From positions 1 through 64,000 of the IMG/VR virus record IMGVR_UViG_3300042261_002385: a stretch of DNA of 64,000 nucleotides; one strand, given 5' to 3'. A program made the position numbers and the translations under genes. Positions 1 to 64,000 of this stretch are shown here, piece by piece. The notes beneath the pieces are model-generated. The model did no database searches, was not told the DNA's origin, and worked only from the letters and a program-made list of their open reading frames with translations. The first letter of the stretch is position 1; every line of letters begins with the position of its first letter.

Positions 1-531
1 CTATTTTAGTAAAGAATTTAATTTATCTTCTCTTAATTCATCTACAGTTTTTATTCTATATTTTTTTTTAAGAATAACGTCATAAAAATTCACTTTAGTG
101 CTTACTCCATTTTTTGATAGTTTCCAGATTTGTGGATATTCTTCTTGACACTGAGTAGCTCTATCAAATTTAGATTTGGTCTTATCTGTTTCATATTGAT
201 AGTAAAGCCAACTTTCCCAATAGTGGTTTTCTTCAATAGCTGAAATTATGATTGCGATTTGCCACTTAAAAAAGACAAATGAAATTAGAGGTGACCACTC
301 AAATCTAAATTCACCAAACTTTGTTTTCCAACCAAGAGTTACAATATCAAATCCGATTTTTTTTGGCACATATTTTAAATATCCCGGTTTATCAGGATCT
401 TTAATCGTCTTTCTGGGTAAAAAATAAGGCGTGCCAATTTTTACTTTACCGATATAGAATTTTAGTTTTGGTCTAACAAATGGTGTATTGAAATATGAAA
501 GAAACTCTTTGAGTTTTTTAAAGCCAGTCAT
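1..531 (-). CDS. hypothetical phage protein; C-terminal RxxKLxxLL motif
   Basis: 176-aa ORF, coupled to the upstream 518-697 ORF (ATGA-type overlap); ends DELREDKLNSLLK. Confidence 0.7.
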   Translation of the reverse strand: MTGFKKLKEFLSYFNTPFVRPKLKFYIGKVKIGTPYFLPRKTIKDPDKPGYLKYVPKKIGFDIVTLGWKTKFGEFRFEWSPLISFVFFKWQIAIIISAIEENHYWESWLYYQYETDKTKSKFDRATQCQEEYPQIWKLSKNGVSTKVNFYDVILKKKYRIKTVDELREDKLNSLLK

Positions 532-697
532 TTTTGTGTTTTAATTTACGAGTATAGTCTTTTGCGGACTTATGGATTTTATGTTTTGCAATCCATCCAG
601 TAGCGTTCTGGAGCTCAATTTCACGCGAAGCTTTTTTAGAAGCCTTCAAAGAATCTAATTTTGTAAAAGTTCCGATATGTATCACTCCAGATTTCAT
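518..697 (-). CDS. small basic protein (59 aa) with ArfA-like C-terminal YxRKxKH motif
   Basis: Not in ORF track. Hand-translated MKSGVIHIGTFTKLDSLKASKKASREIELQNATGWIAKHKIHKSAKDYTRKLKHKNDWL; host-type promoter immediately upstream. Confidence 0.7.
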   Translation of the reverse strand: MKSGVIHIGTFTKLDSLKASKKASREIELQNATGWIAKHKIHKSAKDYTRKLKHKNDWL

Positions 698-701
698 AAT
701 A

Positions 702-733
702 CAAATATAGTAATAATAAGTGAAGTTGACAAA
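702..733 (-). promoter_or_regulatory. Bacteroidota housekeeping-sigma promoter (-33 TTTG / -7 TAnnTTTG)
   Basis: Minus strand TTTG-N20-TATATTTG, 4 nt before the ATG at 697. Confidence 0.75.
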
Positions 734-735
734 TT

Positions 736-743
736 AATATATA
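736..743 (+). promoter_or_regulatory. putative phage late-type promoter AATATATA
   Basis: Recurrent octamer just upstream of structural genes; back-to-back with the host-type promoter. Confidence 0.55.
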
Positions 744-762
744 CATAAAATTCGAAATCAAT

Positions 763-1563
763 ATGAACGAGGTAAATGGATATGGCGACTCTTATGTTCC
801 TTATCAGGGTGGTTATACAATAGAAGAATTTATAGACTTAGTTCAAACAGAGTTGACAATAGCATGTGCTTTACCTAAGACACTACCAGATGTTTCAATC
901 AGACAGATTGTTGAGTCTAAATGTTTGCCTTATTTCTATCGCAGATACCAATATGCTGTTCAGAAAATGTATTTTTTAATTCAGAAAGAAGCTTTCTTTA
1001 CAGAAGAATTTACTAAGTATAATTTTGTTAATGTTCCATGTGAAATTCAATCTGTAATTTACTTATATGAAGTTAGAGGACAAAGTCTTTTTCAATTAGG
1101 TATTAACACACCAAACCTTTCTGTGAACTTAGGTGTTACTAATCAACCTTACTTATCATCATATGTGACCACTATTGGTGAGTTAGGAGTTTACAAAACG
1201 TTGTTGGATAATATGTCAGATATGTTAAATCAACTTAACAAATACACACTGAAACATCATTTTAATCAACTGAACCATAGACTTCACATTTTGACCAATG
1301 TTCAGTATGACGTTATTATGGAAGCTTATGCTAATATACCAAGAGAAAATTTATTCAGAGATGATTTATTCTACAAATATGTAGTTGGTCAATCAAAAGT
1401 AATGTTAGGCAACTTAGTTGGTCGTTATGACTTTACATTACCTGGTGGAGTTAAAATTCAAGCATCTGATTTAATTTCTCAGGGTAAAGAAGAAATTCAA
1501 CAAGTAGAAGAGGAAATCAAAGGACAATCTGATTCAGCTTGGTTTGTGTTAGTTAAGAAGTAA
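763..1563 (+). CDS. neck / head-completion protein, T4 gp13-like
   Basis: C-terminal LGNLVGRYDFTLPGGVKIQASDLISQGKEEIQQVEEEI matches the gp13 LPGGV...I..EA..EI..LE pattern. Confidence 0.7.
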   Translation: MNEVNGYGDSYVPYQGGYTIEEFIDLVQTELTIACALPKTLPDVSIRQIVESKCLPYFYRRYQYAVQKMYFLIQKEAFFTEEFTKYNFVNVPCEIQSVIYLYEVRGQSLFQLGINTPNLSVNLGVTNQPYLSSYVTTIGELGVYKTLLDNMSDMLNQLNKYTLKHHFNQLNHRLHILTNVQYDVIMEAYANIPRENLFRDDLFYKYVVGQSKVMLGNLVGRYDFTLPGGVKIQASDLISQGKEEIQQVEEEIKGQSDSAWFVLVKK

Positions 1564-1564
1564 T

Positions 1565-2590
1565 TTATTTGTTATATCTCATAAAAGAATTCTGAGAAAT
1601 AATCTCATACTTGACTTCTCCAATAAAATCTTTAAGATTTCTACTATCACAATAAGACATAGCAGACTTAAGATAATCAGTAAAATTTTCACACCAACCT
1701 TCTAATGTATATTCTACTTTATTGTATTTTGTTATACCTTCACCAGTCTTAAGTTCAGCTCTATTCCAAGATTTCTGAACTTCTTTTGTAGACATACCTC
1801 GATAGTATTTGTAAATATCAACACCTGCATCAAAAGCATTCATTGCTTTTTTGAAATCTACTTGATAGTATTGAGACTGTGAATCTTTCATAAAGGTCTC
1901 ACCACAACTATCTAAACACTTATTAAAGATTCCACCAAGCATCACATAATCAGCTCCTAAAGCTAAAGCTTTAATAATATCAGAGAAATTTTTAAATCCA
2001 CCATCTGCAACAATCTTAGTTGGTTTATCATAAATAGCTTTAAAATAAGCACATTCTGAAATTAGTGAAGCCATCGGATAATGAATAGAGACGTTGGCGG
2101 ATGTCGTGCAAGCAGAACCTCCACCAATTCCCACTCGTATATAATCGACGCCTATTTCACAATACTTTTTATAAGTATCTGGGTTGGCGATATTCCCAAT
2201 CATCAACTCACATTTATCACCATAAGTTTCTTTAATTCTCTTTGATGTATCATATAGTTTTTGCATATGACCATTTGCAACATCGATTAAAACTCTTTTG
2301 GGTAATTGTGATTTACTATTCAATAGTTCAATTATTTCATCTAATCCATAAGAATAGAAAAAATCATCTGATCCATCAATTTTAATATCTTTCCACTTGA
2401 CATTTCGAGGCAGACATATGTTAATGTTGTTATTTACAAATTGACTAACATTTGTTTCATCAATTACTTTATCCATTGGTGCAGTAAAAAGAGGTAGTTT
2501 ACCAACATAAGTAGGGTCAATTTCTTTTCTCGAAGAAATACTACTCAAAGTTTCAGGCACAATCGAAATATCGTTCCAATCAAATTTCAT
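1565..2590 (-). CDS. guaC: GMP reductase / IMPDH family oxidoreductase
   Basis: APMD, IDVANGH, RVGIGGGSACTT, ADGG, MLGG and YRGMST motifs; no CBS domains. Confidence 0.8.
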   Translation of the reverse strand: MKFDWNDISIVPETLSSISSRKEIDPTYVGKLPLFTAPMDKVIDETNVSQFVNNNINICLPRNVKWKDIKIDGSDDFFYSYGLDEIIELLNSKSQLPKRVLIDVANGHMQKLYDTSKRIKETYGDKCELMIGNIANPDTYKKYCEIGVDYIRVGIGGGSACTTSANVSIHYPMASLISECAYFKAIYDKPTKIVADGGFKNFSDIIKALALGADYVMLGGIFNKCLDSCGETFMKDSQSQYYQVDFKKAMNAFDAGVDIYKYYRGMSTKEVQKSWNRAELKTGEGITKYNKVEYTLEGWCENFTDYLKSAMSYCDSRNLKDFIGEVKYEIISQNSFMRYNK

Positions 2591-2607
2591 AAAAAGTGGA
2601 TTATTTT

Positions 2608-2919
2608 TTAATAGAAGATGTATCTATCTTCTTCTTGAATACAGTAAATTGAAATTGGATAAAGTCTAACTTCTCCTTCTGATTCATCAATTACAAATCT
2701 CATAGTGCCATCAATTATGTCTTCATTTACAACTTTGACAGTTGAGTTGTGTAGACCATTAAATATTATCCAATTGATTTCATCGTCTTGTGGAATTGTC
2801 AGGAAATGTTTTTTTCCAATTATCTTACCACCAAATCCTTCTTCAAAATAGGCTAATTGAATTAGGTTTTTAATTTCTTCTGTTCTTTTGATTTCTACTC
2901 TGATTTCGTGTTTTGTCAT
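2608..2919 (-). CDS. hypothetical protein
   Basis: 103-aa ORF co-oriented with guaC. Confidence 0.6.
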   Translation of the reverse strand: MTKHEIRVEIKRTEEIKNLIQLAYFEEGFGGKIIGKKHFLTIPQDDEINWIIFNGLHNSTVKVVNEDIIDGTMRFVIDESEGEVRLYPISIYCIQEEDRYIFY

Positions 2920-2993
2920 TGTTTTAATTTTGAATACTTAGATTTTATACGTTTTTTTTAGAAAGTTGTTAGGTAAAATTAAATATATAATAT

Positions 2994-3575
2994 ATGATTT
3001 GTAAAAAATGCAATACTGAAAAAAGTCTATCTGATTTTCATAATGATACCAAATCAAAAACTGGTAAACAATGCTATTGTAAAACTTGTGCAAAAAAAAT
3101 ACAAAACCAATACTATAAAGAAAACAAAAACAGAGTATTACAGAGAAAAAAAATCTATAGAAATACGGATGAATATAAAAAAAGGAGTAGAGAGTATGAA
3201 TTGGAATATTCAAAAATTCGAAAAGTAAGAGGTAAAACACTTACTGTAAGATTTTCTATGTCATTAAGAGATATACTAAAGAGATGTCTAAAATATAAAG
3301 GAATAAAAAAGAATAGTAGAACTTTCGAAATACTTGGTTATGATGTAAAAAAATTTAGACAGAGAATAGAATGTCAATTTAAAGATGGTATGTGTTGGGA
3401 AAATTATGGAGATTGGGAAATAGACCATAAAAAACCAATTAGTAAATTTGATAAAAGTGCAAAAATTAGTTTAATTAATTCATTATGTAATTTACAACCT
3501 TTGTGGAAAAAAGATAATAGAATGAAAGGAAACAAATTTGATTTAAAAAACGGCTTAGGACCCGTTATAGTTTAG
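2994..3575 (+). CDS. free-standing HNH homing endonuclease with N-terminal Zn ribbon
   Basis: CKKC..CYCKTC N-terminus; WEIDHKKPIS...NLQPLWKKDNRMKGNK HNH motif. Confidence 0.85.
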   Translation: MICKKCNTEKSLSDFHNDTKSKTGKQCYCKTCAKKIQNQYYKENKNRVLQRKKIYRNTDEYKKRSREYELEYSKIRKVRGKTLTVRFSMSLRDILKRCLKYKGIKKNSRTFEILGYDVKKFRQRIECQFKDGMCWENYGDWEIDHKKPISKFDKSAKISLINSLCNLQPLWKKDNRMKGNKFDLKNGLGPVIV

Positions 3576-3595
3576 CCCCACCGGGTAGACTGAAG

Positions 3596-3625
3596 AAAAA
3601 AGGGGAATTCGCTACTCCCCTTTTT
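3596..3625. terminator. bidirectional intrinsic terminator
   Basis: AAAAAAGGGGA-ATTCGCTAC-TCCCCTTTTT between convergent genes. Confidence 0.8.
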
Positions 3626-3629
3626 CATT

Positions 3630-3830
3630 TTATAGATGTAGAATTTCTAATTTATCTAGCGTTCCTCTTTTAACCTTATCAAACTGTTCTGGATTATTTA
3701 GAGTTCTGGCTTTTTGCCAATCGCCATCAAAATAGGGATAGCCACCTTTGAGACCGACAAAAACTTGGTCATATTGATTAACTATGATATACTCAGATAA
3801 TTTTTTTTCGATAATTTTTTTTCTCCCCAT
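3630..3830 (-). CDS. small hypothetical protein
   Basis: 66-aa ORF ending at the terminator. Confidence 0.6.
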   Translation of the reverse strand: MGRKKIIEKKLSEYIIVNQYDQVFVGLKGGYPYFDGDWQKARTLNNPEQFDKVKRGTLDKLEILHL

Positions 3831-3858
3831 AATTTGACAAATTTACCAAATTTTAATT

Positions 3859-3888
3859 AAACAACCACATTCTTTTACAATATATAAT
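3859..3888 (+). promoter_or_regulatory. putative phage two-box promoter AAACAA-N16-TATATAAT
   Basis: Same two-box architecture as upstream of gp32, 11959, gmd, 35203, 44747, 47292 and 48850. Confidence 0.5.
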
Positions 3889-3911
3889 CTAAATAATCTA
3901 AATAATAATTT

Positions 3912-4871
3912 ATGAATGAACATATACTAACTGAAAATCCTAACCGTTTTGTATTGTTTCCCCTAAAGTATAATGAAATATGGGAACTTTACAAAACTGC
4001 TGAGCACTCTTTCTGGACTGCTGAGGAAATCGATCTTGCACAAGACTTAACTGACTGGAACGAAAAACTTAACAAAGATGAAAAACATTACATCAAACAC
4101 GTATTAGCTTTCTTTGCTGCGTCTGATGGTATTGTAAATGAAAATTTAGCTGAAAACTTTCTTAAAGAAGTTCAATATCCAGAGGCAAAGTGTTTTTACG
4201 GATTTCAAATTGCTATTGAAAATATTCACTCTGAAACTTATTCACTTTTGATTGACACTTATATCAAAAATGCTGAAGAAAGAGATTATCTTTTCAATGC
4301 TATACAAACTGTTCCAGCTGTTACTAAGAAAGCAGAGTGGGCTCTTAAGTGGATTTCATCAGAATCATTCGCTGAAAGACTTATTGCTTTTGCAGCAGTT
4401 GAGGGTATCTTTTTCTCAGGTTCATTCTGTTCAATTTTCTGGTTAAAGAAAAGAGGATTGATGCCAGGTCTTACTTTCTCTAATGAGTTAATCTCGAGAG
4501 ATGAAGGTTTACACTGTATGTTCGCTTGTCTTTTACACAATAAATATATTCAAAACAAAGTTTCTGAATCTAGAATTAAAGAAATTATTTGTGAAGCTGT
4601 TGAAATTGAAAAAGAATTCATTACAGATTCACTACCTGTTGCCTTAATCGGTATGAATGCCAAATTGATGCAACAATACATTGAATACGTTGCTGATTTC
4701 TGGTTATCAGAATTAGGATGTTCAAAAGTTTATAATGTAGAGAATCCATTTGATTTTATGGAAATGTTATCTCTTCAGAATAAATCTAATTTCTTTGAAA
4801 AGAGAGTTTCAGAATATCAGAAAGCATCGGACAAAGCTATTGACTTTGATAATTTGGATGATGATTTCTAA
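3912..4871 (+). CDS. nrdB: ribonucleotide reductase class Ia beta subunit
   Basis: [45 protein letters not shown] and [10 protein letters not shown] motifs. Confidence 0.97.
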
Positions 4872-4895
4872 TCGTTTTTTCTTTTTTTTGTTTTT

Positions 4896-4922
4896 AACCC
4901 ACTTAATTAAGTGGGTTTTTTA
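4896..4922 (+). terminator. intrinsic terminator after nrdB
   Basis: AACCCACTT-AATT-AAGTGGGTT followed by a T run. Confidence 0.85.
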
Positions 4923-4956
4923 TTTTAATATATAATTGTAGAAAATATAAATATTT

Positions 4957-6027
4957 ATGAAGTATTTAAAATTATTTGAGGATAATTCCGACTCTAAATT
5001 AGAATTGGTCAAAAATATAATTAAAGAAAACCAATTCTTGTCTAAATATGCTGAACAAATTTCACAAGAATCTTTAAAAGAATTCAATGAATATATTTAT
5101 GTAAAGTTACCAGAAGAATTAAATTCACCACATATAAATAAGCATTTTGATAAAAACAATCCTGGTTCTATTTGGTCCATAAGTAAAGAAGAAGTTAGTG
5201 AACTCATACTTGAAACTCTTACTAAAGAGCCTACAAAATCTTTACAAGAAGGACCTACTTTCAAATATAAGTGGCTTAATTTAGAATATACAAAACCCGT
5301 TGGGTTTGATAGTCTGAAAAAAGTTGATGGTGATATATCAAAAGAGGTTGACCTAGAACCATTCGGAATGGTTGACAGAGTCAAAGAGTGGGAAAAAGTT
5401 GACGCTGTTGCTAAACAAAATGGATATGAACTAGTTGCAAAAGAAGGGGGTGAAACAAGAGAATATACTGAAGAAGATTTGAAAAATAACGTTGCTTGTT
5501 TTATTAAACAAGAAGTTGGTGTTGTTGAAGGTGATAAAATGCAAAATCCAACTAAAACTTATAATTTAATCACTGCTAAAGTAGGAGAGGTTGCTGGAAA
5601 ACCAGTCTTAACACTTATGACGGTTTTTCCAGGTATTAATCCAGTAGACAAAGATGGTAAAGATATAACTAATAAAAAAGATTTATCAGTGGCTGGTTAC
5701 GCACTTATAAAATCTAAACCAACAAACGAAAATAATTTATCTAAAGTCAAAAAATTTGAAGATTTCATAAAAGAGTCTCTACCTCGTCAACATACAGTCG
5801 ATCAGTGGAAAAAACTTAGAAAAATGACTAAAGGTGTCGATATAGGTGATCGTATTTCTGATTTAAATAAACAGGGAGCTAATATTCAGTACTACCAAAA
5901 TGTAGTAGACTCAGGAATTGAATCTTATGAAGATTTTGAAAAACACAATAAAAAATTTATACCTGGTTGGAATGTTAAAGGTTTAACAAGTCCATTTTCA
6001 GGAGAAGGAAAAAAATTAAAGAAATGA
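4957..6027 (+). CDS. putative virion-internal protein (MKYLKLFE tag, internal second tag)
   Basis: N-terminal MKYLKLFE; internal LSKVKKFEDFIKES; AATATATA at 4927-4934. Confidence 0.75.
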   Translation: MKYLKLFEDNSDSKLELVKNIIKENQFLSKYAEQISQESLKEFNEYIYVKLPEELNSPHINKHFDKNNPGSIWSISKEEVSELILETLTKEPTKSLQEGPTFKYKWLNLEYTKPVGFDSLKKVDGDISKEVDLEPFGMVDRVKEWEKVDAVAKQNGYELVAKEGGETREYTEEDLKNNVACFIKQEVGVVEGDKMQNPTKTYNLITAKVGEVAGKPVLTLMTVFPGINPVDKDGKDITNKKDLSVAGYALIKSKPTNENNLSKVKKFEDFIKESLPRQHTVDQWKKLRKMTKGVDIGDRISDLNKQGANIQYYQNVVDSGIESYEDFEKHNKKFIPGWNVKGLTSPFSGEGKKLKK

Positions 6028-6299
6028 AACATTTAAAAACATTTGAATCTTATGGTAAAATAGATTCTGATATACATCAAGATATAGCAAATGACCTTCT
6101 ACCAAGATTTCAGAAAATCAAAGATGAGCAAGGTAAATTTACAATGCAAGATTATATTAAATATATGGAGGACAGAGGAGCCGATCCAATGATGGTTGAT
6201 TGTGTTGCATCATGTATTGTCAATATGGGGTTTGACTTTGATTTTGAAAAGAACGATGATGATGATATTGAATTTGTATTGAAAAATACTATTTATTAA
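6024..6299 (+). CDS. putative virion-internal protein (MKHLKTFES tag)
   Basis: Tag-family N-terminus; ATGA overlap with the previous gene. Confidence 0.7.
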   Translation: MKHLKTFESYGKIDSDIHQDIANDLLPRFQKIKDEQGKFTMQDYIKYMEDRGADPMMVDCVASCIVNMGFDFDFEKNDDDDIEFVLKNTIY

Positions 6300-6483
6300 T
6301 CAACTTCAATATATCTTTATATTCATTTATCATCTTTTCAAAAAGAGGCTCATCAAAACTTTTCATCATATTTAGAAGTCTTCCAATTCCAGATTCAGCT
6401 GGTGTCAATTTTCTATTTTTAATTTGAATCATTTTACTTTTGATTTCTTTCTCTAATCTAATTAAGTCTCTTTCTCTTGCCAT
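6289..6483 (-). CDS. small hypothetical early protein
   Basis: 64-aa ORF; TATCTTTG -7 box at 6499-6506 on the minus strand. Confidence 0.65.
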   Translation of the reverse strand: MARERDLIRLEKEIKSKMIQIKNRKLTPAESGIGRLLNMMKSFDEPLFEKMINEYKDILKLINK

Positions 6484-6544
6484 ATTTTAACGTTTCTACA
6501 AAGATAATAATCCTTTTTAAGATGAAAAAATAATATATACCATT

Positions 6545-6937
6545 ATGAAGAGACTAAGAAGATTCAATGAAAGTAAAACTGATATAGATTATGACTATGT
6601 ATATCAATGCTTTGCTGACCTTTTAGATGATAATAAGGCAGAAATTAGACAATATGAAACTGATTATCAAAAGTATATTACTATAGATTTAAAAATTAAT
6701 CAATCTAATCCAGAAAGAAGAGACACTGGAAGAACTATGAAGATTGAAGACTCTAAATTATTTGACTATATAAACGGTGTAAAATCAAATAGCGAATTGT
6801 TACAAGAAGTTGAAATTGCATTAAATAGACTATCGGAAGAATATCCAGAATATAGAGTCAATTTTGATGTATATGCTTATTCAATTCATATAAATGTCTT
6901 TGGTGGAGAGGAGAAAAAAGAACAGTATCCATTTTAA
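6545..6937 (+). CDS. putative virion-internal protein (MKRLRRFNES tag)
   Basis: Tag-family N-terminus; AATATATA at 6532-6539. Confidence 0.7.
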   Translation: MKRLRRFNESKTDIDYDYVYQCFADLLDDNKAEIRQYETDYQKYITIDLKINQSNPERRDTGRTMKIEDSKLFDYINGVKSNSELLQEVEIALNRLSEEYPEYRVNFDVYAYSIHINVFGGEEKKEQYPF

Positions 6938-6938
6938 G

Positions 6939-7775
6939 ATGAAAAAATTAGAAACATATAAGTCTTTCTTTGAATCTCAAAAACAATATTCTATTTATGA
7001 CTTCTATGATTATCTTAGAAATAACCATTGGTCAAATACTGATATATCAACTTTAGAAAGATGGACTGACCATTTTGTAGGTGAAGGTTGGTGGAATAAA
7101 ATCAAATCACATGTTGATAGAATTTTTCAGGTTCTTTCAGAAGTTGACATGAATCATATCAGTGATGCAATGCTCGAAATATTTGATACAGTTCCTGATG
7201 AAAAAGAAAAGAATATCTATTGTGCCGTTCTTTATGGAGATTACGAAAAGATAAATGATAGCAATGAGTATAAATATAATGGAACTATGCCTATTTTTGA
7301 ATCAGATGATATGAAAAGAAAAAGTTATATTTTACATAATATAATTTTTGAAATTGTAAGACCAACAATATCTTACTCAAAAATAACAGGCAATGATATA
7401 GAATTTAGACCGACACCAGAAGCATATTACGTTACCGATAAAAAGTGGCAATGTCAAAATTTTGACTTTTCTCAATTTACCGAACTCAAAGACTATGAGA
7501 TGAAAAGTCTGAAATTCTATTCTCCAGAAAATGTGCTTAGTATGTATAAACCAGGTGTTGTAATTGATATTGGTGGTTGGTCATCTTTAGATTCTCGTAG
7601 AACAGGTGAAATGAGTTTAGTAGAGTTAGAAAAAGAGTTAGATGATAGAATTAATTTAATTACAGCAGAAATAGAATATGAAGAAGTCTTTTGGCCATTT
7701 TCAAGAAAAGAAAGATACTTTGATACATCACAACCAATATATGACTATACTTTAAAAATATTATTGAAAATGTAA
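6939..7775 (+). CDS. putative virion-internal protein (MKKLETYKSFFES tag)
   Basis: Start moved from track 6894 to ATG 6939, 1 nt after the previous stop, which exposes the tag. Confidence 0.7.
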   Translation: MKKLETYKSFFESQKQYSIYDFYDYLRNNHWSNTDISTLERWTDHFVGEGWWNKIKSHVDRIFQVLSEVDMNHISDAMLEIFDTVPDEKEKNIYCAVLYGDYEKINDSNEYKYNGTMPIFESDDMKRKSYILHNIIFEIVRPTISYSKITGNDIEFRPTPEAYYVTDKKWQCQNFDFSQFTELKDYEMKSLKFYSPENVLSMYKPGVVIDIGGWSSLDSRRTGEMSLVELEKELDDRINLITAEIEYEEVFWPFSRKERYFDTSQPIYDYTLKILLKM

Positions 7776-8584
7776 TGAAGTATCTAAAAAAGTACATTCA
7801 ATTTATTTCAGAAGAGATTTTTAATCTTCCATCTTGGCCTTCACTATTTAATCAAGACAAAAATGGATATGTTTTACCAATGTTAATTTGGTCACAGGAT
7901 GTATTCGATGGTGCTTTTAGAGAAGGTGACTATGATACAAAAAAAACACCAACTGGTGTGAAACTTGTAAAGAGTTGGAATTTAGAAAACAATTTAATGG
8001 GTTCATTTTTTGAGTTTGTTGGTGAATTTGTAATTTTCACACATATTAAAGAAGTTAATTTAGAATTTTGTGAATCTAAAGAAAAGGGATATACACTTCC
8101 GGAAAATTTAAGTGAAAGAGTAAATAATTTATATGAACAATATGGTTTAGGAACTCCTATTTTTGTCACAGTTGTTAAAAAATATGAAGATGGTGTAAAG
8201 GTAGTGACCACTGGTTCTAATTGGCACTTAGTTTCTAAATTAGGTATTAAAAAGTTAGGCACAACTACTTATAAAGGATTTGTAAAAGAAACAAAGATTC
8301 CACTTTATAGTGATGATACACAAACACCGGAATCAAAAGAAGCTATTTGGAAAAAACTTTTACAAGATGAAAGTTGTGAGGTAGTTGTTTGGTCTCAAAA
8401 TATGAAAAAAGAATTTCCAATTGAGATGATTGATGGAAATCCTTACTACAGTGGAAATATTCCTGTTTATTTTGGTGATAAAGAAATGAACCAACAATTT
8501 TTAGATTTAGCTGGCGAAGATGAAGAAAAGTATAAAAAGATAAAATCTCTAACAAAAAACTTAAAATTGAAATCGGTTAAATGA
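7775..8584 (+). CDS. putative virion-internal protein (MKYLKKYIQFISEE tag)
   Basis: Tag-family N-terminus; coupled by TAATG overlap. Confidence 0.7.
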   Translation: MKYLKKYIQFISEEIFNLPSWPSLFNQDKNGYVLPMLIWSQDVFDGAFREGDYDTKKTPTGVKLVKSWNLENNLMGSFFEFVGEFVIFTHIKEVNLEFCESKEKGYTLPENLSERVNNLYEQYGLGTPIFVTVVKKYEDGVKVVTTGSNWHLVSKLGIKKLGTTTYKGFVKETKIPLYSDDTQTPESKEAIWKKLLQDESCEVVVWSQNMKKEFPIEMIDGNPYYSGNIPVYFGDKEMNQQFLDLAGEDEEKYKKIKSLTKNLKLKSVK

Positions 8585-9129
8585 AATATTTAAAATCATA
8601 TAAATTATTTGAAAAAAAGAAAGAAGACAAAGTTGAACTACCTAATCTTTCAGAACTCAAAATTGTTGAATTAAAAACAATTGAGGGTAAAAATAAATGG
8701 CATCACAAAAAAGATAAATTGATACATATGGTTTTAGATTTAGGAGAGTGGGAAGAATTTCCATCAAGTAAAATTCCAAACTTTCATAAAAACATTAAAA
8801 AATACATTCCATCAATGAATGAACATAGATGTTCAATTGGTCGTAAGGGTGGTTTTTTCACAAGAGTTAAAAAAGGAACCTGGCTAGGTCACATAATTGA
8901 ACATATAGCACTTGAATTACAAACATTAGCTGGTCATGATACAGGATTCGGTAGAACAAGAGGCACTGGAAAAAAAGCAGAATATAATGTCATATTTAAT
9001 TATGAAGAAAAACAAGTTGGTTTATTAGCCGCTAGAGAAGCTGTTAAAGTAGCCAAGTCTTTAATTAAAGAAGAAAATCCTGAAATAGAAGATATAGTAA
9101 AAAAGTTAAAGGATAAAATTAAAAAATGA
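8581..9129 (+). CDS. stand-alone cyanophycin synthetase N-domain homologue with N-terminal tag
   Basis: LDLGEWEEFPS..IPNF...HRCSIGRKGGFFTRVKKGTWLGHIIEHIALELQTLAG...FGRTR matches the CphA1 N domain, including Cx19Hx3H. Confidence 0.85.
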   Translation: MKYLKSYKLFEKKKEDKVELPNLSELKIVELKTIEGKNKWHHKKDKLIHMVLDLGEWEEFPSSKIPNFHKNIKKYIPSMNEHRCSIGRKGGFFTRVKKGTWLGHIIEHIALELQTLAGHDTGFGRTRGTGKKAEYNVIFNYEEKQVGLLAAREAVKVAKSLIKEENPEIEDIVKKLKDKIKK

Positions 9130-9836
9130 AGTATCTAAAATCATATAAATTATTTGAATCTGTTGATAAATCAAAATTCCCAACTTATACAGAATTACAT
9201 GACTTCTTTGTAGAATTAGAAGATGATGATATTACTAAATTCAATTATAGAGGTGATATGCTTTATCTATTTTTTCCACAAAGATGGGAAAGATCCATTC
9301 AATCACGATTATATTATGATATGTCTTTTGAAGAAGACTTTTTAAATCATAAACCAAAAGAACTAATGGGTGAAACTTGGAGTGAATTTTTTATGGATCC
9401 ACTGGATTATTCAGATAAAAGATTTCTTAGAAGCAGAGCAGAATGGATCCACTTAAATGATATAGAGGAAAAAAGAACAAATATACAACAACTAAGAAAA
9501 GATGTTAAAACATTCGAAGAATTATTTGTAGAAGAAATAGAAAAAGGCAATATAAAAGCTTATCCATTTATACGTATGAGATTTGATATCTTTAAACCAG
9601 AACACTTAGATGAAGTAATAGAAAGACTAAAAATGGTTTATGAAGCTACTGATTTCAGACCACTCTGGGGATTCTGGCTTGAAGATTATGCTGATGAAAA
9701 TAGTTTTGATGTAATGACTTTTGTAAACTCAAGTCTTTATTTAGTTAACTGCTCAGATGAAGAATATCAACATTTAGCTGAAATATTTAATGAAAGTAAT
9801 TTAGATAAACAAGTAACAAAACATTTCATAAAGTAG
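9126..9836 (+). CDS. putative virion-internal protein (MKYLKSYKLFES tag)
   Basis: First 11 residues identical to those of the 8581 protein. Confidence 0.7.
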   Translation: MKYLKSYKLFESVDKSKFPTYTELHDFFVELEDDDITKFNYRGDMLYLFFPQRWERSIQSRLYYDMSFEEDFLNHKPKELMGETWSEFFMDPLDYSDKRFLRSRAEWIHLNDIEEKRTNIQQLRKDVKTFEELFVEEIEKGNIKAYPFIRMRFDIFKPEHLDEVIERLKMVYEATDFRPLWGFWLEDYADENSFDVMTFVNSSLYLVNCSDEEYQHLAEIFNESNLDKQVTKHFIK

Positions 9837-9857
9837 AAAAGGTAGAAAAGGTAGAAG
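9833..9857 (+). repeat. tandem 9-bp direct repeat GTAGAAAAG x2 plus partial copy
   Basis: GTAGAAAAG-GTAGAAAAG-GTAGAAG immediately upstream of AATATATA (9867-9874). Confidence 0.8.
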
Positions 9858-9878
9858 TTTTATCTTAATATATAACTT

Positions 9879-10625
9879 ATGAAAACATGCTCTAAATGTA
9901 AAATAGAAAAAGAATTATCTGATTTTTATAAAAAGAAAGCCTCTAAAGATGGCTTTAGAAGTGAATGCAAGAAATGTATTCTAAATAAAGGAAAAATTTA
10001 TTACCAGGATAATAAAGATGAAAGATTAGATTATTACTACAATAACAGAGAAGAAATTCTTGAAAAGAAAAAGGTATATTACCAGGATAATATAGAGAAA
10101 ATATCTGAAAAGGATAAAAAACGTTATAGTGAAAATAAAGAAAAAGAGAATGAACGAACTAAAATGTATTATTCCGAAAATAAAGATATTATTTCTGAAA
10201 GAAAAAGAAAAAAGTATAATGAAAATCCAGATAAAGAACGAAAACGTATTTCCTTATATAGAAAGAAAAATAAAGATAGAATAAATGAGAAGATTAGATT
10301 AAGAAAACAAGATGATACTTTGTATAAAGCAAAAATGGCAATACGCTCAGTCATATCTTGTTCAATTAGAAACCAAGGATATAAGAAAAATAGTCTAACA
10401 TATGAAATACTATGTTGTTCTTATGAAGATTTTAAGTCATATATAGAGGAACAATTTACAGAAGGAATGTCTTGGGAGAATTATGGAGAATGGCATTTGG
10501 ATCATAAAACACCGATAAGTTGGGCAGATAGTGAAGAAAAAGTCTATGAATTAAATCATTACTTAAATTTTCAACCATTATGGGCTTTTGACAATCTATC
10601 AAAAGGAAACAAATGGTCAGATTAA
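9879..10625 (+). CDS. free-standing HNH homing endonuclease (same family as 2994-3575)
   Basis: CSKC..CKKC; WHLDHKTPIS...NFQPLWAFDNLSKGNK. Confidence 0.85.
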   Translation: MKTCSKCKIEKELSDFYKKKASKDGFRSECKKCILNKGKIYYQDNKDERLDYYYNNREEILEKKKVYYQDNIEKISEKDKKRYSENKEKENERTKMYYSENKDIISERKRKKYNENPDKERKRISLYRKKNKDRINEKIRLRKQDDTLYKAKMAIRSVISCSIRNQGYKKNSLTYEILCCSYEDFKSYIEEQFTEGMSWENYGEWHLDHKTPISWADSEEKVYELNHYLNFQPLWAFDNLSKGNKWSD

Positions 10626-10638
10626 AATATAATAAATT

Positions 10639-10788
10639 ATGAAATCAAAAACAAAAAGAAAGTTAAAAATATACTTTTCTATGGATCCTGACTTATATGG
10701 AATATTTGAAAAACATATAGATCAAAATCTATTAGACAAGTCTAAAGTTATAGAGAAATTAATTGAGGAATATATGAAAAATAAATAA
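10639..10788 (+). CDS. ribbon-helix-helix-type small DNA-binding protein (49 aa)
   Basis: Not in track. MKSKTKRKLKIYFSMDPDLYGIFEKHIDQNLLDKSKVIEKLIEEYMKNK has an alternating beta strand, two helices and an S.VI..LI..Y pattern. Confidence 0.6.
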   Translation: MKSKTKRKLKIYFSMDPDLYGIFEKHIDQNLLDKSKVIEKLIEEYMKNK

Positions 10789-10814
10789 ACTTTCCAAATT
10801 AATTTTGATATAAA
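10787..10814 (+). promoter_or_regulatory. putative phage two-box promoter AAACTT-N16-TATAAA
   Basis: Identical spacing recurs at 11887-11914. Confidence 0.5.
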
Positions 10815-10860
10815 TCATATCAAATCAAAAGATTTGAATAACAAAAAATAAAAAGCAATT

Positions 10861-11829
10861 ATGGCAATTAATGAATTAGATGACCTATTCAATGGCGGAC
10901 TGGACAGTAAAATGGACTTCTTAAATGAGCAAAAAACAACAACAAACAACGACGGTATTTACCGAGTTGATCTTTCAAAATGTAAGGATAAAAAGAAGGG
11001 TTGGCGCAGTGTTGTTCGTTTTCTCCCTAACTTGACCAAAGATGGTAAAGTTGGTCAATCAGCAATTGAGAAAATTACTCATTATGTTGATATTAAACAA
11101 CCTAAAGAATTAAGCGGATGGTTTGATAGTCCAAAGAATTTCAATGAGAAATGTGCTTTGACTGATCTTTACTATACAATGCAAAATTCTAAAAATGCAA
11201 TTCTTATTGAGAAGTCAAAACAGTTGAAGTATTCTAAAAAATACTACTCTTATGTTTTAGTATTAGAAGATGAGCAACAACCAGAAAATGTTGGAAAAAT
11301 TATGATTTTCCAATATGGTAAAACAATCAAAGATAAAATTCAAGCTGAGAAGAACGGTGAAATCTCAGGTGTTCCTTGTAACGTATTTGATTTAGCAGCA
11401 GGAAAAGATTTCGTTCTTGTAGTTAAAGAAATTCAAACTGGTGACGAAACATATCCTGATTACAAAATGAGTATGTTTAAACCAGAAACTACTTCTCTTC
11501 CAATTTACTTTAAAGAGAAAGGAGCTTTCAAAAATGCACCTCTTAATGAAGGTAAAATCGAAGCTTCGGTTCAAGGTAAAATCAAAGATTTTTTACTTGA
11601 AAGAGACCACGATTTAGAAGAGTATTCACCAAAAGCTCTTACCGAAGAACAACAAGCTAAAATCACTGAGATTACAAATTTCTTAACTGGTAAAGCTTCA
11701 TCTTCTTACAGCTCAGCTAAGGCAGAGTCAAAACCTTCTTCAGATGATTTTGATTTTGATGATAATTTCTCTTCAACTACATCTTCTGCTACAGAAGAAG
11801 AAGAGGATGACTTCTTCGCTGATATGTAA
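10861..11829 (+). CDS. gp32: single-stranded DNA-binding protein, T4 gp32-like
   Basis: VVRFLP, YYSYVLVLED, IFQYGKTIKDKI, FDLAAGKDF and YPDY motifs; acidic C-terminal tail. Confidence 0.9.
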   Translation: MAINELDDLFNGGLDSKMDFLNEQKTTTNNDGIYRVDLSKCKDKKKGWRSVVRFLPNLTKDGKVGQSAIEKITHYVDIKQPKELSGWFDSPKNFNEKCALTDLYYTMQNSKNAILIEKSKQLKYSKKYYSYVLVLEDEQQPENVGKIMIFQYGKTIKDKIQAEKNGEISGVPCNVFDLAAGKDFVLVVKEIQTGDETYPDYKMSMFKPETTSLPIYFKEKGAFKNAPLNEGKIEASVQGKIKDFLLERDHDLEEYSPKALTEEQQAKITEITNFLTGKASSSYSSAKAESKPSSDDFDFDDNFSSTTSSATEEEEDDFFADM

Positions 11830-11847
11830 TAATATCAAAAAACTAAT

Positions 11848-11877
11848 AAAATCCCACAATTTTTGTGGGATTTTTTT
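11848..11877 (+). terminator. intrinsic terminator after gp32
   Basis: AAAATCCCACAA-TT-TTGTGGGATTTTTTT. Confidence 0.85.
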
Positions 11878-11958
11878 GTTTTATATAAACTTAGCCACTA
11901 AATAAGAATATAAAAAGTGACTAAAGTTATATATACTTCAAAAAATTGAACCTCTTTT

Positions 11959-12951
11959 ATGAGTTTAGAAAATAAAAAATTTAGAAATAATAAAACTGGT
12001 GAAGTAGTAAAAGTAATCAGTGCATTTGAAAATATTGCAGTTCTTGAGAATAAGCAAAAAACAACAGTAAGTGATTTGATGAATCCATCAATTTATACTG
12101 AAGAAATTGATCCAAGTAGTTTTTTTTCAAATCAATCAGCTTATAACATTCTGGCTGAAAAAATAAAAACTATTCCAACACATATGATTAAAGACGATGA
12201 AACAAATCCAGTTGTAAATTTGAATCCAACATATAATTCAAACATGCAGTTTTCACCAACAGTGAATGAAAGTGCTATTGTTATGACGACAGAGGAAGAT
12301 GAAAGAGCCGAGCTAGCAAGAAAGTATGGAGTCACTGAAGATTCAACACAAAGTCTTCAAAGACAAAATGAGGCTTTTGCTAGAATTTTAGGTGAAGATT
12401 CCGATAATGAGTTACCACAAATACCGGTAAGACAATTTGATGAAACACCAGTTCAAAGAGTTGAAGTTAATAGAGAAGAAATGAATGTAGTAAATCAAAT
12501 TAGTCCTCAGAATTCACAACAAATTAATAATCAAACAGTTCAACAAATTGAAGATCCAATTATTACGATGTTTAAAAGAACTAAAAGGTCTGTTGACTTT
12601 AAAGTAACTGTTGATATATCTGATAAAATTCCAAGACTTGACTTTATTGAAATGATGGAGGACTCATATGAAGTATCAATGATTGATTACTTAGCTGAAG
12701 AGTTCACTAATAAAATTTTAAATGATCCTTCTTTAATCAAAGAATCTATCAAAAGTAAAATCAAACAATTGGTATATGGTGGAGATGTGAAATTTCAACC
12801 ACCAATAAATTCTCAAATCACCGATGCGGTCACTCAAATTGAAAAACATGAATCACTTTCTCACGAGAAAGAACCAGTTTTGTCAAAAGACCTTCCTAAA
12901 AAAACAACTACTAGAAAGCCAAGAGCCAAAAAAGAACCAATTCAAAAATGA
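11959..12951 (+). CDS. hypothetical protein
   Basis: 330-aa ORF with Q/N-rich linker and basic tail. Confidence 0.75.
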   Translation: MSLENKKFRNNKTGEVVKVISAFENIAVLENKQKTTVSDLMNPSIYTEEIDPSSFFSNQSAYNILAEKIKTIPTHMIKDDETNPVVNLNPTYNSNMQFSPTVNESAIVMTTEEDERAELARKYGVTEDSTQSLQRQNEAFARILGEDSDNELPQIPVRQFDETPVQRVEVNREEMNVVNQISPQNSQQINNQTVQQIEDPIITMFKRTKRSVDFKVTVDISDKIPRLDFIEMMEDSYEVSMIDYLAEEFTNKILNDPSLIKESIKSKIKQLVYGGDVKFQPPINSQITDAVTQIEKHESLSHEKEPVLSKDLPKKTTTRKPRAKKEPIQK

Positions 12952-13346
12952 TAGATGAAAGTTTTATAAAAGCCGCCATAAAAATCAGAAGACAATATCT
13001 TAAATTAACAAATAATCTGTCCTTTTACAAAAGAAAAGCAGAAGACGTAATCGCGAATTTAGAAGATATTGTTAATAAGATTGAAAAAATTCAAAAAGAA
13101 TCAGAAGTTCAAGTCAATACAAATAATGAAGCAATAACTGTTCAACTAACAAAACTTCTTGTTGATATAGAATCTGAAGGAAGAGCCGTCGAATCATTAA
13201 TAGATCCACTAAATCAAGAAATTGAAAAATTAGGCTTAGAAGAGCAAGAATTATGGAGAAATATTAAAAATAAATATCCAAATATTTCTGATGAAGAAAT
13301 TGTCAATCACGTAAGAAATAGACTTATTGATGAAGGCCTTTCTTAA
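12948..13346 (+). CDS. hypothetical coiled-coil protein
   Basis: 132 aa, heptad-like; ATGA overlap. Confidence 0.7.
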   Translation: MIDESFIKAAIKIRRQYLKLTNNLSFYKRKAEDVIANLEDIVNKIEKIQKESEVQVNTNNEAITVQLTKLLVDIESEGRAVESLIDPLNQEIEKLGLEEQELWRNIKNKYPNISDEEIVNHVRNRLIDEGLS

Positions 13347-13391
13347 TAGAAAGGTTTATTTTTTTATATATACTACAAAATAATTCTTTAA

Positions 13392-15458
13392 ATGGCGAAG
13401 CTATCTAAGTTTGTTAAAGTAGATAAAAATGTTCTTCTAGAATATGTTTACGATGATGAAAATAACATTGGTGAATCTTACGAAGTCTTAGTAAACTCTA
13501 AAGATAGAAGACAGTCATACTTTGCTACATCCACATCTGGAACTAATAATACTCTGAATAATTCACTTTTTGTATTAGACAAAGTATCTAACAAATACGG
13601 TAAGATAAATACATCACAATATAGTTTTTTACAAACAAAAAGTTATTCTTCTTCGACTCCAATTACACATGATAAGCTGATAGTTCATTTACCTATAAAC
13701 TGGACTTTTGGAGAGTATTTAGGATTTTATGTAAAAATATTTGCATATGACGTCCTCAATCAAACAAGCTATGATTTAAGTAATTACTATTTTGATATGA
13801 CAGATTCAGCACAAAGTTATATGCTGAATTTTACATCACCTCCTCTACTATTCGCAGAGAAATTGTGGGGAAAAAATTTGACCATAGAGTTTCCATCAGT
13901 ATCAGCTATTGCCTCTCAAAGAGTAAATAATAGACCTAAAGAGAGTAGTTTAAATGCAAATTTAACAAATGGTTCGGGTTTCAGCTTAACAACTCCAGTT
14001 TTTATAGATTTTCACTTTATTAATAATATACAAACTATTAATGCGGTAACAAGTTATTTACTAAATCCTAAAGTTTCTGTAAGTGTTCCTCAGACTCCAG
14101 AGTTTGAAAATTTAGGACTCAAAATTGAACACTCTCCAAACGGAGACTATTTCGAAATTTATGGAACCTACAACGGAACTATTGCAGGATTTAAGCAGTT
14201 CATAGATGATTCATTTGTTGCGGGTAGTAGATACTATGTTCAGTATAGTATTACTACTTTTGAACAGAATGTTAGAGGAAAAACAATAACCGCAGAAGTA
14301 ATAGATAATTTTAACGAAACAATTGAATTTAGACCAATTATAAAAGCTTCAACAACTACAGCTATAATTGATGTCGAAATGAGATTAATAGACGCAGTTA
14401 CTGAAAGCACAATCATGAGAAGAGCGTCATATGGTATGTTGCAAGATGAGGTTTCAAGATATTCATTAAATCTAATTAAAATCAATCTTAAAAATGCTAA
14501 TAAACCAAAGATTTATAATACTAAACTTAATAGACCAATTGAGACTAAAGGTATTGAAGATAGGATTAGAAATATTCAAAATAAAAACAAAGGTCTTGGT
14601 CCTGTAAAAAATAAAACCATCGATAATGGAGTCTCTTCTATTCAATTTGATCCTACTATAACTGGTTTGATATCAACTGGTATAAAAGATATTGTGATGG
14701 GTGCATTTCCAACGATGGGAACAGACCAGAGTAATCTCAATTTAGTGATTCAAAAAATAGCAAGTGAAGTAGCCAGAAACCTCTCAGGTGGAACTAATCC
14801 TGTAGGTATCGCTTCGTCTCCTCCAGCGACTGTTGAATATCAATTCTTTGATAAGAAAAATGTTACTGTAAAGATTGATGGTAATGCAGAATACGATGCT
14901 CAAGGACAAGGTTTAATAGTAATAGATATGACGGCTGATACAATAGCTCCTATAAACTTTTTGATAACCGACGGACCAGCAAATGAGCCGAAAAATTTAT
15001 CAAGACTTAATGATATTTTATTAGTTTTTAGTGATGCTAGAAGCACAGAAAAAATACCAGAAAGTTCATACAGAACATCTGGTGCTTCTGACTTAGATAG
15101 AGGTTTAGTTTATTTCGAAATTAACGATAGAAGTAAACAAAATATTAGAAAATTCTATGACGGTGGAAACAAAAACTTTTCAATAGTAGGTGTTTCAAAT
15201 GGTAAAGAGTTTCAAATTTATAGAGGAGTTTTCGAACTCTCAGATTCTAAAACTATGTTAGCTCAAAACGAAGCTATCATAAAAGCTAAATTAGATAAAC
15301 AAAAAGAACAAGCTGCAGCTGCTCTCAACGGCACACCTAATCCATCTACAAAATCAGATCCGTCTAATACTGCAGCCGCTGCTGCAAATTCAGGAACTAC
15401 AGGTGGAACAGGTGATCCTAATGATAAAACTGGAAATGCTCCAAAAAAGAAGGGATAA
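13392..15458 (+). CDS. probable virion structural protein
   Basis: 688 aa, beta-rich; TATATA box upstream; adjacent to the tail-tube-fold gene. Confidence 0.6.
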   Translation: MAKLSKFVKVDKNVLLEYVYDDENNIGESYEVLVNSKDRRQSYFATSTSGTNNTLNNSLFVLDKVSNKYGKINTSQYSFLQTKSYSSSTPITHDKLIVHLPINWTFGEYLGFYVKIFAYDVLNQTSYDLSNYYFDMTDSAQSYMLNFTSPPLLFAEKLWGKNLTIEFPSVSAIASQRVNNRPKESSLNANLTNGSGFSLTTPVFIDFHFINNIQTINAVTSYLLNPKVSVSVPQTPEFENLGLKIEHSPNGDYFEIYGTYNGTIAGFKQFIDDSFVAGSRYYVQYSITTFEQNVRGKTITAEVIDNFNETIEFRPIIKASTTTAIIDVEMRLIDAVTESTIMRRASYGMLQDEVSRYSLNLIKINLKNANKPKIYNTKLNRPIETKGIEDRIRNIQNKNKGLGPVKNKTIDNGVSSIQFDPTITGLISTGIKDIVMGAFPTMGTDQSNLNLVIQKIASEVARNLSGGTNPVGIASSPPATVEYQFFDKKNVTVKIDGNAEYDAQGQGLIVIDMTADTIAPINFLITDGPANEPKNLSRLNDILLVFSDARSTEKIPESSYRTSGASDLDRGLVYFEINDRSKQNIRKFYDGGNKNFSIVGVSNGKEFQIYRGVFELSDSKTMLAQNEAIIKAKLDKQKEQAAAALNGTPNPSTKSDPSNTAAAAANSGTTGGTGDPNDKTGNAPKKKG

Positions 15459-15461
15459 AAA

Positions 15462-16061
15462 ATGAGATTAAGTAGTCAAGCCAGTCAGTTTATATTCAAT
15501 TTACCATCGGATTTTTTACCTACAGAAATTTTAGAAACATATAGTCCGATTCTTGAAAAAAATTGGATTCAATATGAAGATGTAGTCTCATATTTGAACT
15601 CTACTATTAAATCGGTCAATTTTCCAGGAGTCAATTTTGAGATGCCAAAGCAAATAACAATGAGAGGTAAAGAAAGACAATTCAAACCAGCTAAAAACGT
15701 TCAAGATATTACGACAACTCATGATTTGACAGTGACTTTTAGAAGTGTGGATTCTGATCTTAACTATTGGCTAATGTTTGACATAATAACTAAACATTAT
15801 TTAGATCTTGAAAATGCCTTTGTTAATCCGTTTACCATAACCTGTGTAGACATACATAGAGATGCAATTTACGTTATAAGGTTTTACGAAATAATACTCA
15901 AAGGCATGTCTGAAAATACTTTTAATTATTCACTACAAAAAGTTGCTACGAAAGACTTTACGATTACATTTCACTTTAATTTCTATGATATTCAGTTCCT
16001 ACTTAATCAAAGTAAAGTTTTAGAATTAGGAGCAGTTCCGTCAATTATTCAGAGAATATAA
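15462..16061 (+). CDS. tail-tube-fold protein (T4 gp3 tail terminator / gp19-like)
   Basis: KSVNFPGV...DLTVTFRSVDSDLNYWLMF resembles the gp3 V.LPG...L.V.F.VDED..NY pattern. Confidence 0.6.
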   Translation: MRLSSQASQFIFNLPSDFLPTEILETYSPILEKNWIQYEDVVSYLNSTIKSVNFPGVNFEMPKQITMRGKERQFKPAKNVQDITTTHDLTVTFRSVDSDLNYWLMFDIITKHYLDLENAFVNPFTITCVDIHRDAIYVIRFYEIILKGMSENTFNYSLQKVATKDFTITFHFNFYDIQFLLNQSKVLELGAVPSIIQRI

Positions 16062-16064
16062 AAG

Positions 16065-17060
16065 CTAAATCATTTTTTTTGAAATCCACTCATATGTTTT
16101 ACGTAATCCTTTTTCTAAAGGATAATTTATCTCATATCCGATTTTTTCAAAGAATAATTTATTATCAGATTTTCTACCCATTACTCCAATCGGACACTTA
16201 TGACCATATTTTTTTTCAAAATCCTCACCAAAAATGTTATTAATTTTGATGGATTTGTCTGCAATTTTAGAAACGATTTCGACCAATTGATTGATTGTAA
16301 CCATTTCTTCTGAACCAATGTTTACAGGACCAGTAAATTCCGAATTCATTAATTTATCAACTGCCGTCAAACATTCATCAATAAATAAGAAAGATCTTGT
16401 TTGAGTTCCATCACCCCAAATCTCAATCTCACCATTAGATTCTAGAACTTTTCTACAAACTGCTGCCGGTGCTTTTTCTTTTCCACCAGTCCAAGTCCCT
16501 TCAGGACCAAAGATGTTATGAAATCTAGCTATTCGAACATTTAGATTATAATTTCTCATATAAGCCAAGTATAATCTTTCACTGAATAATTTTTCCCAAC
16601 CATACTCGGAATCCGGATTAGCTGGATATGCTGAACTTTCCTCACAATTAGGATTATTCGGGTCTAATTGATTGTGCTCAGGATAAATACAAGCAGATGA
16701 AGAATAAAAAACTTTTTTTACTTTTGTCAAAACACACTCATTTACAACATTTAGATTTATCATAGCTGAATTATGCATGACATTAGCATCATTTTCACCT
16801 GTAAAGATGTAACCAGCACCTCCCATATCAGCTGCTAGTTGATAAACCTCATCAAATCCATTTTCAATATGGAAAACATCTTTAATAAAATTCAAATCTT
16901 TCAAATCTCCTTTGTAAAAATCATCACAAATAATATTATGTCCTAAATGCTCATGATTTTTTATATCAGCGATTCTCACATAAGAATTTTCACTTTTTAG
17001 TTTTCTACCAAGATGACCACCAATAAAGCCACCACCACCAAGTATTAAAATTTTTTTCAT
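16065..17060 (-). CDS. GDP-mannose 3,5-epimerase-like NAD-dependent epimerase
   Basis: GGGGFIG, LAADMGGAGYI, YSSSACIYP and AYPANPDSEYGWEKLFSER motifs. Confidence 0.85.
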   Translation of the reverse strand: MKKILILGGGGFIGGHLGRKLKSENSYVRIADIKNHEHLGHNIICDDFYKGDLKDLNFIKDVFHIENGFDEVYQLAADMGGAGYIFTGENDANVMHNSAMINLNVVNECVLTKVKKVFYSSSACIYPEHNQLDPNNPNCEESSAYPANPDSEYGWEKLFSERLYLAYMRNYNLNVRIARFHNIFGPEGTWTGGKEKAPAAVCRKVLESNGEIEIWGDGTQTRSFLFIDECLTAVDKLMNSEFTGPVNIGSEEMVTINQLVEIVSKIADKSIKINNIFGEDFEKKYGHKCPIGVMGRKSDNKLFFEKIGYEINYPLEKGLRKTYEWISKKMI

Positions 17061-17063
17061 TTT

Positions 17064-17996
17064 TTAAAATTGTTTTTTGTAAATTTTATAGAAATCTTTA
17101 GTTCTCTCAGGTAAATAAGACTCGAAATTACTTAAATCGTTAATCAATTTAAGAGTATTTCTATATCCAATAATCTCATTTTCTAAGTTCTTTATAAGAT
17201 CTTGAACATTTCTATCCTGATACACTGTAGCTTTTGAATAAGCCACTGAATTAGGAAAGTGATATTGAAGTATATAAGAAGCCCATATATCATCCATTCT
17301 GCCAATGAATGGAAATACACAATATACTGGTATGACATCTCTTGATAAAAAAGTATTCTGTGAATTAAATGGTGAAATAACATTTGAACAATAAGGTTCT
17401 TGTATATCAGAATATTTGACAATTGGCTTGAGAGTCAGTCGGGCCATTGCGTCTATATCAGGATCACCATCCCACAAATCAGCCTGAACAAGAATTTTTC
17501 TTTTTGTTTTACCTTTATATTGAACATTATGTCTTTTTTGTAGATACTCAATAGGATATCCTCTATGCCAAACGTAATTGTCTTTAGTTATAGATAACGG
17601 ATCAAATACATTTAGTTCAGGCTCATAAATATCCAACTCGACTTCTTTATTTACTAAAATGTTTTTACCCCAATCGTCATAAGGTATATTATCATCATCG
17701 ACAGTAGCTACTATTTCCGAACCAAGTTTGTAAGCTTCGACAAATCCAATATTTCTTCTTTGAATAGTGTTCCAACCAATTACTTCACTTAGTTCTGTGT
17801 ATTTTTCATCCTGTTGTTCAGGAGTCAAATATATGACATTTTTATACTTCGACTGAAGTTCTAAATATTCGGAATGTGGTGTTTTTTTATCTCCTATAAT
17901 TATAAAATTCCAACAATCATTTTCTGATATCTGACAGAATTTGAGTGTTGCCTCTGTTGGTTTATTTATCGTTGTAGTAACTATTGATTTAATCAT
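17064..17996 (-). CDS. STELLO/RGP (GT75)-like glycosyltransferase or mutase
   Basis: IVTTTIN, RRNIGF, TVDDDN, WHRGYP, GDPDIDAMARL, PFNSQNTF and RMDDIW motifs. Confidence 0.7.
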   Translation of the reverse strand: MIKSIVTTTINKPTEATLKFCQISENDCWNFIIIGDKKTPHSEYLELQSKYKNVIYLTPEQQDEKYTELSEVIGWNTIQRRNIGFVEAYKLGSEIVATVDDDNIPYDDWGKNILVNKEVELDIYEPELNVFDPLSITKDNYVWHRGYPIEYLQKRHNVQYKGKTKRKILVQADLWDGDPDIDAMARLTLKPIVKYSDIQEPYCSNVISPFNSQNTFLSRDVIPVYCVFPFIGRMDDIWASYILQYHFPNSVAYSKATVYQDRNVQDLIKNLENEIIGYRNTLKLINDLSNFESYLPERTKDFYKIYKKQF

Positions 17997-18005
17997 ATTT
18001 CTAAT

Positions 18006-18890
18006 TTAATTTTTGTAGATTATTACATCTTGCTCATTAATAAGACCCCATCCATCTTCATTAGCTTTAAATTTAGGAGCAACATTGGCTTGGTTATAAC
18101 CATTTACGTCTCCACCTATACCTTTGTGACATAAATGGAAAAAGGTCATGCCTAAGTCATACAAATCACCCATACATTTGTATTGTCTGGTGTATCTATT
18201 GTGCATTTCCACATCTACAAATCCCCATCTTGTTAATTCTTCGTAAAAAAAAGTTGACTCTTCACAGATTTTTCTACTGAGTAGAGTTCCAATTGCACCT
18301 CCTCCGAATTGAGAAAGGGAAATTTTGGAAAGTATAGGAAAAACACCATGATCTACTTCTATTGGAGGCCAGCAAGTTCTACCACTGGCTTCCCATTTTT
18401 CTATCTCTGTATCTAAATTTTTAATTCCGTCACAAGACTCATGTAATTTTTCACTGATATGCCATCTAGAAGCCCAATAGAACGCATTGTCATCAGATGT
18501 CAACAGCAGCTCATACATTTTTTTAAAGCTATCAAAAGGTATATAACCATCCGCATCTATGACTAATATAAATTTACCTTTAGATCTTCTAAAAGCCGCG
18601 TTAGCTGCATGTGAAGTAGAAAACGGAGAGTCTGTATATTTTCTACAAACTTCTTTTGGTATATAAACCCAGTTTAAAAAATCATTCTGATTAATTTCTA
18701 AATAATCCGATAATTTTATATCACTTCCCCAATCAGAAACTACTATTTCGATATCATTTGCTCCAAGTTTTGAGATATTATCAACTAGCTTACTTAAGTT
18801 AAGTTTTAGTCTGTGTGGAAAGTTTCCTAAATAATTGTCATTCCTACCATATGTTATAATAGAAAGTAAAATTTCTTTTTTTTCTGTCAT
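18006..18890 (-). CDS. GT-A fold (GT2-like) glycosyltransferase
   Basis: GRNDNY, IVVSDWGS, NAAFRRSKGKFILVIDADG and WGFVD motifs. Confidence 0.75.
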   Translation of the reverse strand: MTEKKEILLSIITYGRNDNYLGNFPHRLKLNLSKLVDNISKLGANDIEIVVSDWGSDIKLSDYLEINQNDFLNWVYIPKEVCRKYTDSPFSTSHAANAAFRRSKGKFILVIDADGYIPFDSFKKMYELLLTSDDNAFYWASRWHISEKLHESCDGIKNLDTEIEKWEASGRTCWPPIEVDHGVFPILSKISLSQFGGGAIGTLLSRKICEESTFFYEELTRWGFVDVEMHNRYTRQYKCMGDLYDLGMTFFHLCHKGIGGDVNGYNQANVAPKFKANEDGWGLINEQDVIIYKN

Positions 18891-18966
18891 TATGTTATTT
18901 TATTTTTTTCTTTCAAAAATTGAAAAACCACATCTATCCTGTAGGTCATCAACAATATTTGTCCAA

Positions 18967-19758
18967 TTATGTTTTATACTTATCCTTTATCTCATTCATT
19001 TTATTTATGAGTGTAAAATCATCAGTATATTCAATATTAAATTGTAGATTAGGTTTTCTAAAATGATGTATTCTAAGTTTATAGTCATCAATTCTATATT
19101 TCGAATCTATTAGCTCTTGTAAAGTCGCCTCTGTTCTACCTTCAATAAGTCTTAAATAATGAACATGAACGGCTTCATCCATTTTACTAGAAATGACTAA
19201 AGACTTATATCGGTTAAGTCCATATTCTTTAAATTTTAAAGAATCCCATCTTTTACTTGTTCTTTTATTTGTAGTATACCAATCACCTAATTCATAACCG
19301 TCATCTAAAACATCAAATGAATTTATAACTAATTGGTCTATGTTTCTATTTTTTAACTCATTTTCTATCGTAGTAGATATTTTCTCATCTAAATTAGATA
19401 CTAAAAATTCATCGACATCTACAAAAACTGATATTGCATCTGGATTTATAGACTTCACAATATTATTACCACTTGTAAAAGACCTTCTAATTCTATCACT
19501 AAGAGTTACATCTCCATGGTAAGACTCCGAATTTTTACAGTTTTCAAAAGAATATACATTGCCAAATCCATCAGACTTATTGATTATAATATTTATATTG
19601 TAAGAATCGCTTATTAATTTCATCTTCTCTACGGTATCGTCTTCAGATGAATCATCATACATTATAAAAGTGTCAAAACCTTGTTCATGGTGATATAATA
19701 ACCAATCTTTAATTCTATCAGATTGGTCTTTGAGTTGTGTTATAATTACATTTTTCAT
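18967..19758 (-). CDS. GT92/GT2-like glycosyltransferase
   Basis: WLLYHHEQGFDTFIMYDDSSED; FVDVDEFL. Confidence 0.7.
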   Translation of the reverse strand: MKNVIITQLKDQSDRIKDWLLYHHEQGFDTFIMYDDSSEDDTVEKMKLISDSYNINIIINKSDGFGNVYSFENCKNSESYHGDVTLSDRIRRSFTSGNNIVKSINPDAISVFVDVDEFLVSNLDEKISTTIENELKNRNIDQLVINSFDVLDDGYELGDWYTTNKRTSKRWDSLKFKEYGLNRYKSLVISSKMDEAVHVHYLRLIEGRTEATLQELIDSKYRIDDYKLRIHHFRKPNLQFNIEYTDDFTLINKMNEIKDKYKT

Positions 19759-20618
19759 AAATTTTTTTCCTTTAATTTTATATTGTTAAAAATTAATTCA
19801 CATCTTTTTTCGAAAGAATGGTTTTCTAATACATATTCACTAGCTCTTTTTGCGATATCTTCTCGTTCTTGTTCGTTTTCAAGATAATATTTTATCTTTT
19901 TTGATAAATCATCATCTGAATAATAAAACATTTTTGAAACGTCTTCATTATAATCTACAAACTTGTGAAAATTCTCGTTGTAGTTTGTAAGCATGAATGA
20001 ACCAGCTGCTATTATTTCAAAATATTTACTATTCATGTCGTAAGACATAGATAAATTAAAACATATTTTTGTTCTTTGCATCTCCTTTATGTAGTCATCA
20101 CCAAAAGCCATAAGGTGTTCAATTCCAAATTTTTCACACATAATTTTTCTTTCCGGAATCATTCCACCAATCAAAGCCAAATCTCTAGTTTTTTCACTAA
20201 TGTATCTTGGTCCATAATGTATTTTAGAAACCGCTAATGGCATCCAAAACGAATTAGGTAAATTATATCTCTCAAAATCTTCTTTGTTATTAAATGCGAC
20301 AAAGTCAATTTTACCCTGTTGAATAAATGGTCTATAATCAACAATGTGAGTATCTATTGCCCAGAACAATTTTGGTGTTTTAATCTTGCTCCAATCCCAC
20401 CATTTCCAATCACTATATGTCCAATAATTCTCAGTAATAATAACTAAATCATACAGATGTGCTACAAATGGAATTTCTATTTCTGATTTCTCACCATTTG
20501 GTCCATAAACATCACACTCATGTCCTAAATTTCTTAATGCATAACAGAACTCATAACCTTCTTTCCAATCAGAGTGTGGTTTACCCGCTAGTAATATATC
20601 AGCTACTAATATTTTCAT
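19755..20618 (-). CDS. CgeB-like GT-B glycosyltransferase
   Basis: FWAIDTH; KICFNLSMSYDMNSKYFEIIAAGSFMLT; YYLENEQEREDIA. Confidence 0.75.
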   Translation of the reverse strand: MKILVADILLAGKPHSDWKEGYEFCYALRNLGHECDVYGPNGEKSEIEIPFVAHLYDLVIITENYWTYSDWKWWDWSKIKTPKLFWAIDTHIVDYRPFIQQGKIDFVAFNNKEDFERYNLPNSFWMPLAVSKIHYGPRYISEKTRDLALIGGMIPERKIMCEKFGIEHLMAFGDDYIKEMQRTKICFNLSMSYDMNSKYFEIIAAGSFMLTNYNENFHKFVDYNEDVSKMFYYSDDDLSKKIKYYLENEQEREDIAKRASEYVLENHSFEKRCELIFNNIKLKEKNL

Positions 20619-20631
20619 ATTTTCTTTTATT

Positions 20632-21360
20632 TTATATTATTGTAACTCCTCTATGTTTTACAACCTCGGAAGCACATTTATTAGCAAAAATTATCGATTT
20701 ATGAATATCTCCACTTTTGAGAAATTCTATAACTAAACCCGACATAAAGCTATCACCAGCACCTGATGTATCTTTAACTTCTACTCTGTCAACTTTGTAT
20801 TTTTTTCCATTGAACTCACAACCATCACCACCCATTGTGTGTATTATTTTATGAGAAAATTCGTCTGTGATAAAATCTTTTGACTTATTGAACTCAAAAT
20901 CATTTATTTTGATAAATTTACAATCTTTTATCCAATTACCTAATATTTTTTTAGTATCAACAAAAACATTATCATGTTTAGCTGAAATAGATTGTATATC
21001 ACTTTCAGTAAGAAAACCCTTATTATAATCTGATATAACAATAATATCATAATCATAATTTATTTTTGATAAATCTATTCTTTCTATTTTATCATTTGAA
21101 TCAACTCTGAAAAACATATGGTTTGATTGGTCATGAACATATCTTGTTTTAGTAATATTATACCAATTATAGTTAGTAATTATGTCACACTCAATATATT
21201 GTTCTATATTTCTTTGAACGTTTTTCGCCATTCCTCCATTTTCTTGTTGATTTATAACATTCAATACAGGAACTGGTGCATCAGGACACAATCTATGAGC
21301 ATTACAGTAAACAAAAATGTCCCTACAACTTTCACCAATTATCAAAACTCTCTTCTTCAT
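20632..21360 (-). CDS. PfkB-family sugar kinase, HldE/RfaE1 heptose-kinase-like
   Basis: IIGESCRD...RLCPDAPVPV, GGMAKNV, SDYNKG and DTSGAGDSF motifs. Confidence 0.8.
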   Translation of the reverse strand: MKKRVLIIGESCRDIFVYCNAHRLCPDAPVPVLNVINQQENGGMAKNVQRNIEQYIECDIITNYNWYNITKTRYVHDQSNHMFFRVDSNDKIERIDLSKINYDYDIIVISDYNKGFLTESDIQSISAKHDNVFVDTKKILGNWIKDCKFIKINDFEFNKSKDFITDEFSHKIIHTMGGDGCEFNGKKYKVDRVEVKDTSGAGDSFMSGLVIEFLKSGDIHKSIIFANKCASEVVKHRGVTII

Positions 21361-21361
21361 T

Positions 21362-22420
21362 TTAAATAGTTTCTTTATCTTTTAGCAAGCTTTCAACTGT
21401 TTCTTTTGGTCCAAAATTTAATTCTTCAAAAGATAACTCTTCATTTAGTCGTTCTTTTCCAAAAATCTCTAAAATTCTATTAGCGATAGTGACCTTTGTA
21501 GGATAGTAGTGTTTTGTTAAATGATGAGATGTCGGAACTGGAACATTTGGTGCGGATACTTTACAGGGCTTATACTTAAGACTATCAAAAACTTCTGTAG
21601 TTATGTTTGATATTATTTCAGAACCAATACTAAACGCATCATTGCAAGTATCAACGGTCAGAATTCTACCAGTTTTCTTGACTGATTTGATTATAGAATC
21701 ATAGTCAATAGGATTCACACTTACTAAATCAATCAACTCAACATCAATACCAGTATTTTTAATCATATCAACCGCCTTCATTGAATCTATCAATCCATCA
21801 CCATAAGCGACAACAGTTATATCATTTCCCTCACAAACCACATTTACTTTGTCTAACGGTTTCTTAAAGTATTCTGTTGAAACATTCTGTTTCATTCCTT
21901 TTAACCATAGATGTTCTAAAATAATTACAGGGTTGTTATCCTCGACAGCTGATATTAATAAACCTTTGGCCATTTCGGGTGTCGATGGAATTACACATTT
22001 TAAACCAGTCGTGTTTCCAAACATCGAGTATAAAGACTGCGAGTGCTGAGGTCCAGTTCCCCATTGTCTTCCTACAACCAATCTAATTACAATTGGAACC
22101 GGATTATCACCCCCAAAACTGTAATTCCATTTAGAAGCCTGTGTTAAGTATGAATCAGCAGCGAATAGTCCAAATTCAACTCTATCATGATGTATTATAG
22201 GCCTCAAACCACCCAGAGCAGCACCAACACAGGCCATAGTTGTCGAAAATTCAGAGTTTGGAGTATCAAAAACTCTATCGGGGTGTATATTTTTCAAACC
22301 TGGAGCTGATACATAATTAGCACCTAATCCCATTATAAAGACTCTTGGGTCATTTTCAATTGATTGATGGATAGCTTCTTTTATAGCATCTCCGTAAGTA
22401 ATTTCTCTTTTATCTTTCAT
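21362..22420 (-). CDS. ThDP-dependent E1 beta-like subunit
   Basis: DTPNSE, GPQHSQ and DLVSVNPID motifs; start reassigned to ATG 22420 (MKDKREITY). Confidence 0.85.
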   Translation of the reverse strand: MKDKREITYGDAIKEAIHQSIENDPRVFIMGLGANYVSAPGLKNIHPDRVFDTPNSEFSTTMACVGAALGGLRPIIHHDRVEFGLFAADSYLTQASKWNYSFGGDNPVPIVIRLVVGRQWGTGPQHSQSLYSMFGNTTGLKCVIPSTPEMAKGLLISAVEDNNPVIILEHLWLKGMKQNVSTEYFKKPLDKVNVVCEGNDITVVAYGDGLIDSMKAVDMIKNTGIDVELIDLVSVNPIDYDSIIKSVKKTGRILTVDTCNDAFSIGSEIISNITTEVFDSLKYKPCKVSAPNVPVPTSHHLTKHYYPTKVTIANRILEIFGKERLNEELSFEELNFGPKETVESLLKDKETI

Positions 22421-23393
22421 AAACATCTTCGTATAAATCTTTTTTATCAGGATCAACATCCAGTTCACACTCTCTAATAGTGGATTTTATATAGTCTAAA
22501 ACTTCACTTTTGATTTGATTAATTTCATTTTTACCACCTAAATCAATAATTTGATTTTCTATTTTGACAAGTGGACAATTTTCAACTCTATTATGAAAAT
22601 TATCATCTTCACTTCGATACCAAGAAATTTTATCTTTATCATCAAATAAAGGCGAACTATGTGACATATGTCTATAAACAAAACATTCCAACACAACAGG
22701 TAGATTGTTTTCTTTAATACTTTCAATTGCTAATTTTGTGGTATTAAAAACACTAAAGTAATCATTTCCATCAGCTTTAAAATAGTTAGCACCTAAACCA
22801 TTTACTATTGTTTTGACATCATAATTTGTAGATCTTCTATCTTTTATAACACTATTTATAGAATAGCTGTTATTTTCAACAATTATCAATAGAGGTAAAT
22901 TGAAAAGACTTGAAAAATTTAGACTCTCGTAAACAATTCCTTCTTCTGAAGCTCCATCACCTAAAAAACAGACCACAATATTATCAGTTTTGTTAAATTT
23001 TTCACTTAGAGCTAGACCAGATGCTAATCCAGTAACACTTCCCAAAATTGGTGTGCTACCCATAAAATTTACACTTTTGTCAATCATGTGCATTGAGCCA
23101 CCTTTACCTGAACAACATCCGGTTTTTTTACCTAACATTTCAGCAATCATTCCTTTTAAACTCCCTCCTTTTGCAAGATAATGACCATGTGAACGGTGAT
23201 TTCCTAGAACTTTATCATCATGTTTAAGATTGTCACAAACTCCAGCCGCAATAGCCTCTTGTCCAACGTAAAAGTGTACAATACTAAAAATTTTATTATC
23301 GATATAATACTTTGCCATTTCCTCTTCAGCAGACCTGATTAGAAATAAGTTCTTATAAATTTTTAGCAAAGAATCTAATTTTTTTTCTTCCAT
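22410..23393 (-). CDS. ThDP-dependent E1 alpha-like subunit
   Basis: HFYVGQEA, HRSHGHYLA, GKGGSMH and GDGASEEG...VENN motifs. Confidence 0.9.
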   Translation of the reverse strand: MEEKKLDSLLKIYKNLFLIRSAEEEMAKYYIDNKIFSIVHFYVGQEAIAAGVCDNLKHDDKVLGNHRSHGHYLAKGGSLKGMIAEMLGKKTGCCSGKGGSMHMIDKSVNFMGSTPILGSVTGLASGLALSEKFNKTDNIVVCFLGDGASEEGIVYESLNFSSLFNLPLLIIVENNSYSINSVIKDRRSTNYDVKTIVNGLGANYFKADGNDYFSVFNTTKLAIESIKENNLPVVLECFVYRHMSHSSPLFDDKDKISWYRSEDDNFHNRVENCPLVKIENQIIDLGGKNEINQIKSEVLDYIKSTIRECELDVDPDKKDLYEDVYER

Positions 23394-23401
23394 ATTTTTT
23401 T

Positions 23402-24439
23402 TTATTTTTTATTTATATTTATCATTATACGACCAGCCTGTCCAGACTTTAATAAATCAAATGCTTCATTAATATTGTCTAAATTAAAAGTATGAGTTAT
23501 TAATTTTTCAAAATTCAATAATCCCATTTTGTGTAGTTTTATATATCTCGGTATATCTTCCGTAGGATTTGTCTTACCACCTTGAGTTGCCTTTATTGTT
23601 TGACCATTACCAGAGAAAAGTTTGTTAGCATTTGGTATATTAACACTTTTACCTGGTTTTGTTTGACCAACCAAAATTAGTCGACCATTACCAGACAATT
23701 TTGGAATTACTGACTCTAATACTGAAGAAATTCCAGTAGTTTCTATAATCACATCAATTGAACCATCTTTAATTAAGTCATTTATATCCAAATCTTTCAC
23801 ATTAAAATAGTCAGTCGCTCCGATTTCTTTAGAAATTTTTTCTTTTTCATTATTTACATCAATACCAATTATTGGATAAGCATTTGATAATTTAGCAGCT
23901 TCAATTAAATGAAGTCCAAGACCTCCACAACCAACAACCAAAACACTTTCTCCAAATTTCACTTGAGCTTCATTTGTAATAGTGCCCATTGCGGTCGTCA
24001 TAGCGCAACCTAATAAAGCACATAGCTCTTCTGGTGTATCAATAGGCACAGATGTTAGTCTATTTTCAGAGACTACTGAATACTCACTTATGGTTGTAAC
24101 TTTACCACTTGACATTTTTTTTCCATTAAAAGTGTAAGTTGGAAAATTCGATTCTATACCGTCTCCTTTTCTCCAGTGCATCACGACTTTATCACCAACT
24201 TTCACAGTTGTGACACCAGGTCCTATTTCTTCGACAATTCCACATCCCTCATGTCCCATCAAATGAGGAACAAAACCTGCGTTACCTTTTTCTCCAGCAA
24301 TTTCTTGTAGCTGAGCTCCACACAATCCACTTACAAGTATTTTGACTAAAACTTGACCAATTTGTAATTCCGTTGTTTGAATTACATCCACTGAGAGTGG
24401 TTTATTAATTTCAGTTAGAATGGCTGCTTTGAATTTCAT
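23402..24439 (-). CDS. Zn-dependent alcohol dehydrogenase (MDR family)
   Basis: GLCGAQ, GHEGCG and GCGGLG motifs; lacks the structural-Zn cysteine cluster. Confidence 0.85.
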   Translation of the reverse strand: MKFKAAILTEINKPLSVDVIQTTELQIGQVLVKILVSGLCGAQLQEIAGEKGNAGFVPHLMGHEGCGIVEEIGPGVTTVKVGDKVVMHWRKGDGIESNFPTYTFNGKKMSSGKVTTISEYSVVSENRLTSVPIDTPEELCALLGCAMTTAMGTITNEAQVKFGESVLVVGCGGLGLHLIEAAKLSNAYPIIGIDVNNEKEKISKEIGATDYFNVKDLDINDLIKDGSIDVIIETTGISSVLESVIPKLSGNGRLILVGQTKPGKSVNIPNANKLFSGNGQTIKATQGGKTNPTEDIPRYIKLHKMGLLNFEKLITHTFNLDNINEAFDLLKSGQAGRIMININKK

Positions 24440-24440
24440 T

Positions 24441-25121
24441 TTAATTAATTATTTTTTTTACGTATTTATAAATTGGAGTTTCCATAAACCCCTGTTTTCT
24501 AGCGTATCTATGTGCATAAGTTTGAGAATTTAAATTCAAAGAATCAATTATGAATAAAAAAGAACTCTCAATCAAGTGAGCTTCTTTGGCACATTCTATA
24601 ACTTTGATATAGTCAAAAATATTATCTGTAATATCTCTATTTGGTCTTATAATTCTAAGACCATTAGTTTGAAATTTACTAGTGTCAATTTGAAATCTAT
24701 CATCTTCGTGAACAAAAATATAATCCTGCCCATCGACCAAGTCAAAATAAGTAAATATTTTTTGTTCTCTATCAACATCTCTATCAAGTTTAAAATTAGA
24801 CCATCTAACTTCAAAATCAATTCTGAATTGGTTATAAAAGGATGCATCAAAATTTTCAGATTCCGATGAATACATATTATCAAATCCAACTATTATCACA
24901 TCATTCATATTCTTTGATTGTAAGAAATTGATAACGTCTGAGTCGGTTGGTAATGAGATAATACTTAAATTATTGAGGTCTCTATACATGAATTCAACAC
25001 TTTCTTTATTGTGTGGTTTACAAAACAAAGAAATATTTTCAAATTCACTAGCAAATTTCCTTACTAAACCATTACATATTATATGGTCGCCAAGTCCAAG
25101 ATGATGATAGATGTATTTCAT
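24441..25121 (-). CDS. putative glycosyltransferase-like protein
   Basis: HHLGLGDHIICNG N-terminus, ESSF motif, operon context. Confidence 0.55.
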   Translation of the reverse strand: MKYIYHHLGLGDHIICNGLVRKFASEFENISLFCKPHNKESVEFMYRDLNNLSIISLPTDSDVINFLQSKNMNDVIIVGFDNMYSSESENFDASFYNQFRIDFEVRWSNFKLDRDVDREQKIFTYFDLVDGQDYIFVHEDDRFQIDTSKFQTNGLRIIRPNRDITDNIFDYIKVIECAKEAHLIESSFLFIIDSLNLNSQTYAHRYARKQGFMETPIYKYVKKIIN

Positions 25122-25177
25122 TACATTTTTATTTTTTTATCATTCCGATTTCTTATGAATTTCAATGACATTTCAAA

Positions 25178-25855
25178 TTATCCGATTATATTTTTTATCA
25201 ATTTCCAATGGTCGGAATGTCTAACGTCATTTTCATCAAATATTTCACCAACGAATTCGTAATCAATTCTCTTAGTTGGAAAAGGTCTTATTTCTTGTCC
25301 AAATTTTAGATTGAACTCTGAATGCTCTAAAGATTTATCTTTGACAAATGGATAGATTACTTGACCTAAAAAATCTTGATCTATACCTTTTCTATGAAAT
25401 TGATTCCACTTTTCAATTGTTTGTGAAAAATTCACATTCCTTAATATACCATTTCGACATCCCCACATACCTCCCAGTATTGGAACAGTATGATATGGAT
25501 GATCTCTCATAATATGAAAGTCTTTATCTGATTCAAGCCACTCTTGTATGGCATTAAACTCTCTATCAGAAAACCTTGAATCACAATCTCTTGATAAATA
25601 TATGTCTACATCTGGTTCTTCAACAGCCCAGAATCTCCAGAACATACCATGAAATGAATCTTTTGATTTTACTAAAATCACTTCAACATTTTCGCCCTTT
25701 ATAGTGTCTATAAGTTCTTTATCAGAAGAATCATCTATGTAAAATCTACAAATCCAACCGGGAAAATATTTTGAAGCCAATTCTATATTTCTCAAAGCAC
25801 CAACCCAATACATAGGGTGATTGCCCCATAAAGAATAAGCAACTATATTTTTCAT
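25178..25855 (-). CDS. putative GT-A glycosyltransferase-like protein
   Basis: YSLWG, MFWRF, SRDCDSR (DxD), MRDHPYH and ILGGMWG motifs. Confidence 0.6.
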   Translation of the reverse strand: MKNIVAYSLWGNHPMYWVGALRNIELASKYFPGWICRFYIDDSSDKELIDTIKGENVEVILVKSKDSFHGMFWRFWAVEEPDVDIYLSRDCDSRFSDREFNAIQEWLESDKDFHIMRDHPYHTVPILGGMWGCRNGILRNVNFSQTIEKWNQFHRKGIDQDFLGQVIYPFVKDKSLEHSEFNLKFGQEIRPFPTKRIDYEFVGEIFDENDVRHSDHWKLIKNIIG

Positions 25856-26526
25856 TATATTTGGAAATCATTTTTTACAAAGACAGAATCCCACTGAATA
25901 TTTCCAAGAAGTCTATATCCTTTAGATTTTAAAAACTCTGTTTCTTTTTCTAATCCATAGTTGTTTTCTATAAGAAATAGTGTGATATCTACTTTATCAA
26001 AATTTATTGAATTTAGGACTTGTAGCTCAGCTCCTTCGACGTCAATTGATATAAAATCGATTGATTTTAAATCGTGTTTATCAAAAAGAGTCTCAAGTCT
26101 AACAGCCTTCATTGGAATTTCTTGACTTTTTGAAAAAAGTTCGTGGCCTTCGGGATATGATTTATACATTTCTAGCTCTCTATTAATTCTATCCAGATGT
26201 TGTGTATTGTAAAACTCCATAATACCACTAAGAACATTACAAGGACCTTCAATTGATAAAAAATTAATATCCATTTCTGTATCAGAAATAGCACAGTTTT
26301 CGAATACTGAATTAGGTCTTGGATGTTCATTTCTTTTGTTGTATTCTACTGGATTTGGTTCTATTAAAAGACCTTTCCAGTTTCTTTCTTTTTCAAAAAA
26401 CCAAGTATTAGAAGCTCCAAATCCATCAAGTGCTCCTACTTCTACGAAAACACCTTCAGTTTTACCTCTAAATATTTGTTGATCAAGAATTAAATCTTGT
26501 TGAATTTGTGATTTACTATTATTCAT
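25855..26526 (-). CDS. FkbM-family SAM methyltransferase
   Basis: FVEVGALDG, LLIEPNP and ISIDVEGAE motifs. Confidence 0.9.
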   Translation of the reverse strand: MNNSKSQIQQDLILDQQIFRGKTEGVFVEVGALDGFGASNTWFFEKERNWKGLLIEPNPVEYNKRNEHPRPNSVFENCAISDTEMDINFLSIEGPCNVLSGIMEFYNTQHLDRINRELEMYKSYPEGHELFSKSQEIPMKAVRLETLFDKHDLKSIDFISIDVEGAELQVLNSINFDKVDITLFLIENNYGLEKETEFLKSKGYRLLGNIQWDSVFVKNDFQI

Positions 26527-26530
26527 TTAT

Positions 26531-27358
26531 TTAGTCAAAAATTTTATACAAGAAAGATTTTATGTTTTCAATCTTATTATCTTCTGGAATATTATAGTCA
26601 TTGAACCAAGGTTGGTTTAACTTCTCCAAATATTTATCATCATTTTTATCAAGCTCAATTATGTATCCAATTAAGTCATCTTCACTATTAAAGTCATAAT
26701 AGTTTACAAAAGATTTAGTGTTAAACTCTTTACCAATTAGTGGATTACCCCAATATATTGGCATTGAATTGACTGTCATTGGTTCCATAATTTTTTCAGT
26801 AGTATAACCCGGATGCTCGGGTCTATACGCATTGTTTTCAAAAGATATTGTAAATTTATACTCTGATTGAAATTGTCTTTTATTTTGTACAGGTCCACCG
26901 ACGTTGTTCATAAATCTACCACCGGAATCAACTTTTTTATATTTTGATAACTTAGTAAAAAAACTATTTCTTCTGTCACAGTTACCATTTGAAACAACAA
27001 AATTGCAAAACTTTCTTTTTGCTAAATTCTTTTCTATCATTTTAGGATTTACTAAATCATAGTATCCATCATATAATAAATAATGTGGAAGACGATAATT
27101 TCTTGAATCATCTAAATAGTCAAAAGAAAAAGAGTAGTCACAATAATCTAAAGGTGGAGCAACGTTTTCTCCGGTATAGAATATTTTCTTACAATTGAGC
27201 TGTTGATGTTGATTACCAAATAAAGAAAAGAATAGATAGTCAGGATTATTTGAAATCTCAACGTCAAAATTTTCTTTAAGTAAATTATAAAAATAGTTGT
27301 CTGTTCTATTGAAACCTCCCCAAAAATCAGAGAAGTTTATTTTAATTTTTTTCTTCAT
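26531..27358 (-). CDS. GT10 alpha-1,3/4-fucosyltransferase-like
   Basis: YTGEN, RLPHY, FCNFVVSN, YKFTISFEN, YTTEKI and PIYWG motifs. Confidence 0.85.
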   Translation of the reverse strand: MKKKIKINFSDFWGGFNRTDNYFYNLLKENFDVEISNNPDYLFFSLFGNQHQQLNCKKIFYTGENVAPPLDYCDYSFSFDYLDDSRNYRLPHYLLYDGYYDLVNPKMIEKNLAKRKFCNFVVSNGNCDRRNSFFTKLSKYKKVDSGGRFMNNVGGPVQNKRQFQSEYKFTISFENNAYRPEHPGYTTEKIMEPMTVNSMPIYWGNPLIGKEFNTKSFVNYYDFNSEDDLIGYIIELDKNDDKYLEKLNQPWFNDYNIPEDNKIENIKSFLYKIFD

Positions 27359-27359
27359 A

Positions 27360-28061
27360 TTATACTAATATTCTTTTTTCAACTTCCATAAGTTTTCTTT
27401 TATTCCAAGTTATGTCATCCTCAGCCCATTTTGAATTATACGCTTGGTCAGCTTGGTCAGCATTTCTTTTACCAGCTGCATAATGAAGATGTTCAAATGT
27501 AGTCTCATCGTTTAATCTATCATCGTAAAGTAATCCTAAATCTTTTAAGTTCATGTATAACTCACAATCTGAGAACATATGATTATAAGCTGGATGATAT
27601 ATTGTCATATTTAGCTTTTTTAGACAACCATAAGTCATTATAGGTATAGTAATTGCAGCATGTAACATATTGGTAGAATCAGGTAGTTGATATCCATCTC
27701 TGACCATAAGCCCAACATCTCCTTTACCTTCTAATTTATTTACTAAATAAGTGTCCCAACCGTTGGGTGCTAAAAAATCATCTGATGCAAAAACAACTAT
27801 ATCACTATCATTACAACTTCCCATCTTGACACCTAAGTTTGAAGACAGTTGATATGATGGAAAACAAACTCCAATTTTGTTTGTATTGAGTGTAATAAGA
27901 AAATTATTTTTTAAATATTCTTTTAACTCAGAAGCATGTTGTTCCCAGTTGACAGCAACATAAGTCTGTATATTTTGTGGATTGTCAGCTCTCTTAATCC
28001 ATTCAGAGTGCATTTCTTTGAATTGAGCTGGTCTTAAAGTGCACCATAAGATATGTATCAT
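27360..28061 (-). CDS. putative GT2-like glycosyltransferase
   Basis: ASDDF DxD-like motif; YHPAYNHMFSDCEL; FEHLH. Confidence 0.6.
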   Translation of the reverse strand: MIHILWCTLRPAQFKEMHSEWIKRADNPQNIQTYVAVNWEQHASELKEYLKNNFLITLNTNKIGVCFPSYQLSSNLGVKMGSCNDSDIVVFASDDFLAPNGWDTYLVNKLEGKGDVGLMVRDGYQLPDSTNMLHAAITIPIMTYGCLKKLNMTIYHPAYNHMFSDCELYMNLKDLGLLYDDRLNDETTFEHLHYAAGKRNADQADQAYNSKWAEDDITWNKRKLMEVEKRILV

Positions 28062-29158
28062 AAGTCATTTTTAATTTTATTTACGAAATGTAAAGCACTT
28101 TCAATGACTTTGTGCATGTCGTAATATTTATATTCAGCTAATCTACCTCCGAAATAAACATTCGGAATGGTATCAGCTTCATTTTTATATTCTAAATATT
28201 TAGAATTGTTTTCTAAATCATTCACTGGATAATAAGGTTCTGTCTTAGTAGCAACATACTCTATTGGATACTCCCAAGATACCCAAGTTACTTCTGAATC
28301 AGAATTTTCAAAGTGTTTATGTTCTATTATTCTTGTCCAATCAACTTCATCACTGGTATAATTCATCATAGCTACTCCCTGATAATTATCGGCATAAAAT
28401 TTCTTGTGTTCAAATTTAGTTGTTTTATACTCTAATTCTCCAAATTTAAAATTAAAAAATGCATCTATTGGACCTGTATAGATAATTTTATCTGACAAAG
28501 AATCCCAGTGTTTTTTATTACTAAGGTAGTCTTCTTCTAATCGAACTTCAACTCCTTTGAGTAACTTATCAAATATTTGTGTATATCCACCGATTGGAAT
28601 TCCTTGGTATTTATCATTGAAGTAATTATTATCATACGTGAACCTCACCGGAAGTCTTTTAATTATCTCTTTTGGTAAATCTTTAGGATCTTTTTTCCAT
28701 TGTTTCTTTGTATAACCTTTAATTAATTTCTCATAAACGTCTCGACCTACAAGTTTAATTGCTTGTTCTTCAAGATTATTTGGATTATCTATTTCAGAAG
28801 ATTGTTTTTGAATTATGGATTTAGCTTCTTTTGGACTTGTCACACCCCATATTTTGTTGAATGTCCACATATTGAATGGTAAAGAATATAACTCACCATT
28901 GTAATTTGCTACTGGTCTTAAAGTGAAATTATTAAAGTCAACAAACTGATTTATCCAGTTCCAAACCTCATCATTAGATGTGTGAAAAATGTGAGGTCCA
29001 TAAGTATGTATATTTATATTGTCTCGGTTTTCTGTATAGCAATTACCGCCTATATGATTTCTTTTTTCTAGAACTAAACATTTTTTTCCTAACTTGTTTA
29101 ATTCATAAGCACATATTGAACCAAAAAATCCACTTCCAACAATTATAAAATCATACAT
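28058..29158 (-). CDS. glf: UDP-galactopyranose mutase
   Basis: GSGFFG, HIGGNCY, YGPHIFHT, YQGIP, TRIIEHKHF, PYYP and GRLAEYKYYDM motifs. Confidence 0.95.
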   Translation of the reverse strand: MYDFIIVGSGFFGSICAYELNKLGKKCLVLEKRNHIGGNCYTENRDNINIHTYGPHIFHTSNDEVWNWINQFVDFNNFTLRPVANYNGELYSLPFNMWTFNKIWGVTSPKEAKSIIQKQSSEIDNPNNLEEQAIKLVGRDVYEKLIKGYTKKQWKKDPKDLPKEIIKRLPVRFTYDNNYFNDKYQGIPIGGYTQIFDKLLKGVEVRLEEDYLSNKKHWDSLSDKIIYTGPIDAFFNFKFGELEYKTTKFEHKKFYADNYQGVAMMNYTSDEVDWTRIIEHKHFENSDSEVTWVSWEYPIEYVATKTEPYYPVNDLENNSKYLEYKNEADTIPNVYFGGRLAEYKYYDMHKVIESALHFVNKIKNDL

Positions 29159-29160
29159 AC

Positions 29161-30198
29161 TTATTTTTGATTTTTTATATCATTAATAATCATCAATTTG
29201 ACAAGTTGCTCAAATTTAATTTTAGGTTGCCATCCTAATATATTTTTAGCTTTTGTATAATCACCAAGTAAAATATTTACTTCAGCTGGTCTGTAGTATT
29301 TTTCATCTACTTCTATGATTGTCAATCCGTTATCTAAAATACCTCTTTCAGAAACTCCTTCTCCAACCCAATTGATATTCCATCCACATTCTTTACAAGC
29401 TAATTCGACAAACTCTTTTATAGTATGAGTTTCTCCGGTGGCTAAAACATAATCATCACCTACTTCTTGTTGAAGCATCATCCACATTCCCTCTACAAAA
29501 TCTTTTGCGTGACCCCAGTCTCTCTTAGAATAAAGATTACCTAATTTCAAAATAGGAAAATCTTGACGACCTTCATCTAAGTACTTTTTGATTTTAGCAA
29601 GTCCTAATGTAATTTTTCTAGTAACAAACGTTTCACCTCTTCTTTCACCTTCATGATTAAATAATATACCATTACTAATGTGCATACCGTATGATTCTCT
29701 ATAGTTTTTTGTAATCCAAAGTCCATAAATTTTTGCAACACCATAAGGGCTTCTAGGATGCATTGGTGAAACTTCTGTATATCCAGATTCAGGCATGTTA
29801 TAACCCATACCCCCATATAATTCAGAAGTTGATGCTTGATAAACTTTTGATTTAGGACAGTGGTTTTTTACAGCCTCTAATATAGATAGTGTTCCAAGTC
29901 CATCACACTGAGCAGTATAATAAGGTATTTCAAAACTTACTTTAACATGAGATTGAGCAGCCAAGTTATAAACTTCATCTGGTTGTATTTGTGAAACAAG
30001 ATTAGAAATTACTAATGGATCAGTAACATCTCCGTAATGAAGTGTGAGTTTATCAAAGATGTGGTCTATTCTATCGGTATTAAACGTAGAAGTTCTTCTT
30101 ATAATACCATGCACTTCGTAATCTTTTTCTAGTAATAATTCAGCAAGATGAGATCCATCCATACCTGTAATTCCTGTAATTAGTGCGATTTTTTTCAT
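29161..30198 (-). CDS. gmd: GDP-mannose 4,6-dehydratase
   Basis: ITGITGMDG, LAAQSHVKVSF, QASTSELYG, SPYGVAK and FNHE..RRGETFVTRK motifs. Confidence 0.97.
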   Translation of the reverse strand: MKKIALITGITGMDGSHLAELLLEKDYEVHGIIRRTSTFNTDRIDHIFDKLTLHYGDVTDPLVISNLVSQIQPDEVYNLAAQSHVKVSFEIPYYTAQCDGLGTLSILEAVKNHCPKSKVYQASTSELYGGMGYNMPESGYTEVSPMHPRSPYGVAKIYGLWITKNYRESYGMHISNGILFNHEGERRGETFVTRKITLGLAKIKKYLDEGRQDFPILKLGNLYSKRDWGHAKDFVEGMWMMLQQEVGDDYVLATGETHTIKEFVELACKECGWNINWVGEGVSERGILDNGLTIIEVDEKYYRPAEVNILLGDYTKAKNILGWQPKIKFEQLVKLMIINDIKNQK

Positions 30199-30199
30199 T

Positions 30200-31069
30200 T
30201 TATATTTTAGTTTTTATATAATCTTTTAGATTTTGTTTAGCAGACCAACCTATTCTATAAAAGGTTTCTTCCCAATTAGATTCGGTGTGAAGTCCTTCAT
30301 TTCTTCTGAGTGGTGTAAATTTAATCTTAGAATCATCATTTTTTACAATCATCATAGCCAAGTCAATAATTTTGATAGGATTTCCCATACCTAAATCAAA
30401 GTTATCAGCTTTCCACTCTCCTTCACTTATCTTTATCAAACCATCACAAATATCATTTACTGATGTAAAATCTCTTGATTGTTGACCATCACCAACTACA
30501 GTCAATTTTTGACCACTTCTCATTTGAGACAAGAATTTAGCAACAACAGTAGCCCATTCACCTTTATTTGGCTCGCGGTTACCGTAAACATTATAGAAGG
30601 TGGCCATAGCACAGTTTAATCCATAACACTCAGCATACATTTTTAAAACACCTTCTCCTACTACTTTTGAAAAAGTGTATGGGCTAATATAATCAGAGCC
30701 ATGATTCTTAGAAGATGTTGTTGAGTATACAACAATACCTGAATCGGATTTGTGTGCGAATTCCATAATTTTCATAGTCCCAAGTGCATTAGACTCAAAC
30801 CACTGCATTGGATCATCAAATGAAGGTTGGATTCTAGCTTCAGCAGCTAAATGAAATATTCTATCATATCTTTTGCCTTTTAAGACATCAAAAATGTGTA
30901 AGATGTCTGATACATAATATTTGGCTTTGGAATTTTTATAATCAATTGAAGATGAGGTAGAACTTAAGTTATCCAGCACATCGACTTCGAATCCTAAGTC
31001 AACTAACTTATCAACTAAATTCGAACCAACAAAACCAAGACCACCAGTTACTAAAACTTTATTTGACAT
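30200..31069 (-). CDS. NAD-dependent epimerase/dehydratase (extended SDR)
   Basis: TGGLGFVGS, HLAA, SPYTFSK (YxxxK), NVYG and RDFT motifs. Confidence 0.85.
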   Translation of the reverse strand: MSNKVLVTGGLGFVGSNLVDKLVDLGFEVDVLDNLSSTSSSIDYKNSKAKYYVSDILHIFDVLKGKRYDRIFHLAAEARIQPSFDDPMQWFESNALGTMKIMEFAHKSDSGIVVYSTTSSKNHGSDYISPYTFSKVVGEGVLKMYAECYGLNCAMATFYNVYGNREPNKGEWATVVAKFLSQMRSGQKLTVVGDGQQSRDFTSVNDICDGLIKISEGEWKADNFDLGMGNPIKIIDLAMMIVKNDDSKIKFTPLRRNEGLHTESNWEETFYRIGWSAKQNLKDYIKTKI

Positions 31070-31979
31070 ACTCTGCGTAAGTTCTTTCTAATCCTTCTCT
31101 TAAAGGTGTTTTATAAACCCAACCTAATTCCTTTAATTTAGAAACGTCAGATAATTTCTTTGGAGTGCCATCTGGCTTGTCTGTATTGAAATAAATATCA
31201 CCTTGGAATCCAATAACATCTTTGACTAAATAGGACAATTCTTTAATTGTTAAATATTCACCTGTTCCAATATTTACTATTTCAGATGAATCATAATTTT
31301 GCATAAGATAGACACAAGCATCAGCTAAATCATCGACATACAAAAATTCTCTCATAGGTGTTCCTGTTCCCCAGATTTCAACTACATCTCTATTTTCAAT
31401 TTTAGCTTCATGAAATTTTCTAATAAGGGCTGGTAAAACGTGTGAGTTATTTAAGTCGTAATTATCGTTTGGTCCATATAAATTTGTTGGCATAACTGAA
31501 ATAAAATTATCACCATATTGTTTATTGAAATCCTGACACATTTTTATACCAGATATTTTAGCTATCGCATAAGCATCATTAGTTGGTTCTAACAAACCAG
31601 TCAAAAGATATTCTTCTTTTATTGGCTGTGAACTTAATTTTGGATAAATACAAGTGGAACCTAAAAAGAGTAACTTTTTACAATGGTTATCATGAGCTGC
31701 TTTGATGATATTTGATTGTATCATTATATTCTCATAGATAAAGTCAGCTCTAAAATCATCATTAGCTTTTATACCACCGACTTTTGCGGCAGCTAAAAAA
31801 ACATACTCAGGCTTTTCAAAGTGAAAAAAATGATTTACTTGAAACTGATTTGTCAAATTCACCTCTTTTCTGGATTTTGTTATTATGTTAGTAAATCCTA
31901 ACTCTTTGAGTTTTCTTACTATTGCTGAACCGACCATTCCATTATGACCAGCTACATAAATTTTTGAATCTTTATTCAT
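31059..31979 (-). CDS. fcl: GDP-L-fucose synthase
   Basis: AGHNGMVGSA, AAAKVGGI, LGSTCIYP, YAIAK, PTNLYGPNDN, SHVLPAL and REFLYVDD motifs. Confidence 0.97.
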   Translation of the reverse strand: MNKDSKIYVAGHNGMVGSAIVRKLKELGFTNIITKSRKEVNLTNQFQVNHFFHFEKPEYVFLAAAKVGGIKANDDFRADFIYENIMIQSNIIKAAHDNHCKKLLFLGSTCIYPKLSSQPIKEEYLLTGLLEPTNDAYAIAKISGIKMCQDFNKQYGDNFISVMPTNLYGPNDNYDLNNSHVLPALIRKFHEAKIENRDVVEIWGTGTPMREFLYVDDLADACVYLMQNYDSSEIVNIGTGEYLTIKELSYLVKDVIGFQGDIYFNTDKPDGTPKKLSDVSKLKELGWVYKTPLREGLERTYAEYVK

Positions 31980-32006
31980 TTAACAATTCATTTATTTTTT
32001 ATTATA

Positions 32007-32040
32007 TAAAAAAAAAGAGAGAAGTTACTCTCTCTTTTTT
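32007..32040. terminator. intrinsic terminator between clpC and the glycan island
   Basis: A-run-GAGAGA-AGTTAC-TCTCTC-T-run. Confidence 0.8.
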
Positions 32041-32043
32041 TAA

Positions 32044-34176
32044 TTACTCTTCGGTTTTCTTCTTACGAGTTTTCTTTTTCTTTTCTGATTCAATAGTTAC
32101 TACCATTTTTTCTGACTCACTGTTATAATCAAGAATTAAAGTAGAACCTTTTTCAGGATTATATTGAATAATGTCCTCTGTTAAAACATCTTCAACGTGT
32201 CTTTGTATTGCTCTTTTTAAAGGACGTGCTCCGTATTGTGGATCAAATCCTTCAGAAGCAATATACTCGATAGCAGAGTCAGTAATTGTAAGTTTGAATT
32301 CCATTTTCTCAACTCTTTCAATCAATTTTTCTAATTCAATTTTGATAATTTGATTAATATCATCTTTAGAAAGAGAATTAAACATAACTACATCATCTAC
32401 ACGATTTAAGAACTCAGGTGCAAATTTTTTCTTCAACTCTTTTTCAATCACAGCTTTTGATTCATCTTCAGCTGCTGCTAATTTATTTTTAGTTGAGAAT
32501 CCAACTCCAGTTCCAAAATCTTTCAACTGACGTGAACCAGTGTTTGAAGTCATGATGATAATTGAGTTTTTGAAATTTACTTTACGACCTAAAGAATCTG
32601 TTAATTGGCCATCATCTAAAACTTGTAAAAGTAAATTGAAAACCTCAGGATGAGCTTTTTCAATCTCATCGAGTAAGATTACAGAATAAGGCTTACGTCT
32701 AACTTTTTCAGTTAACTGACCACCTTCATCGTGACCAACATATCCTGGAGGAGCTCCGACTAAACGAGAGACTGCGAATTTCTCCATATACTCAGACATA
32801 TCAATTCTTACAAGTGCATCTTCTGAATCAAAAAGATATTTAGCTAATACCTTTGCCAACTGTGTTTTACCGACACCAGTTGGTCCTAAGAACATAAATG
32901 AACCAATAGGTTTGTTAGGATCTTTTAATCCAACACGACCTCTTTGAATAGCTTTAACAATTTTTCTAACTGCTTCTTCTTGACCAATAACTTTACCAGT
33001 AATTGATGTTCCCATTTTAGCAAGTTTTTCATTTTCATTCTGAGAAACTTTTGTTACCGGAATCCCAGACATCATTGCAACAACTTCGGCTACTGCGTCT
33101 TCATCAACTGTTTGACGATTGTTTTTCTGGTCTTCTTCCCAAGACTTGCGAGCTTTTTCTAAGTCAGTGTTTAATTGTCTTTCAACATCTCTCAACTTAG
33201 CAGCTTCTTCATATTTTTGAGAACGAATTACATCATTTTTCTTTTCTTTAATTTCAATAATCTTTTTTTCAATGTCTGTGATTTCTTTAGGAACATTGAT
33301 ATTAGAAATATGAACTCTTGCTCCTACTTCATCTAAAGCATCAATTGCTTTATCTGGTAAAAATCTATCATTAAGATATCTTTCAGTCAAGTCAACACAA
33401 GCTTTTATAGCAGCATCTGTGTAAGAAACATTGTGATGATGTTCGTAACGGTCTTTAATATTATTCAATATCTGGACAGTCTCTTCAGCAGTAGCTGGCT
33501 CAACTTGCACTTTTTGAAAACGTCTTTCTAAAGCTCCATCTTTTTCAATGTGTTTGCGATATTCATCTAACGTAGTTGCTCCAATGATTTGAATCTCACC
33601 ACGAGCTAAAGCTGGTTTTAACATATTAGATGCATCCAAAGAACCAGAAGCTCCACCTGCACCGATGATAGTATGAATTTCATCAATAAAAAGAATAATA
33701 TCTGGTTCTTTTTCCATTTCAGACATAAGTGCTTTAATACGTTCTTCAAATTGTCCACGATATTTAGTTCCAGCGACCATAGAAGCCAAATCTAACATCA
33801 CAACTCTTTTATTAAAAAGTAATCTTGAAACTTTTCGTTGAACGATTCTCAAAGCCAGTCCTTCAGCAATTGAAGACTTACCAACACCTGGCTCACCAAT
33901 TAAAATTGGGTTATTCTTTTTTCTACGAGAGAGAATTTGTGATACTCTTTCAATTTCTTTTTCTCTACCTACGATTGGATCTAGTCTGCCATCTTCAGCC
34001 ATTTTAGTCAAATCTCGGCTATAAGTGTCCAAAACTGGAGTTTTAGACTTACCTTCATTCTTCTTTGAAGAACTAGAACCAAACTTATCATCATCTTCAT
34101 CATCCTCTAAAGAAGCTTTAATGTCTGGACTTACATAATCTTTACCCTCTAAGTTATTTGTTGTGTTATTCATCAT
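32044..34176 (-). CDS. clpC: ClpC-type AAA+ chaperone lacking the N-terminal Clp-repeat domain
   Basis: Two Walker A motifs (GEPGVGKS, GPTGVGKT), UVR-type middle domain, VGF ClpP loop; begins just before KSKTPVLD. Confidence 0.9.
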   Translation of the reverse strand: MMNNTTNNLEGKDYVSPDIKASLEDDEDDDKFGSSSSKKNEGKSKTPVLDTYSRDLTKMAEDGRLDPIVGREKEIERVSQILSRRKKNNPILIGEPGVGKSSIAEGLALRIVQRKVSRLLFNKRVVMLDLASMVAGTKYRGQFEERIKALMSEMEKEPDIILFIDEIHTIIGAGGASGSLDASNMLKPALARGEIQIIGATTLDEYRKHIEKDGALERRFQKVQVEPATAEETVQILNNIKDRYEHHHNVSYTDAAIKACVDLTERYLNDRFLPDKAIDALDEVGARVHISNINVPKEITDIEKKIIEIKEKKNDVIRSQKYEEAAKLRDVERQLNTDLEKARKSWEEDQKNNRQTVDEDAVAEVVAMMSGIPVTKVSQNENEKLAKMGTSITGKVIGQEEAVRKIVKAIQRGRVGLKDPNKPIGSFMFLGPTGVGKTQLAKVLAKYLFDSEDALVRIDMSEYMEKFAVSRLVGAPPGYVGHDEGGQLTEKVRRKPYSVILLDEIEKAHPEVFNLLLQVLDDGQLTDSLGRKVNFKNSIIIMTSNTGSRQLKDFGTGVGFSTKNKLAAAEDESKAVIEKELKKKFAPEFLNRVDDVVMFNSLSKDDINQIIKIELEKLIERVEKMEFKLTITDSAIEYIASEGFDPQYGARPLKRAIQRHVEDVLTEDIIQYNPEKGSTLILDYNSESEKMVVTIESEKKKKTRKKKTEE

Positions 34177-34199
34177 AAGTGTTATTTTTTATCTTTTAT

Positions 34200-34613
34200 T
34201 TATATGTTTTTATTTTTAGAAGTTTCATTAAGTAATTCATCTATGATTTCGTCTCTTCTTTCATCCACTGGTCTTACTTTTGCAAAATCACTAATTATAT
34301 CCATAACTATTAAATTAGTAGTCGGATCTGTAATGATTGATTTTATTCTACAACCGTTAGCCGTAAAACTACTTGAAGACATATTAAATTTATATCCTAT
34401 TGTCTGTGATTGATTTCTTTTATCAAATAAATTAAAGAAATAATCTGAGTTTGTCTTGCTGTAATCTACTGATATTTTTATATCGATTGTTTGACTATTC
34501 TGTTGTATTATTTTAGCGTATCCGTAATTATTATTAGCAGTGTCGATGTTAAATTGAATTCCTATATCTCTAGCTGTAAAATTATCTTCATCTATTTTGA
34601 ACCAATCACCCAT
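34200..34613 (-). CDS. hypothetical protein; C-terminal RRDEIIDELL motif
   Basis: 137-aa ORF, coupled to its neighbours. Confidence 0.7.
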   Translation of the reverse strand: MGDWFKIDEDNFTARDIGIQFNIDTANNNYGYAKIIQQNSQTIDIKISVDYSKTNSDYFFNLFDKRNQSQTIGYKFNMSSSSFTANGCRIKSIITDPTTNLIVMDIISDFAKVRPVDERRDEIIDELLNETSKNKNI

Positions 34614-35203
34614 TAAGCTAATTTAAAGTTTTTTAAGAAGTCTCTTAGGAAAACATTTTTTTCACCTCCAACTATTTTTTTCCATTCTTCATACACTTTT
34701 TTATCCTCTTTTTTGTCAGATGCCTTAATCTGTTGAGCCAACATAAAAGAAGTAGTATAGTAGTCTGAACGGATTAAATCACCATAATTATCGATAACCC
34801 AATCTTCAAAGTCAGGATATTTTTTTCTATTAAAGACTCTTTCATCGGCAATAAAAACTATTGCAGTAAGTTGGTCTCCTAAATCCGGTTCATTAAAAAT
34901 TGCTAAATCTACATTATGTTCTTTAAGTAATTGTAAATGATTATTTAGTGTTCCAAACTGTGAACCATCTTCATTATATTTATAGTTAGTTGTTCCACCG
35001 TTAAGTATGATGAATGTTTTCCAATTATCAGCCCAATCGTCGTAGATTTGAGATGAATTGAGACTCAATTTACTAAGTGAAATTGTCATTTTTACACGTT
35101 GACCATACTCTACGACAGCGTGACCGAATTGTATAGCTTGTTGTATCGGTGAAATGTTGTATGGGACTAATCCATACATTCTAAGTTCTAATTTTTCTTC
35201 CAT
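34613..35203 (-). CDS. peptidyl-tRNA hydrolase 2 (PTH2)-like protein
   Basis: AIQFGHAV, W..KTFIILNGG and FNEPDLGDQLTAI follow the PTH2/PTRHD1 pattern. Confidence 0.6.
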   Translation of the reverse strand: MEEKLELRMYGLVPYNISPIQQAIQFGHAVVEYGQRVKMTISLSKLSLNSSQIYDDWADNWKTFIILNGGTTNYKYNEDGSQFGTLNNHLQLLKEHNVDLAIFNEPDLGDQLTAIVFIADERVFNRKKYPDFEDWVIDNYGDLIRSDYYTTSFMLAQQIKASDKKEDKKVYEEWKKIVGGEKNVFLRDFLKNFKLA

Positions 35204-35242
35204 AGAAATTATATAAAATCGCTACTATAAGTTTTAGATAAT

Positions 35243-35749
35243 TTAATTGGTTTGATTTTTATTTACAAATTTGTTTGACAAGTTTCTATTTCCGAATTGC
35301 TTCATACCGGTGACTTCCATCAATAATTTATCAGAGATAAATTTTGGAATTTTGACTTCAAACTCCATAGAAGGAACTTCAATTTCAGCTACAATTAAGT
35401 GATGTCCATTATTAAAGACATCAACTTCCCATTTTAAATCACCATCTGGATAAATTAGTCTTTCTTTAGAAATATATTTAGACTGAGATACTTTGCACCT
35501 TTCAACAAACTGATTAAATTCTTCAGAAGTGATAATCTTTTCATCTTCTTCATTAATACCAGGTGCAATATTTTTCTTGATAGTGTGAACAAAATAAAAT
35601 CCTTTAACATCAGAGTAACATGATCTGGCTCTTTCCCAGATACCTTCTGTGTTTTTTAAATACCATTGAAATATTTCTATGGTTTCAGATGGTTCACCTT
35701 TTGGTATTGCTTTCAAAAGATATTTTCGTTCAATTTCTATATTCATCAA
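35243..35749 (-). CDS. CYTH-domain (triphosphate tunnel) protein
   Basis: EIERKYLL (ExExK), WEVDVF and LIVAEIE motifs. Confidence 0.85.
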   Translation of the reverse strand: MMNIEIERKYLLKAIPKGEPSETIEIFQWYLKNTEGIWERARSCYSDVKGFYFVHTIKKNIAPGINEEDEKIITSEEFNQFVERCKVSQSKYISKERLIYPDGDLKWEVDVFNNGHHLIVAEIEVPSMEFEVKIPKFISDKLLMEVTGMKQFGNRNLSNKFVNKNQTN

Positions 35750-35774
35750 ATTACTACCTTAAAAAATTAATAAA

Positions 35775-35800
35775 TAAAAAACCCATCCGAAGATGGGATT
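35775..35800 (-). terminator. intrinsic terminator ending the tRNA/ncRNA transcript
   Basis: Minus strand CCCATC-TTCG-GATGGG followed by a T run. Confidence 0.85.
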
Positions 35801-35820
35801 TCAGTACACGTCTGGGTTAG

Positions 35821-35926
35821 CAGCCCGTAGAGGATTCGAACCTCTGTATCCTAATGAAAAGTTAGGCGTCCTCTACGTTCACGAAGTTTCTGTATCTCTT
35901 TTAAGAGTCCACTAGACGAACGGGCC
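35821..35926 (-). tRNA. atypical tRNA-Glu-type gene with ~34-nt D-loop insertion and off-register anticodon loop (CUUUUCA)
   Basis: Acceptor GGCCCGT/ACGGGCT, D stem GTCT/GGAC, anticodon stem CCTAA/TTAGG, T arm AGAGG-TTCGAAT-CCTCT. Confidence 0.75.
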
Positions 35927-35936
35927 AAGTTTTTTT

Positions 35937-36009
35937 AGTGTGGGGTTACAGTACCCACCCTGTCCTCAAGAAGACAGACTCCCTAACTTAAAGGGTAAAG
36001 TTAACCACT
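35937..36009 (-). ncRNA. 73-nt multi-hairpin structured RNA candidate
   Basis: AGTG/CACT closing stem; hairpins CCCT/AGGG, CTGTC/GACAG and GTGGG/CCCAC. Confidence 0.4.
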
Positions 36010-36070
36010 ACGAAAACTTCGTGGTCGGTCTGAGTCTCGCTCTCAGAGGTTCCTATGAACCGACCAAAAA

Positions 36071-36930
36071 AGGTTGAGATTACACCTTTGACGACAGAAC
36101 TTTAGTTGGATTATTGTTTCCCTTCTTATCCACTTCCTTTTGAGAAGTATTCTGTCAGTGACGATTGGTTAGACCAATCACTTCTTGAGTTACTAACTAC
36201 TCTCTACTTATTCCGCTTATTCAATCCTGCCGGACTGATTCGAGATTCGACTCTCTATAATTTTTTCGGTAAAATCACATTGGCCTTTCGAGCTTCAGTG
36301 GCTATGGACATCCCATAACTATGTAGTCACCTTTCATTAGTAACTAGGCGACACTTTCGATTTCTTAATTTTAAATGTTTCCAATTAACAGTTAGAAATT
36401 TAGTGCCTTGTAGATTTGTCGAAGTCGTGGTCACCTCTCAGCTCCCAAAGCTTTTGACCTCAGGAATACTGGACAACTCCGTGTAGTGCCTCCACTACAA
36501 CTCTTTAAGATATCTTCACTACATTTCCCCTGGTAGAGAAAAGAGTGTCAAATAACGACACCACTCGTACATTTGATTGTCTTTCAACTTTAAGACACCT
36601 CTTGAGTTGGATTCCGCAATGATAACAACCGGTGAGTCACTACTTCTTGCAACAATCCTATGGGTTAATCCTGTTCCTCTTCCGAGGTCAACCAAACAAT
36701 CTACAATTGCCTGGTCACAAATCCATTTCATCTACAGTGTTACCCTCGACTAATAAGGTTTTGTGGTGTCCCACTTGCTTACTCGACCTCAAACCCGAAG
36801 GTTTAAGACGCAAACACACTTAGCAATTGTGTTCACTTTATCCCGCTTTCACGGTTTATTTTAAGGACTATAAGCCGCCCTTCTCAACAGTCAGCCGAAA
36901 CCGACTGTTAAAGACTAATATTTCAAAGAA
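36071..36930 (-). ncRNA. large structured ncRNA, GOLLD-like (~860 nt)
   Basis: No credible ORF, GC-enriched, many hairpins; downstream of tRNA-Met; ends GGTGTAATCTCAACC plus a T run; size and tRNA-cluster context fit GOLLD. Confidence 0.65.
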
Positions 36931-36956
36931 CTATGTTCTCCGTTGAGAACTCTTTG

Positions 36957-37029
<73 letters not shown>

Positions 37030-37067
37030 ATGTGTATTTTTATATATCTTATTTCATTTTTGTTTTA

Positions 37068-37099
37068 CAAAGATAAAAACTTTTTTTTAAAAAAACAAA
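37068..37099 (-). promoter_or_regulatory. Bacteroidota-type promoter for tRNA-Met and the large RNA
   Basis: TTTG-N20-TATCTTTG. Confidence 0.8.
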
Positions 37100-37116
37100 T
37101 CTTTTGTAAAATTTTG

Positions 37117-37204
37117 TGGGAAAGGAGTGGACTCGAACCACCGAAGATCTATTGAGACCAGTCACATTACTATGTAACTCCATTTGCCGCTCTGGAACTT
37201 CCCC
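37117..37204 (-). tRNA. atypical tRNA-Tyr-type gene with 8-nt anticodon loop (AUAGUAAU)
   Basis: Type II cloverleaf: GGGGAAG/CTTTCCC, A73, variable arm GGTCT-CAAT-AGATC, anticodon stem GTTAC/GTGAC. Confidence 0.75.
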
Positions 37205-37218
37205 GTCGTTTGTGAATA

Positions 37219-37250
37219 CAAAGATAAGGCAAGTTTATGGTTTTACCAAA
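37219..37250 (-). promoter_or_regulatory. Bacteroidota-type promoter for the tRNA-Tyr-like gene
   Basis: TTTG-N20-TATCTTTG. Confidence 0.8.
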
Positions 37251-37266
37251 TAATTTAGAAAAAAAA

Positions 37267-37776
37267 TTAATTTAATTGTGGAGTATAAGGAAGAAGGTCT
37301 TCATCACCAATGATATTCAGTTGTTTACAAACTTTAATAAAGGCGTCAGCTATCTGGAAAACATCTTCTATGTCTTCAAAAGTAAAAGTGTGTTTTACCC
37401 ACTCTTCTTCATTTTCATGATCTTCAATATTTCTAAGAATACTACCTATATAAAAACCACCATCGTGATAAGCAAATGATAATTGAGCGTAATACTCATT
37501 GTCGTTATCAACAGGCTCTTTAGAAGTTGCATAAAAAGAAATTAATAACGAACCTTCTAATCTTTTAGCGTCTTTTCTAAATCTTGTTAATATAGGATAT
37601 CGAAATAAGATTTTTTTTAATTCACTTTCAGTGTTTATCTTATTGGAGTGTGTATAATAAGATTTCATAGTTTGACTACCAGGTTCAAATTCACCTCTTA
37701 GATTAGGAATTTCTAATCTATCTCTCATCTCTTCATCGTCAAAACCTACTTCTTCATAAAATCTTCTGATTCTCAT
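37267..37776 (-). CDS. hypothetical protein with tag-like N-terminus (MRIRRFYEE)
   Basis: AATATATA at 37781-37788 (minus strand). Confidence 0.7.
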   Translation of the reverse strand: MRIRRFYEEVGFDDEEMRDRLEIPNLRGEFEPGSQTMKSYYTHSNKINTESELKKILFRYPILTRFRKDAKRLEGSLLISFYATSKEPVDNDNEYYAQLSFAYHDGGFYIGSILRNIEDHENEEEWVKHTFTFEDIEDVFQIADAFIKVCKQLNIIGDEDLLPYTPQLN

Positions 37777-37786
37777 AAATTATATA

Positions 37787-38656
37787 TTAAATTTCTGTTT
37801 TATAAATATTTTCTTCTAAATAAGTCAATAGATTTTCAAGTAGATTGTTTGCTCTTTCAAAAAACTCTTTTGTTTTTTTAAAGTTTTTATTAGCCGTATT
37901 ATAGTCGATTCCTCTATTGACGTAAAAAGCCTCAACTAACTCATCTGGAACATAAATACCAGAATATTTTAATTGCATAATAAATGGCATTACTACGTTT
38001 TTAGGATTATGAGCAAATCCATCATCTAATACATCACTGTATGATGGTGGTAATTCTTTGCCTTCATAATCATTGGCACCATCATCACCGTGAACATAAA
38101 AAGCAGCAACTTTTCCTTCTAAATGGTTTCTTAATAAATGATTATGATTTCCAGAACGAGCGAATTTTCCAGTAACTTCTGAGTTTTTTATATTATCATC
38201 ACCCATTAACTTTTTTGCATCACTTATTGTGAGTGTTTGATTAACACAAACAAGTCTATCAAAAAGTAATTTAATTTGAGAAGTTAGTGAGTGCCAATGA
38301 ATTGGTGAAACAACAATAAACGCATCACATTGTTTTAGTAGGTCGTATACACCTTCTTCTTTTAGTAAGTCAGGTTTTTCTGAATCTCCTTTAAAATAAC
38401 AAGAACAGGAAAAGTGACAGTGAAATCCACCTGAAGTTGAGATACATCCTTTACAAGGTTGTATAGTAGGTCTTTTGGATTGATTTACAGATAAATCTAT
38501 TACTTGAAAATTGATAAATGGTGACCATTTTTTTAAAATGTATTCAACAACTTTATGAGTCTTAGACTCCATGTTGGAACAAGTCTCAGGATCTCTTGGT
38601 GAGCCCTGAAAAACTAATACTCGTGGTTTCCAATCCCCTAATTTTCTAATTTTCAT
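37787..38656 (-). CDS. flavodoxin-fold iron-sulfur flavoprotein / NADPH-FMN reductase family
   Basis: FQGSPR, CKGC..CHFSCSC and SPIHWHSLTSQIKLLFDRL motifs. Confidence 0.8.
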   Translation of the reverse strand: MKIRKLGDWKPRVLVFQGSPRDPETCSNMESKTHKVVEYILKKWSPFINFQVIDLSVNQSKRPTIQPCKGCISTSGGFHCHFSCSCYFKGDSEKPDLLKEEGVYDLLKQCDAFIVVSPIHWHSLTSQIKLLFDRLVCVNQTLTISDAKKLMGDDNIKNSEVTGKFARSGNHNHLLRNHLEGKVAAFYVHGDDGANDYEGKELPPSYSDVLDDGFAHNPKNVVMPFIMQLKYSGIYVPDELVEAFYVNRGIDYNTANKNFKKTKEFFERANNLLENLLTYLEENIYKTEI

Positions 38657-38680
38657 TAGGGTATATATTAAAAGATAAAA

Positions 38681-38995
38681 CTAACTAGCGGTATTTCCAG
38701 TAAAGAATATCTTTTTTTCATCAATTAATCTTTCTAACAAAACTGGATCTTCGGATTCTATGATATAATGAACTCCTTCATTTCTCATTAAGAAGAAATA
38801 TTTGATACCATCTATTTCAACATCATAAACTCTGATATGTTTAGGGTATTTTTCCATATCAAAACCTCTTGTCCAAGAAAGTATTTGATTTACTTCTTCA
38901 TTTGTTTCATAGTTTACAGTCTTGAAGGTATAAAGGTCTTCTGGTTCAGAAACGAACCAATGCTTTTTTTCTTTACTAAAATAAACTTTATTCAT
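38681..38995 (-). CDS. hypothetical protein
   Basis: 104-aa ORF. Confidence 0.6.
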   Translation of the reverse strand: MNKVYFSKEKKHWFVSEPEDLYTFKTVNYETNEEVNQILSWTRGFDMEKYPKHIRVYDVEIDGIKYFFLMRNEGVHYIIESEDPVLLERLIDEKKIFFTGNTAS

Positions 38996-38996
38996 T

Positions 38997-39344
38997 TTAA
39001 ATATTTTTTTTAACTAAACTTTCTAAAGTTTTTTTAAGCTCCTTAGTAAGTTCAACTTCATCTTCATCAATGTAGAGATAGTCAATATCTATTTCTACAT
39101 CAGTGATATGCACTTCACCATCTTCTGGTTCCATATAAGTCGCAGGTTGATACCAAGACCAACCTCTAATTGTGAGAGTAAAGTCAATCATAACTTCAAC
39201 ACCACCACAATCAAATGTCAGAACTTGTGCATCTTGACTGTAGTAACCGTCATACTCACAAATATAATAATCCCAATCATCAAAAACTTCTTTACTCTTA
39301 AGAACTAAGTTATCAAAATCAATCAGTTTTTTTATTGGAATCAT
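38997..39344 (-). CDS. hypothetical acidic protein
   Basis: 115-aa ORF; TATCTTTG box at 39365-39372. Confidence 0.65.
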   Translation of the reverse strand: MIPIKKLIDFDNLVLKSKEVFDDWDYYICEYDGYYSQDAQVLTFDCGGVEVMIDFTLTIRGWSWYQPATYMEPEDGEVHITDVEIDIDYLYIDEDEVELTKELKKTLESLVKKNI

Positions 39345-39407
39345 ATATATACTTATTATTTATACAAAGATAGTAAGAACTAACGAAATTAGAAAGTATT
39401 TAAGGAT

Positions 39408-39884
39408 TTAATTTAGAAAAATTATTTGATCGAAGCCTTCTTCGTATGTAGGTTCCTGGTATGAGTCAATCATAGATTTTATTACAGATGGAGGTATCCA
39501 CTTATTCTCTTTTGAATTTCTATCAATGTTTCTTTTTTGATATTCTTCATCGGACAATATTGGAAATACTACGGCAACTTTTGTGTGGTTAGGAAAATTT
39601 AACAATGTTGCTTTTCTTCTTTTAGCACTCATATTTGTCATATCAATTGTAGTAGAAATACCGTTGAGACCAGCTTGTTGTAGTCTTTCTAATAATAATT
39701 TATCAACTTGTTTTTGGTCTACAGTTTCAAAGGCTAAGTTATAGTCTCTAGTTCCTGCGACTTCCATAACTATTTCATCTCTTGATATAACGTAAGTATT
39801 TGGATAGTTGTTTCTTATCCAAGTTGATTTACCAGATAAAGTAGGTCCAACCAAAACCAAAACAAAAGGTTCTTTTAATTTCAT
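39408..39884 (-). CDS. AAA_33 / polynucleotide-kinase-like P-loop protein
   Basis: LVGPTLSGKSTW, ISRDEI and IDMTN...RR motifs; start reassigned to 39884, 4 nt after the TATATTTG box. Confidence 0.8.
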   Translation of the reverse strand: MKLKEPFVLVLVGPTLSGKSTWIRNNYPNTYVISRDEIVMEVAGTRDYNLAFETVDQKQVDKLLLERLQQAGLNGISTTIDMTNMSAKRRKATLLNFPNHTKVAVVFPILSDEEYQKRNIDRNSKENKWIPPSVIKSMIDSYQEPTYEEGFDQIIFLN

Positions 39885-39936
39885 ACTACAAATATATATT
39901 AAATAATTTAAAACAGGAAAATTAATATATAGATTT

Positions 39937-41847
39937 ATGATTTTAAGATATAATAATTTCATTGAAGGAGATACACTTTTTGAAAGTTTAATAAATGAAA
40001 CTTATGTTTATTACGTAAAAGACTTTAAAGATGTTCTTTATAAATTATCAAGACAATCTCAGATAGCAAAAGATCTTATTGATTTAGAATATAGAGATGT
40101 TAAAAATGATATGACTTTTATTTCTCTTTCTGATAGAGAAGGATACATTTCAGGTTCTACATTAAGAAACTTAAAAAAGAATGTAGAAAAATCTTTCAAA
40201 GATTGGGCTGAAGGCCAAAATTTAGGTGATGAACGAACTCAAAAAGTTTTAGACACAATGATTGACAAAATTGAAAAAGGTGAGACCTCTCAATCGGATG
40301 TCAATTTTATGTTTAAAGAATATGATTTAGGGACCAAATCAAGAAATGATGTAAAACTAGGTAGATTGATAAATGCACTTTTGCCAGGAAAATACACTTC
40401 AAAAGATATTGAAGAATTTACAAATAAATTTAAAGCTACTCTTTCAAACCAAGGTGAACGCTTTGAAGAAGTTTCTGGTGAGGATATTGAAAATTGGTAT
40501 TCAGCTGGAAACTATAAAGAAATGTCTGGAACTCTTGGAAACTCTTGTATGGCACAAAAAACTGGACTGTTTAAGATTTATACTGAAAATCCAGATGTTT
40601 GTAAGATGTTAATTCTTTTAGAAGACGATAAACTAATTGGAAGAGCCCTAGTATGGAAATTGAGTTCAATTAAAATTTATGGAAAAGATCCAGCACAAGA
40701 TAGTTGGTTTATGGATAGACAATATACAATTAAAGATTCCGATGTTGAGAAATTCAGAAACTACGCTAAAGAAAAAGGTTGGATTTATAAGTCATCTAAT
40801 AATCATCATTCGTTTAGTAATGTAACAATAGAAGGAGAAGAAAAAAATGCCACATTAGAAGTTCAAGTGAAAGCAACTAACTACGGTCAATATCCATATA
40901 TGGATACTTTCAGAAGATTTGATCCGAATGAAGGAATTCTTTATAACGATGATGATGAAGATGAAAGCTATGAAGGTCAATACATTTTATCCGATACGGG
41001 TGGTGGATATCAAGAAATTGAATCCGGTGTTTGGTCTGAATGGCATGATAGAAGAATTCCACATGATGAAGCAGTTTGGTCTGATTGGGCCGATTCTTAT
41101 CTTTATAGAGATAGTGCAATTTATATAGAAACAGGATCTCGTAGATATAGAGACTCTTGGTATCCAGAAGATTGTGATGACATTGTTTATGATGAGTGGA
41201 TTGATGAACCAATACATACTGATGATGCTGTTTACTCAGATGCTTATGGTTACCATCTTTATGACGAAAATGCTGTTGAAGCTATTAAGAAAATAGACTC
41301 TGATGGAGAAGCAATTGGAGCTGATTCAAACTGGTATCATCGTGATGATGATGATATTATTCATGCAGGTTATTACAGAGGTCAAAAATGGTATAAAATA
41401 CTTTCACAAGAATGGTCGAGTTGGGTCGATTATGATTGGGCTTTAAGAGAATTATTTACATTAGACTATAAAGATGAGCCTATTCCAGTAAGATATGAAT
41501 TAGATGTTTATAAAATAATTGGTGAAAAACCAGAGGAGTTAGACAATGTTAAATATCTATCTAAGGTAGATGCATTAGTTTTAGGTATTAAAATTGATAA
41601 TGAGACCGAAAGATTTACTGACAAATTTGCTTATGAAGATAGTATCTTATCTATAAGAGATATGATTAAATCTAAACTTAACTCAGAAATAAAAAGAATT
41701 GAAGATATAATTGAAGAAAGGGGTCAATTACAAATTAAATTCAGTGACGAGGAGAAAGAAAATTATAGAAAACAAATCAGAGGTAAATTAGAAAGATATC
41801 AAACCAGATTAGAAGAAATAGACACAAATGAATTTATTGAAAAATAA
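39937..41847 (+). CDS. large conserved phage protein with tag-like N-terminus and acidic ~13-aa repeats
   Basis: MILRYNNFIE; SCM, GRALVW, FMDRQY and YPYMDTF motifs; AATATATA at 39924-39931. Confidence 0.75.
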   Translation: MILRYNNFIEGDTLFESLINETYVYYVKDFKDVLYKLSRQSQIAKDLIDLEYRDVKNDMTFISLSDREGYISGSTLRNLKKNVEKSFKDWAEGQNLGDERTQKVLDTMIDKIEKGETSQSDVNFMFKEYDLGTKSRNDVKLGRLINALLPGKYTSKDIEEFTNKFKATLSNQGERFEEVSGEDIENWYSAGNYKEMSGTLGNSCMAQKTGLFKIYTENPDVCKMLILLEDDKLIGRALVWKLSSIKIYGKDPAQDSWFMDRQYTIKDSDVEKFRNYAKEKGWIYKSSNNHHSFSNVTIEGEEKNATLEVQVKATNYGQYPYMDTFRRFDPNEGILYNDDDEDESYEGQYILSDTGGGYQEIESGVWSEWHDRRIPHDEAVWSDWADSYLYRDSAIYIETGSRRYRDSWYPEDCDDIVYDEWIDEPIHTDDAVYSDAYGYHLYDENAVEAIKKIDSDGEAIGADSNWYHRDDDDIIHAGYYRGQKWYKILSQEWSSWVDYDWALRELFTLDYKDEPIPVRYELDVYKIIGEKPEELDNVKYLSKVDALVLGIKIDNETERFTDKFAYEDSILSIRDMIKSKLNSEIKRIEDIIEERGQLQIKFSDEEKENYRKQIRGKLERYQTRLEEIDTNEFIEK

Positions 41848-41848
41848 T

Positions 41849-42436
41849 TTATTTTAGGCTCATAACCTTCTTTGCTTCATTAAAAGAATCCTTACATCTT
41901 TCAGGAGTCATACAATAACTTCTTGTGTGAAGATAACCACTACTATTATAAATCTCTCTTACAAACTTATCTTCAATCTTTCGAAAACCATGAAGTTTCA
42001 AAACAAGTTTATAGTAATCTAAACAATTGTCTAGGCTAATTGGTGCTTCATAAAGAATAAAATTAGAATGACCAGATAGTAGTTTAGAAATATTCGATTT
42101 TACAAATGGTGTAATTTCTAATTTTGAAAGAAAAGAAACTTTTTGAGGACTTGATTTGACAGATTCAACAATTAAATCTTTTAGTTTTTGAACATTTTGA
42201 GCATATTCATCACCAAGCATGATATCTAATTTATTTTCTCTGGTAAGAATTGATTGATAAGTATCTAAAAGTTCAGAACCAGTCAAATCTGATTTTATCT
42301 CAGCTTCTAAAACTCGGATTCTATATTTAGAAATATCTTTACGATTAATTTTATCATTGGTTAGTAGTTTAGCAACAGAGTCTTCATCGTATAAGACTTT
42401 AACATCATCATTTGTATAAACTAAATATAACATCAT
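41849..42436 (-). CDS. hypothetical early protein; internal RENKLDIML motif
   Basis: 195 aa; TTTG-N19-TATTTTTG promoter at 42442-42472. Confidence 0.7.
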   Translation of the reverse strand: MMLYLVYTNDDVKVLYDEDSVAKLLTNDKINRKDISKYRIRVLEAEIKSDLTGSELLDTYQSILTRENKLDIMLGDEYAQNVQKLKDLIVESVKSSPQKVSFLSKLEITPFVKSNISKLLSGHSNFILYEAPISLDNCLDYYKLVLKLHGFRKIEDKFVREIYNSSGYLHTRSYCMTPERCKDSFNEAKKVMSLK

Positions 42437-42477
42437 AATTACAAAAATAATGATTTAGTTCAAACTCACAAAATTTT

Positions 42478-43200
42478 TTACAATCTTTCTTCTGCTAATT
42501 GACAATAATCTTCTGTAATATCAAAACCAATATAATTTCTTCCTAATTTTTTTGCTACTGATGTCGTTGTTCCACTACCATTAAATGGATCCAAAACGAC
42601 GCTTCCGATGTAAGAGTGCATTTTGATACAGCGAATTGCCAATTCTTCTGGATAAGGTGCTGGGTGATTTCTTTTTTTAGCACTTTCTGGAGCAATTACC
42701 CAAAGACCATTTGTCCATTGAACAAACTCTTCTTTAGTTAAATCAGTTTCACCTTTTTCTAAAATCTTAGGTGATCCTTTATGAAAATTGATTATCATTT
42801 CAAAAGGAGGGAGAATTCTTGGATTTGATGGACTTTTCCAACTACCCCAAGCCGTTCTTTTGGGAATTTGATTTTTATTCCAAATAATAAACTCTCTAAA
42901 AGTGAATCCTACTTCTTGAAATATATTTGTAAAGGTCGCGTAAGATGGTTCATTTAACTGAGACTGAAAACAACCAATTTGTAAACAAAATCTACCACCT
43001 GGTTTCAGAACTCTATAACACTCTGAAATCCACTCTTTACACCAGTTGTAATAAGCTTCGAGTTTCATCGAGTCATTGTGATGAGCGTATTCTATATTTA
43101 GATTATAAGGAGGTGATGTTAAAACTAAATCAACCGTTGCCTCAGTCATTTGTTTTAAACCCTCAATACAATCACCGTGGTAGATTTTATTTACTTCCAT
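42478..43200 (-). CDS. orphan beta-class DNA methyltransferase (N4-C / N6-A)
   Basis: LTSPPYN (motif IV) before VLDPFNGSGTT (motif I); HPAPYPEEL; start reassigned to MEVNKIYHGD. Confidence 0.9.
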   Translation of the reverse strand: MEVNKIYHGDCIEGLKQMTEATVDLVLTSPPYNLNIEYAHHNDSMKLEAYYNWCKEWISECYRVLKPGGRFCLQIGCFQSQLNEPSYATFTNIFQEVGFTFREFIIWNKNQIPKRTAWGSWKSPSNPRILPPFEMIINFHKGSPKILEKGETDLTKEEFVQWTNGLWVIAPESAKKRNHPAPYPEELAIRCIKMHSYIGSVVLDPFNGSGTTTSVAKKLGRNYIGFDITEDYCQLAEERL

Positions 43201-43201
43201 A

Positions 43202-43969
43202 TTATTTAAAAGGATAACAATTATCAATCATTCTGTGATGAAGGTTAGCAATTCTAACAACCTTTGTTACTGGAAATTCAAAATCTTCAGTGTCTATTGC
43301 TTCGTTACAAGAGTCAATCATATTAATCCATTGGTCAGAGATATATTCCCACTTACCTTCATTATGCCATTGTTCAAAGGTTTCTCTCATTTCTTCCTCA
43401 TCCCAACTTTCAACGTCCTCCTTTTTAGTATAAGAATCTTCTGAACATTGACTAAGAAGATATTCTTTAACTTCTTCGATGTCTTCATCACCGTTTACAT
43501 AGTATGCTGGATCTCCGATACACTCATCTTCTAAAGAATTTTCATCTTCTGAGTATACACCATTATAAATACGAGCGACTCCACACTGAGTTTCAGTTTC
43601 ATCCCACCATTTACAAGTCAACTCAACATTTGGAAAATCCTGACAAAGACTATATAACTTAATTAAAAAACCATCGGGAATGTATGAAGGTGATTCAATT
43701 CTGATATCATCATCGATTCCTACAGTAATCCATTTTGTTCCAACATTGTCATAAAGCCAACCATGCATTACACCAGAATCTGAAATTGGATATTCAGTCT
43801 CACCATTGTTGTAAGGTTTGCTAAGTTCTTCTTCTGTGTAAAAAGTTTTAACGATTTGTAGAGTTTCTTTACCATATTCAGCACTAGGCATAGATTCAAT
43901 CATATCACAGATTTTGTCCATAGCTTCTTGTGGTTCTATAGTAACGCGAGAGTAAATAAAATTTGCCAT
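43202..43969 (-). CDS. hypothetical protein, paralogue A (possible YubB/DUF1281-like ferredoxin fold)
   Basis: MANFIYSRVTIEPQEAM; NVGTKW; CKWWDETETQCGVA. Confidence 0.7.
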   Translation of the reverse strand: MANFIYSRVTIEPQEAMDKICDMIESMPSAEYGKETLQIVKTFYTEEELSKPYNNGETEYPISDSGVMHGWLYDNVGTKWITVGIDDDIRIESPSYIPDGFLIKLYSLCQDFPNVELTCKWWDETETQCGVARIYNGVYSEDENSLEDECIGDPAYYVNGDEDIEEVKEYLLSQCSEDSYTKKEDVESWDEEEMRETFEQWHNEGKWEYISDQWINMIDSCNEAIDTEDFEFPVTKVVRIANLHHRMIDNCYPFK

Positions 43970-43994
43970 AATTTAGTTATTATTTTTTTGTTTA

Positions 43995-44747
43995 TTAATT
44001 TTCGAATGGATAGCAATTAGGAATCATTTCAAATCTCATTTTTGCTATTTTTTTAATTTTTAAGATAGGTGTTTCTTCAAGTGGATTTTTTATAGCTTCA
44101 TCACATAGTTGGAACATTTCAGACCAACTATTTGAAATACTATTCCACTTTTCATCAATTTTACTATTTTCGAATAAATCTCTTAAGTCATCTTCTTGCA
44201 TAAGTTCAATATCTTCAGAGTAGACAACATTCGACAAATTCGTTCTAATCCAGTCTTTTACAATTTCAATGTCTTCAAAACCAGATGGATAATAACACGT
44301 ATCGAAAACTCCTTCAGATTCAAAATAAACTTCATCTTCAGTGTAGTGACCGTTTTTGACAAGTGCAACACCACACTGAGTTTCAGTTTCATCCCACCAC
44401 TTACAGTTTATAGAGACATCATCAAATTCTTGAATACAGTGTTCATATAATTTTATAAGAAAACCAGCTGGAATTATAGTAGGTGAGTTGATAGTAATTT
44501 CATCATCTTCAACATTAGCATTAACCCAACTTGTTCCGATATTGTTTTCTAACCAAACACGGTCAACAGTTGTTTCAGATATATTTGATAAAAAATCTTC
44601 ACTAAATTGGTCAGAATAAAATTTTTTGATAACTGCTTTTGTTTCTTGTCCAAAAGGAACATTTGAAATACTTTTAATCATATCATAAATTTTATTCATA
44701 GCCTCTTGTGGTTGAATTGTGACTTTAGAATAAATAAAATTCGCCAT
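43995..44747 (-). CDS. hypothetical protein, paralogue B of 43202-43969
   Basis: MANFIYSKVTIQPQEAM; CKWWDETETQCGVA. Confidence 0.7.
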   Translation of the reverse strand: MANFIYSKVTIQPQEAMNKIYDMIKSISNVPFGQETKAVIKKFYSDQFSEDFLSNISETTVDRVWLENNIGTSWVNANVEDDEITINSPTIIPAGFLIKLYEHCIQEFDDVSINCKWWDETETQCGVALVKNGHYTEDEVYFESEGVFDTCYYPSGFEDIEIVKDWIRTNLSNVVYSEDIELMQEDDLRDLFENSKIDEKWNSISNSWSEMFQLCDEAIKNPLEETPILKIKKIAKMRFEMIPNCYPFEN

Positions 44748-44776
44748 AATTTAAAGTTTATTTTTTATATAAATTT

Positions 44777-45502
44777 TTACTTCAAAGTTTGACTACAAAT
44801 TAAAACTCTGACTTTATTATTTTCGGTCTTTACAAGTCTGTGATAACCATCTATCACTTTAAAATTAGTGCCATTTTTTTTAACAATACCTCTTATACCA
44901 GAATATTCTTTATCAGAGTAATGATGAAGGCCATCTATAATAATATTTGATTTGTGTTCTCTGTTAGGAAATATTATACTATCAATTGAAATAGTATCAA
45001 CATAATAATCACAGTCCTTTATACTATCAATTAAAAATCCATTTTCAAGTATAAGCAATCCTTCTACTCTTTCAGATAAATCATCTATTAATAGATGTTG
45101 TTCAATTTTATCAGAAAGCTTTACTAATATTTCTTCTTTAAGTTTGATTTCTTCTATTTCTTGTCCATAATAACCGTTACAAATAGTTGTTTGCCAATTT
45201 TCGGATTTCCAAACATTAAATATTCTTAATATTCTATCAATAGTGTATTTTTCTATTTCAGAAGATATACCCCACAGTGAATTTATTTTATTATTTCTCT
45301 TTGTTGATAGTGTATTTGAAAAAATGTCAGAGTAAATCTCATTAGTCAATTTAGAAATATCAATGTAATTAATTTTTATATTAGTAATTACACCACATCT
45401 ACAAAGACCTTCTTCATAGCAACAAGAAGTTTCGCAACTATATTCAGTATCATAAGTATATGAGACTAAGTGTTGAAAATCATTTCTTAAGAATTCTATC
45501 AT
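44777..45502 (-). CDS. protein with C-terminal ParB/Srx-like domain
   Basis: FKVIDGYHRL; Cys-rich N-terminus; internal RNNKINSL motif. Confidence 0.6.
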   Translation of the reverse strand: MIEFLRNDFQHLVSYTYDTEYSCETSCCYEEGLCRCGVITNIKINYIDISKLTNEIYSDIFSNTLSTKRNNKINSLWGISSEIEKYTIDRILRIFNVWKSENWQTTICNGYYGQEIEEIKLKEEILVKLSDKIEQHLLIDDLSERVEGLLILENGFLIDSIKDCDYYVDTISIDSIIFPNREHKSNIIIDGLHHYSDKEYSGIRGIVKKNGTNFKVIDGYHRLVKTENNKVRVLICSQTLK

Positions 45503-45801
45503 TTTTTATTTTTAATTCTCATTTTATGAGACTTTCCTTCTAAAATCTTATAGATGTAAACCTTGTTATCTTTCACTTGTGAAAAAACGTCTAGTAAAGC
45601 AGAACCATTAATTTGATACCAATTCATAGGCAGCAATTCTTCTTTTGGGTAAATCGCATGTTGGTTCAATCTATTGATTGTTTTTGTTTTATCGTTGATA
45701 GGTTTATCTAAATAAAAAAACCCCTCAAATTTAAGAACTTTTTGTTTTTCTTTAATCTGTTCCTTAATTTTTGATATAATGTGAGTTCTGATAAAGTCCA
45801 T
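45499..45801 (-). CDS. hypothetical protein
   Basis: 100 aa, coupled to its neighbours. Confidence 0.65.
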   Translation of the reverse strand: MDFIRTHIISKIKEQIKEKQKVLKFEGFFYLDKPINDKTKTINRLNQHAIYPKEELLPMNWYQINGSALLDVFSQVKDNKVYIYKILEGKSHKMRIKNKK

Positions 45802-46196
45802 TAGAATAAATGTTTGTTTGCGTTATCTAAATATGATTGTATGTTTTTTCTACCTGCAGGATTTGCAGAGTGAACGATATATTTTGGAAGAATACTTCCG
45901 TTGTCTACACAATAATCTACTAACCATTTAGCACAATCAAGTCCAGTCTCTTCAACTCCAAGTTGATCTGATGAAAACTCCCAATCAGAAAAGTCAACTT
46001 CGTAATGAATGTCTGCTAAATCGTGGTCAAAACTTATTAAGTCTGGAACACCATTAGATAATATCCAGTTTACAAACTCTCTATAATTTCTTACAATAGA
46101 CCAATCGTTATCCCAAAATATCTTGTTGTAGTTAGATGGAACCAAGTTTATTGCATCTTTCGGCTGTCTTATATCATCTAAAAATAGTTTTTTCAT
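45801..46196 (-). CDS. cyclic-phosphate-processing receiver-domain protein
   Basis: LFLDDIR.P, VRNY.EF, ISFDHDL, TGLDCAKWL and VHSANPAG motifs. Confidence 0.8.
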   Translation of the reverse strand: MKKLFLDDIRQPKDAINLVPSNYNKIFWDNDWSIVRNYREFVNWILSNGVPDLISFDHDLADIHYEVDFSDWEFSSDQLGVEETGLDCAKWLVDYCVDNGSILPKYIVHSANPAGRKNIQSYLDNANKHLF

Positions 46197-46615
46197 TTTT
46201 TCTCTTTTTTATATCTATCAATTACTCTACCTCTAAGTTCTGTAGTAGAAAATGAATGTTTTCTTGAGTTGTAATAAATTTCTACGTGTTGTAAATCTTT
46301 ACCAGTAAAATCTTTTTGTTTATATTCATCACCAACAATTCTAATATCAATCGGATAAGAATGTAGTATGTCCAATAATTCTTTTTCTGTAGCGTAAATT
46401 ACAATTTCATCAACATATTTACAGGCTTCTAATTGAACAAATCTTTCAAATATACTTTGAATAGGTTTATTTTTATCTGGTCTATCAACAGTCGGATCGG
46501 TTTGTAACCCTACAATAAGATAGTCACACACGGATTTTGCTTCTTTTAACATCATTATATGCCCTGCGTGAAAAAGATCAAAACAAGAGCAAGTAAATCC
46601 AACTTTTTTACTCAT
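46193..46615 (-). CDS. TagD/RfaE2-like cytidylyltransferase
   Basis: FDLFHAGH, LIVGL and RKHSFSTTELR motifs. Confidence 0.85.
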   Translation of the reverse strand: MSKKVGFTCSCFDLFHAGHIMMLKEAKSVCDYLIVGLQTDPTVDRPDKNKPIQSIFERFVQLEACKYVDEIVIYATEKELLDILHSYPIDIRIVGDEYKQKDFTGKDLQHVEIYYNSRKHSFSTTELRGRVIDRYKKEKK

Positions 46616-46797
46616 TAGTCTAAATAAATTTCATGGAAGACAATACAGTAAGCATTGAGTTTAGCCGCTTGTTCAAAAGTCATAGAAAAAGAGTCTTTAT
46701 CATTTTGTGACAATTCCTTTTCCATTTTTTGAATTAGTGCGTTAGCGTAAATTTGAGCTAAATTTTTGATAATATTTATTCTTAATTTCTTTAACAT
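46615..46797 (-). CDS. small hypothetical protein
   Basis: 60 aa, TAATG-coupled. Confidence 0.55.
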   Translation of the reverse strand: MLKKLRINIIKNLAQIYANALIQKMEKELSQNDKDSFSMTFEQAAKLNAYCIVFHEIYLD

Positions 46798-46827
46798 AGA
46801 TACTTTTTTTGCTAATATACAAAAAAA

Positions 46828-47292
46828 TTAAGGAAGTTGAAAGTTTTTTAGAAATTCTTTTTCAATTGTAGATAATTTATCTACGGAACCAAGAGCCGAT
46901 ATCCGGTCTAATACGTTATCTATATTTAAATGTTCAAATATCCAGTCATTTACATCGTCGATAAAAAAACTATACTTTATAGAATTGATTGTGCTCAATA
47001 ATGGTTTTAATTCATCTTCTAAGTCAATTTTAAACTCTAAAATGTCGTTAGACAAGTCTGATATTGCATGAATTATAAGATTATTAATTAGAATATCTGA
47101 ATATTTTTGTAATTCAGTAGGTTTACAAATGACGTAACAAATATATCTGTCTTTATAATCTTGATAGTCAAAGAAAGATTCGGCATCTAAATCAGAAATT
47201 TTTTGTTTTTCATGTTCAGAAAGCCTTTCATATTCATCATTTAGACCAGATGAAGACTTTTCAAACATAATTTTGTAAACATGACTTTTCAT
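46828..47292 (-). CDS. hypothetical protein
   Basis: 154 aa; AAACTT-N15-TATATA upstream. Confidence 0.7.
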   Translation of the reverse strand: MKSHVYKIMFEKSSSGLNDEYERLSEHEKQKISDLDAESFFDYQDYKDRYICYVICKPTELQKYSDILINNLIIHAISDLSNDILEFKIDLEDELKPLLSTINSIKYSFFIDDVNDWIFEHLNIDNVLDRISALGSVDKLSTIEKEFLKNFQLP

Positions 47293-47355
47293 AGAGTATA
47301 TATTTTTTTATTTTTTTAAGTTTAATCTTTATGCTTGTTTTTAGATATAATATTG

Positions 47356-47745
47356 ATGGAAGAAAAAAAACTACCAGATTCATATGTTCCTGACAGAAGA
47401 CTCAAAGAGTACCCAACCGAATTAGGCTCTCAGAACTTCTCTCCTGATGATATACAATTATTTAAATTAGAAAAAACTAGTAAACTTAAACATCACTTCT
47501 CATCTAAATTCGAAGAAATTCAAAAAGAATATCAAAAATTGATTAAAGAAATTTCAATAAACGAAAGACTTTATTTAGCAAAACATAACTTTGAACCATT
47601 AGCTGGTCACACTTACTTTCTTTATCAAAAAAACAACGAAGAGTTCTTATCTATAATTTCACCAGAAGAATGGAAAAATAGATATACTTATATAGGTAAG
47701 TTTCAATTTTTATCAGATGGTCGTTGGTTAGAAATTGATGACTAA
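47356..47745 (+). CDS. DUF2452-like protein
   Basis: YPTELGS..F and FEPLAGHTYFLY...LSIISPEEW motifs; start reassigned to MEEKK. Confidence 0.7.
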   Translation: MEEKKLPDSYVPDRRLKEYPTELGSQNFSPDDIQLFKLEKTSKLKHHFSSKFEEIQKEYQKLIKEISINERLYLAKHNFEPLAGHTYFLYQKNNEEFLSIISPEEWKNRYTYIGKFQFLSDGRWLEIDD

Positions 47746-47747
47746 TT

Positions 47748-48449
47748 ATGAAAAAAAACATTTTCTGGACTGGTGGATTTGATAGCACATTTAGACTTTT
47801 ACAGATTGTAAATGATATCGAAGTTGAGGAGATTAACATTTTTTATGTTTCTCTCTTAATAGATAATAAAGAATCTTCTAAAGTATCAAGACGTAGTTTA
47901 GACATAGAGCTAAAAACTATGTCAAACATATTATCAGAAATTGATACTACTAAAATTAAATGTTTTACCATAATTGGAAAATCAGAAACACTACTACTCT
48001 GTAATTTAATCTTTAGCTTTGGATTTATGAATTACATCACAAAAGAAGAAGTAATTTACACAGATAAGACTAAAATCAACTTTTTTGATTTATATAGAAA
48101 CAATTTTGTAAATAGACCGATATCACAATATACTTACATATCTCAACTTCTTGAGGAATTAGATATTGAAGCAGAGATATCTTTAGAATTCAATCCTAAC
48201 AACTCTGCTTCCTTCTGGAGTTTGTTGTCTTCAGCCATACAAAATAATAGAATAATAAAAATAAGACCGGAACTTGAAGCTTTTTCAAGATTTCAATTAC
48301 CTATAATTAATCTTACAAAAGAAGATATGCTAGAGATTGCTATAAAAAATGGTTGGGAAAAAATACTTCAGTTGACATGGTCTTGTTGGTATCCAATCGG
48401 TGAAACATCTTGTGAATCTTGTTTTGCTTGTAAAAGACGAGTTCTTTAG
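47748..48449 (+). CDS. QueC-like PP-loop ATPase with C-terminal Zn site
   Basis: FWTGGFDST PP-loop; TWSCWYP....CESCFACKRR. Confidence 0.7.
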   Translation: MKKNIFWTGGFDSTFRLLQIVNDIEVEEINIFYVSLLIDNKESSKVSRRSLDIELKTMSNILSEIDTTKIKCFTIIGKSETLLLCNLIFSFGFMNYITKEEVIYTDKTKINFFDLYRNNFVNRPISQYTYISQLLEELDIEAEISLEFNPNNSASFWSLLSSAIQNNRIIKIRPELEAFSRFQLPIINLTKEDMLEIAIKNGWEKILQLTWSCWYPIGETSCESCFACKRRVL

Positions 48450-48522
48450 TCGGGAAGACAGGACTCGAACCTGCGGCCTGATGGTCCCAAACCACCCGAT
48501 CTACCAACTGATCTACTTCCCG
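48450..48522 (-). tRNA. tRNA-Pro(TGG)
   Basis: Full cloverleaf CGGGAAG/CTTCCCG; loop TTTGGGA. Confidence 0.95.
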
Positions 48523-48531
48523 AAATTTTAG

Positions 48532-48604
48532 CGGACGTGACGGGAGTTGAACCCGCTCCGAACTGCGTGACAGGCAGACATCTTAACCGTTTGACCTCAC
48601 ATCC
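48532..48604 (-). tRNA. tRNA-Asp(GTC)
   Basis: GGATGTG/CACGTCC, G73, loop CTGTCAC; A at position 8. Confidence 0.9.
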
Positions 48605-48621
48605 GTATATCAATTATATTG

Positions 48622-48694
48622 TTGTCCCACAAGGGTTCGAACCTCGACTCTTCTGGACCAAAACCAGACGTGTTGCCAATTACACCATAGGACA
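48622..48694 (-). tRNA. tRNA-Gln(TTG)
   Basis: TGTCCTA/TGGGACA; loop TTTTGGT. Confidence 0.95.
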
Positions 48695-48696
48695 AT

Positions 48697-48729
48697 AAAA
48701 AACCCGATTAGTTTTTGACTAACCGGGTT
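48697..48729 (-). terminator. attenuator terminator directly upstream of tRNA-Gln
   Basis: Minus strand AACCCGGTTAG-TCAAAAA-CTAATCGGGTT-TTTT; one G-U pair works only on the minus strand. Confidence 0.85.
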
Positions 48730-48754
48730 TTACAAATTCGTTTTAATTAAAACA

Positions 48755-48850
48755 TTAACTTATTGTAAAGACATAGTTAGCCATTCTCCCAGGGTCCTGA
48801 TCCTGAGGTTGTGGATTAACTTGTGTAATATTCATTTTAAATGTTTTCAT
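48755..48850 (-). CDS. leader peptide (31 aa) MKTFKMNITQVNPQPQDQDPGRMANYVFTIS
   Basis: Not in track. A-rich Bacteroidota-type start context; promoter AAACAG-N15-TATATA upstream; PQPQDQDP run at 48791-48814. Confidence 0.75.
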   Translation of the reverse strand: MKTFKMNITQVNPQPQDQDPGRMANYVFTIS

Positions 48851-48928
48851 TATTTGTTATATATTGAATTATTATTCTCTGTTTGTCAAATTTATATACA
48901 AAAATACAAAAAAGATTTTAAAATATTT

Positions 48929-50344
48929 CTATTTTCTTATGAAATTTTCATAAGTAGCTAATTTTACTAGTTTAGGTTGTTTTAGATTTCTACACTCTTG
49001 AACAAAATTATCTAATATAATCCAAGTCTCCTGTAATTCTTCAGGATGAAATAATATTCCATATCTACCTAATTTTTTATTAGATATACCTGCAATGGTT
49101 TCACCAAGCATTGCAATATTTTCAAAATCAACAGGAACATTTACTGGGTAGTCGTGAAAACAAAAATTTACTTTCTGCTGTGTCAAGTCAATTCCTTTGA
49201 ATAAAAAATGTTCAGTATCAAAATCAGTCAAGTTGAAAAATCCGCAGTTTAGTTCTCCTCCATCGATACTTCGTCCGTAAAACTTAGCCATAGACTGAAA
49301 TCCATAACACATTGCTAAAATTGGACAGGTAAGAATTTTTAACGCCTCCTCTGAAGCTTCATATTCTGTGTTTGAATCCGGCTTTCTCATACTGTAATCA
49401 GAACCAGTTGATAAAGCACCAATGATGTTATATTCTTGATTATATTTTCTTACTTCTTCAGGTGAACAAGCCGCTTTAAAAGGAATATCTCTGACTCTCA
49501 AATATCTAGCTACTTTAGGAAAATATTTAAATTGAGGTGATTTAGCATTGTTTATAATTAAAAATATATCCTCTTTGTCAGAGTTGGATTCTTTGTATGC
49601 ATTTCCAAACTCAATCAAATCAGAATCATCATTATATAGGTGTTTTGGATTGTCATTTTCATGTTCATAACTTTCGTAGTGCTCATCAAGAAATTTTAAG
49701 TCTTCTGAAGTAATTTTGATACCATGGTCAAAACAATTAAAAAATTTCACCAAGTCTTCTATTGACTCATCAGTAAATCCCCAATGAGTTTCAGGATCAT
49801 ACTTTGAACCAACTGAAGTATAATGAATTACATTAATTTTATTTGGAGCTTCAAGTGTAAACTCAACAGCCATATTGTTACCATAAGTAATATCAACCAA
49901 AAGTTTGATTTGGTCTTCTTCTGTGTGTAGATCTCCTTGGCCAATTTTTGAAAAGTGTATATCAAACTCAAGCATTGCTGGTTCACCATTTTGTAAGGCG
50001 TAGTTAGGGTCTAGAGGTATAGGCTCACCAGAATTTGTAGATTTAGATTGGTCAGCACTATTATAGTAGTATGTAAACTGCACTAATGCATTATCAATAG
50101 AACATTCGTTTTTATCAAATACATATTCTTTTGTTCCAGTAACGTCTGTTAGAGTTAAATCTTTGTTTAACTTCTTTAGATTCGGATTTGAATGGATCGT
50201 GAATGTCTCTGGTAAAAGTTTTTCAAACCAATCTTGTTGAAACATAGAAATTCTACCGTCAATATGAATTGGTTCACCAGCGTGAGGAAGTGATTTATTT
50301 CTATACTCTTTACTGAGACCTTCATATTTTTTAAGATATTTCAT
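48929..50344 (-). CDS. tagged protein (MKYLKKYE) with C-terminal class I glutamine amidotransferase domain
   Basis: PILAMCYGFQ nucleophile elbow and GILFHPE His-Glu; AATATATA at 50350-50357. Confidence 0.8.
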   Translation of the reverse strand: MKYLKKYEGLSKEYRNKSLPHAGEPIHIDGRISMFQQDWFEKLLPETFTIHSNPNLKKLNKDLTLTDVTGTKEYVFDKNECSIDNALVQFTYYYNSADQSKSTNSGEPIPLDPNYALQNGEPAMLEFDIHFSKIGQGDLHTEEDQIKLLVDITYGNNMAVEFTLEAPNKINVIHYTSVGSKYDPETHWGFTDESIEDLVKFFNCFDHGIKITSEDLKFLDEHYESYEHENDNPKHLYNDDSDLIEFGNAYKESNSDKEDIFLIINNAKSPQFKYFPKVARYLRVRDIPFKAACSPEEVRKYNQEYNIIGALSTGSDYSMRKPDSNTEYEASEEALKILTCPILAMCYGFQSMAKFYGRSIDGGELNCGFFNLTDFDTEHFLFKGIDLTQQKVNFCFHDYPVNVPVDFENIAMLGETIAGISNKKLGRYGILFHPEELQETWIILDNFVQECRNLKQPKLVKLATYENFIRK

Positions 50345-50391
50345 AATACTATATATTATTTTTTTATTACGAAATATAATATATTCAATGA

Positions 50392-50811
50392 TTAGAGACC
50401 TAAATTATTTATTTTTTTATTTCTGACATCAGAAAGATTATGTATTGCGTAGACTGAGTTTTTTGTAATAATTATACAATCATCTATAATTTGTTCAACT
50501 TTAGAAGTATACCAACTCGAATTTTTTATAGTAAAAGATTGACCAACTACTGGATCCCCATCTGATAGACCTTTAAGCGTATCCATAAATTGATTACCGA
50601 GCAAAGAACTTCTAAAAACTTGAGGTTTTCCAACAATCGATTTAGATGTTTTTAAGAAACTATATTCATCACAATTCTGTATTAATATAGAAACATAGTA
50701 GTCAAATAATTGTTCTCCATCAGAGACAATCATAATAGTTTTTTTACCAGAACTTGAAACAGCTGGTAAAATATTACCTATTTTTAATATTTCAACTACT
50801 TTGTTCATCAA
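50392..50811 (-). CDS. hypothetical protein; C-terminal RNKKINNL motif
   Basis: 139 aa. Confidence 0.65.
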   Translation of the reverse strand: MMNKVVEILKIGNILPAVSSSGKKTIMIVSDGEQLFDYYVSILIQNCDEYSFLKTSKSIVGKPQVFRSSLLGNQFMDTLKGLSDGDPVVGQSFTIKNSSWYTSKVEQIIDDCIIITKNSVYAIHNLSDVRNKKINNLGL

Positions 50812-51286
50812 ATAAACTGTCTAAAGCGTGTTTTCTTTTAACATATGAATCGAATGCAACTTTTAAAGTCATATTTTTCATATAAAAATGAAAAAAAGAA
50901 TTTATATCAACTCTTATTAACCAACCTGGATTTGTCTCACCGATTATTATTGATTTTTTTTGTTTTTCATCCCATCTTTTTTGGAATTTCTTCACCACCT
51001 CAATAACGATTGATTTTTTATTCTTTTTTGATATTTTAATCTTTTCACCAGAGCTAAAAGAAGTATTGGCTTTTGGGTCTTTACAATATCCAGAAAATGA
51101 GTAATAGTTACTAAACTCTATTAGCTCACCAATTTGTAAATAGTCTACAAACTCTTGCATTTCAAGTTGGTTGAATTGTTCTCTCAATCTATTTAAATCT
51201 TGATGCAACTCATTTAATTGTTTATGTAAGACTTTTGACTTATTGGTTTTTTCGTCAATTAAATTTTGTAGTTGTGATAAGTTCAT
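50792..51286 (-). CDS. hypothetical protein with N-terminal coiled coil
   Basis: 164 aa. Confidence 0.65.
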   Translation of the reverse strand: MNLSQLQNLIDEKTNKSKVLHKQLNELHQDLNRLREQFNQLEMQEFVDYLQIGELIEFSNYYSFSGYCKDPKANTSFSSGEKIKISKKNKKSIVIEVVKKFQKRWDEKQKKSIIIGETNPGWLIRVDINSFFHFYMKNMTLKVAFDSYVKRKHALDSLFDEQSS

Positions 51287-51423
51287 TTTTGGTCTAATTT
51301 TAGAAAACGTTTAGAAAGAATTCCAGATCTAAAATAATCTTTAGCCTCTATAGCTTTCTCAAAGTCTTTATAGATTAAATTTTTAATTTTTTTCTTCTGG
51401 TTATATTTTTTTATCAAACGCAT
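51283..51423 (-). CDS. small basic early protein (46 aa)
   Basis: Not in track. MRLIKKYNQKKKIKNLIYKDFEKAIEAKDYFRSGILSKRFLKLDQK; ATGA overlap with the next gene; TATATTTG box 4 nt upstream. Confidence 0.6.
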   Translation of the reverse strand: MRLIKKYNQKKKIKNLIYKDFEKAIEAKDYFRSGILSKRFLKLDQK

Positions 51424-51438
51424 GTTACAAATATACGA

Positions 51439-51468
51439 AAAAAAAGTCGGAAATTATCCGACTTTTTC
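51439..51468. terminator. intrinsic terminator
   Basis: A-run-GTCGGA-AATTA-TCCGAC-TTTTT. Confidence 0.75.
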
Positions 51469-51699
51469 TAACAAATTTTTATTAATTTTTTTAAACTGAT
51501 TTTCTAAATGTAGTTCAAGTTTTTCATTTATAAATTCTCTATCTGAAGAAAGCCAAAGTATGTCTACAGTTCTATTTTTATATCCATAATGATATCTTCT
51601 AAAGTATTTATTGTCTAACTCAACTTTAGTGTATCTAGCACAATTAGTTATAAATTTATCTTTAATAATCTTCATATTTTTAATCATAAAATCCATCAC
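51454..51699 (-). CDS. hypothetical protein
   Basis: 81 aa. Confidence 0.55.
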   Translation of the reverse strand: MMDFMIKNMKIIKDKFITNCARYTKVELDNKYFRRYHYGYKNRTVDILWLSSDREFINEKLELHLENQFKKINKNLLEKVG

Positions 51700-52924
51700 A
51701 CATATCTAAATATGACTCAGTGTCAAAAAAACTATCACCGGTATCACCTAAATCGTCTGCTTTTGAGTAATCTAATTCAGGTAAATATTGAATCAAATCA
51801 TTTCTATCACACTCAGTTGAGTAATTGTGTTTGTAATTAACTTTAAGTTTGAATCCATTCCATTCCGATGTTTCATATTCGAGGTCAAGTGATTTTAACA
51901 AAGAGTCAATTATGACTTTTTCTTCTAAAATCCTCTCTTTACACAAATCAACTGATACAACTTTTTTAGTCCATTCTTCTATTTCTATCTTTGAGACATA
52001 GTTGTATTTCTTATCGTGAAACCAAATATTTTCGGTTTTAGTTTTAGGCTTAGTAATTGAACCCCAATTATTGTAACTACTGTAACCACTTTGTCTAGCT
52101 CCATATCTAGTTCCATAGTAGTAATCATCATCATCCCAACCTGGATAGCCCCAGCCACCATAACCACCATATGATTTATACTCTGTTTTAGAAGGGTCTC
52201 TTTCGACAGGTAGATTATTCCAATCAACTTTCAAACAAGCCTCAGCTAATTTTTCTAAGTGTTCAATATTTTGAGTCTCAGAAAAAGTGTGTTCTGATTG
52301 ATATCCTACAGAAATGTTAGTACATTCTGGGTAGATAGAAATAAACTGAAAAGAATCAGTCAAAACACCAGTTGGGTCATTTTCATATTTGAAAGTGTTA
52401 TCAGCTAAATTTAATTGCTCAGATAACGCTGTTCCGAAAGCATCAGAAGCACATCTTCTACTACTTTGATAAGTAATTACAGATTTTGTTCCTCTACGGT
52501 CAAAAGATATAACTTTATTAATACCTTCTATTTTAGTTTCTTTTTGAATACCAGCGACTTTCTTAGAACCAATACATCCTACTTCTTCACCTAAGAAGAA
52601 ATAATAAAGACCAGGTATGTTGTTTTTAATCATATACAACATAATAGTGACTCCTGCTTTATCATCCGCTCCTAAAATAGATTTACCATCTGTTTTGATT
52701 ATGTTTCCATCAAATACGTGATTTACAGGTGTGTTAGCAGAAGTTGCTGTATCTAAGTGAGACGTAAACATTACATCACTTTCTCCTATTTTAATAAATA
52801 GATTTCCGAATTCATCCTCTTTAAGACCATCTACAGTGGAGAAAAGTATAGGAAATAATTCGGTTTCTGTTCCGTGAGGATAAGTCCGACTAGTCAACTC
52901 TAAGAACTTTTCTTTAATTTTCAT
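51680..52924 (-). CDS. M28/M20-like Zn peptidase with Tyr/Gly-rich linker
   Basis: SHLDT, LGADDKAG, GEEVGCIGS, SFDRRG and NISVGY..EHT motifs. Confidence 0.8.
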   Translation of the reverse strand: MKIKEKFLELTSRTYPHGTETELFPILFSTVDGLKEDEFGNLFIKIGESDVMFTSHLDTATSANTPVNHVFDGNIIKTDGKSILGADDKAGVTIMLYMIKNNIPGLYYFFLGEEVGCIGSKKVAGIQKETKIEGINKVISFDRRGTKSVITYQSSRRCASDAFGTALSEQLNLADNTFKYENDPTGVLTDSFQFISIYPECTNISVGYQSEHTFSETQNIEHLEKLAEACLKVDWNNLPVERDPSKTEYKSYGGYGGWGYPGWDDDDYYYGTRYGARQSGYSSYNNWGSITKPKTKTENIWFHDKKYNYVSKIEIEEWTKKVVSVDLCKERILEEKVIIDSLLKSLDLEYETSEWNGFKLKVNYKHNYSTECDRNDLIQYLPELDYSKADDLGDTGDSFFDTESYLDMCDGFYD

Positions 52925-52990
52925 AGTTTAATTTTTTACTTCAATTAAGTTTAGAACTTTTCTAAACTACTATCCTTTGATAGATTTATA

Positions 52991-53022
52991 CAAATATACG
53001 GAAGTTTAGTTGTTTTAACAAA
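52991..53022 (-). promoter_or_regulatory. Bacteroidota-type promoter for the peptidase operon
   Basis: TTTG-N20-TATATTTG. Confidence 0.8.
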
Positions 53023-53068
53023 TTATTCACAAAATTATTGTGGATAAATATTTTTAATATATACTAAT

Positions 53069-55309
53069 ATGAATATTTCATCAGATCTTATATTAGGAAA
53101 ACTTGTAATTTCAGACAAATTTGACCCAACAGTAGGCACACAGTCAGCAAATGCATGTCCCACTTTTACAAATATTGGCGACGAGTATATTTTATCATTT
53201 CCCGAAATTCAAAATGTCAAAACTTTAACAAGATTTTTTTATGACACAATAGGTTTAACAGATGGTAGATACCTACTAAACTATTATAGAGTCTCGAGAG
53301 ATGGCCAAAATTGGTCAGAATGGTTAGACTTGACGCTTAAGATTACTAATTTTCCAATTGTAGATCCATTAGATCCATTCTACTTAGAGATAAAATGGGT
53401 AAGAAAAGGTGTTTCAAATATTGGTATTATTAGAATTTTAGAGTATAATATTCAAGGTGAATTAGAAAGAAGTATTCAAGAAGAGGAAGGAACATCAGTA
53501 ATACCAGCTGGTAAAACACTAATAATCAAACCTCCATTTATTTTTAAAGTTTTTAAGATAAACGACATTGAAATTATTTCTTCATCAGGTATACCAACTG
53601 GTTGTAAAATATCTTACAGATTTTCACAGGATAGTGCAAGAAGTTGGTCTGATTATGAATTATTCACAAAAGAAAATATATTTAGTAGAAGAATTAATCC
53701 GATAAGATTTTTTCAGATTGAATATTTAATTGAAAACAATTCTACACAGAGTGTAACAATTCAAGATATAAATTTGATTGGTGATTTTCAAAATGTTTCA
53801 GAAGACTCAAAGAAAACTAACTTATTTGGAATTAGACAGTGTTGTCAATCAAACATAATGGGCACATATGATGAGAACGGCAATTTTGTTCCAAACACAA
53901 ACTTAAATGCTAGTGGAAGCTCAGGCGGACCAGGATGTGATACTGATAATTCATCTCTGCCGAAAATGACAACTGATGAAAAAGCAAATCTATTTAATCC
54001 ATATCAACAAAGTCAAGCAATGAATTTGCTTCAAAAACTGAGTAATGATGCTCAAATGGTATTTGGTCACCGTGTAATCTACTACGCCACTGACCCAGAT
54101 AGAAAAGGACAAGATTCTATACTACATGAATATCAATTATACAATGTAGTTTGTGATGGTGAATTGAAAGTTTCAGTCGAAGGAAATCAATTTCCAGACT
54201 CTCAGATTGTTATGAATCAGTTTGATTTGACTTTATTTGAAACATTTCAAGTTCACATTACCAAACAACAATTCAAAGAAGTCTTTGGCGCTCAAAGAAG
54301 ACCAGCTAAAGAAGATTTTCTTTACTTCTGTGATCTTAACAGGATGTATGCTGTTGACCATGCTCAGCAATTTAGAAATTTTAATAACGCTGCAATTTAT
54401 TACAAATTAGTTCTGAAAAAATATCACAAAACTGCAAATATCAATTATGGAGATGAAAATATCAAACAGAGTGTTGATAAGTTAACTAAAAATACAACTA
54501 TTAATGAGTTATTTGGAACTGAAGATAACCAAGAAAAGAAAGCAATTGCTAACAAAGACCAATTTAAACCATTAACAACTGAAGTAATTCGATTAGAATA
54601 CAATGCTACAATTGACAAAGAATTGATTGAGAATTCAACTACAATAATATCTAAAGCTCATTATGATTTAGCTTCATTAAATTATAGAGCACTGGCGGTA
54701 AAATATGTAAATTCTAACCCAATACTATCACCAAGTAATAATATCGGTTTTATGTGTTGGTTCAACATAAATAATTATATAGCAGGTGAAAAATATAATT
54801 TCTTGAGTTATTACAACTATGCACTAAATCTTGGTTACAAGTTTGAACTTGAAAGTGATGAATTAAAATTTACTCTGAACGGAGTCACCTACAGTCAACA
54901 TCTTATGGGTCAACCTACAAACAATGCTTTAGCTCTGAATGAAGATACTTGGTATTGTTATTTAGTAAATATTGATCAAAGAAATAGAAAAGCTGAACAG
55001 TTTATTTATAAGAGAAATGTTGATGAAGAAAGTGAGGCAGCTAATTTATCTTACACGATGCTTAGACAAGTTTACAAACAATCGTTTGAAATTGAACCAA
55101 TTGAATTTGAAGCTGAAGGATTTAATCCACAGATATACGCTTCGGATATGAAACTTACAAATCTTAGATTGTTTAGTGAAATTATACCTGAAAAAGAACA
55201 TAATAAACTATGTAATCAATATATTATTAGAGATGACTCTAAATATCTAATATTTGCAGACAACGCGACTACAAGATTGTATCTACCGAGATTCCCATTA
55301 TTTGAATAA
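53069..55309 (+). CDS. neck protein, T4 gp14-like core with N-terminal extension and LamG-like C-terminus
   Basis: FGHRVIYY; FQVHITKQQF...RRPAKEDFLYFCDLNRMYAV; C-terminal FMCWFNI..TWY..LRLF; AATATATA at 53056-53063. Confidence 0.65.
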   Translation: MNISSDLILGKLVISDKFDPTVGTQSANACPTFTNIGDEYILSFPEIQNVKTLTRFFYDTIGLTDGRYLLNYYRVSRDGQNWSEWLDLTLKITNFPIVDPLDPFYLEIKWVRKGVSNIGIIRILEYNIQGELERSIQEEEGTSVIPAGKTLIIKPPFIFKVFKINDIEIISSSGIPTGCKISYRFSQDSARSWSDYELFTKENIFSRRINPIRFFQIEYLIENNSTQSVTIQDINLIGDFQNVSEDSKKTNLFGIRQCCQSNIMGTYDENGNFVPNTNLNASGSSGGPGCDTDNSSLPKMTTDEKANLFNPYQQSQAMNLLQKLSNDAQMVFGHRVIYYATDPDRKGQDSILHEYQLYNVVCDGELKVSVEGNQFPDSQIVMNQFDLTLFETFQVHITKQQFKEVFGAQRRPAKEDFLYFCDLNRMYAVDHAQQFRNFNNAAIYYKLVLKKYHKTANINYGDENIKQSVDKLTKNTTINELFGTEDNQEKKAIANKDQFKPLTTEVIRLEYNATIDKELIENSTTIISKAHYDLASLNYRALAVKYVNSNPILSPSNNIGFMCWFNINNYIAGEKYNFLSYYNYALNLGYKFELESDELKFTLNGVTYSQHLMGQPTNNALALNEDTWYCYLVNIDQRNRKAEQFIYKRNVDEESEAANLSYTMLRQVYKQSFEIEPIEFEAEGFNPQIYASDMKLTNLRLFSEIIPEKEHNKLCNQYIIRDDSKYLIFADNATTRLYLPRFPLFE

Positions 55310-55532
55310 AAATATTCAATGAAACTCATAAAATTCTAGTCTATAATCAGCATATAATAACTTAGAAGAGTAAATACACATTAAATTTACACATATGCAA
55401 TATATAGATTGTTGTGCTTTGCATAATAAAATTGCTCGACCGGCCCATGGTAGATGGGGGTTTCTGAGAGTTGAATAGTGAGTGTGGAAGATTCTTCAAG
55501 TGAGTGAAAAATTATAAAAATAGTTTTTTGCC

Positions 55533-58500
55533 ATGAGAAATTTTCTTTCTTGTTTTTTTTTATTTCTAACATCTTATCTTTTTTCTCAAAGTTGTTTACA
55601 CACACTTTACATGACCGACACATATGGTGATGGCTGGAATGGTAATTATGCGTCAGTTTCTGTGAACGGCGTTACAGTAATTTCTAACGTGACTTTAAAC
55701 AGTGGATTAGGACCAGCAACTGTCACATTTAATGCAACAGCCGGTCAAACAATAAGAGTGTGGAGATCTATCACTGGTTCTTGGACTAACGAGTGTCAAA
55801 TCCGCGTAACTAGTAGCACAGGTGCAACAGTAATAGCTCTACAAACTTTACAACCCGGTTCACCAACATCAGGAGGATCGACAGGTTCAGCTCAGTGTTC
55901 AGCCGGTGGCGGTGGATCAGCGACCTTAGTTCCTTATAGTGGATTCAACTCAGTAAATTGTGGAACAAACACAACACTCTATGACCACGGAGGTCAATTT
56001 GGTAATTACTCAAACAATGCAAATGGATATACTGTATTAAATAACGGAGGTTCGGCTGTAATATCTCTTAACGGAACTTCATCCGGTGAATCCTGTTGTG
56101 ATAGAGTAAGGATTTATTTAGGCATAGGAACTGGAGGAGCTTTAATTGGAACGTATTGGATGAATTCAAATATACCGAACATCAACTCATCTCCTGGTCA
56201 ACCTTTGACTGTTCAGTTTCTTTCAGATGGTTCAGTCACAGGAAGTGGATTCACCATAAACGTGACTTATTCAGGCAACTGTTCATCTGGTGCTCCTCCA
56301 GATCCTTCATCTATATCATCAACAAGTGCTACGATATGCACTGGACAATCAGTGACATTAACAGCGAATGGTTCAGTAGGAACTACTTATTGGTTTACGA
56401 ATGGTTGTAATACCGTAGGTCAAATTGGTACAGGTAATTCTATCACAGTCAATCCAAACACAACTACGACCTACTGGGCTAGAAACTTCAATTCCGGCTT
56501 CTGGTCTTCAGGTTGTGCTCAATACACAGTTTCAGTCACATCACTACCACAACCACCAAACCAATTAACTTATACTATCAACTGCGGAGTATCACCAACA
56601 CTTACAGCGGTCGGTGGAGCGGGAAATTACCAGTGGTGGTCTAACTCAAACGCTACTGGCTTACTGTGGTCTGGACAAACATATAATCCAGGAGCGTTAA
56701 ATCAAAATACGACTTTTTGGGTTACTACATCGAATGGTGTTTGTAACTCGACAACTAGTGCCTATCAAGTAAATACTACAGCATTAACTCAACCAACAGC
56801 AAACAACACCTCAGTGAATTGTGGAAGTTCAACCACTTTGAGCATCACAAATGCGGCAAGTAATGTCAATTGGTATACCAATTCTAATGGAACAGGACAA
56901 GTTGGTAGTGGATCAACATTTACAACACCTCAACTCACTACTAATACGACTTATTATGTTGGTTCAGGTTCTGGCGCATGTGCAACACCACTTACTCCGG
57001 TTACTGTTAGTGTAAATAATAATCTAGCACAACCTACATCAAACAACACTTCTATTAATTGTGGACAGACTTCTACACTAACCGCTTCTGGTGGAACTGG
57101 AACTTACGCCTGGTATTCTAATTCAAATGCAACTGGTCAACTCGGAACAGGTGCAAATTTTACAACACCACAACTTACAACAAATACTACTTATTATGTC
57201 ACTTCAACTGCTGGATCGGCTACTACTCAAAGCGTTGGTTTCAACAATTGTTACGCCATAAATAACTGGTCACTTCAACATTTAAACGGAGGAAATGGTT
57301 CAGTCAACACTACTGGATCACCAAATAGTATACAACTTACTGGACCTGATGGAACCGGTGGTAACTCTTATACATTATATCAAATTACTGTTGCAGCGAC
57401 AGGAACCATAAGTTGGAACTGGACAGTTTCTCACAATGACTGTAGTTATGACACCTATGGTTATAGAATAAACGGAACGGATTATCCATTGGCAACTTGT
57501 AGTGCTTCAGGTTCGACTTCAGTGAATGTAACGGCTGGTCAAACATTTGCCTTTTACGGAAGATCTCACGATGGTTGTTGCGGAACTTTTACTGCAACAA
57601 TCTCTAACTTTAACAAACCTTGCTCTGGCCAAGCTTGTTTCTCTCAACCTGTAGCTGTCACAGTAACGGTGAATCCGTTAACCGCGCCTGTAGTAAATAA
57701 CACTTCTATTAATTGTGGTTCTACTGCGACGATAAACGCTTCTGGTAATGGAACTATAACCTGGTATCAAAATTCTAACCTGACTGGATCTGTTGCCACC
57801 GGAAATCAATGGACAACTCCGACTCTTACAACATCAACAACATATTATTTACAATCAACTAGTGGTTCATGTCAGAGCTCGTCGACTCCGGTTACGGTGA
57901 CCGTAAACCCACTAGCGTCTCCTACTGTTTCCGGAAACACATCATTGTGTGTTGGAAATAATACTACACTCTCAGCGTCTGGTGGTAGTAGCTATACCTG
58001 GTTTGCAAACTCTAACGGAACTGGTCAATTAGGAACCGGATCAAACTATACCACTCCAAATTTAAATTCAAATACGACATATTATGTTCAATCAGGAACT
58101 GCTCCTCAGACACAAACCGCAGTATTCAATATTAATAGTTTTGGCCAATTAATCAATATGAACTCAAATTGTGGAGGCGGTTCTTATTATAATGGATGTA
58201 GTGGATCAACAGGGTTTAGTTGGGTTAGTTCTATACCAGCTGGAGCTACTATTACATCAGTTCAGATTCAGTTATCGGTCGGTGTTGAGTGTCAAGCAGG
58301 AACGAGGTCAACAACACTCAATGGTGTTGGTGGTCCTACTTTCAACACAATTGGTAATTGTAGCTGTTCAGGTAGTGTAAACCCAATAATTACCCTAAAT
58401 ATGAATGTGGCTAATTATATAGCCAATGGAACTAATCAATTTTTAATTACTAATCCACCAAGTTGCTTTGGTTTATTCAGTGGTAGTGGTGGATTACCAG

Positions 58501-60722
58501 GTCTATTTGCTAGAGTGACCGTAACTTATCAAACAGGGTCAGCTTGTGTTTCACAACTAACCGCCGTGCCTATAACAGTAAATGCGAGTCCAACTATCAC
58601 AGCAACGGCAACAAATCCTACAATATGCCAAGGTCAATCTACACAACTAAATGCATCAGGAGCTACAACTTATAGTTGGTCAGGGGGAGCTGGTAATGGC
58701 TCACAAATTTCTGTTAGCCCAAATGCTACCACAACTTATACGGTTACCGGTCAAGTGGCCGGTGGATGTCAAGGTCAGACACAATTGACTATAACGGTAA
58801 ATCCCCTGCCAAATTCAAATGCCGGTCCTGATATCATAGGATCTGTCACTTGTGGAAAAGATAATATTAACTTACAAGCTACTTCACTTTCTGCCGGACA
58901 AACAGGAGCATGGCAGATTATAAGTGGTCCGAACGGAATCGCTAGTTTGAACACACCAACAACTTTATTTCAAGGACAATATGGAGCAACTTATACACTT
59001 CAATGGAATGTTACAAATACTACTACAGGTTGTGTTGGGACAGACCAAATGATTCTCACATTTAATCAACCAAACGCGGCTTCTTTATCCGGTTTAATCG
59101 GAAACGGTGACCTACTCTGGTGTGGCTTAACAAGTAATGATTGGTCGACATCAACCAACTGGTATCAGAATATGGGTAGTTATTATCAAAGAATGTCAGG
59201 AGCTGCTCAACCTGTAATCTCTAGCCAAGTGTTTACACTTAATCAAGCAACTGGTGGTATATGTATAGGAAGTCAAAACCCAACACTGAGTATCACAAGT
59301 AACGCATACGATGTTTTTGTCAATCCTGGAATCACTCTAAATCTTACAAATGATAGTTTGAATATTGCTCATGACCTAAACAATAGTGGAACAATCGTAG
59401 CATCTACTGGATTAGTCAATTTCACCGGTAGTCTCAACTCAAATATTAACGGTTCCGGTTCAACCCAATTGTTTAATATGAGAGTTAACAAATCCGCGGG
59501 TTCCACACTGACACTAAACCAACCAGTCAGTGTTACAAATAATCTTAATATGGTTCAGGGTAATATTTTTACTACAACGACTAATTTACTAACTTTAGGT
59601 TCAAGTAGTGCTAATCCCGGAACACTCGTCTATAACACAGGAACTATCGTAGGTCCTTTCAGAAGATATTTTTCAAATTCAACTACAAATGGAAATGGTG
59701 GTTTGTTTCCAGTTGGAACTCAAACTTACAACAGATACTCTGATTTTAATTTCACATCTACTCCTGGCACAAATCAGTTCTTAACGGTTCAATATAAAAC
59801 AGGAGCGCCTCTGGTTGGAGGAACTCCACTATACAATGGTCTTCCATTAGTAGTTTCTGGCTCATTGATTCAAAATTACTCAATAGATGGATATTGGGAA
59901 GTTACACCTACTTCAAATAATTACTCGTCTTCAATTTGTCAAACACCTTACAATGTCACTCTATTCGCTAATAATCTAACCGGTATGAACACACCCCAGA
60001 TTTGTAGAATAATTAAATCACCGGGTTCAAATCACACAACTTGGCAAGCTTGTGGCGCACACGTAAGTATTCCTGGTAACGCAAATGCACAAGCATTTTT
60101 GATTACAAGTAACAACACACAAGGATTCAGTTGGTTTAATATTGGAACTCCAAATTCACAGGCACTACCTGTTGAGCTTTTGAGTTTTGATGGTGAGTGT
60201 CAGAATGAATTTATTAAATTAAATTGGTCAACTTCTACTGAACACAATTCATCTTATTTCGAAGTTCAAAAATCTATCGATGGAATTTCTTGGAGAAGTT
60301 TGACTACTTTGTCAGCTGCTGGTAATTCAACTCAAAAGTTAGATTATACAACTTCTGATTTCGAAAAAATCGAGGGAAATAATTACTATAAGCTTGTTCA
60401 ATTTGACTATGATGGCCAGTCTAAAGAATATGGACCAATAAATATCAGTTGTGAATCAGTGTCAAAAGGATATTTTTCAGTATTTCCGAATCCAAGTTCA
60501 GGTCAATTCCAATTGGTCTTGAATGATAAAAATTTGCTCGGTGAAAGTGAGGTTATAGTCAATGACACTAAGGGTTCGCAAATTTTTAACAAAATAATTA
60601 ATGTGAAACCTGGAATAAACACCTTTTTAATCGAAGAATTAAAAAATTCAAATGGTTTATACTATATATACATCAGAAACAGTAGTGTAACAACATCTGT
60701 AATAAAAATTGAAATTAGATAA
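55533..60722 (+). CDS. 1729-aa T9SS-secreted adhesin (signal peptide, CUB, Ig-like repeats, type A CTD)
   Basis: Signal peptide ...YLFS/Q; CUB-like (YDHGG..YSNN..FLSDGSVTGSGF); repeats ..TFTTPQLTTNTTYYV; LPVELLSF; FSVFPNPSSG CTD. Confidence 0.9.
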   Translation: MRNFLSCFFLFLTSYLFSQSCLHTLYMTDTYGDGWNGNYASVSVNGVTVISNVTLNSGLGPATVTFNATAGQTIRVWRSITGSWTNECQIRVTSSTGATVIALQTLQPGSPTSGGSTGSAQCSAGGGGSATLVPYSGFNSVNCGTNTTLYDHGGQFGNYSNNANGYTVLNNGGSAVISLNGTSSGESCCDRVRIYLGIGTGGALIGTYWMNSNIPNINSSPGQPLTVQFLSDGSVTGSGFTINVTYSGNCSSGAPPDPSSISSTSATICTGQSVTLTANGSVGTTYWFTNGCNTVGQIGTGNSITVNPNTTTTYWARNFNSGFWSSGCAQYTVSVTSLPQPPNQLTYTINCGVSPTLTAVGGAGNYQWWSNSNATGLLWSGQTYNPGALNQNTTFWVTTSNGVCNSTTSAYQVNTTALTQPTANNTSVNCGSSTTLSITNAASNVNWYTNSNGTGQVGSGSTFTTPQLTTNTTYYVGSGSGACATPLTPVTVSVNNNLAQPTSNNTSINCGQTSTLTASGGTGTYAWYSNSNATGQLGTGANFTTPQLTTNTTYYVTSTAGSATTQSVGFNNCYAINNWSLQHLNGGNGSVNTTGSPNSIQLTGPDGTGGNSYTLYQITVAATGTISWNWTVSHNDCSYDTYGYRINGTDYPLATCSASGSTSVNVTAGQTFAFYGRSHDGCCGTFTATISNFNKPCSGQACFSQPVAVTVTVNPLTAPVVNNTSINCGSTATINASGNGTITWYQNSNLTGSVATGNQWTTPTLTTSTTYYLQSTSGSCQSSSTPVTVTVNPLASPTVSGNTSLCVGNNTTLSASGGSSYTWFANSNGTGQLGTGSNYTTPNLNSNTTYYVQSGTAPQTQTAVFNINSFGQLINMNSNCGGGSYYNGCSGSTGFSWVSSIPAGATITSVQIQLSVGVECQAGTRSTTLNGVGGPTFNTIGNCSCSGSVNPIITLNMNVANYIANGTNQFLITNPPSCFGLFSGSGGLPGLFARVTVTYQTGSACVSQLTAVPITVNASPTITATATNPTICQGQSTQLNASGATTYSWSGGAGNGSQISVSPNATTTYTVTGQVAGGCQGQTQLTITVNPLPNSNAGPDIIGSVTCGKDNINLQATSLSAGQTGAWQIISGPNGIASLNTPTTLFQGQYGATYTLQWNVTNTTTGCVGTDQMILTFNQPNAASLSGLIGNGDLLWCGLTSNDWSTSTNWYQNMGSYYQRMSGAAQPVISSQVFTLNQATGGICIGSQNPTLSITSNAYDVFVNPGITLNLTNDSLNIAHDLNNSGTIVASTGLVNFTGSLNSNINGSGSTQLFNMRVNKSAGSTLTLNQPVSVTNNLNMVQGNIFTTTTNLLTLGSSSANPGTLVYNTGTIVGPFRRYFSNSTTNGNGGLFPVGTQTYNRYSDFNFTSTPGTNQFLTVQYKTGAPLVGGTPLYNGLPLVVSGSLIQNYSIDGYWEVTPTSNNYSSSICQTPYNVTLFANNLTGMNTPQICRIIKSPGSNHTTWQACGAHVSIPGNANAQAFLITSNNTQGFSWFNIGTPNSQALPVELLSFDGECQNEFIKLNWSTSTEHNSSYFEVQKSIDGISWRSLTTLSAAGNSTQKLDYTTSDFEKIEGNNYYKLVQFDYDGQSKEYGPINISCESVSKGYFSVFPNPSSGQFQLVLNDKNLLGESEVIVNDTKGSQIFNKIINVKPGINTFLIEELKNSNGLYYIYIRNSSVTTSVIKIEIR

Positions 60723-61772
60723 ATGAAATTAAAGTTTTTATTATTGTTCATATTAAGTTGTCTACTGAATATTTCATTTTCACAAACACAGACCGTTAAT
60801 TTCAATTATACTGGTTCAGTTCAGACTTGGACTGTGCCACAGTGTGTAACTTCCATCAACGTAGTTGTAGCAGGTGCCAAAGGTGGTGGAGCTACAGGAG
60901 GAAATGGAGCTAGACTAACAGCAACTATCCCAGTCACACCGGGTCAAGTTTTGAATATTTATGTAGGAGGACAAGGCAGCTGTGGTAACAATTCAGGTGG
61001 TTGGAACGGTGGTGGAACAGGACATGCATCAAATCCAGCAAATGTTAATTATAATTCTTGTGGTGGCGGTGGAGCGACTGATATCAGAATCGGAGGAAAC
61101 GCACTAGTGAATAGAGTTATCGTTGCCGGAGGTGGTGGTGGAAAAAGTGGTGGTTCTTCTCCAGTCGCAGGTGGAGCAGCCAACTGTCAAAACGGCGCAC
61201 CAGGTGTTAGCACATACGGAGCAGGAGGCGGTGGTGGAACACAAGCTGCAGGCGGAGCTGGAGGAGCTCCTTGGGCAGGAACACCTCCTGGAGGTCAAGC
61301 CGGAACATTAGGTCAGGGAGGAAATGGTGGTTTCTGGTCAACTGCCTCTGGTGGAGGTGGTGGTGGTGGATACTACGGCGGTGGTGGCGGAGGTAACGAC
61401 GGCTGTTGCACTGGTTCAAATGGAGGTGGTGGTGGAGGTGCTGGTTCTTCTCTTCTACCAGCAGGAGGAACTTGTCTACCATCAAATAACACCGGAAATG
61501 GTTATGCTTCTATCACTTATACACCAGTCAATTTAGTTATAAATCCAACATCAACAAATGTGACTTGTTTTGGACTTTGTAATGGAACAGCAAATGCTAA
61601 TTATCCAGGTGCGACTTATCTGTGGTCAAATGGAGCAACAACACAATCAATAAGTAATCTCTGTCCAGGAAATTATACAGTAACTGTTAATTTGAACGGT
61701 TGCACGGCTACTGGCAGTGTCACTATAACACAACCACCTCAAATAGTTTTAGGCCCGATAAGCCACAACTAA
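60723..61772 (+). CDS. exported glycine-rich-domain protein with SprB-like repeat, ends PISHN
   Basis: Signal peptide ...ISFS/Q; GGGGATDIR and VAGGGGG motifs; YLWSNGATTQSISNLCPGNYTVTV. Confidence 0.85.
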   Translation: MKLKFLLLFILSCLLNISFSQTQTVNFNYTGSVQTWTVPQCVTSINVVVAGAKGGGATGGNGARLTATIPVTPGQVLNIYVGGQGSCGNNSGGWNGGGTGHASNPANVNYNSCGGGGATDIRIGGNALVNRVIVAGGGGGKSGGSSPVAGGAANCQNGAPGVSTYGAGGGGGTQAAGGAGGAPWAGTPPGGQAGTLGQGGNGGFWSTASGGGGGGGYYGGGGGGNDGCCTGSNGGGGGGAGSSLLPAGGTCLPSNNTGNGYASITYTPVNLVINPTSTNVTCFGLCNGTANANYPGATYLWSNGATTQSISNLCPGNYTVTVNLNGCTATGSVTITQPPQIVLGPISHN

Positions 61773-61790
61773 TAAAAATTAAATGAAAAA

Positions 61791-62357
61791 ATGAAAAATT
61801 TATTTTTACTACTATTGACTCTTTTGACAACAACAGTATTTGGTCAACTTGTTACAACAAATCCTGATACTGTATGTTATCAGACCCAGGCACTTTCTCA
61901 GTATCAAGTTACTTCAGTTGGTGCTGGAACTTACACTTGGACAGTTCCTGCCTGTGCCACTATAACTTCAGGTCAAGGCACGAATCAAATTCAAGTAAAC
62001 TGGTCTAACTGTCCTCCAGGATTAATCAACAATGCGATAAGTGTTGTTTACACTTCACAAGCTGGATGTCCTTCACCAGCTGTCAATTTGAATGTTTTGA
62101 TATACCAAGTCATACCAACTATAACACCTATTGGTCCTTTCTGTGTAACTGATCCTTGTGTTGCACTATCTGGATTACCAGCTGGTGGGACATGGACCGG
62201 AAATGGTGTTGTAAATGGTCAGTTCTGTCCTGGACAAGCTGGTCCAGGAGCTGCTACAATCACCTATACTTATACTAACAGTGGTTGTTCATTTACAGCA
62301 ACTACAAATACAGGTGTCTCTCCACAACCTACATTGACACCAATACAACACAATTAA
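61791..62357 (+). CDS. exported PKD/Ig-like protein, ends PIQHN
   Basis: Signal peptide ...TVFG/Q; YTWTVP...ITSGQGTNQIQVNW; GGTWTGNGV...F.P. Confidence 0.85.
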   Translation: MKNLFLLLLTLLTTTVFGQLVTTNPDTVCYQTQALSQYQVTSVGAGTYTWTVPACATITSGQGTNQIQVNWSNCPPGLINNAISVVYTSQAGCPSPAVNLNVLIYQVIPTITPIGPFCVTDPCVALSGLPAGGTWTGNGVVNGQFCPGQAGPGAATITYTYTNSGCSFTATTNTGVSPQPTLTPIQHN

Positions 62358-62364
62358 AAATTAT

Positions 62365-62934
62365 ATGAAACTATTTTTATTTTTGTTCTTACTTATTAGT
62401 CTAAATGTTTTTAGTCAACACTCGTTTGAAATATGTGAAAATTCAAATACGTTTACATATTCAACCACAATTGACTTAAACGGAACAGTAGAATGGTTTT
62501 TAAACGGTAGTTCAATTGGTCAGGGTCTTTCAATTGATATCACATATGATGAACCTGGAGAATTTCAATTAGTAGCAATGGGTTATAACGATTTAGGTTG
62601 TCCAGGAACACCACAAGTTTTAGATATTATAGTTACTCAATGTGATCCACTTATTTATTGGGTTCCTAATTCATTCACACCTGATGGAAATGAATTTAAT
62701 CAAACTTGGGGTCCTATATTGACAAGCGGTATTTCAGTTAATAATTTTTCACTAACAATTTATAATAGATGGGGAGCTATCATCTGGGAGTCCAAAGATG
62801 TCAATACTAAATGGGATGGAACATATGGAGGTTTTTTAGTTCCAGATGGAACATACTCTTGGATTATGAAATTAGATATGATAGACAATGATGGTAAAAA
62901 ATTAATTACCGGTCACGTTACAATCGTTAGATAA
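62365..62934 (+). CDS. exported protein with gliding-motility-associated (type B, CHU_C) T9SS CTD
   Basis: Signal peptide ...NVFS/Q; VPNSFTPDG..N; IYNRWG..IWES; WDGTY; PDGTYSW; GHVTIVR. Confidence 0.9.
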   Translation: MKLFLFLFLLISLNVFSQHSFEICENSNTFTYSTTIDLNGTVEWFLNGSSIGQGLSIDITYDEPGEFQLVAMGYNDLGCPGTPQVLDIIVTQCDPLIYWVPNSFTPDGNEFNQTWGPILTSGISVNNFSLTIYNRWGAIIWESKDVNTKWDGTYGGFLVPDGTYSWIMKLDMIDNDGKKLITGHVTIVR

Positions 62935-62935
62935 G

Positions 62936-63005
62936 TGCCGTGTATGAGGTTCGAACTCACTTAGCCCACCTTATGAGAGTAGGTTCTTTTCCACTAAGCC
63001 ACGGC
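62936..63005 (-). tRNA. degenerate tRNA with CAT anticodon (70 nt, lacks the 7-9 linker)
   Basis: GCCGTG/CACGGC, loop CTCATAA, T arm GTGAG-TTCGAAC-CTCAT. Confidence 0.55.
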
Positions 63006-63011
63006 TTTTAT

Positions 63012-63338
63012 TTAATGACTATGTATTACATTTTCTATTTTCTCATACAGTTTTATTTTCGGTAATACACCAACTTGTCTATCAACTACTTCACCATTTT
63101 TAAAAAAGATTATTGTAGGAATTCCTCTTACCCCATATTTATCAGGACTGATTGGATTCTCATCAATGTTTACTTTATAAACCACAATTTTTTCTTCTAA
63201 ATCATTTGAAGCTTCTTCTAATGCTGGAGCTAATGCTTTACAAGGATTACACCAATCGGCCCAAAAATCGACTAAAATTAATTTATCTGAACTTTTAATT
63301 ATATCTTGAAAGTTATCATCTGTTATACTTGCTACCAT
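63012..63338 (-). CDS. trxA: thioredoxin
   Basis: LVDFWADWCNPC; YGVRGIPT. Confidence 0.92.
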   Translation of the reverse strand: MVASITDDNFQDIIKSSDKLILVDFWADWCNPCKALAPALEEASNDLEEKIVVYKVNIDENPISPDKYGVRGIPTIIFFKNGEVVDRQVGVLPKIKLYEKIENVIHSH

Positions 63339-63369
63339 ATCTAAATTTTTTCTTTTATATATTTAATTT

Positions 63370-63458
63370 TGGTACTTCTGGTCGGACTCGAACCGACACG
63401 GACACAATGTCCAAGGGATTTTAAGTCCCTCGCGTGCTACCAATTTCGCCACAGAAGC
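63370..63458 (-). tRNA. tRNA-Leu(TAA), CCA encoded
   Basis: Type II cloverleaf; loop CTTAAAA. Confidence 0.95.
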
Positions 63459-63464
63459 TTGTTG

Positions 63465-63547
63465 TACCCTGGGAGAGACTCGAACTCTCACGCCTTTCGG
63501 CACCAGATCCTAAATCTGGCGTGTGCTACCAATTTCACCACCAAGGT
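63465..63547 (-). tRNA. tRNA-Leu(TAG)
   Basis: Type II cloverleaf; loop TTTAGGA. Confidence 0.95.
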
Positions 63548-63557
63548 AAGTAATTTG

Positions 63558-63631
63558 AGCATCCTGCCAGATTCGAACTGGCGTCTCTGGGTTACAAATC
63601 CAGAATAATTGACCAACTATACGAAGGATGC
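63558..63631 (-). tRNA. tRNA-Thr(TGT)
   Basis: GCATCCT/AGGATGC; loop TTTGTAA; A31-C39 mismatch; weak D stem. Confidence 0.8.
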
Positions 63632-63638
63632 AATTTTG

Positions 63639-63712
63639 AGACACTGGTCGGATTCGAACCGACATACCACAGTTTTGCAGACTGGGACCTAAAGCCATTC
63701 AGACACAGTGTC
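63639..63712 (-). tRNA. tRNA-Cys(GCA)
   Basis: GACACTG/CAGTGTC, U73, loop CTGCAAA. Confidence 0.9.
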
Positions 63713-63718
63713 GTTTTG

Positions 63719-63793
63719 TTGGAATGATAGGACTTGAACCTACGACCTCCACGGTATCAGCGTGGCGCTCTCGACCAACTGAGCTACATTCCA
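63719..63793 (-). tRNA. tRNA-Ile(GAT)
   Basis: TGGAATG/CATTCCA; loop CTGATAC. Confidence 0.92.
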
Positions 63794-63800
63794 ATTTTTG

Positions 63801-63865
63801 AGGTCAGTATGGGTCTCGAACCCATGACTCGCTTGCGTCCCACTATGAAGCCTTTTATAGTGACC
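63801..63865 (-). ncRNA. tRNA-like element with acceptor stem and T arm but no canonical D or anticodon arm
   Basis: GGTCACT/ACTGACC; ATGGG-TTCGAGA-CCCAT; middle region CACTAT/ATAGTG and CGC-AA-GCG. Confidence 0.55.
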
Positions 63866-63874
63866 AACCATTTG

Positions 63875-63945
63875 TACCCCGAAGTGGGTTCGAACCACTG
63901 CCATCTCCATGTAAAAGAGATACGCTACCATTACGCCATCGGGGC
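63875..63945 (-). tRNA. tRNA-Val(TAC)
   Basis: GCCCCGA/TCGGGGT; loop TTTACAT. Confidence 0.9.
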
Positions 63946-63953
63946 TTTTTTTG

Positions 63954-64000
63954 CGGACTGAGAGAATTACGATATCTCGACCTCAACCTTAACAGGGTTT
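63954..64000 (-). tRNA. tRNA-Asn(GTT), 3' half (cut by window edge)
   Basis: AACC-CTGTTAA-GGTT, G73; non-canonical T loop ATCGTAA. Confidence 0.6.

Follow-up and report, generated by a model that had tools for sequence, protein, structure and literature searches.

A freshwater huge phage and its relatives carry, on 10-17% of otherwise unrelated proteins, a short N-terminal tag with the consensus MK-Y/H-L-K-x-F/Y ... E, which we read, with a rough probability of 40%, as a capsid-targeting propeptide like that of phage T4; docking in the prohead, cleavage, residence in the virion and ejection are all steps that we infer for it. The sequence comparisons establish the tag as a real feature that is specific to N-termini, selected as a peptide, added on to unrelated cargo, spread across a clade and found together with a T4-type head machinery. 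The phage is uncultured, the public runs that contain it, from lakes and waterworks, being metagenomic DNA or contigs, and a search of the literature for the motif strings or for tags resembling the T4 capsid-targeting sequence (CTS) in huge phages found no published description of it.

The window analyzed here comprises the first 64,000 nucleotides of the IMG/VR record IMGVR_UViG_3300042261_002385, from a phage genome of 436 kb (G000) in which 534 genes were counted. Tagged genes form an array at 4957-9836, and further candidates lie elsewhere in the window (scores are those of the tag profile described below):

4927 to 4934, + strand: promoter-like AATATATA box, preceding the first operon of the array.
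4957 to 6027, + strand: tagged gene 1, 356 aa, start MKYLKLFE, cargo without assignment (20.5 bits).
6024 to 6299, + strand: tagged gene 2, 91 aa, start MKHLKTFES, cargo without assignment (21.3 bits).
6532 to 6539, + strand: AATATATA box, 5 nt before the ATG of gene 3 (leaderless-like spacing), preceding the second operon of the array.
6545 to 6937, + strand: tagged gene 3, 130 aa, start MKRLRRFNES, cargo without assignment (17.1 bits).
6936 to 7775, + strand: tagged gene 4, 279 aa, start MKKLETYKSFFES (10.2 bits).
7775 to 8584, + strand: tagged gene 5, 269 aa, start MKYLKKYIQFISEE (21.8 bits).
8581 to 9129, + strand: tagged gene 6, 182 aa, with the tag at residues 1-11, a charged linker at 12-22 and then a cyanophycin-synthetase-like N-terminal domain.
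9126 to 9836, + strand: tagged gene 7, 236 aa, start MKYLKSYKLFES, cargo with viral look-alikes only (24.3 bits).
39937 to 41847, + strand: borderline member, 636 aa, start MILRYNNFIEGDTLFES (6.9 bits).
48929 to 50344, - strand: tagged gene outside the array, 471 aa, start MKYLKKYE, with a class-I glutamine amidotransferase domain at residues 326-440 (17.6 bits).
51283 to 51423, - strand: 46-aa ORF with the tag-like start MRLIKKYNQ, without Glu, which may not be a real gene (11.4 bits).

All seven array genes listed in the first-pass annotation are present as + strand ORFs with the N-termini that it gave. Six of them score 17-24 bits and the seventh, with the start at 6936, 10 bits; this start is an internal Met of the ORF 6894-7775 and gives an ATGA overlap with the preceding gene. 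The near-identity that had been seen between the first 33 nt of the genes at 8581 and 9126 amounts to 31 shared positions. Three further starts had been proposed as related, among which the one at 50344 holds up well (17.6 bits), the one at 39937 is borderline and the one at 37776, at 2.1 bits, is unconvincing.

The first-pass annotation had also suggested, as a check, a motif search over all N-termini of the genome, and this bears the tag out. The strict pattern M[KR]x[LIVMF][KRQNH]x[FYW], scored on N-termini and on internal Met, occurs at 52 of the 534 N-termini of the whole genome, while only 5 internal Met out of 2176 fit it. With a threshold of at least 8 bits, a small profile built from the strict-pattern tags recovers 64 of the 534 genes and none of 921 internal controls, and the DNA form of the motif gives 57 matches versus 6 for its reversed control. 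The tag is specific to N-termini, and a chance or compositional artefact is ruled out by the internal-Met control, the reversed-pattern controls and W02, a relative of 735 kb with the same GC content, in which the strict tag is found on only 6 of 1021 genes (0.6%). Since the motif lies far above chance genome-wide, the array at 4957-9836 is one cluster of a genome- and clade-wide feature rather than a local peculiarity. We found no concentration of tagged genes at the head module, as they are spread over the whole genome.

The closest relative has the tag on 105-161 of its 972 genes, and W02 carries a shifted form, MIKK[FY]K[LI]FE. A degenerate pattern of 33 nt finds the tag in at least 119 IMG/VR stretches, and the phage collection yielded no near-identical DNA. 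The tag is shared across the clade and varies between lineages as ‘dialects’. Two cultured relatives, Tenacibaculum phage pT24 and Chryseobacterium phage MA9V-1, have the related head genes, and the tag is absent from both.

The first-pass annotation had envisaged a portable DNA module placed on unrelated cargo, including enzymes; the portability and the unrelated cargo stand, but DNA is not what is conserved. Synonymous codons are used in the tag just as they are in untagged N-termini, so the conserved unit is the peptide, and this background level of codon use also rules out an RNA- or DNA-level element as the main cause. Swaps within the tag are free between K and R, among L, I and V, between F and Y at position 7 and among H, Y, F and W at position 3, and selection evidently acts on the peptide. 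The first Glu falls at residue 8, 9 or 11 in more than 80% of the tags, and positions 8-20 of the tagged proteins are occupied mainly by E, S, D, N and K. In an AlphaFold2 model of tagged gene 6, residues 2-13 are predicted as a helix that stands apart at low confidence (pLDDT about 50); a coil links it to the domain, which has pLDDT above 95. A Sec or lipoprotein signal peptide is excluded, as no hydrophobic core of 7-15 residues follows the basic N-region and the model has a short amphipathic helix and then coil.

With 14 aa trimmed off, the tagged proteins of G000 are dissimilar from each other in BLAST, except for a few pairs. The Pfam domains found on tagged cargo are diverse, including the N-domain of cyanophycin synthetase (CphA_N), Glu racemase, GATase and kinase, as well as SET, ankyrin and ART; there is further a weak lead to a GNAT acetyltransferase-like cargo in gene 5, and the C-terminal 84 aa of gene 1 are 71% identical to part of an untagged protein of W01. 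Gene 6 matches PF18921 at 1.9e-43 over residues 50-163: the bacterial homologues of this CphA_N cargo start exactly at the domain and the phage copies add the tag and a charged linker, so that the tag is an add-on. In other contigs the same cargo bears a different N-terminus, MKx[FY]IKxLLRE, itself recurring on 4-5 genes per contig; a tblastn search with the CphA_N cargo against the phage collection gave no match. One tagged protein from IMG/VR has an ART-PolyVal ADP-ribosyltransferase domain, which recalls the packaged Alt enzyme of T4. The tagged proteins are mildly acidic on average (median pI 5.4-5.6), and the internal proteins of T4 are basic. Metabolic enzymes such as the Glu racemase, the GATase and the kinase are an odd choice for injection and have no obvious use in the capsid.

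The head of the phage is predicted to be of the T4 type, with a gp23 shell, a portal and a scaffolding core with (L/I)-x-E sites. The major capsid protein (MCP) is of the Gp23 type (Pfam match at 4e-28), and homologues of gp20 (portal), gp17 (terminase) and gp18 (sheath) are present. Directly upstream of the MCP gene lies one for a gp21-like protease fused to the scaffold. This fusion protein has 699 aa (269288-271387 of G000), residues 1-200 covering the protease domain. Its scaffold holds about 11-14 [IL]AE sites, and 10-11 are carried by the scaffold repeats in G000 relatives. The match of the protease to Pfam S77 stays below the cut-off (22.5 bits), and a single-sequence search of its domain against the PDB found nothing; a profile of the domain from seven homologues matches the T4 gp21 prohead protease (PDB 5JBL, E = 8e-7), and His71 and Ser126 are invariant. 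The phage thus encodes a prohead protease of the gp21 type (S77). When the MCP propeptide was aligned with the cleavage site of T4 gp23, no shared Glu emerged, and the clade instead keeps EYAE and I-x-E-N motifs upstream. A complex prediction for residues 1-470 of the protease-scaffold fusion and a tagged protein of 92 aa scored 0.00, which is no answer and evidence neither way. The tag-rich IMG/VR contig G004 (281 kb) has no Gp23 match; it has other genes in common with G000 and is probably a fragment.

T4 has a diverse set of internal proteins with nothing in common but the CTS, which gp21 removes (PMC3012670, PMC5694885); for IPI, IPII and IPIII it goes back to Mullaney and Black (1996), whose work both papers summarise. 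The resemblance to this sequence, MKTFKEF or MKTYQEFIAE, that had been noticed at the outset is partly borne out: the huge-phage tag has M1 and K2, a hydrophobic side chain at position 4, K/Q at 5 and F/Y at 7 in common with it, though the likeness covers only about five positions of a short motif and an initial MK is very common. IPI (MKTFKEF) fits the strict pattern, IPII and IPIII (MKTYQEF) fit nearly the same one, and across the T4 proteome a CTS-like pattern finds only these three and gp61.1. Both are N-terminal peptides of 10-20 residues that run from Met1 on unrelated proteins, with the form M-K-x-hydrophobic-K/Q-x-F and a Glu at the end, and both occur with a gp23-type shell, a gp21-type protease and a scaffold with [IL]-x-E sites. 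They differ in that position 4 is aliphatic in the huge-phage tag and aromatic in T4, and position 3 is Tyr or His as opposed to Thr; moreover, tens to more than 100 genes are tagged per huge-phage genome versus 3-4 in T4, metabolic enzymes are found among the cargo, the average tagged protein is acidic, and the tag comes in several variants as well as lineage dialects.

Under the capsid reading, the tag would serve as a portable address at the N-terminus. It has the layout of an amphipathic helix, about 8-13 residues long: M, K/R, aromatic/His, L/I/V, K/R, any residue, F/Y, 0-3 residues, Glu and a small or acidic residue, followed by a polar linker and a cargo domain of independent origin. 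It would dock the newly made protein on the prohead scaffolding core, namely the repeat region of the protease-scaffold fusion, while the shell closes. Cleavage after the Glu of the tag would then fall to the gp21-like protease, as would the breakdown of the scaffold at its [IL]AE sites. Freed of the tag, the mature cargo would remain inside the head and might pass into the host together with the DNA. The residue three places before the cut (P3) would be L, F, I or Y in about 75% of the tags and that after it (P1') mostly S, E, N or D; with the position of the Glu fixed and P3 mostly hydrophobic, this is a candidate gp21-type site. Many tags of the commonest variant, K-x-F-E, have T or K at P3 instead of a hydrophobic residue, and no tag contains a scaffold-type [IL]AE site. 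The TATATA box AATATATA has 169 copies in the genome, and at 126 of these a gene begins no more than 60 nt downstream. It was found at 22 of the 28 tagged genes with an upstream gap of their own versus 115 of 256 other genes (p = 0.001), an enrichment that may speak for the capsid reading inasmuch as the box precedes every identified structural gene (MCP, portal, sheath, TerL, gp13, gp25, protease). With this enrichment and the boxes ahead of both array operons, the earlier claim that the tagged genes or their operons follow the box is upheld. The box also precedes the nrdB, uvsX, primase and gp47 homologues, so that it is not a pure ‘late’ marker and a strict late-promoter reading fails.

Other known systems share parts of this arrangement. 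The protease of phiKZ-like phages cuts at S/A/G-x-E. In these giant phages (SPN3US, phiKZ) N-terminal propeptides load many head-internal proteins, such as ejection and inner-body proteins, and a gp21-related protease removes them after Glu; some paralogues there have identical N-termini, and the propeptides are mostly longer than 100 residues and lack a common short consensus (PMC5694885, PMC10052503). They belong to another phage lineage and are long, in contrast to the short tag of the huge phages. The tag resembles the cargo-loading peptides of encapsulins in being a short portable peptide on unrelated enzymes, but lies at the N-terminus. Encapsulin peptides suffice to load unrelated enzymes into an HK97-fold shell; they are usually C-terminal, remain uncleaved and bind the shell rather than a scaffold, and the products are cellular nanocompartments and not virions. 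In T4-type phages, the promoter-early-stem-loop (PeSL) cassettes and the hyperplastic IP locus (studied by Arbiol and colleagues in 2010 and Repoila and colleagues in 1994) reportedly have short conserved stretches where the genes of variable regions begin, through which genes could be shuffled. Tag-to-tag joints in metagenomes hint at a similar shuffling of genes; however, PeSLs are non-coding and conserved as DNA, whereas the tag is coding and conserved as peptide.

Several observations count against the capsid reading: the tagged share of 10-17% of the proteome is far above the 3-4 CTS proteins of T4; the cargo are in part metabolic and on average acidic; the K-x-F-E tags have T or K at P3 and [IL]AE is missing from the tags; and the TATATA box also stands ahead of some replication genes, with the tagged genes spread genome-wide. 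The foremost alternative, although we hold it unlikely, is that the tag serves for addressing or interaction but leads somewhere other than to the capsid, such as a phage-built compartment or factory, a phage chaperone, or a system for timed degradation or stabilisation that reads N-termini, in which case a lineage-specific phage receptor would read the tag and cleavage would be unnecessary. This would account for N-terminal specificity, peptide-level selection, add-on architecture and dialects alike, and it suits the acidic bias and the genome-wide spread and, better than packaging does, the large proteome share and the metabolic cargo. It leaves the match to the T4 CTS pattern and the fixed Glu with its hydrophobic P3 as coincidence, however, and no candidate gene for a receptor or compartment has been identified.

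A further and more improbable alternative is that the tag is an expression module, a favored beginning of the frame or of the nascent chain. In a host that makes no use of Shine-Dalgarno sequences it would raise initiation or early elongation, and it would spread as new genes are inserted or exchanged by recombination at a shared 5' cassette. Upstream regions lack a clear Shine-Dalgarno sequence, and many genes start 4-8 nt after the box, suggesting leaderless-like transcripts, though most tagged genes are not of this kind; the host-type TAnnTTTG promoters point to Bacteroidota, which the clade probably infects, and suggest a host among the Flavobacteriia. Spread by recombination is suggested by unrelated contigs from other freshwater samples that match over only about 40 nt around tag starts, by gene-sized tag-to-tag joints and by domain shuffling between tagged genes of G000 and W01, although joints in metagenomes may stem from other loci or other phages. 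Against this module stand a codon use that leaves no extra RNA-level constraint, conservative swaps that argue for a protein reader, and W02, which has the same GC content and is the same kind of genome and yet is nearly devoid of the strict tag.

That the tagged genes are old paralogues of one expanding family, with only the N-terminus still recognisably conserved, is very improbable: tandem arrays exist, a few G000 pairs are paralogues, one BLAST cluster takes in 76 of the 287 proteins from IMG/VR that bear the tag, and links join 172 of the 523 pairs from the same locus, but most tagged proteins of G000 share nothing but the tag, their unrelated folds have tagless cellular homologues with the tag modelled outside the fold, and the CphA_N, racemase, GATase, kinase, SET, ankyrin and ART cargo refute a single family as a general explanation, so that it holds for some arrays only.

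Finally, we tentatively propose that a clade of freshwater huge phages runs a proteome-wide N-terminal ‘zip code’, with lineage dialects, that directs more than a tenth of their proteins, host-type enzymes that the phages captured among them, to a place of the phage's own making. If the destination is the capsid, then dozens of different pre-made proteins would be delivered with the DNA, an injected proteome about ten times more diverse than that of any studied phage, and much of the ‘dark’ gene content of huge phages would become a defined functional class of packaged and possibly injected proteins. This would help explain their large capsids and genomes, and would offer a handle of ten residues for loading foreign proteins. 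If the tag points elsewhere, it would represent a sorting system hitherto undescribed in phages. Either way, the motif is a simple, searchable marker.

The genome to which the window belongs (G000; 436,265 bp, 31% GC, ~95% complete by CheckV, with the window as its first 64 kb) is that of a T4-like huge phage. Together with the three features listed below, it encodes homologues of the T4 portal, large terminase, sheath, gp4, gp25 and UvsW, and further of gp41, gp43, gp44, gp46, gp47, gp61 and UvsX; a search of G000 for an NCLDV capsid found none.

Features of the genome used in the argument
Window 10861-11829: gp32-type ssDNA-binding protein
G000 267436-269208: Gp23-family major capsid protein
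G000 269288-271387 (16406-18502 of locus L051), minus strand: protease-scaffold fusion of 699 aa, just upstream of the capsid gene

Identity of the capsid protein to its counterparts is ~70% in LR756502.1 (642 kb) and LR745206.1, both uncultured huge phages, ~51% in LR756501.1 (735 kb) and LR756504.1, 34% in LR756500.1 and 29% in the Prevotella Lak phages. A separate set of genes has upstream elements of the Bacteroidota type, TAnnTTTG, which suggest a host from that phylum, and the window region is present in at least 19 DNA runs from freshwater, river and drinking water. The window also contains a stretch of 39-41% GC (55533-62934, plus strand; ~30% elsewhere) with a 1729-aa gene and three smaller ones, whose N-termini resemble signal peptides of the Bacteroidota kind. 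Judged by sequence alone, a long minus-strand gene run (16065-31979), with N-termini resembling those of NAD-dependent epimerases/dehydratases and glycosyltransferases, suggests a sugar-nucleotide or glycan cluster. The 11 tRNA genes of the window fall in three groups, and one of the tRNAs (37118-37204, minus strand), adjoining tRNA-Met, has a four-base anticodon (agta) and was given no identity by ARAGORN.

Our own gene call on G000 yielded 534 genes covering 93.6% of the sequence. The strict form of the shared N-terminal peptide, M[KR]x[LIVMF][KRQNH]x[FYW], occurs at 52 of these 534 N-termini as against 5 of 2176 internal methionines. The genome-wide profile scan proposed in the first-pass annotation, run with a 16-column profile built from the strict tags of G000 and LR756502.1 (W01), scores 64 of the 534 N-termini at or above 8 bits and none of 921 internal-Met windows; since the strict tags went into the profile and necessarily match it, the information lies solely in the internal controls and in the members outside the strict set. 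Three variants predominate: MKxLKx[FY]E[SDEN][FY], MKxLKx[FY]K[LI]FE[SD] and MKxLKx[FY]NE[SN]. The tagged genes are scattered across the whole genome with modest clustering (16 adjacent pairs, 7.5 expected), and their positions across G000 revealed no association with the head module. The original observation is thus confirmed and greatly extended beyond the array.

Within that array (window 4957-9836, plus strand), the first description of the seven ORFs and their N-termini holds, with the qualification that the fourth gene attains its tagged N-terminus by starting at the Met at 6936, which is not the first of its ORF. The genes are joined by ATGA-type overlapping junctions in two operons, each preceded, as had been noted, by one AATATATA box (at 4927 and 6532), and the starts reported as nearly identical (8581 and 9126 genes) agree at 31 of the first 33 nt. 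Among the three related starts proposed elsewhere, the one at 50344 is a member, that at 39937 borderline and that at 37776 unconvincing. Between the two operons, the minus strand has a 64-aa ORF (6289-6483) with an upstream TAnnTTTG-type element, and two paralogous HNH/endonuclease VII-like genes, both starting M..K.C..EK.LSDF (2994-3575 and 9879-10625, plus strand), flank nrdB and the array.

The conserved unit is the peptide rather than the DNA. Codons within the tag vary freely (AAA/AAG, AGA/CGT, TTA/CTA/CTT/ATT/ATA/GTA, TTT/TTC, TAT/TAC, GAA/GAG), with synonymous usage equal to that of untagged N-termini and near that of gene bodies, and replacements are chemically conservative (H/Y/F/W at position 3, L/I/V at 4, K/R at 2 and 5, F/Y at 7). 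When trimmed by 14 residues, few tagged G000 proteins match one another, and the Pfam domains found in 5 of the 51 scanned are all different: CphA_N (the cyanophycin-synthetase N-terminal domain), DUF5824, GATase, Asp/Glu racemase and a CPT-like kinase. To these the IMG/VR cargo, sampled by representatives of 115 BLAST clusters, adds, among the matches listed, pterin-4a dehydratase, ankyrin repeats, ART-PolyVal, SET, SprT and kinases. The clearest case of the tag as an add-on is the 8581-9129 gene: in bacterial cyanophycin synthetases, as in a viral group of 300 aa, the protein opens directly with the CphA_N domain (MKI.EIKV...), whereas the 180-aa phage copies, including this one, have ~27 extra residues, namely the tag and a Lys/Glu-rich linker. 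In its AlphaFold2 model (46 sequences), the domain has pLDDT >95 from residue 21, and residues 2-13 form a separate helix (pLDDT ~50) followed by coil. In other ~30%-GC contigs (loci L223 and L224; ENA and JGI), the same CphA_N cargo has a different N-terminus, MKx[FY]IKxLLRE, which recurs on 4-5 neighbouring genes per contig and is possibly a second tag system of another phage lineage. Different lineage-specific tags on one cargo are what would be expected of a targeting signal whose reader is a partner specific to the lineage. The earlier idea of a portable DNA module on unrelated cargo therefore holds for its portability and the unrelated cargo but not for DNA, and a portable, peptide-level N-terminal tag is very probably what we are dealing with.

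The feature is clade-wide, with lineage dialects. Of the 972 genes of W01, the strict pattern marks 105 as tagged and the profile 161, often standing in arrays of as many as ten.

Matches to the DNA form of the tag pattern and to the reversed-pattern control, per genome
Genome, pattern matches, reversed control
G000, 57, 6
W01, 119, 13
W04, 96, 7
W05, 59, 15
W06, 34, 15
W02, 20, 11
Lak-A1, 15, 9
pT24, 12, 3
MA9V-1, 3, 2

W06 has a recurrent form MKYIKEY. The pT24 matches resemble ordinary MKKLK starts, and these counts, which include the Tenacibaculum phage pT24 and the Chryseobacterium phage MA9V-1, yielded no cultured relative carrying the tag. W02 (LR756501.1), with the same GC as G000, has strict matches in only 6 of 1021 genes; ~25-30 of its genes start MIKK[FY]K[LI]FE, in which the core is unchanged but displaced by two residues, and orthologues among G000, W01 and W02 retain the tag in its local form. 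One W02 paralogue family (e.g. 474929-476339) has the MIKKF-type tag followed shortly by a second conserved motif, DPYGEE(I/D)W. A highly specific degenerate pattern of 33 nt retrieved at least 119 stretches from IMG/VR, on which 287 of 1146 genes are tagged among the matches listed; 10 of 28 larger tag-bearing contigs encode a capsid protein 68-78% identical to that of G000, the remainder being mostly small fragments. The 330-kb IMG/VR record G006 has 92 pattern matches against 4 in the control; its 247-305 kb region holds very long tandem arrays, with dozens of tagged genes spaced at 300-500 bp.

T4 internal proteins are likewise diverse and have only a capsid-targeting sequence (CTS) in common, which brings them into the scaffolding core and is removed by gp21 (PMC3012670; PMC5694885). 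The T4 record gives MKTFKEF as the start of IPI and MKTYQEF as that of both IPII and IPIII; M-K-x-[FY]-[KQ]-x-F matches exactly these three and gp61.1, with one match for the reversed control. The gp61.1 gene (NC_000866 18966-19130, locus L226) encodes a 54-aa protein of no known function that starts MKTFKEF like the CTS of IPI. The resemblance of the huge-phage tag to the CTS is confined to a few positions of a short motif: M1 and K2, hydrophobic character at 4, K/Q at 5 and aromaticity at 7. A seven-member profile of the N-terminal domain of the protease-scaffold fusion hits 5JBL, a structure of the T4 prohead protease (E = 8e-7), with invariant His and Ser, and ~14 tandem 14-residue repeats, YSEY[IL]AENLDKNI, each with [IL]AE, follow this domain. 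These are kept in W01, W02, W04 and W05 but have degenerated in W06; in Lak-A1 and pT24, a search of the ORF that precedes the capsid gene found none. [IL]AE is the classical gp21 site and also ends the T4 CTS, and the repeat's YSEYIAE resembles CTS residues 4-10, YQEFIAE. In most tags the first Glu is residue 8, 9 or 11, with L, F, I or Y at P3 in about three-quarters and mostly S, E, N or D at P1'; in many tags of the K-T-F-E and K-K-F-E kind P3 is not hydrophobic. This composition is compatible with cleavage after Glu, without proving it; alignment to T4 did not fix the maturation site of the G000 capsid protein.

The best-supported single reading, to which we assign a probability of about 0.4, is that the tag would dock a new protein on the scaffold, that a gp21-like protease would cut after the tag Glu and that the cargo would reside in the head. 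Against it stand the very large share of the proteome that is tagged, the metabolic enzymes among the cargo, the slight acidity of tagged proteins relative to the rest (median pI 5.4-5.6) and their genes' lack of linkage to the head module.

Of the 169 AATATATA copies in G000, 126 stand no more than 60 nt ahead of a gene start (copies in the window include 4927-4934, 6532-6539 and 9867-9874), at a bimodal spacing from the ATG of 4-8 or 15-27 nt; the shorter spacing points to transcripts that are leaderless or nearly so. Where a gene has an upstream gap of its own, a TATATA-type box precedes 22 of 28 tagged genes and 115 of 256 others (p = 0.001), such that tagged genes share the promoter type of structural genes (capsid, portal, sheath, terminase, gp13, gp25, protease). 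This promoter is not exclusively late, being also found before the nrdB, uvsW, uvsX, primase and gp47 homologues. The gp32, gp44 and gp46 homologues instead have TTGATATAA (window 10789-10860; G000 upstream of 118616 and 252884), which precedes only 4 genes, none tagged. That the tag directs proteins to some other destination or partner is the foremost alternative, if an unlikely one. An expression or recombination cassette appears improbable, the codons of the tag being free to vary. Unrelated contigs from other freshwater samples match only ~40 nt around tag starts (window 6009-6051, 8576-8612, 9115-9160), with gene-sized, tag-to-tag joints (7791 to 9119; 8626 to 9124; 9160 back to 9122 with 725 nt between). 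Tag-coding stretches may hence be recombination points for gene gain and loss, a role of the kind proposed for the T-even IP locus; as metagenome joints may stem from other loci or phages, we treat this as a lead only. Pure paralogy is very improbable: one BLAST cluster of 76 among the 287 tagged IMG/VR proteins (among the matches listed) indicates that some arrays are true paralogue expansions, but the trimmed G000 proteins mostly lack mutual matches and differ in every Pfam domain found.

We found no published description of the tag in the literature searched. If it is a CTS, it would be a known kind of signal in a new variant form, used on an unprecedented scale.

What the first reader, a model, noticed from the sequence alone, without database searches (positions are those of the whole stretch)
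8581..9129. Stand-alone cyanophycin-synthetase N-domain with intact hydrolytic Zn site, carrying the capsid tag
Seen: HRC-x19-HIIEH plus FGRTR, with none of the ATP-grasp or Mur-ligase domains of CphA. Established: the CphA1 N domain binds cyanophycin (multi-Arg-poly-Asp) and contains a cryptic Cx19Hx3H metallo-hydrolase site that cleaves polymer into primers. Inference: the phage packages a free endo-cyanophycinase-like enzyme, either to mobilise host N reserves at infection or to act on another Asp/Arg-rich target. This is unusual cargo for a phage.
Basis: partly seen in the sequence, partly recalled or inferred. Interest (0 to 1): 0.75.

Follow-up and report, generated by a model that had tools for sequence, protein, structure and literature searches.

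The report
Free cyanophycin-cutting domain in huge phage
A 436-kb freshwater phage carries, as a separate small gene, only the polymer-cutting N domain of the bacterial nitrogen-store enzyme cyanophycin synthetase, with every catalytic residue intact and a short address peptide in front, so the phage probably breaks open its host's nitrogen reserve.

Summary
ORF 8581-9129 (+) encodes 182 aa: an 11-aa leader (MKYLKSYKLFE), a 14-aa linker and a complete CphA1 N domain (aa 26-178). Pfam PF18921 scores 147.5 bits. The AF2 model (pLDDT 90.8) overlays Synechocystis CphA1 at 1.2 A.

The Cx19HxxEH metal site, its second shell and the cyanophycin-contacting side chains are invariant in 87 phage homologues. 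dN/dS is 0.11. The genome has no Mur-ligase domain or S51 cyanophycinase, and no ATP-grasp domain follows the ORF.

The gene belongs to a single-branch family of stand-alone N domains in huge phages with T4-type heads (Mahaphage clade, probable Bacteroidota hosts). It is found in lakes, rivers and drinking water. The closest cellular relatives are Bacteroidota CphA1 (50-57% identity).

The "capsid tag" is real as a portable leader on 41 otherwise unrelated ORFs. It ends in L-F-E, the T4 gp21 cleavage motif. The genome has a T4-type portal and capsid protein, and a protease-scaffold full of [LI]AE repeats. Sister phages put their own leader dialect on the same domain.

Enzyme activity, substrate, host and packaging are all inferred, not shown. 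I read it as a free endo-cyanophycinase, possibly capsid-loaded. It is a new variant of a known kind.

The parts
8581..9129 (+). Whole ORF, 182 aa: leader + linker + CphA1-type N domain, stop at 9127-9129
8581..8613 (+). N-terminal leader MKYLKSYKLFE (aa 1-11), ending in L-F-E; disordered in the model
   Evidence: motif on 41 ORFs, synonymous codon variation; pLDDT under 50 for aa 1-15; T4 CTS and the L/I-x-E rule
8614..8655 (+). Linker KKKEDKVELPNLSE (aa 12-25), lysine- and glutamate-rich, with a conserved LP.[LI]S.L just before the domain
8656..9114 (+). CphA1 N domain proper (aa 26-178 = SuCphA1 residues 1-153)
8824..8904 (+). Metal and catalytic motif H82-x-C84-x19-H104-x-x-E107-H108 (SuCphA1 H57, C59, H79, E82, H83)
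8947..8961 (+). FGRTR (aa 123-127; R125 and T126 = SuCphA1 R100 and T101, near or at the polymer)
6532..6539 (+). AATATATA promoter-like box in front of the tightly packed gene run 6545-9836 that contains the ORF; the next box is at 9867
7775..8584 (+). Upstream neighbour, 269 aa, with the same kind of leader (MKYLKKY...), no known family; absent in the close relative L114
9126..9836 (+). Downstream neighbour, 236 aa, with a leader identical to the ORF's over 11 residues, no known family

Best explanation
The ORF encodes a free-standing, catalytically intact copy of the N domain of cyanophycin synthetase 1. In the bacterial enzyme this domain holds the cyanophycin chain, a poly-Asp backbone with Arg on each side chain. 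It also cuts the chain internally at a Cys/His/His metal site (tentatively Zn in the published structure) with a Glu general base. The phage lineage captured only this domain, most likely from a Bacteroidota CphA1. It has kept the domain under purifying selection in many huge phages, with every metal ligand, second-shell residue and polymer-contacting side chain unchanged. The most likely job is therefore the same chemistry without the synthetase: an endo-cyanophycinase that chops the host's cyanophycin store into short soluble oligomers. That would create many chain ends for the host's own cyanophycinase and isoaspartyl dipeptidase, and so free Asp and Arg for a 436-kb phage with a high nitrogen demand. 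In front of the domain sits an 11-residue leader that this genome attaches to about 40 otherwise unrelated proteins. It resembles the T4 capsid targeting sequence and ends in L-F-E, the cleavage motif of the T4-type prohead protease that this phage also encodes. So the enzyme is probably loaded into the prohead, trimmed, and delivered with the DNA. Shown: gene, domain identity, fold, residue conservation, selection, family distribution, portability of the leader, T4-type head module. Inferred: metal binding, hydrolysis, cyanophycin as substrate, nitrogen mobilisation, host phylum, packaging and cleavage.
For: Domain identity: PF18921 at 147.5 bits. phmmer to 7lg5 gives E 5.5e-38 with aa 26-176 aligned to residues 1-151. 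The AF2 model has pLDDT 90.8. Foldseek top hits are CphA1 N domains, with TM 0.81, rmsd 1.2 A and 46% identity over 155 columns, and no other fold family scores.

Active site: the equivalents of H57, C59, S60, F67, R70, H79, E82, H83, E87, R100, T101 and Y110 are invariant in 87 of 87 phage homologues. Their roles are taken from PMC9262961.

Selection: dN/dS is 0.11 against the 80%-identical orthologue in a 433-kb contig. The gene is 82% conserved where its neighbours are only 35-55% conserved.

Family: there are 511 short homologues, many on contigs of 130-433 kb, and 20 IMG/VR viral contigs carry it. All 45 phage rows lie on one side of a branch with SH-aLRT 96.

Source and host: the best cellular matches are Bacteroidota CphA1 at 50-57% identity. 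Portal relatives are Mahaphage-clade huge phages, Lak and PTm1, a clade predicted to infect Bacteroidetes (PMC7162821). Neighbouring or nearby genes carry T9SS-tail and CHU_C Ig domains. TAnnTTTG boxes are enriched upstream of ORFs.

Leader: 41 of 522 ORFs carry it, and they fall into 40 unrelated groups once the first 14 residues are removed. Conservation is at the amino-acid level, with synonymous variation. [LI]xE ending at residues 8-16 occurs in 23/41 tagged against 94/481 untagged ORFs, p 1e-6. The genome has a T4 gp20 portal (E 5e-59), a gp23 capsid protein (7e-29) and a head maturation protease (phrog_207, 9e-33) fused to a scaffold with 9 or more SEY[LI]AE repeats. T4 IPII and IPIII start MKTYQEFIAE. 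Other phage lineages put their own leader dialect (MNLQE.IRRILREE, MIRLRDLLTES) on the same domain.
Against: No activity, metal or substrate data exist for any stand-alone N domain. In CphA1 the N-domain hydrolysis is slow (hours). The authors argue it is tuned to be weak, and two polymer contacts come from the M domain, which is absent here. The phage has no cyanophycinase of its own; I did not search for a dipeptidase. The host is not identified, and cyanophycin in it is assumed.

The general leader consensus (MKHLK.FE.F) lacks L/I at P3 in many copies. Leader-bearing proteins include a glutamine amidotransferase and a racemase-like protein, which are odd capsid cargo. The AATATATA box in front of the gene run also precedes ribonucleotide reductase, so late timing cannot be claimed. 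RNA-labelled runs were probably DNA, so there is no proof of transcription.
Confidence: 0.5

Rival explanations
1. Same enzyme and substrate, but it is not virion cargo. It would be an ordinary intracellular auxiliary metabolic protein. The shared leader would serve another purpose: a common translation-start or regulatory peptide, an address for some other assembly, or a homology patch that lets gene cassettes be swapped.
For: Leader-bearing proteins include metabolic enzymes (GATase, racemase-like). The leader-coding DNA of genes 8581 and 9126 is nearly identical. The close relative L114 lacks gene 7775 exactly between two leaders. A co-occurring contig carries a different 949-nt insert between the same two leader sequences. 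The complex prediction gave no support (which is no evidence either way).
Against: Conservation is at the amino-acid level with free synonymous change. Leaders of quite different sequence in other lineages all end in [LI]-x-E and sit on the same domain. The head module is T4-like, with a scaffold full of the same motif.
Confidence: 0.25
2. The domain has been put to a new use. It would be a small metallopeptidase or polymer-binding module that acts on something other than cyanophycin, such as an Asp/Arg/Glu-rich host or phage protein or another isopeptide polymer.
For: The domain has been separate from the synthetase for a long time, judging by the long branch between phage and cellular rows. 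There are phage-specific changes next to the binding groove (P12K, Y14K) and elsewhere (A128E, Y142P). In one phage clade the domain is fused in frame to unrelated modules through Arg/Glu-rich leaders.
Against: All side chains that hold cyanophycin in the solved complex are invariant, which is unexpected if the substrate had changed. The fold is known only from cyanophycin synthetases. The leader system exists in a relative that lacks the domain (LR745206), so the domain is not the leader-processing enzyme.
Confidence: 0.15
3. It manipulates the host synthetase rather than feeding the phage. By binding or nicking polymer, it would either supply primers to CphA1 or compete with it for chains. 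This would redirect Asp, Arg and ATP flux when host translation is shut off.
For: In CphA1 the N-domain cuts make primers that raise cyanophycin yield about two-fold in E. coli.
Against: Making more of an insoluble nitrogen sink seems to cost the phage. No interaction data exist. In the published work the N domain had to sit in a particular geometry relative to the G and M sites.
Confidence: 0.07
4. It is a decaying fragment of a captured host cphA gene with no function.
For: Only the first domain of a three-domain enzyme is present.
Against: dN/dS is 0.11. The active site is invariant in 87 homologues. The family forms a single branch spread over several phage lineages and more than ten independent studies, with a clean start and stop.
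Confidence: 0.02

Closest known systems
N domain of cyanophycin synthetase 1 (Synechocystis sp. UTEX2470 CphA1; PDB 7LG5, 7LGQ, 7TXV; Pfam PF18921)
   Same: Same fold (rmsd 1.2 A over 155 columns, 44-46% identity). Same Cx19HxxEH metal site, second shell (H57, F67, E87) and polymer-contacting side chains (S60, R70, Y110, R100).
   Different: It stands alone, with no ATP-grasp (G) or Mur-ligase-like (M) domain, so it cannot make polymer and lacks the M-domain contacts S603 and E607. It carries a 25-residue leader and linker. It has phage-specific surface changes (P12K, Y14K, A128E, Y142P). E90 is Thr, as in Bacteroidota CphA1. It is encoded by a phage.
Cyanophycinases CphB/CphE (Peptidase_S51 serine peptidases)
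   Same: The predicted net effect is the same: hydrolysis of the cyanophycin backbone.
   Different: The fold and mechanism are unrelated: a serine enzyme releasing beta-Asp-Arg dipeptides, against a metal-dependent internal cut giving oligomers. No S51 gene is present in this phage.
T4 internal head proteins IPI, IPII, IPIII and Alt with their capsid targeting sequence
   Same: A short N-terminal peptide of about 10 residues (T4: MKTYQEFIAE) is shared by unrelated proteins and starts with MK. Conserved hydrophobic or aromatic residues sit at positions 4 and 7. The peptide ends in L/I-x-E, cut by the gp21-type protease. The genes lie in variable regions. This genome has T4-type portal, capsid protein and protease.
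   Different: The sequence dialect differs (MK[YH][LIV]K.[FY]E.F). About 40 carriers exist instead of a handful, including metabolic enzymes. Packaging and cleavage are untested here.
Phage auxiliary genes that mobilise host nitrogen stores, e.g. cyanophage NblA (from my own knowledge, not tested here)
   Same: Same concept: a phage gene that opens a host nitrogen reserve to feed replication.
   Different: The target is different (phycobilisomes against cyanophycin), the protein is different and the hosts are different (cyanobacteria against probable Bacteroidota).
Cargo-loading peptides of encapsulins and encapsulation peptides of bacterial microcompartments (from my own knowledge)
   Same: A short amphipathic peptide plus a flexible linker is attached to unrelated enzymes to address them to a protein shell. 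The MNLQE.IRRILREE dialect looks much like such peptides.
   Different: No encapsulin or microcompartment shell gene was looked for or seen. The only shell known here is the T4-type capsid.

Membership tests
CphA1 N domain (Pfam PF18921, Cyanophycin_syn) | Profile match above the curated cut-off over the whole domain | tested here: met
   147.5 bits against a cut-off of 27, profile positions 2-115 of 115; the same hit in the whole-genome scan
CphA1 N domain (Pfam PF18921, Cyanophycin_syn) | Fold of the solved N domain | tested here: met
   AF2 pLDDT 90.8. Foldseek to 7lgq_A gives TM 0.81 and rmsd 1.2 A over 155 columns. Only CphA1 and CphA2 N domains score
CphA1 N domain, primer-independent (hydrolytic) type | Complete Cx19HxxEH motif (C59, H79, E82, H83) | tested here: met
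   C84, H104, E107 and H108 are in register and invariant in 87 phage homologues
CphA1 N domain, primer-independent (hydrolytic) type | Second-shell residues H57, F67, E87 and polymer contacts S60, R70, E90, R100, Y110 | tested here: met
   All are present and invariant except E90, which is Thr here as in most Bacteroidota CphA1. Roles are from PMC9262961
CphA1 N domain, primer-independent (hydrolytic) type | Metal binding and endo-cleavage of (beta-Asp-Arg)n | not testable with these tools
   Needs purified protein, ICP-MS and LC-MS assays
Cyanophycin synthetase 1 (whole enzyme) | ATP-grasp G domain following the N domain | tested here: not met
   The ORF stops 4 residues after the domain. 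Cellular homologues continue with ...LGPST...RGIP... and the phage ones do not. A genome-wide ATP-grasp search was not run
Cyanophycin synthetase 1 (whole enzyme) | Mur-ligase-like M domain | tested here: not met
   No PF08245 match anywhere in the 436-kb genome, while 13 of 14 control genomes matched
Cyanophycinase (Peptidase_S51) | S51 serine peptidase domain | tested here: not met
   No PF03575 match in the genome. The protein's fold is that of the CphA N domain
T4-type capsid-targeted internal proteins | Short N-terminal peptide shared by otherwise unrelated proteins of one phage | tested here: met
   41 ORFs carry it and fall into 40 unrelated groups once the first 14 residues are removed
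T4-type capsid-targeted internal proteins | Leader ends in the prohead protease site L/I-x-E | tested here: met
   L9-F10-E11 in this protein. 39 of 53 leaders of phage N-domain proteins and 23 of 41 tagged ORFs of the genome have such a site, against 94 of 481 untagged ORFs
T4-type capsid-targeted internal proteins | gp21-type protease, scaffold and T4-type head genes in the same genome | tested here: met
   Portal_T4 E 5e-59 and Gp23 E 7e-29. phrog_207 head maturation protease E 9e-33. Pfam S77 scores only 20-22 bits, below its cut-off. Scaffold part with SEY[LI]AE repeats
T4-type capsid-targeted internal proteins | Presence in virions and removal of the leader | not testable with these tools
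   No proteome is available. The complex prediction gave no verdict

The most novel reading that the evidence does not exclude
Huge Mahaphage-type phages may have a general cargo-address system. Short N-terminal leaders occur in several lineage-specific dialects, each ending in the T4-type protease site. They are attached to dozens of unrelated proteins, including metabolic enzymes such as this endo-cyanophycinase and a glutamine amidotransferase. In one clade the modules are strung together as leader-separated polyproteins. The modules would be loaded into the prohead, cut apart there and injected with the DNA as a ready-made metabolic starter kit. The leader-coding DNA would double as the seam at which cargo cassettes are exchanged between phages.
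Probability: 0.3. Interest if true: 0.85.

Novelty: new variant of a known kind. Interest (0 to 1): 0.68.

Why it matters
For cyanophycin enzymology, this is a natural, compact, stand-alone version of the cryptic third active site of CphA1. It makes it directly testable whether the N domain is an autonomous enzyme, how fast it can be when it need not be held back inside a synthetase, and what it cuts. It could also serve as a small tool for making defined cyanophycin oligomers.

For phage biology, it would be the first cyanophycin-directed auxiliary gene I could find any trace of. It lies in phages of heterotrophic freshwater bacteria rather than cyanobacteria. That would extend the idea of phages raiding host nitrogen stores to a polymer and a host group where it has not been considered.

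The leader system around it is a testable candidate for how very large capsids are filled with many different proteins.

Tried and rejected
- tblastn of the protein against 50,697 deposited phage genomes found nothing. The nearest deposited relatives of the phage (LR745206 and others) lack the gene.
- PHROGs has no family for it or for its neighbours.
- A complex prediction of the 699-aa protease-scaffold with the 182-aa protein gave no verdict (score 0.00, folded without alignments). I count it neither for nor against.
- Laying reads of runs labelled RNA gave a few short contigs on the gene, but those libraries are probably DNA and the one clear metatranscriptome had nothing. There is no evidence on transcription.
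- I first took the AATATATA box as a late promoter because it precedes the portal, protease and other head genes. I dropped this because it also precedes the ribonucleotide reductase small subunit and 127 ORFs in all.
- I looked for a conserved partner gene next to the domain in 26 related loci and found none.
- The idea that the domain is the enzyme that processes the leaders was rejected, because a relative without the domain still has leaders.
- The sigma-70 and terminator scan of the region was no better than shuffles.
- Literature searches for cyanophycin together with phage, huge phage or auxiliary metabolic genes, and for the leader sequences themselves, found no prior description. The library is incomplete, so this is not proof of novelty.
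- The first tree placed one very long cellular row (P0202) inside the phage group. I removed it as a long-branch artefact and rebuilt the tree.
- The donor phylum is not resolved by the tree. The Bacteroidota origin rests on identity ranking, and the sampling of cellular rows was biased to best hits.
Full report
**What is there.** The window is the first 64 kb of a 436,265-bp virus record. It has 31.5% G+C, 28 tRNA genes, a CheckV completeness of 95% and no terminal repeat. ORF 8581-9129 (+) encodes 182 aa and overlaps both neighbours by ATGA.

- Pfam PF18921 (cyanophycin synthase-like N-terminal domain) matches aa 50-163 over the whole profile at 147.5 bits, against a cut-off of 27.
- phmmer against the PDB aligns aa 26-176 to residues 1-151 of Synechocystis CphA1 (E 5.5e-38).
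- The protein is therefore a 25-residue N-terminal extension followed by a complete N domain and nothing else.

**Fold.** I built an AlphaFold2 model from 60 homologues. It has mean pLDDT 90.8, and only residues 1-15 are disordered. Foldseek against the PDB returns the N domains of Synechocystis and Trichodesmium CphA1 first (TM 0.81, rmsd 1.0-1.4 A over 155 columns, 44-46% identity). More distant CphA1 and CphA2 N domains follow, and no other fold family scores.

**Active site.** Sharon et al. 2022 (PMC9262961) showed the following for SuCphA1:

- C59, H79 and H83 ligate a metal (tentatively Zn), and E82 is the general base.
- H57, F67 and E87 form the second shell.
- S60, R70, E90 and Y110 contact the polymer, with M-domain residues S603 and E607. 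R100 lies beside the site.
- The domain cuts (beta-Asp-Arg)n internally.

Window numbering is SuCphA1 numbering plus 25. I compared 87 phage stand-alone homologues with 127 cellular ones. The equivalents of H57, C59, S60, F67, R70, H79, E82, H83, E87, R100, T101 and Y110 are invariant in all 87 phage proteins. E90 is Thr, as in most Bacteroidota CphA1. dN/dS against the 80%-identical orthologue on a 433-kb contig is 0.11 for the domain and 0.10 for the leader and linker, although dS is near saturation.

Phage-specific changes are few. Several turn hydrophobic or aromatic residues into charged ones (P12K, Y14K, A128E, Y142P). This fits a domain that no longer packs against the rest of a synthetase. 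That last point is my inference.

**What is missing.** The genome has no Mur_ligase_M domain and no S51 cyanophycinase. The ORF ends four residues after the domain, whereas cellular homologues run on into the ATP-grasp domain. I did not run a genome-wide ATP-grasp search.

**The family.** The word-indexed search found 511 short homologues. The exhaustive search of 1.84 billion cluster representatives found 1,435 hits. Phage-type proteins fall into three groups.

- One group has about 175-195 aa, built like the window's protein (leader, linker, domain). Its members lie on contigs up to 433 kb.
- A second group carries the domain first and then one to three unrelated modules. Its members lie on contigs up to 279 kb.
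- There are also smaller groups with other leaders.

Twenty IMG/VR viral contigs carry the gene. I built a tree of 45 phage and 76 cellular domains. I left out one very long cellular row, which the first tree had placed inside the phage group. In this tree all phage rows lie on one side of a branch with SH-aLRT 96. This is consistent with a single capture followed by spread among phages.

The best cellular matches among 185,579 species genomes are almost all Bacteroidota CphA1 (Flavobacteriales, Chitinophagales) at 50-57% identity. Cyanobacterial CphA1 is 44-46% identical. The tree does not root the donor, so a Bacteroidota origin is favoured but not shown.

**The phage and its host.**

- The genome has a T4-type portal (E 5e-59) and a gp23-type capsid protein (E 7e-29).
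- It has a head maturation protease: phrog_207 at E 9e-33, with Pfam S77 only just under its cut-off.
- Its portal is 83% and 77% identical to those of the 635-642-kb uncultured phages LR745206 and LR756502. More distant relatives are the 735-kb phage, Sphingomonas phage PAU, the Prevotella Lak phages and Tenacibaculum phage PTm1.
- This is the Mahaphage clade, whose largest members were predicted to infect Bacteroidetes (PMC7162821).

Further hints point to that host phylum:

- A T9SS sorting-tail domain lies in the gene next to the orthologue in the 433-kb relative. There is a weak one in a 1,729-aa window protein with six CHU_C-type Ig domains.
- TAnnTTTG boxes, the Bacteroidota -7 type, occur upstream of 73 ORFs against 33 expected.

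The same DNA is found at 55-100% of sampled words in lake, river, drinking-water, lagoon and sediment metagenomes from more than ten studies. The host itself is not identified.

**The leader.** A motif M-[KR]-[YHW]-[LIV]-K-x-[FY]-E-x-F starts 41 of 522 ORFs.

- With the first 14 residues removed, these ORFs fall into 40 unrelated groups. The leader is therefore a portable module.
- Conserved residues are encoded by varying synonymous codons, so the constraint is on the peptide.
- The window's protein has the subtype MKYLKSYKLFE, which ends in L-F-E.

In T4 the first ten residues of IPIII are the capsid targeting sequence. Positions 4 and 7 direct targeting, and positions 8 and 10 direct cleavage by gp21 after L/I-x-E (PMC9026906). 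I read the T4 sequence from the T4 genome as MKTYQEFIAE.

- The phage's 699-aa protease protein continues into a scaffold-like part with nine or more 14-residue repeats, SEY[LI]AENLDKNI. It has 4.9 [LI]xE sites per 100 aa against 1.3 genome-wide. This is what a T4-style scaffold that is digested by its protease would look like.
- [LI]xE ending at residues 8-16 occurs in 23 of 41 tagged ORFs and 94 of 481 untagged ones (p 1e-6).
- Other phage lineages attach their own dialect to the same domain: MNLQE.IRRILREE, MIRLRDLLTES, M..LIKKILNE. 39 of 53 such leaders contain [LI]xE.
- In the second clade the leader also sits between modules of long ORFs, and 40 of 42 C-terminal extensions begin with it. 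These look like polyproteins.

All of this fits a T4-like address-and-cleave system. None of it proves the system exists.

There are points against this reading.

- Many copies of the general consensus lack L/I at P3.
- Carriers include a glutamine amidotransferase (window 48929-50344) and a racemase-like protein.
- The complex prediction gave no verdict.
- The leader system exists in LR745206, which lacks the N domain. The domain is therefore not the leader-processing enzyme.

**Expression context.** An AATATATA box precedes 127 of 522 ORFs: 127 of its 169 occurrences lie within 60 nt upstream of an ORF. One copy at 6532 precedes the packed gene run 6545-9836 that holds the ORF. The box also precedes the portal and protease genes and the ribonucleotide reductase small subunit. 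It marks phage transcription units but not a time class. Reads from RNA-labelled runs were uninformative. No neighbouring gene is conserved with the domain across 26 related loci. In the closest relative the upstream tagged gene 7775-8584 is simply absent.

**Interpretation.** The identity of the domain is secure. Retention of every catalytic and polymer-contacting residue under purifying selection is hard to explain unless the chemistry and the substrate are kept. This holds across phage lineages that share little else. I therefore read the protein as a free endo-cyanophycinase. Its most plausible use is to open the host's cyanophycin store, yielding soluble oligomers and many new chain ends for the host's cyanophycinase and dipeptidase.

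Delivery through the capsid is a reasonable but unproven addition. The rivals are a non-packaged auxiliary enzyme, a new substrate, manipulation of the host synthetase, and a dead fragment. The first remains quite possible. The last is contradicted by the conservation data.

**Novelty.** I found no paper in the searchable library that mentions a phage-encoded or stand-alone CphA N domain, or these leaders. The domain and its chemistry are known. A free, leader-bearing, phage-borne form is a new variant of a known kind.

Noticed in passing
L006:6001-6921 and proteins P0121, P0122, P0125, P0126: In a second clade of huge phages (contigs up to 279 kb) the N domain is the first module of ORFs of 300-456 aa. 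One to three unrelated modules follow it, each introduced by an internal copy of that clade's leader (..NLQESIRRILREE..). 10 of the 16 genes I translated in the 13-kb locus start with the same leader. This looks like leader-separated polyproteins.
   Followed up: partly
G000:C1:269288-271387 (-), outside the window: The head maturation protease is fused to a long scaffold-like region. That region has nine or more tandem 14-residue repeats (SEY[LI]AENLDKNI[AS]Y), followed by a His/Asp/Glu/Asn-rich acidic stretch. The repeat core Y-x-E-[FY]-I-A-E is close to the T4 capsid targeting sequence YQEFIAE.
   Followed up: partly
window 8582-8615 and 9142-9164: In the lake metagenome that may be the source of this DNA, a second, more abundant contig (5.5 kb, depth 27 against 12) matches only the two leader-coding stretches. 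It carries 949 different bases between them, in place of the 526-base N-domain cassette. This suggests cassette exchange at the leader sequences.
   Followed up: no
window 48929-50344 (-): A 471-aa protein with the same N-terminal leader (MKYLKKYEGL) carries a class-I glutamine amidotransferase domain (E 2.7e-7). It is a second nitrogen-metabolism enzyme with the leader. Outside the window, 399598-400371 (-) is a leader-bearing Asp/Glu-racemase-like protein that scores below the Pfam cut-off.
   Followed up: partly
window 37118-37204 (-): ARAGORN calls a tRNA of undetermined identity with a four-base anticodon (agta), next to a tRNA-Met. It could be an intron-bearing or frameshift-type tRNA, or a false call. 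The window end (63370-64000) starts a cluster of more than ten tRNA genes.
   Followed up: no
window 55533-60722 (+): A 1,729-aa protein has six CHU_C-associated Ig-like domains (E 2.9e-55) and a weak T9SS sorting-tail match at its C terminus (24.7 bits, under the cut-off). This is a Bacteroidota-style surface protein in a phage. It is followed by three paralogous genes with an ALK/LTK-type glycine-rich domain (60723-62934).
   Followed up: partly
whole genome; window examples at 736, 2982, 3879, 4927, 6532, 9867: There are two nearly exclusive upstream box types. AATATATA precedes 127 ORFs, including the portal, protease and RNR small-subunit genes. The Bacteroidota-like TAnnTTTG precedes 73 ORFs. 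Only 7 ORFs have both. This probably reflects phage-specific versus host-type transcription.
   Followed up: partly
window 9879-10625 (+), also 2994-3575 (+): HNH/endonuclease VII-like genes (phrog_1035, E 8e-25), three paralogues in the genome. One sits between the leader-gene run and the gp32-like single-strand-binding gene (10861-11829). It is absent at this place in the close relative L114, as a mobile homing-type insertion would be.
   Followed up: no
window 32044-34176 (-) and 51680-52924 (-): A full-length ClpB/ClpC-type double AAA+ chaperone (AAA_2, E 1e-69), and an M28-family peptidase that has four paralogues in the genome. One paralogue (264402-265934) lies in the head module and begins with a leader-like MELFKYNQLFEA.
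   Followed up: no
IMG/VR class of the record: The 436-kb record is classed as 'provirus'. However, a 433-kb contig from another study carries an orthologue of the N-domain gene (80% aa identity). I saw no bacterial flank in the parts examined, and the genome has a full T4-type head module and 28 tRNAs. The provirus label is probably an artefact.
   Followed up: no

What the first reader, a model, noticed from the sequence alone, without database searches (positions are those of the whole stretch)
16065..31979. 18-gene, 16-kb phage glycan-synthesis island abutting structural genes
Seen: one minus-strand block with gmd, fcl, glf, a GME-like epimerase, a further SDR, an HldE-type kinase, FkbM and about eight glycosyltransferase-like genes, with its own phage-type promoters. 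Established: Gmd plus Fcl make GDP-L-fucose, Glf makes UDP-Galf, and GME makes GDP-L-galactose/L-gulose. Inference: the island builds a complex phage-specified glycan for virion glycosylation, host-surface remodelling (receptor masking), or an anchor for the T9SS cargo. No flippase or polymerase is present, which favours direct protein (virion) glycosylation.
Basis: partly seen in the sequence, partly recalled or inferred. Interest (0 to 1): 0.6.

Follow-up and report, generated by a model that had tools for sequence, protein, structure and literature searches.

The report
Variable sugar-coat gene island in huge phage
A giant bacterial virus carries 18 adjacent genes that make several rare activated sugars and join them into a virus-specific glycan, at a genome position where related giant phages carry quite different sugar genes.

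Summary
Window 16065-31979 carries 18 tightly packed minus-strand genes, all sugar-related.

The record is a T4-like huge phage: 436 kb, cut from a 522-kb contig. It has gp23, gp32 and gp13 homologues and 28 tRNAs. The island is phage DNA, not host DNA.

The island encodes:
- Gmd and Fcl, which make GDP-L-fucose.
- A GME homologue next to a GT75 (MtdL-like) NDP-pyranose mutase, which I predict makes GDP-L-galactofuranose or GDP-L-fucofuranose.
- A GalE-like enzyme and Glf, which make UDP-galactofuranose.
- An FkbM methyltransferase.
- Seven glycosyltransferases: GT10 fucosyltransferase, GT9-like, GT-A with DxD, three GT2-like, and a GT-B half.
It recurs in 8 viral contigs, in the cultured cyanophages S-SM2 and P-TIM68, and in more than 30 Patescibacteria genomes.

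All 18 proteins look soluble. The phage record has no priming transferase, flippase, polymerase or sugar-1-phosphate nucleotidyltransferase (PF00483).

Related 635-642 kb phages keep the flanking genes but carry different glycan genes between them, so this is a hypervariable, serotype-like locus.

Cytoplasmic glycosylation of virion proteins is the most likely role (about 0.45). Remodelling of host envelope glycans is second (about 0.3). No acceptor was identified.

The parts
31059..31979 (-). fcl: GDP-L-fucose synthase (GDP-4-keto-6-deoxymannose 3,5-epimerase/4-reductase)
   Evidence: NF047922, 484.6 bits, full length, just under the 500-bit cut-off; Pfam Epimerase
30200..31069 (-). GalE-like extended SDR; probably a UDP-hexose 4-epimerase that feeds Glf
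   Evidence: Best solved relatives are UDP-glucose 4-epimerases (4zrm, 6e-32). No equivalog cut-off is reached.
29161..30198 (-). gmd: GDP-mannose 4,6-dehydratase
   Evidence: TIGR01472, 466 bits against a cut-off of 415; PF16363, 429 bits
28058..29158 (-). glf: UDP-galactopyranose mutase (FAD-dependent)
   Evidence: TIGR00031, 412 bits against a cut-off of 304; PF03275 plus NAD_binding_8
27360..28061 (-). Candidate glycosyltransferase of a virus-only family (GT2-like)
   Evidence: phrog_14945 glycosyltransferase, 2.9e-5. ESM Atlas neighbours are viral clusters, some with PF00535 (a lead only). Homologues at 77-88% identity sit in the same position in related phages.
26531..27358 (-). GT10 alpha-1,3-fucosyltransferase
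   Evidence: PF18025 FucT_N (90.9 bits) plus PF00852 GT10 (73.6 bits), both over their cut-offs
25855..26526 (-). FkbM-family SAM methyltransferase; probably methylates a sugar
   Evidence: PF05050, 71.5 bits; TIGR01444
25178..25855 (-). GT-A fold glycosyltransferase with an invariant D-x-D (D90, D92); CAZy family unresolved
   Evidence: AlphaFold2 model, pLDDT 67.5. Foldseek matches LgtC and glycogenin, E 1e-5. VIA Z 10-11 to several GT-A families. Conserved beside the cassette in 4 viral loci.
24441..25121 (-). Compact (226 aa) GT-B glycosyltransferase, GT9 (heptosyltransferase)-like
   Evidence: AlphaFold2 model, pLDDT 82.7, pTM 0.82. In an unbiased VIA search the GT9 chains rank at the top: 3tov Z 11.3, WaaF Z 11.1, TibC Z 9.8, WaaC Z 9.4; other GT-B chains reach 7.8 or less. 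Linked to the cassette in 24 loci.
23402..24439 (-). Zn-dependent medium-chain alcohol dehydrogenase; predicted ketoreductase of the module
   Evidence: PF08240 plus PF00107. 50-65% identical orthologues in 39 cassette loci. 62% identical to S-SM2 gp197.
22410..23393 (-). PDH/acetoin-dehydrogenase-type E1 alpha (ThDP-binding subunit)
   Evidence: PF00676, 195 bits; TIGR03182, 269 bits, below the 394-bit cut-off
21362..22468 (-). E1 beta subunit. The listed GTG start overlaps E1 alpha by 59 bp, so the true start is probably about 22.40-22.42 kb.
   Evidence: PF02779 plus PF02780. Closest solved structure is G. stearothermophilus PDH E1 beta, 1w85_B, 5.5e-50, with the His128-beta equivalent retained. 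Homologues are 343-366 aa.
20632..21360 (-). Short (242 aa) PfkB-family sugar kinase of the HldE/RfaE domain-I type
   Evidence: TIGR02198, 94 bits, below the equivalog cut-off; PF00294. The DTSGAGD catalytic motif is invariant. 62% identical to the S-SM2 'carbohydrate kinase'.
19755..20618 (-). Glycosyltransferase with a GT-B C-terminal domain (Glyco_trans_1_2)
   Evidence: PF13524, 78.6 bits against a cut-off of 25
18967..19758 (-). GT2_4 / GT92-like glycosyltransferase
   Evidence: PF13704, 41.1 bits; PF01697, 26.2 bits; both over their cut-offs
18006..18890 (-). GT2 glycosyltransferase
   Evidence: PF00535, 32.5 bits against a cut-off of 23.3
17064..17996 (-). GT75-like Mn-dependent NDP-pyranose mutase homologue (MtdL/Hyg20 type). 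Predicted to convert GDP-L-Galp to GDP-L-Galf, or GDP-L-Fucp to GDP-L-Fucf.
   Evidence: A family profile matches MtdL structures 7XPR/7YUA at E 1.6e-23 over about 240 residues. The DDD motif, Arg159, Asp195, Ser228/Gln229, Arg257 and Asp260 equivalents are invariant. His287 is Gln and Asp87 is Ile (residue roles from PMC9937993). No Pfam hit. 7176 homologues.
16065..17060 (-). GDP-mannose 3,5-epimerase (GME) homologue
   Evidence: Full-length match to Arabidopsis GME 2c59, 1.1e-90, 307 bits; the next-best family reaches only 84 bits. A GT75-homologue/GME gene pair is also adjacent in an unrelated phage contig (L145, 67% identity).
32010..32041 (.). Terminator-like hairpin between the ClpB-like gene and fcl; marks the upstream edge of the island
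   Evidence: 13-pair stem with T-runs on both strands
46193..46615 (-). HldE domain-II-like (cytidylyltransferase-fold) nucleotidyltransferase, 14 kb outside the island. A possible partner of the kinase; the link is unproven.
   Evidence: PF01467, 59.5 bits. phrog_7878 'heptose 7-P kinase/heptose 1-P adenylyltransferase', 2.6e-38, full length. 26-33% identical to the nucleotidyltransferases that sit next to the cassette in other loci. Its own neighbour is a cREC_REC gene.
32044..34176 (-). ClpB-like AAA+ chaperone; conserved right flank of the variable locus
   Evidence: Pfam AAA_2, AAA_lid_9, ClpB_D2-small. 83-94% identical in related huge phages.
13392..16061 (+). 688-aa and 199-aa proteins of unknown function; conserved left flank of the variable locus
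   Evidence: No family or solved relative. 65-79% identical in LR745206 and LR756502 and 78% in the nearest IMG/VR relative.

Best explanation
The island is a phage-encoded, cytoplasmic glycan-assembly line in a T4-like huge phage of the clade that holds the 635-735 kb 'uncultured phage' genomes. The host is probably a member of the Bacteroidota.

It draws on host GDP-mannose, UDP-glucose or UDP-galactose, pyruvate and probably a heptose phosphate. From these it makes at least four unusual donors:
1. GDP-L-fucose, from Gmd and Fcl.
2. GDP-L-galactose from GME, then contracted to GDP-L-galactofuranose (and/or GDP-L-fucofuranose) by the adjacent GT75 mutase.
3. UDP-galactofuranose, from the GalE-like enzyme and Glf.
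4. A modified higher-carbon sugar from the conserved module of Zn-ADH, E1 alpha/beta and HldE-type kinase.

For donor 4 the most likely chemistry is as follows. The ThDP enzyme transfers a two-carbon acetyl unit from pyruvate onto a keto-sugar nucleotide, for instance the 4-keto product of Gmd or a heptose analogue. The ADH then reduces the acetyl branch to a 1-hydroxyethyl branch. This follows the AviB1/AviB2, Pau11/Pau12 and YerE branched-octose pathways.

Seven soluble glycosyltransferases and an FkbM methyltransferase then build a methylated, fucose- and furanose-containing heteroglycan. Among them are a GT10 fucosyltransferase and a GT9-like enzyme linked to the module.

The phage has no priming transferase, flippase, polymerase or ligase, and all enzymes look soluble. 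The most likely acceptors are therefore phage proteins glycosylated in the cytoplasm before or during assembly, giving a virion glycan coat. The locus sits between conserved flanks and its gene content is swapped wholesale among close relatives, so it behaves like a serotype locus under diversifying selection.

Shown: gene identities, conservation of the module, variability of the locus, and absence of export genes. Inferred: the sugar products of donors 2 and 4, the order of transferases, and the acceptor.
For: - Gene identities.
- GT75 mutase homology: profile E 1.6e-23 with six of eight functionally tested MtdL residues conserved (PMC9937993). The GT75/GME gene pair recurs in another phage.
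- Module conservation: the ADH, E1 alpha, E1 beta and kinase genes lie in the same order in 8 IMG/VR contigs and in more than 30 Patescibacteria genomes. The same module occurs in the cultured cyanophages S-SM2 and P-TIM68, inside clusters with epimerases, an HldE-II nucleotidyltransferase, a cupin, a phosphoheptose isomerase and glycosyltransferases.
- In the nearest phage relative the ADH is 88% identical, but E1 alpha/beta is replaced at the same position by a fused E1_dh plus Transket_pyr protein of only about 30% identity. That is a functional replacement.
- Precedent: an E1 alpha/beta-like pair attaches a two-carbon branch to a sugar using pyruvate, and a separate ketoreductase follows (PMC4753412).
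- g10 is GT9-like (Z 11.3, 11.1, 9.8, 9.4 for GT9 chains against 7.8 or less for other GT-B chains). GT9 includes TibC, a protein heptosyltransferase.
- No predicted membrane segment in any of the 18 proteins.
- The 436-kb record has no Bac_transf, Glycos_transf_4, Wzx, Wzy_C or NTP_transferase.
- Hypervariable locus: the same ClpB-like and 199/688-aa flanks in LR745206 and LR756502 enclose GT6, GT11, Polysacc_synt_2, formyltransferase, C-methyltransferase and deacetylase genes instead. About 25 other relatives carry partial or different sets.
- Virus-encoded virion glycosylation is established for chloroviruses and giant viruses (PMC9614988) and for mycobacteriophages (Freeman 2023, as cited in PMC12619734).
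Against: - No acceptor protein was identified, and there are no expression or glycoproteomic data.
- The island is about 235 kb from the capsid gene, and its immediate neighbours are not recognisable structural genes.
- Many bacterial O-antigen and core glycosyltransferases are also soluble and act on lipid-linked acceptors, so lack of membrane segments does not exclude use of the host's lipid carrier, flippase and ligase.
- The chemistry of the ThDP/ADH module is argued by analogy only.
- The His128-beta equivalent of lipoyl-dependent E1 is retained, so classical E1 chemistry is not excluded.
- The phage lacks a GmhA-type isomerase. Its only HldE-II-like nucleotidyltransferase lies 14 kb away, beside an unrelated-looking gene.
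- In the GT75 homologue the Mn-binding His287 is Gln and Asp87 is Ile.
Confidence: 0.45

Rival explanations
1. Remodelling of the host envelope. The soluble phage transferases act on the host's own undecaprenyl-linked intermediates (O-antigen or LPS core, capsule, or the general Bacteroidota protein O-glycan). Host flippase, ligase or oligosaccharyltransferase then export the altered glycan. This changes the infected cell's surface to block superinfection or adsorption of progeny.
For: The related heptose and LPS-like clusters of T4-like cyanophages are conventionally annotated as lipopolysaccharide synthesis genes (PMC7378029). Soluble GT9, GT2 and GT10 enzymes normally act on lipid-linked or LPS acceptors. 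The phage lacks only the membrane steps, which every host supplies. A locus that varies among relatives could track host serotype.
Against: No phage-encoded priming, flipping or ligating step is present. Host flippases and ligases are often selective for the native unit. Known phage seroconversion uses membrane-embedded Gtr-type or acetyltransferase modules, which are absent here. An 18-gene de novo pathway is large for a surface change in a cell that will lyse.
Confidence: 0.3
2. The Zn-ADH / E1 alpha-beta part is not glycan chemistry but an auxiliary fermentative or central-carbon module (pyruvate to acetaldehyde or acetoin to alcohol). It happens to sit in the island, and the rest of the island still builds a glycan.
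For: The E1 subunits are closest to genuine PDH E1 and keep the His128-beta equivalent. The ADH is a generic Zn-MDR. Patescibacteria, where the module is common, are fermentative (my knowledge).
Against: In 29-39 of 43 loci the ADH and E1 genes are contiguous with an HldE-type sugar kinase. They are often also next to a GT9-like transferase, a nucleotidyltransferase, a cupin, SDRs and methyltransferases. In cyanophages the module is embedded in a nucleotide-sugar cluster. No E2 is present in the phage record. The fused variant lacks the Transketolase_C domain.
Confidence: 0.12
3. DNA hypermodification. The glycan, or part of it (for example the heptose-type sugar), is attached to modified bases of the phage genome, as in phage clusters that put hexose, HexNAc or heptose on 5-hydroxymethylcytosine.
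For: Phage clusters with a kinase-like enzyme, a cytidylyltransferase and a GT-B transferase put mono- and di-heptose on 5hmC (bioRxiv 10.1101/2023.12.21.572611). This phage has a ThyA-family gene, a DNA methylase and a QueC-like gene near the HldE-II-like nucleotidyltransferase.
Against: The ThyA-family gene is about 190 kb away and scores like a true thymidylate synthase (331 bits). No TET/JBP hit was found, although the control did not ring. The best folds for g10 are GT9, not T4 beta-glucosyltransferase. Seven transferases, a fucosyltransferase and furanose donors go far beyond any known DNA glycan.
Confidence: 0.05
4. The island is host DNA: a provirus flank, chimeric assembly or very recent host capture, and not a functional phage locus.
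For: IMG/VR classes the record as a 'provirus'. It was trimmed from a 522,324-bp contig about 86 kb to the left of the window. The trimmed part holds bacterial-looking genes: a TonB-dependent receptor, a T9SS-tail protein, DnaJ and GrpE.
Against: The island is 16 kb inside the retained part, between gp13-like, RNR and gp32-like genes and ClpB plus tRNA genes. Both flanks are syntenic inside 635-642 kb phage genomes. GC is continuous at about 0.30 across the island and across the trim point. LR745206 also encodes a TonB-dependent-receptor-like gene. Several island genes belong to virus-dominated families.
Confidence: 0.02

Closest known systems
LPS- and heptose-type gene clusters of T4-like cyanomyoviruses (S-SM2 gp191-213, P-TIM68 gp181-197)
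   Same: They share the same Zn-ADH, ThDP enzyme and HldE-type kinase module (ADH 57-62% and kinase 50-62% identical), embedded among nucleotide-sugar epimerases and glycosyltransferases. A GME homologue is found in S-SM2 (50% identical). An HldE-II nucleotidyltransferase is shared too, although in this phage it lies 14 kb outside the island. All are T4-like phages.
   Different: The cyanophages use a single fused ThDP protein ('transketolase central region') and carry phosphoheptose isomerase and cupin genes that this phage lacks. No Gmd/Fcl, Glf or GT75-mutase homologue was found in the fetched stretches of those clusters, and only a weak (25% identity) GT10 match in S-SM2. The function of the cyanophage clusters is itself untested.
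Virus-encoded virion glycosylation in chloroviruses and Megavirinae (PBCV-1 GMD/GMER and A064R; clade-specific Mimivirus glycan clusters)
   Same: The virus makes its own nucleotide sugars, including GDP-L-fucose by Gmd plus an Fcl-type enzyme. Soluble virus glycosyltransferases and a methyltransferase decorate capsid or fibril proteins in the cytoplasm. Gene sets differ between clades (PMC9614988, PMC5408694). The g11 model also matches PBCV-1 A64R among other GT-A folds.
   Different: Those are eukaryotic giant viruses with experimentally solved glycans. Here the virus is a tailed phage and no glycan or acceptor is known. Furanose mutases and the ThDP module are additional.
Mycobacteriophage virion glycosylation (Freeman et al. 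2023, as cited in PMC12619734)
   Same: Phage-encoded glycosyltransferases modify capsid and tail-tube subunits.
   Different: Those phages carry one or two transferases next to the structural genes and use host sugar donors. Here an 18-gene island with four donor pathways lies far from the capsid gene.
A201A and hygromycin A sugar pathways (MtdL, Hyg20)
   Same: A GT75 Mn-dependent mutase acts on GDP-L-galactose or GDP-L-fucose to give the furanose donor (PMC9937993). Here a GME homologue and a GT75 homologue are adjacent, and Gmd and Fcl are also present.
   Different: Those are actinomycete antibiotic pathways. The phage protein is shorter (310 against about 377 aa), lacks the His287 and Asp87 equivalents, and belongs to a very large (more than 7000 members), highly conserved, mostly viral family.
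Branched-octose pathways: AviB1/AviB2 (avilamycin), Pau11/Pau12 plus Pau7 (paulomycin), YerE (yersiniose)
   Same: A PDH-E1-alpha/beta-like pair, or another ThDP enzyme, uses pyruvate to attach a C-acetyl branch to a keto-sugar, and a separate ketoreductase makes the hydroxyethyl branch (PMC4753412). Here E1 alpha/beta and a reductase sit in a sugar cluster that also makes a 4-keto sugar through Gmd.
   Different: The reductase here is a Zn-MDR, not an AKR. The module is always linked to an HldE-type kinase. No direct sequence comparison or biochemistry exists.
Bacterial O-antigen and capsule loci
   Same: A block of donor-synthesis and transferase genes lies between conserved flanking genes, and the block is exchanged among close relatives.
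   Different: There is no priming transferase, Wzx, Wzy, ligase or ABC transporter anywhere in the phage record.

Membership tests
GDP-L-fucose de novo pathway (Gmd + Fcl) | GDP-mannose 4,6-dehydratase at equivalog level | tested here: met
   TIGR01472, 466.1 bits against a cut-off of 415
GDP-L-fucose de novo pathway (Gmd + Fcl) | GDP-L-fucose synthase at equivalog level | tested here: inconclusive
   NF047922, 484.6 bits, full length, just under the 500-bit cut-off
UDP-galactopyranose mutase (Glf) | Equivalog-level match with an N-terminal FAD-binding Rossmann domain | tested here: met
   TIGR00031, 412.3 bits against a cut-off of 303.75; PF03275 plus PF13450
GDP-mannose 3,5-epimerase (GME) | Full-length similarity to solved GME, clearly above other SDR families | tested here: met
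   2c59 at 1.1e-90 (307 bits, residues 3-329); the next family reaches 84 bits. Catalytic residues and activity were not examined.
GT75 NDP-pyranose mutase (MtdL/Hyg20/RGP) | DDD metal/diphosphate motif, nucleophilic Arg159, Asp195, Ser228/Gln229, Arg257 and base Asp260 | tested here: met
   The equivalents D100-D102, R145, D180, S212/Q213, R233 and D236 are invariant in 11 family members. Residue roles are from PMC9937993.
GT75 NDP-pyranose mutase (MtdL/Hyg20/RGP) | Mn-coordinating His287 and sugar-contact Asp87 | tested here: not met
   His287 aligns with the invariant Gln260, and Asp87 with the invariant Ile78. The mutated position Ser91 in plant AtRGP2 probably corresponds to Asp87, so that position may vary within GT75 (PMC9937993; the correspondence is my inference).
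GT75 NDP-pyranose mutase (MtdL/Hyg20/RGP) | Match to the Pfam RGP or STELLO model | tested here: not met
   No Pfam hit even at E 10. The only links are the ESM Atlas lead and the profile match to PDB at E 1.6e-23. I file it as GT75-like, not as a proven member.
Pyruvate dehydrogenase complex E1 (alpha2beta2) | E1 alpha and E1 beta at equivalog level | tested here: not met
   TIGR03182, 268.9 bits against 393.85; NF006667, 233 bits against 321
Pyruvate dehydrogenase complex E1 (alpha2beta2) | Partner E2 acyltransferase | tested here: not met
   No PF00198 in the 436-kb record; the control rang in 10 of 14 genomes. A host E2 cannot be excluded.
Pyruvate dehydrogenase complex E1 (alpha2beta2) | His128-beta, proton donor for lipoyl reduction (role recalled from memory) | tested here: met
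   It aligns with a His in the phage E1 beta, so this residue does not discriminate.
AviB1/AviB2-type two-carbon branched-sugar synthase | E1 alpha/beta-like pair inside a sugar-nucleotide cluster, together with a keto-sugar source and a ketoreductase | tested here: met
   Context only: Gmd, SDRs and the ADH are in the same block. Linkage is conserved in 29-39 of 43 loci.
AviB1/AviB2-type two-carbon branched-sugar synthase | Closer in sequence to AviB1/AviB2 than to metabolic E1; acetyl transfer to an NDP-keto-sugar | not testable with these tools
   No AviB or Pau sequences were available from the tools. Biochemistry is required.
NDP-heptose pathway (GmhA, HldE kinase, GmhB, HldE nucleotidyltransferase) | Heptose-7-phosphate kinase | tested here: inconclusive
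   The best family is TIGR02198 rfaE_dom_I, but at 94 bits against a cut-off of 345. The protein is shortened (242 aa) and the GAGD motif is intact.
NDP-heptose pathway (GmhA, HldE kinase, GmhB, HldE nucleotidyltransferase) | Phosphoheptose isomerase | tested here: not met
   No SIS_2 hit in the record, and no tblastn hit with the cyanophage isomerases. The isomerase is present in 4 of 8 viral cassette loci and in none of 36 Patescibacteria loci.
NDP-heptose pathway (GmhA, HldE kinase, GmhB, HldE nucleotidyltransferase) | Heptose-1-phosphate nucleotidyltransferase | tested here: inconclusive
   An HldE-II-like gene at 46193-46615 (phrog_7878, 2.6e-38) lies 14 kb from the island, beside a cREC_REC gene.
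GT10 alpha-1,3-fucosyltransferase | FucT N-terminal domain plus the GT10 catalytic domain | tested here: met
   PF18025, 90.9 bits; PF00852, 73.6 bits
GT9 heptosyltransferase | GT-B fold closest to GT9 structures | tested here: met
   Z 11.3, 11.1, 9.8 and 9.4 for 3tov, WaaF, TibC and WaaC; other GT-B chains reach 7.8 or less. No sequence-level match. At 226 aa it is much shorter than GT9 enzymes. The donor is unknown.
Wzx/Wzy- or ABC-dependent O-antigen/capsule locus | Priming phosphoglycosyltransferase, flippase, and polymerase or ligase | tested here: not met
   PF02397, PF00953, PF01943 and PF04932 are absent from the whole record, with positive controls.
Phage DNA-glycosylation cluster (5hmC glycans) | Adjacent C5-methyltransferase/5mYOX or dCMP hydroxymethylase, and a T4 BGT-like transferase | tested here: not met
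   None lies in or beside the island. The ThyA-family gene is at 208 kb. The Tet_JBP search found nothing, but its control did not ring. g10 resembles GT9, not BGT.
T4-like (Straboviridae/Kyanoviridae-related) huge phage | gp23 capsid, gp32 SSB and gp13 neck homologues | tested here: met
   PF07068, 95.4 bits, at 267-269 kb; phrog_224 and PF08804 gp32; PF26809 gp13 at 763-1563

The most novel reading that the evidence does not exclude
Huge T4-like phages of this clade carry an O-antigen-like serotype locus. A swappable block of donor-synthesis and transferase genes sits between fixed flanks and clothes the virion in a strain-specific glycan. The glycan is built from rare sugars: L-galactofuranose or L-fucofuranose made by a previously unrecognised, very large viral branch of GT75 mutases, and a C2-branched heptose-type sugar made by a ThDP/ADH/kinase module shared only with cyanophages and Patescibacteria. 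Phage particles would then have glycan serotypes under diversifying selection, and the module would define a new sugar pathway.
Probability: 0.25. Interest if true: 0.8.

Novelty: new variant of a known kind. Interest (0 to 1): 0.62.

Why it matters
- Virus-encoded glycosylation is well documented for giant eukaryotic viruses and for a few mycobacteriophages, but not for environmental huge phages. A hypervariable, serotype-like glycan locus at a fixed genome position would point to strong selection on a phage-made surface glycan. Possible drivers are grazers, lectin-type defences, adsorption to non-hosts, or competition between phages. It would also give a marker for typing these uncultured phages.
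- The GME plus GT75 pair suggests that thousands of conserved phage proteins now labelled 'hypothetical' or 'membrane protein' are NDP-hexofuranose mutases. That would greatly enlarge a CAZy family with only two characterised bacterial members.
- The ADH / E1 / kinase module links T4-like phages and Patescibacteria through an uncharacterised sugar pathway that can be tested directly in vitro.

Tried and rejected
- Megablast of the island against 50,697 phage records found only a 335-bp, 72% match in cyanophage S-T4, which turned out to be the g02 family.
- Pfam at E 10 gave nothing for g02, g10, g11 and g14.
- Sequence-profile searches of PDB gave nothing for g10 and g11, so fold prediction was needed.
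- Promoter evidence. The sigma-70-type scan is not above shuffles, and the T4 late motif TATAAATA is not enriched in the window. Six sense-strand copies lie inside the island, two of them 17-24 nt upstream of the E1 alpha and ADH start codons. The A-rich coding strand makes this weak, so I draw no conclusion about timing.
- The His128-beta test for lipoyl-dependent E1 chemistry did not discriminate, because the residue is retained.
- The Tet_JBP search is uninformative, because the control did not ring.
- Not run: complex prediction (no specific protein pair is claimed to bind) and the large representative-protein search.
- Rejected: that the island is host DNA. See the fifth rival explanation.
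- Rejected: that E1 alpha/beta belongs to a complete PDH complex. There is no E2 and the scores are below equivalog level.
- Host assignment to Bacteroidota rests only on T9SS-type domains and the low GC. The assignment of LR7565xx and LR745206 to the 'Mahaphage' clade is from my memory of Al-Shayeb et al. 2020.

Full report
**What is there.** Window 16065-31979 holds exactly 18 ORFs on the minus strand. They are separated by 76 bp or less, or overlap by a few bases. The one larger overlap, 59 bp between E1 beta and E1 alpha, comes from an upstream GTG; homologues are 343-366 aa, so the true start is probably downstream. A terminator-like hairpin at 32010-32041 separates the block from the ClpB-like gene upstream. 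At its other end the block meets a plus-strand gene, stop to stop. GC is 0.29-0.32, the same as the rest of the genome.

**Whose DNA it is.**
- The window is bases 1-64000 of a 436,265-bp IMG/VR record.
- The record encodes a gp23-type capsid protein at 267-269 kb, a gp32-type SSB and an RNR small subunit, a gp13-type neck protein at 763-1563 and 28 tRNAs.
- The 'provirus' label arises because the record was cut from a 522,324-bp metagenome contig about 86 kb left of the window.
- The trimmed part holds bacterial-looking genes: a TonB-dependent receptor, a T9SS-tail protein, DnaJ and GrpE. GC is continuous across the cut. A 635-kb phage genome, LR745206, also encodes a TonB-dependent-receptor-like gene. 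The cut may therefore be an artefact.
- The island lies 16 kb inside the retained part. Its two flanks recur in the same arrangement inside the 635-kb and 642-kb phage genomes LR745206 and LR756502: the ClpB-like gene at 80-83% identity, and the 199-aa and 688-aa genes at 65-79%.
- The refutation test 'the island maps to host DNA' therefore fails.

**Gene content: standard donor pathways.**
- Gmd and Glf pass NCBIfam equivalog cut-offs. Fcl falls just short at 484.6 against 500 bits.
- g01 (16065-17060) is a full-length homologue of plant GDP-mannose 3,5-epimerase (2c59, 1e-90). No other SDR family comes close.
- g17 (30200-31069) is closest to UDP-glucose 4-epimerases and could supply UDP-galactose to Glf.
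- g13 is a two-domain GT10 alpha-1,3-fucosyltransferase and g12 is an FkbM methyltransferase.
- g03, g04 and g05 pass Pfam cut-offs for GT2, GT2_4/GT92 and Glyco_trans_1_2.

**Gene content: the four ORFs with no family hit.**
- g10 folds confidently (pLDDT 82.7). In a search of 48,161 chains that did not rely on Foldseek, the GT9 enzymes rank at the top: Z 11.3, 11.1, 9.8 and 9.4 for 3tov, WaaF, TibC and WaaC. Other GT-B enzymes reach 7.8 or less.
- g11 is a GT-A fold with an invariant DxD; its family is unresolved.
- g14 belongs to a virus-only family with a weak glycosyltransferase PHROG match.
- g02 is not a transferase. A profile of its family matches the GT75 NDP-pyranose mutase MtdL at E 1.6e-23. 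The DDD motif and the Arg159, Asp195, Ser228/Gln229, Arg257 and Asp260 equivalents are invariant. His287 is Gln and Asp87 is Ile.
- MtdL and Hyg20 convert GDP-L-galactopyranose and GDP-L-fucopyranose to the furanose forms (PMC9937993). g02 sits next to the GME homologue, and the same gene pair is adjacent in an unrelated phage contig. The pair most likely makes GDP-L-galactofuranose from GDP-mannose.
- The g02 family has 7176 detectable members, and the top 120 are 65-84% identical. One copy is annotated 'putative membrane protein' in a cyanophage.

- Genes g09-g06 encode a Zn-dependent alcohol dehydrogenase, PDH-type E1 alpha and E1 beta, and a shortened PfkB kinase. The kinase's best family is the heptose-7-phosphate kinase domain of HldE, and its catalytic motif is intact.
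- This four-gene order recurs in 8 IMG/VR contigs at 51-77% identity and in more than 30 Patescibacteria genomes. The GT9-like g10 accompanies it in 24 loci.
- In some loci, including the nearest phage relative (ADH 88% identical), the two E1 genes are replaced at the same position by a fused E1_dh plus Transket_pyr protein of only about 30% identity. That points to a functional unit in which the ThDP enzyme can be exchanged.
- The cultured cyanomyoviruses S-SM2 and P-TIM68 carry the module (ADH 57-62% and kinase 50-62% identical). There it sits within clusters annotated with nucleotide-sugar epimerases, an HldE-II nucleotidyltransferase, a cupin, a phosphoheptose isomerase and glycosyltransferases.
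- Related loci often add a CTP_transf_like nucleotidyltransferase, a small cupin and methyltransferases.
- This phage has an HldE-II-like nucleotidyltransferase at 46193-46615 (phrog_7878, 2.6e-38). It lies 14 kb away, beside a cREC_REC gene.
- This phage has no GmhA-type isomerase and no E2.

**What the module probably does.**
- By analogy with AviB1/AviB2, Pau11/Pau12 plus Pau7, and YerE (PMC4753412), the most economical reading is this. The ThDP enzyme adds an acetyl unit from pyruvate to a keto-sugar nucleotide, and the ADH reduces it to a hydroxyethyl branch.
- The kinase, with a nucleotidyltransferase, would provide the activated heptose-type backbone. Alternatively the Gmd product serves as the acceptor.
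- This is inference. A DXS/TarJ-like route to a deoxy-ketose or alditol phosphate, or plain pyruvate fermentation, is not excluded.
- The His128-beta equivalent of lipoyl-dependent E1 is retained.

**Where the glycan goes.**
- None of the 18 proteins has a predicted transmembrane segment (maximum 19-residue Kyte-Doolittle mean is below 1.6).
- The whole record lacks both families of priming phosphoglycosyltransferase, Wzx, Wzy/ligase and PF00483 nucleotidyltransferases, each search with positive controls.
- No paralogues of island genes occur elsewhere in the genome.
- The phage therefore depends on host GDP-mannose and UDP-hexose. It has no export route of its own.
- This fits cytoplasmic glycosylation of phage proteins, as in chloroviruses and Megavirinae (PMC9614988) and mycobacteriophages (cited in PMC12619734). 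GT9 includes cytoplasmic protein heptosyltransferases such as TibC.
- It does not exclude action on host lipid-linked intermediates, since many O-antigen and core transferases are also soluble.
- DNA glycosylation has a precedent that includes heptose (bioRxiv 10.1101/2023.12.21.572611), but nothing in or beside the island links it to base modification.

**A hypervariable locus.**
- Among about 90 related viral loci recovered with the ClpB-like gene, 26 carry subsets of the island directly downstream of it. Fcl, Gmd, g14, GT10, FkbM and g11 occur in varying combinations.
- The nearest relative has Fcl-Gmd-g14-GT10-FkbM-g11-g10-ADH-ThDP-kinase but lacks Glf and g17.
- In LR745206 the same flanks enclose GT6, GT11, a Polysacc_synt_2 dehydratase, a formyltransferase, a sugar C-methyltransferase, a deacetylase and other SDRs. 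Almost none of this phage's island genes has a homologue there; the only hit is a weak (28% identity) Gmd-like match.
- This is the pattern of an O-antigen or capsule locus and suggests diversifying selection on the product.

**Verdict.**
The biosynthetic reading is well supported and can be sharpened considerably.
- The acceptor remains open. Virion or phage-protein glycosylation is favoured at about 0.45. Host-envelope remodelling is at about 0.3.
- It is a new variant of a known kind: virus-encoded glycan clusters.
- Three features deserve follow-up: the serotype-like variability in huge phages, the viral GT75 mutase family paired with GME, and the ADH/E1/kinase module shared with cyanophages and Patescibacteria.

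Noticed in passing
L153:1-9935 (source contig Ga0451520_0000008, about 76.7-86.7 kb, left of window base 1): The IMG/VR record was trimmed from a 522-kb contig. The trimmed side holds a 933-aa TonB-dependent receptor, a T9SS-tail beta-helix protein, GrpE, DnaJ and a TonB_C protein, at the same GC (about 0.30). The 635-kb phage LR745206 also has a TonB-dependent-receptor-like gene (29% identity). The 'provirus' call may be an artefact, and the phage may be about 520 kb.
   Followed up: partly
window 37118-37204 (-): ARAGORN reports a tRNA with a four-base anticodon (agta) next to a tRNA-Met. It could be a frameshift-suppressor-like tRNA, an intron-containing tRNA or a mis-call.
   Followed up: no
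window 45801-46615 (-): An HldE-II-like nucleotidyltransferase sits directly upstream of a cREC_REC (cyclic-phosphate processing receiver) gene. A DNA N6/N4 methylase (42478-43227) and a QueC-like gene (47748-48449) lie nearby. This may be a separate nucleotide or DNA-modification cluster.
   Followed up: partly
G000:C1:266593-267321 (-), outside the window: A 242-aa protein with 29% Ser+Thr lies immediately downstream of the gp23-like capsid gene. It is a candidate decoration protein and a possible O-glycosylation acceptor.
   Followed up: no
window 55533-61772 (+): A 1729-aa protein with six CHU_C-associated Ig-like domains is followed by a protein with an ALK/LTK-type glycine-rich domain. 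They lie in a stretch of raised GC (0.39-0.41 against 0.30).
   Followed up: no
G000:C1:290001-300000, outside the window: One 10-kb bin has GC 0.44 against a genome mean of about 0.31. It was not examined.
   Followed up: no
L143:2993-3673 and L143:14960-15808 (LR745206): The equivalent locus of a 635-kb phage encodes a GT6 (ABO/alpha-Gal-type) and a GT11 (alpha-1,2-fucosyltransferase) enzyme. With the GT10 found here, these are histo-blood-group-type transferase families in huge phages.
   Followed up: partly
L012-L047 (Patescibacteria genomes): The short HldE-type kinase with ADH and E1 genes was found in bacterial genomes almost exclusively in Patescibacteria/CPR lineages (Kaiserbacteria, Paceibacterota, Saccharibacteria, Parcubacteria). 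This phage-CPR sharing pattern is unexplained.
   Followed up: partly
window 48929-50344 (-) and 51680-52924 (-): A 471-aa protein with a class-I glutamine amidotransferase domain and a 414-aa M28 peptidase-like protein lie among tRNA clusters. Their roles are unknown.
   Followed up: no
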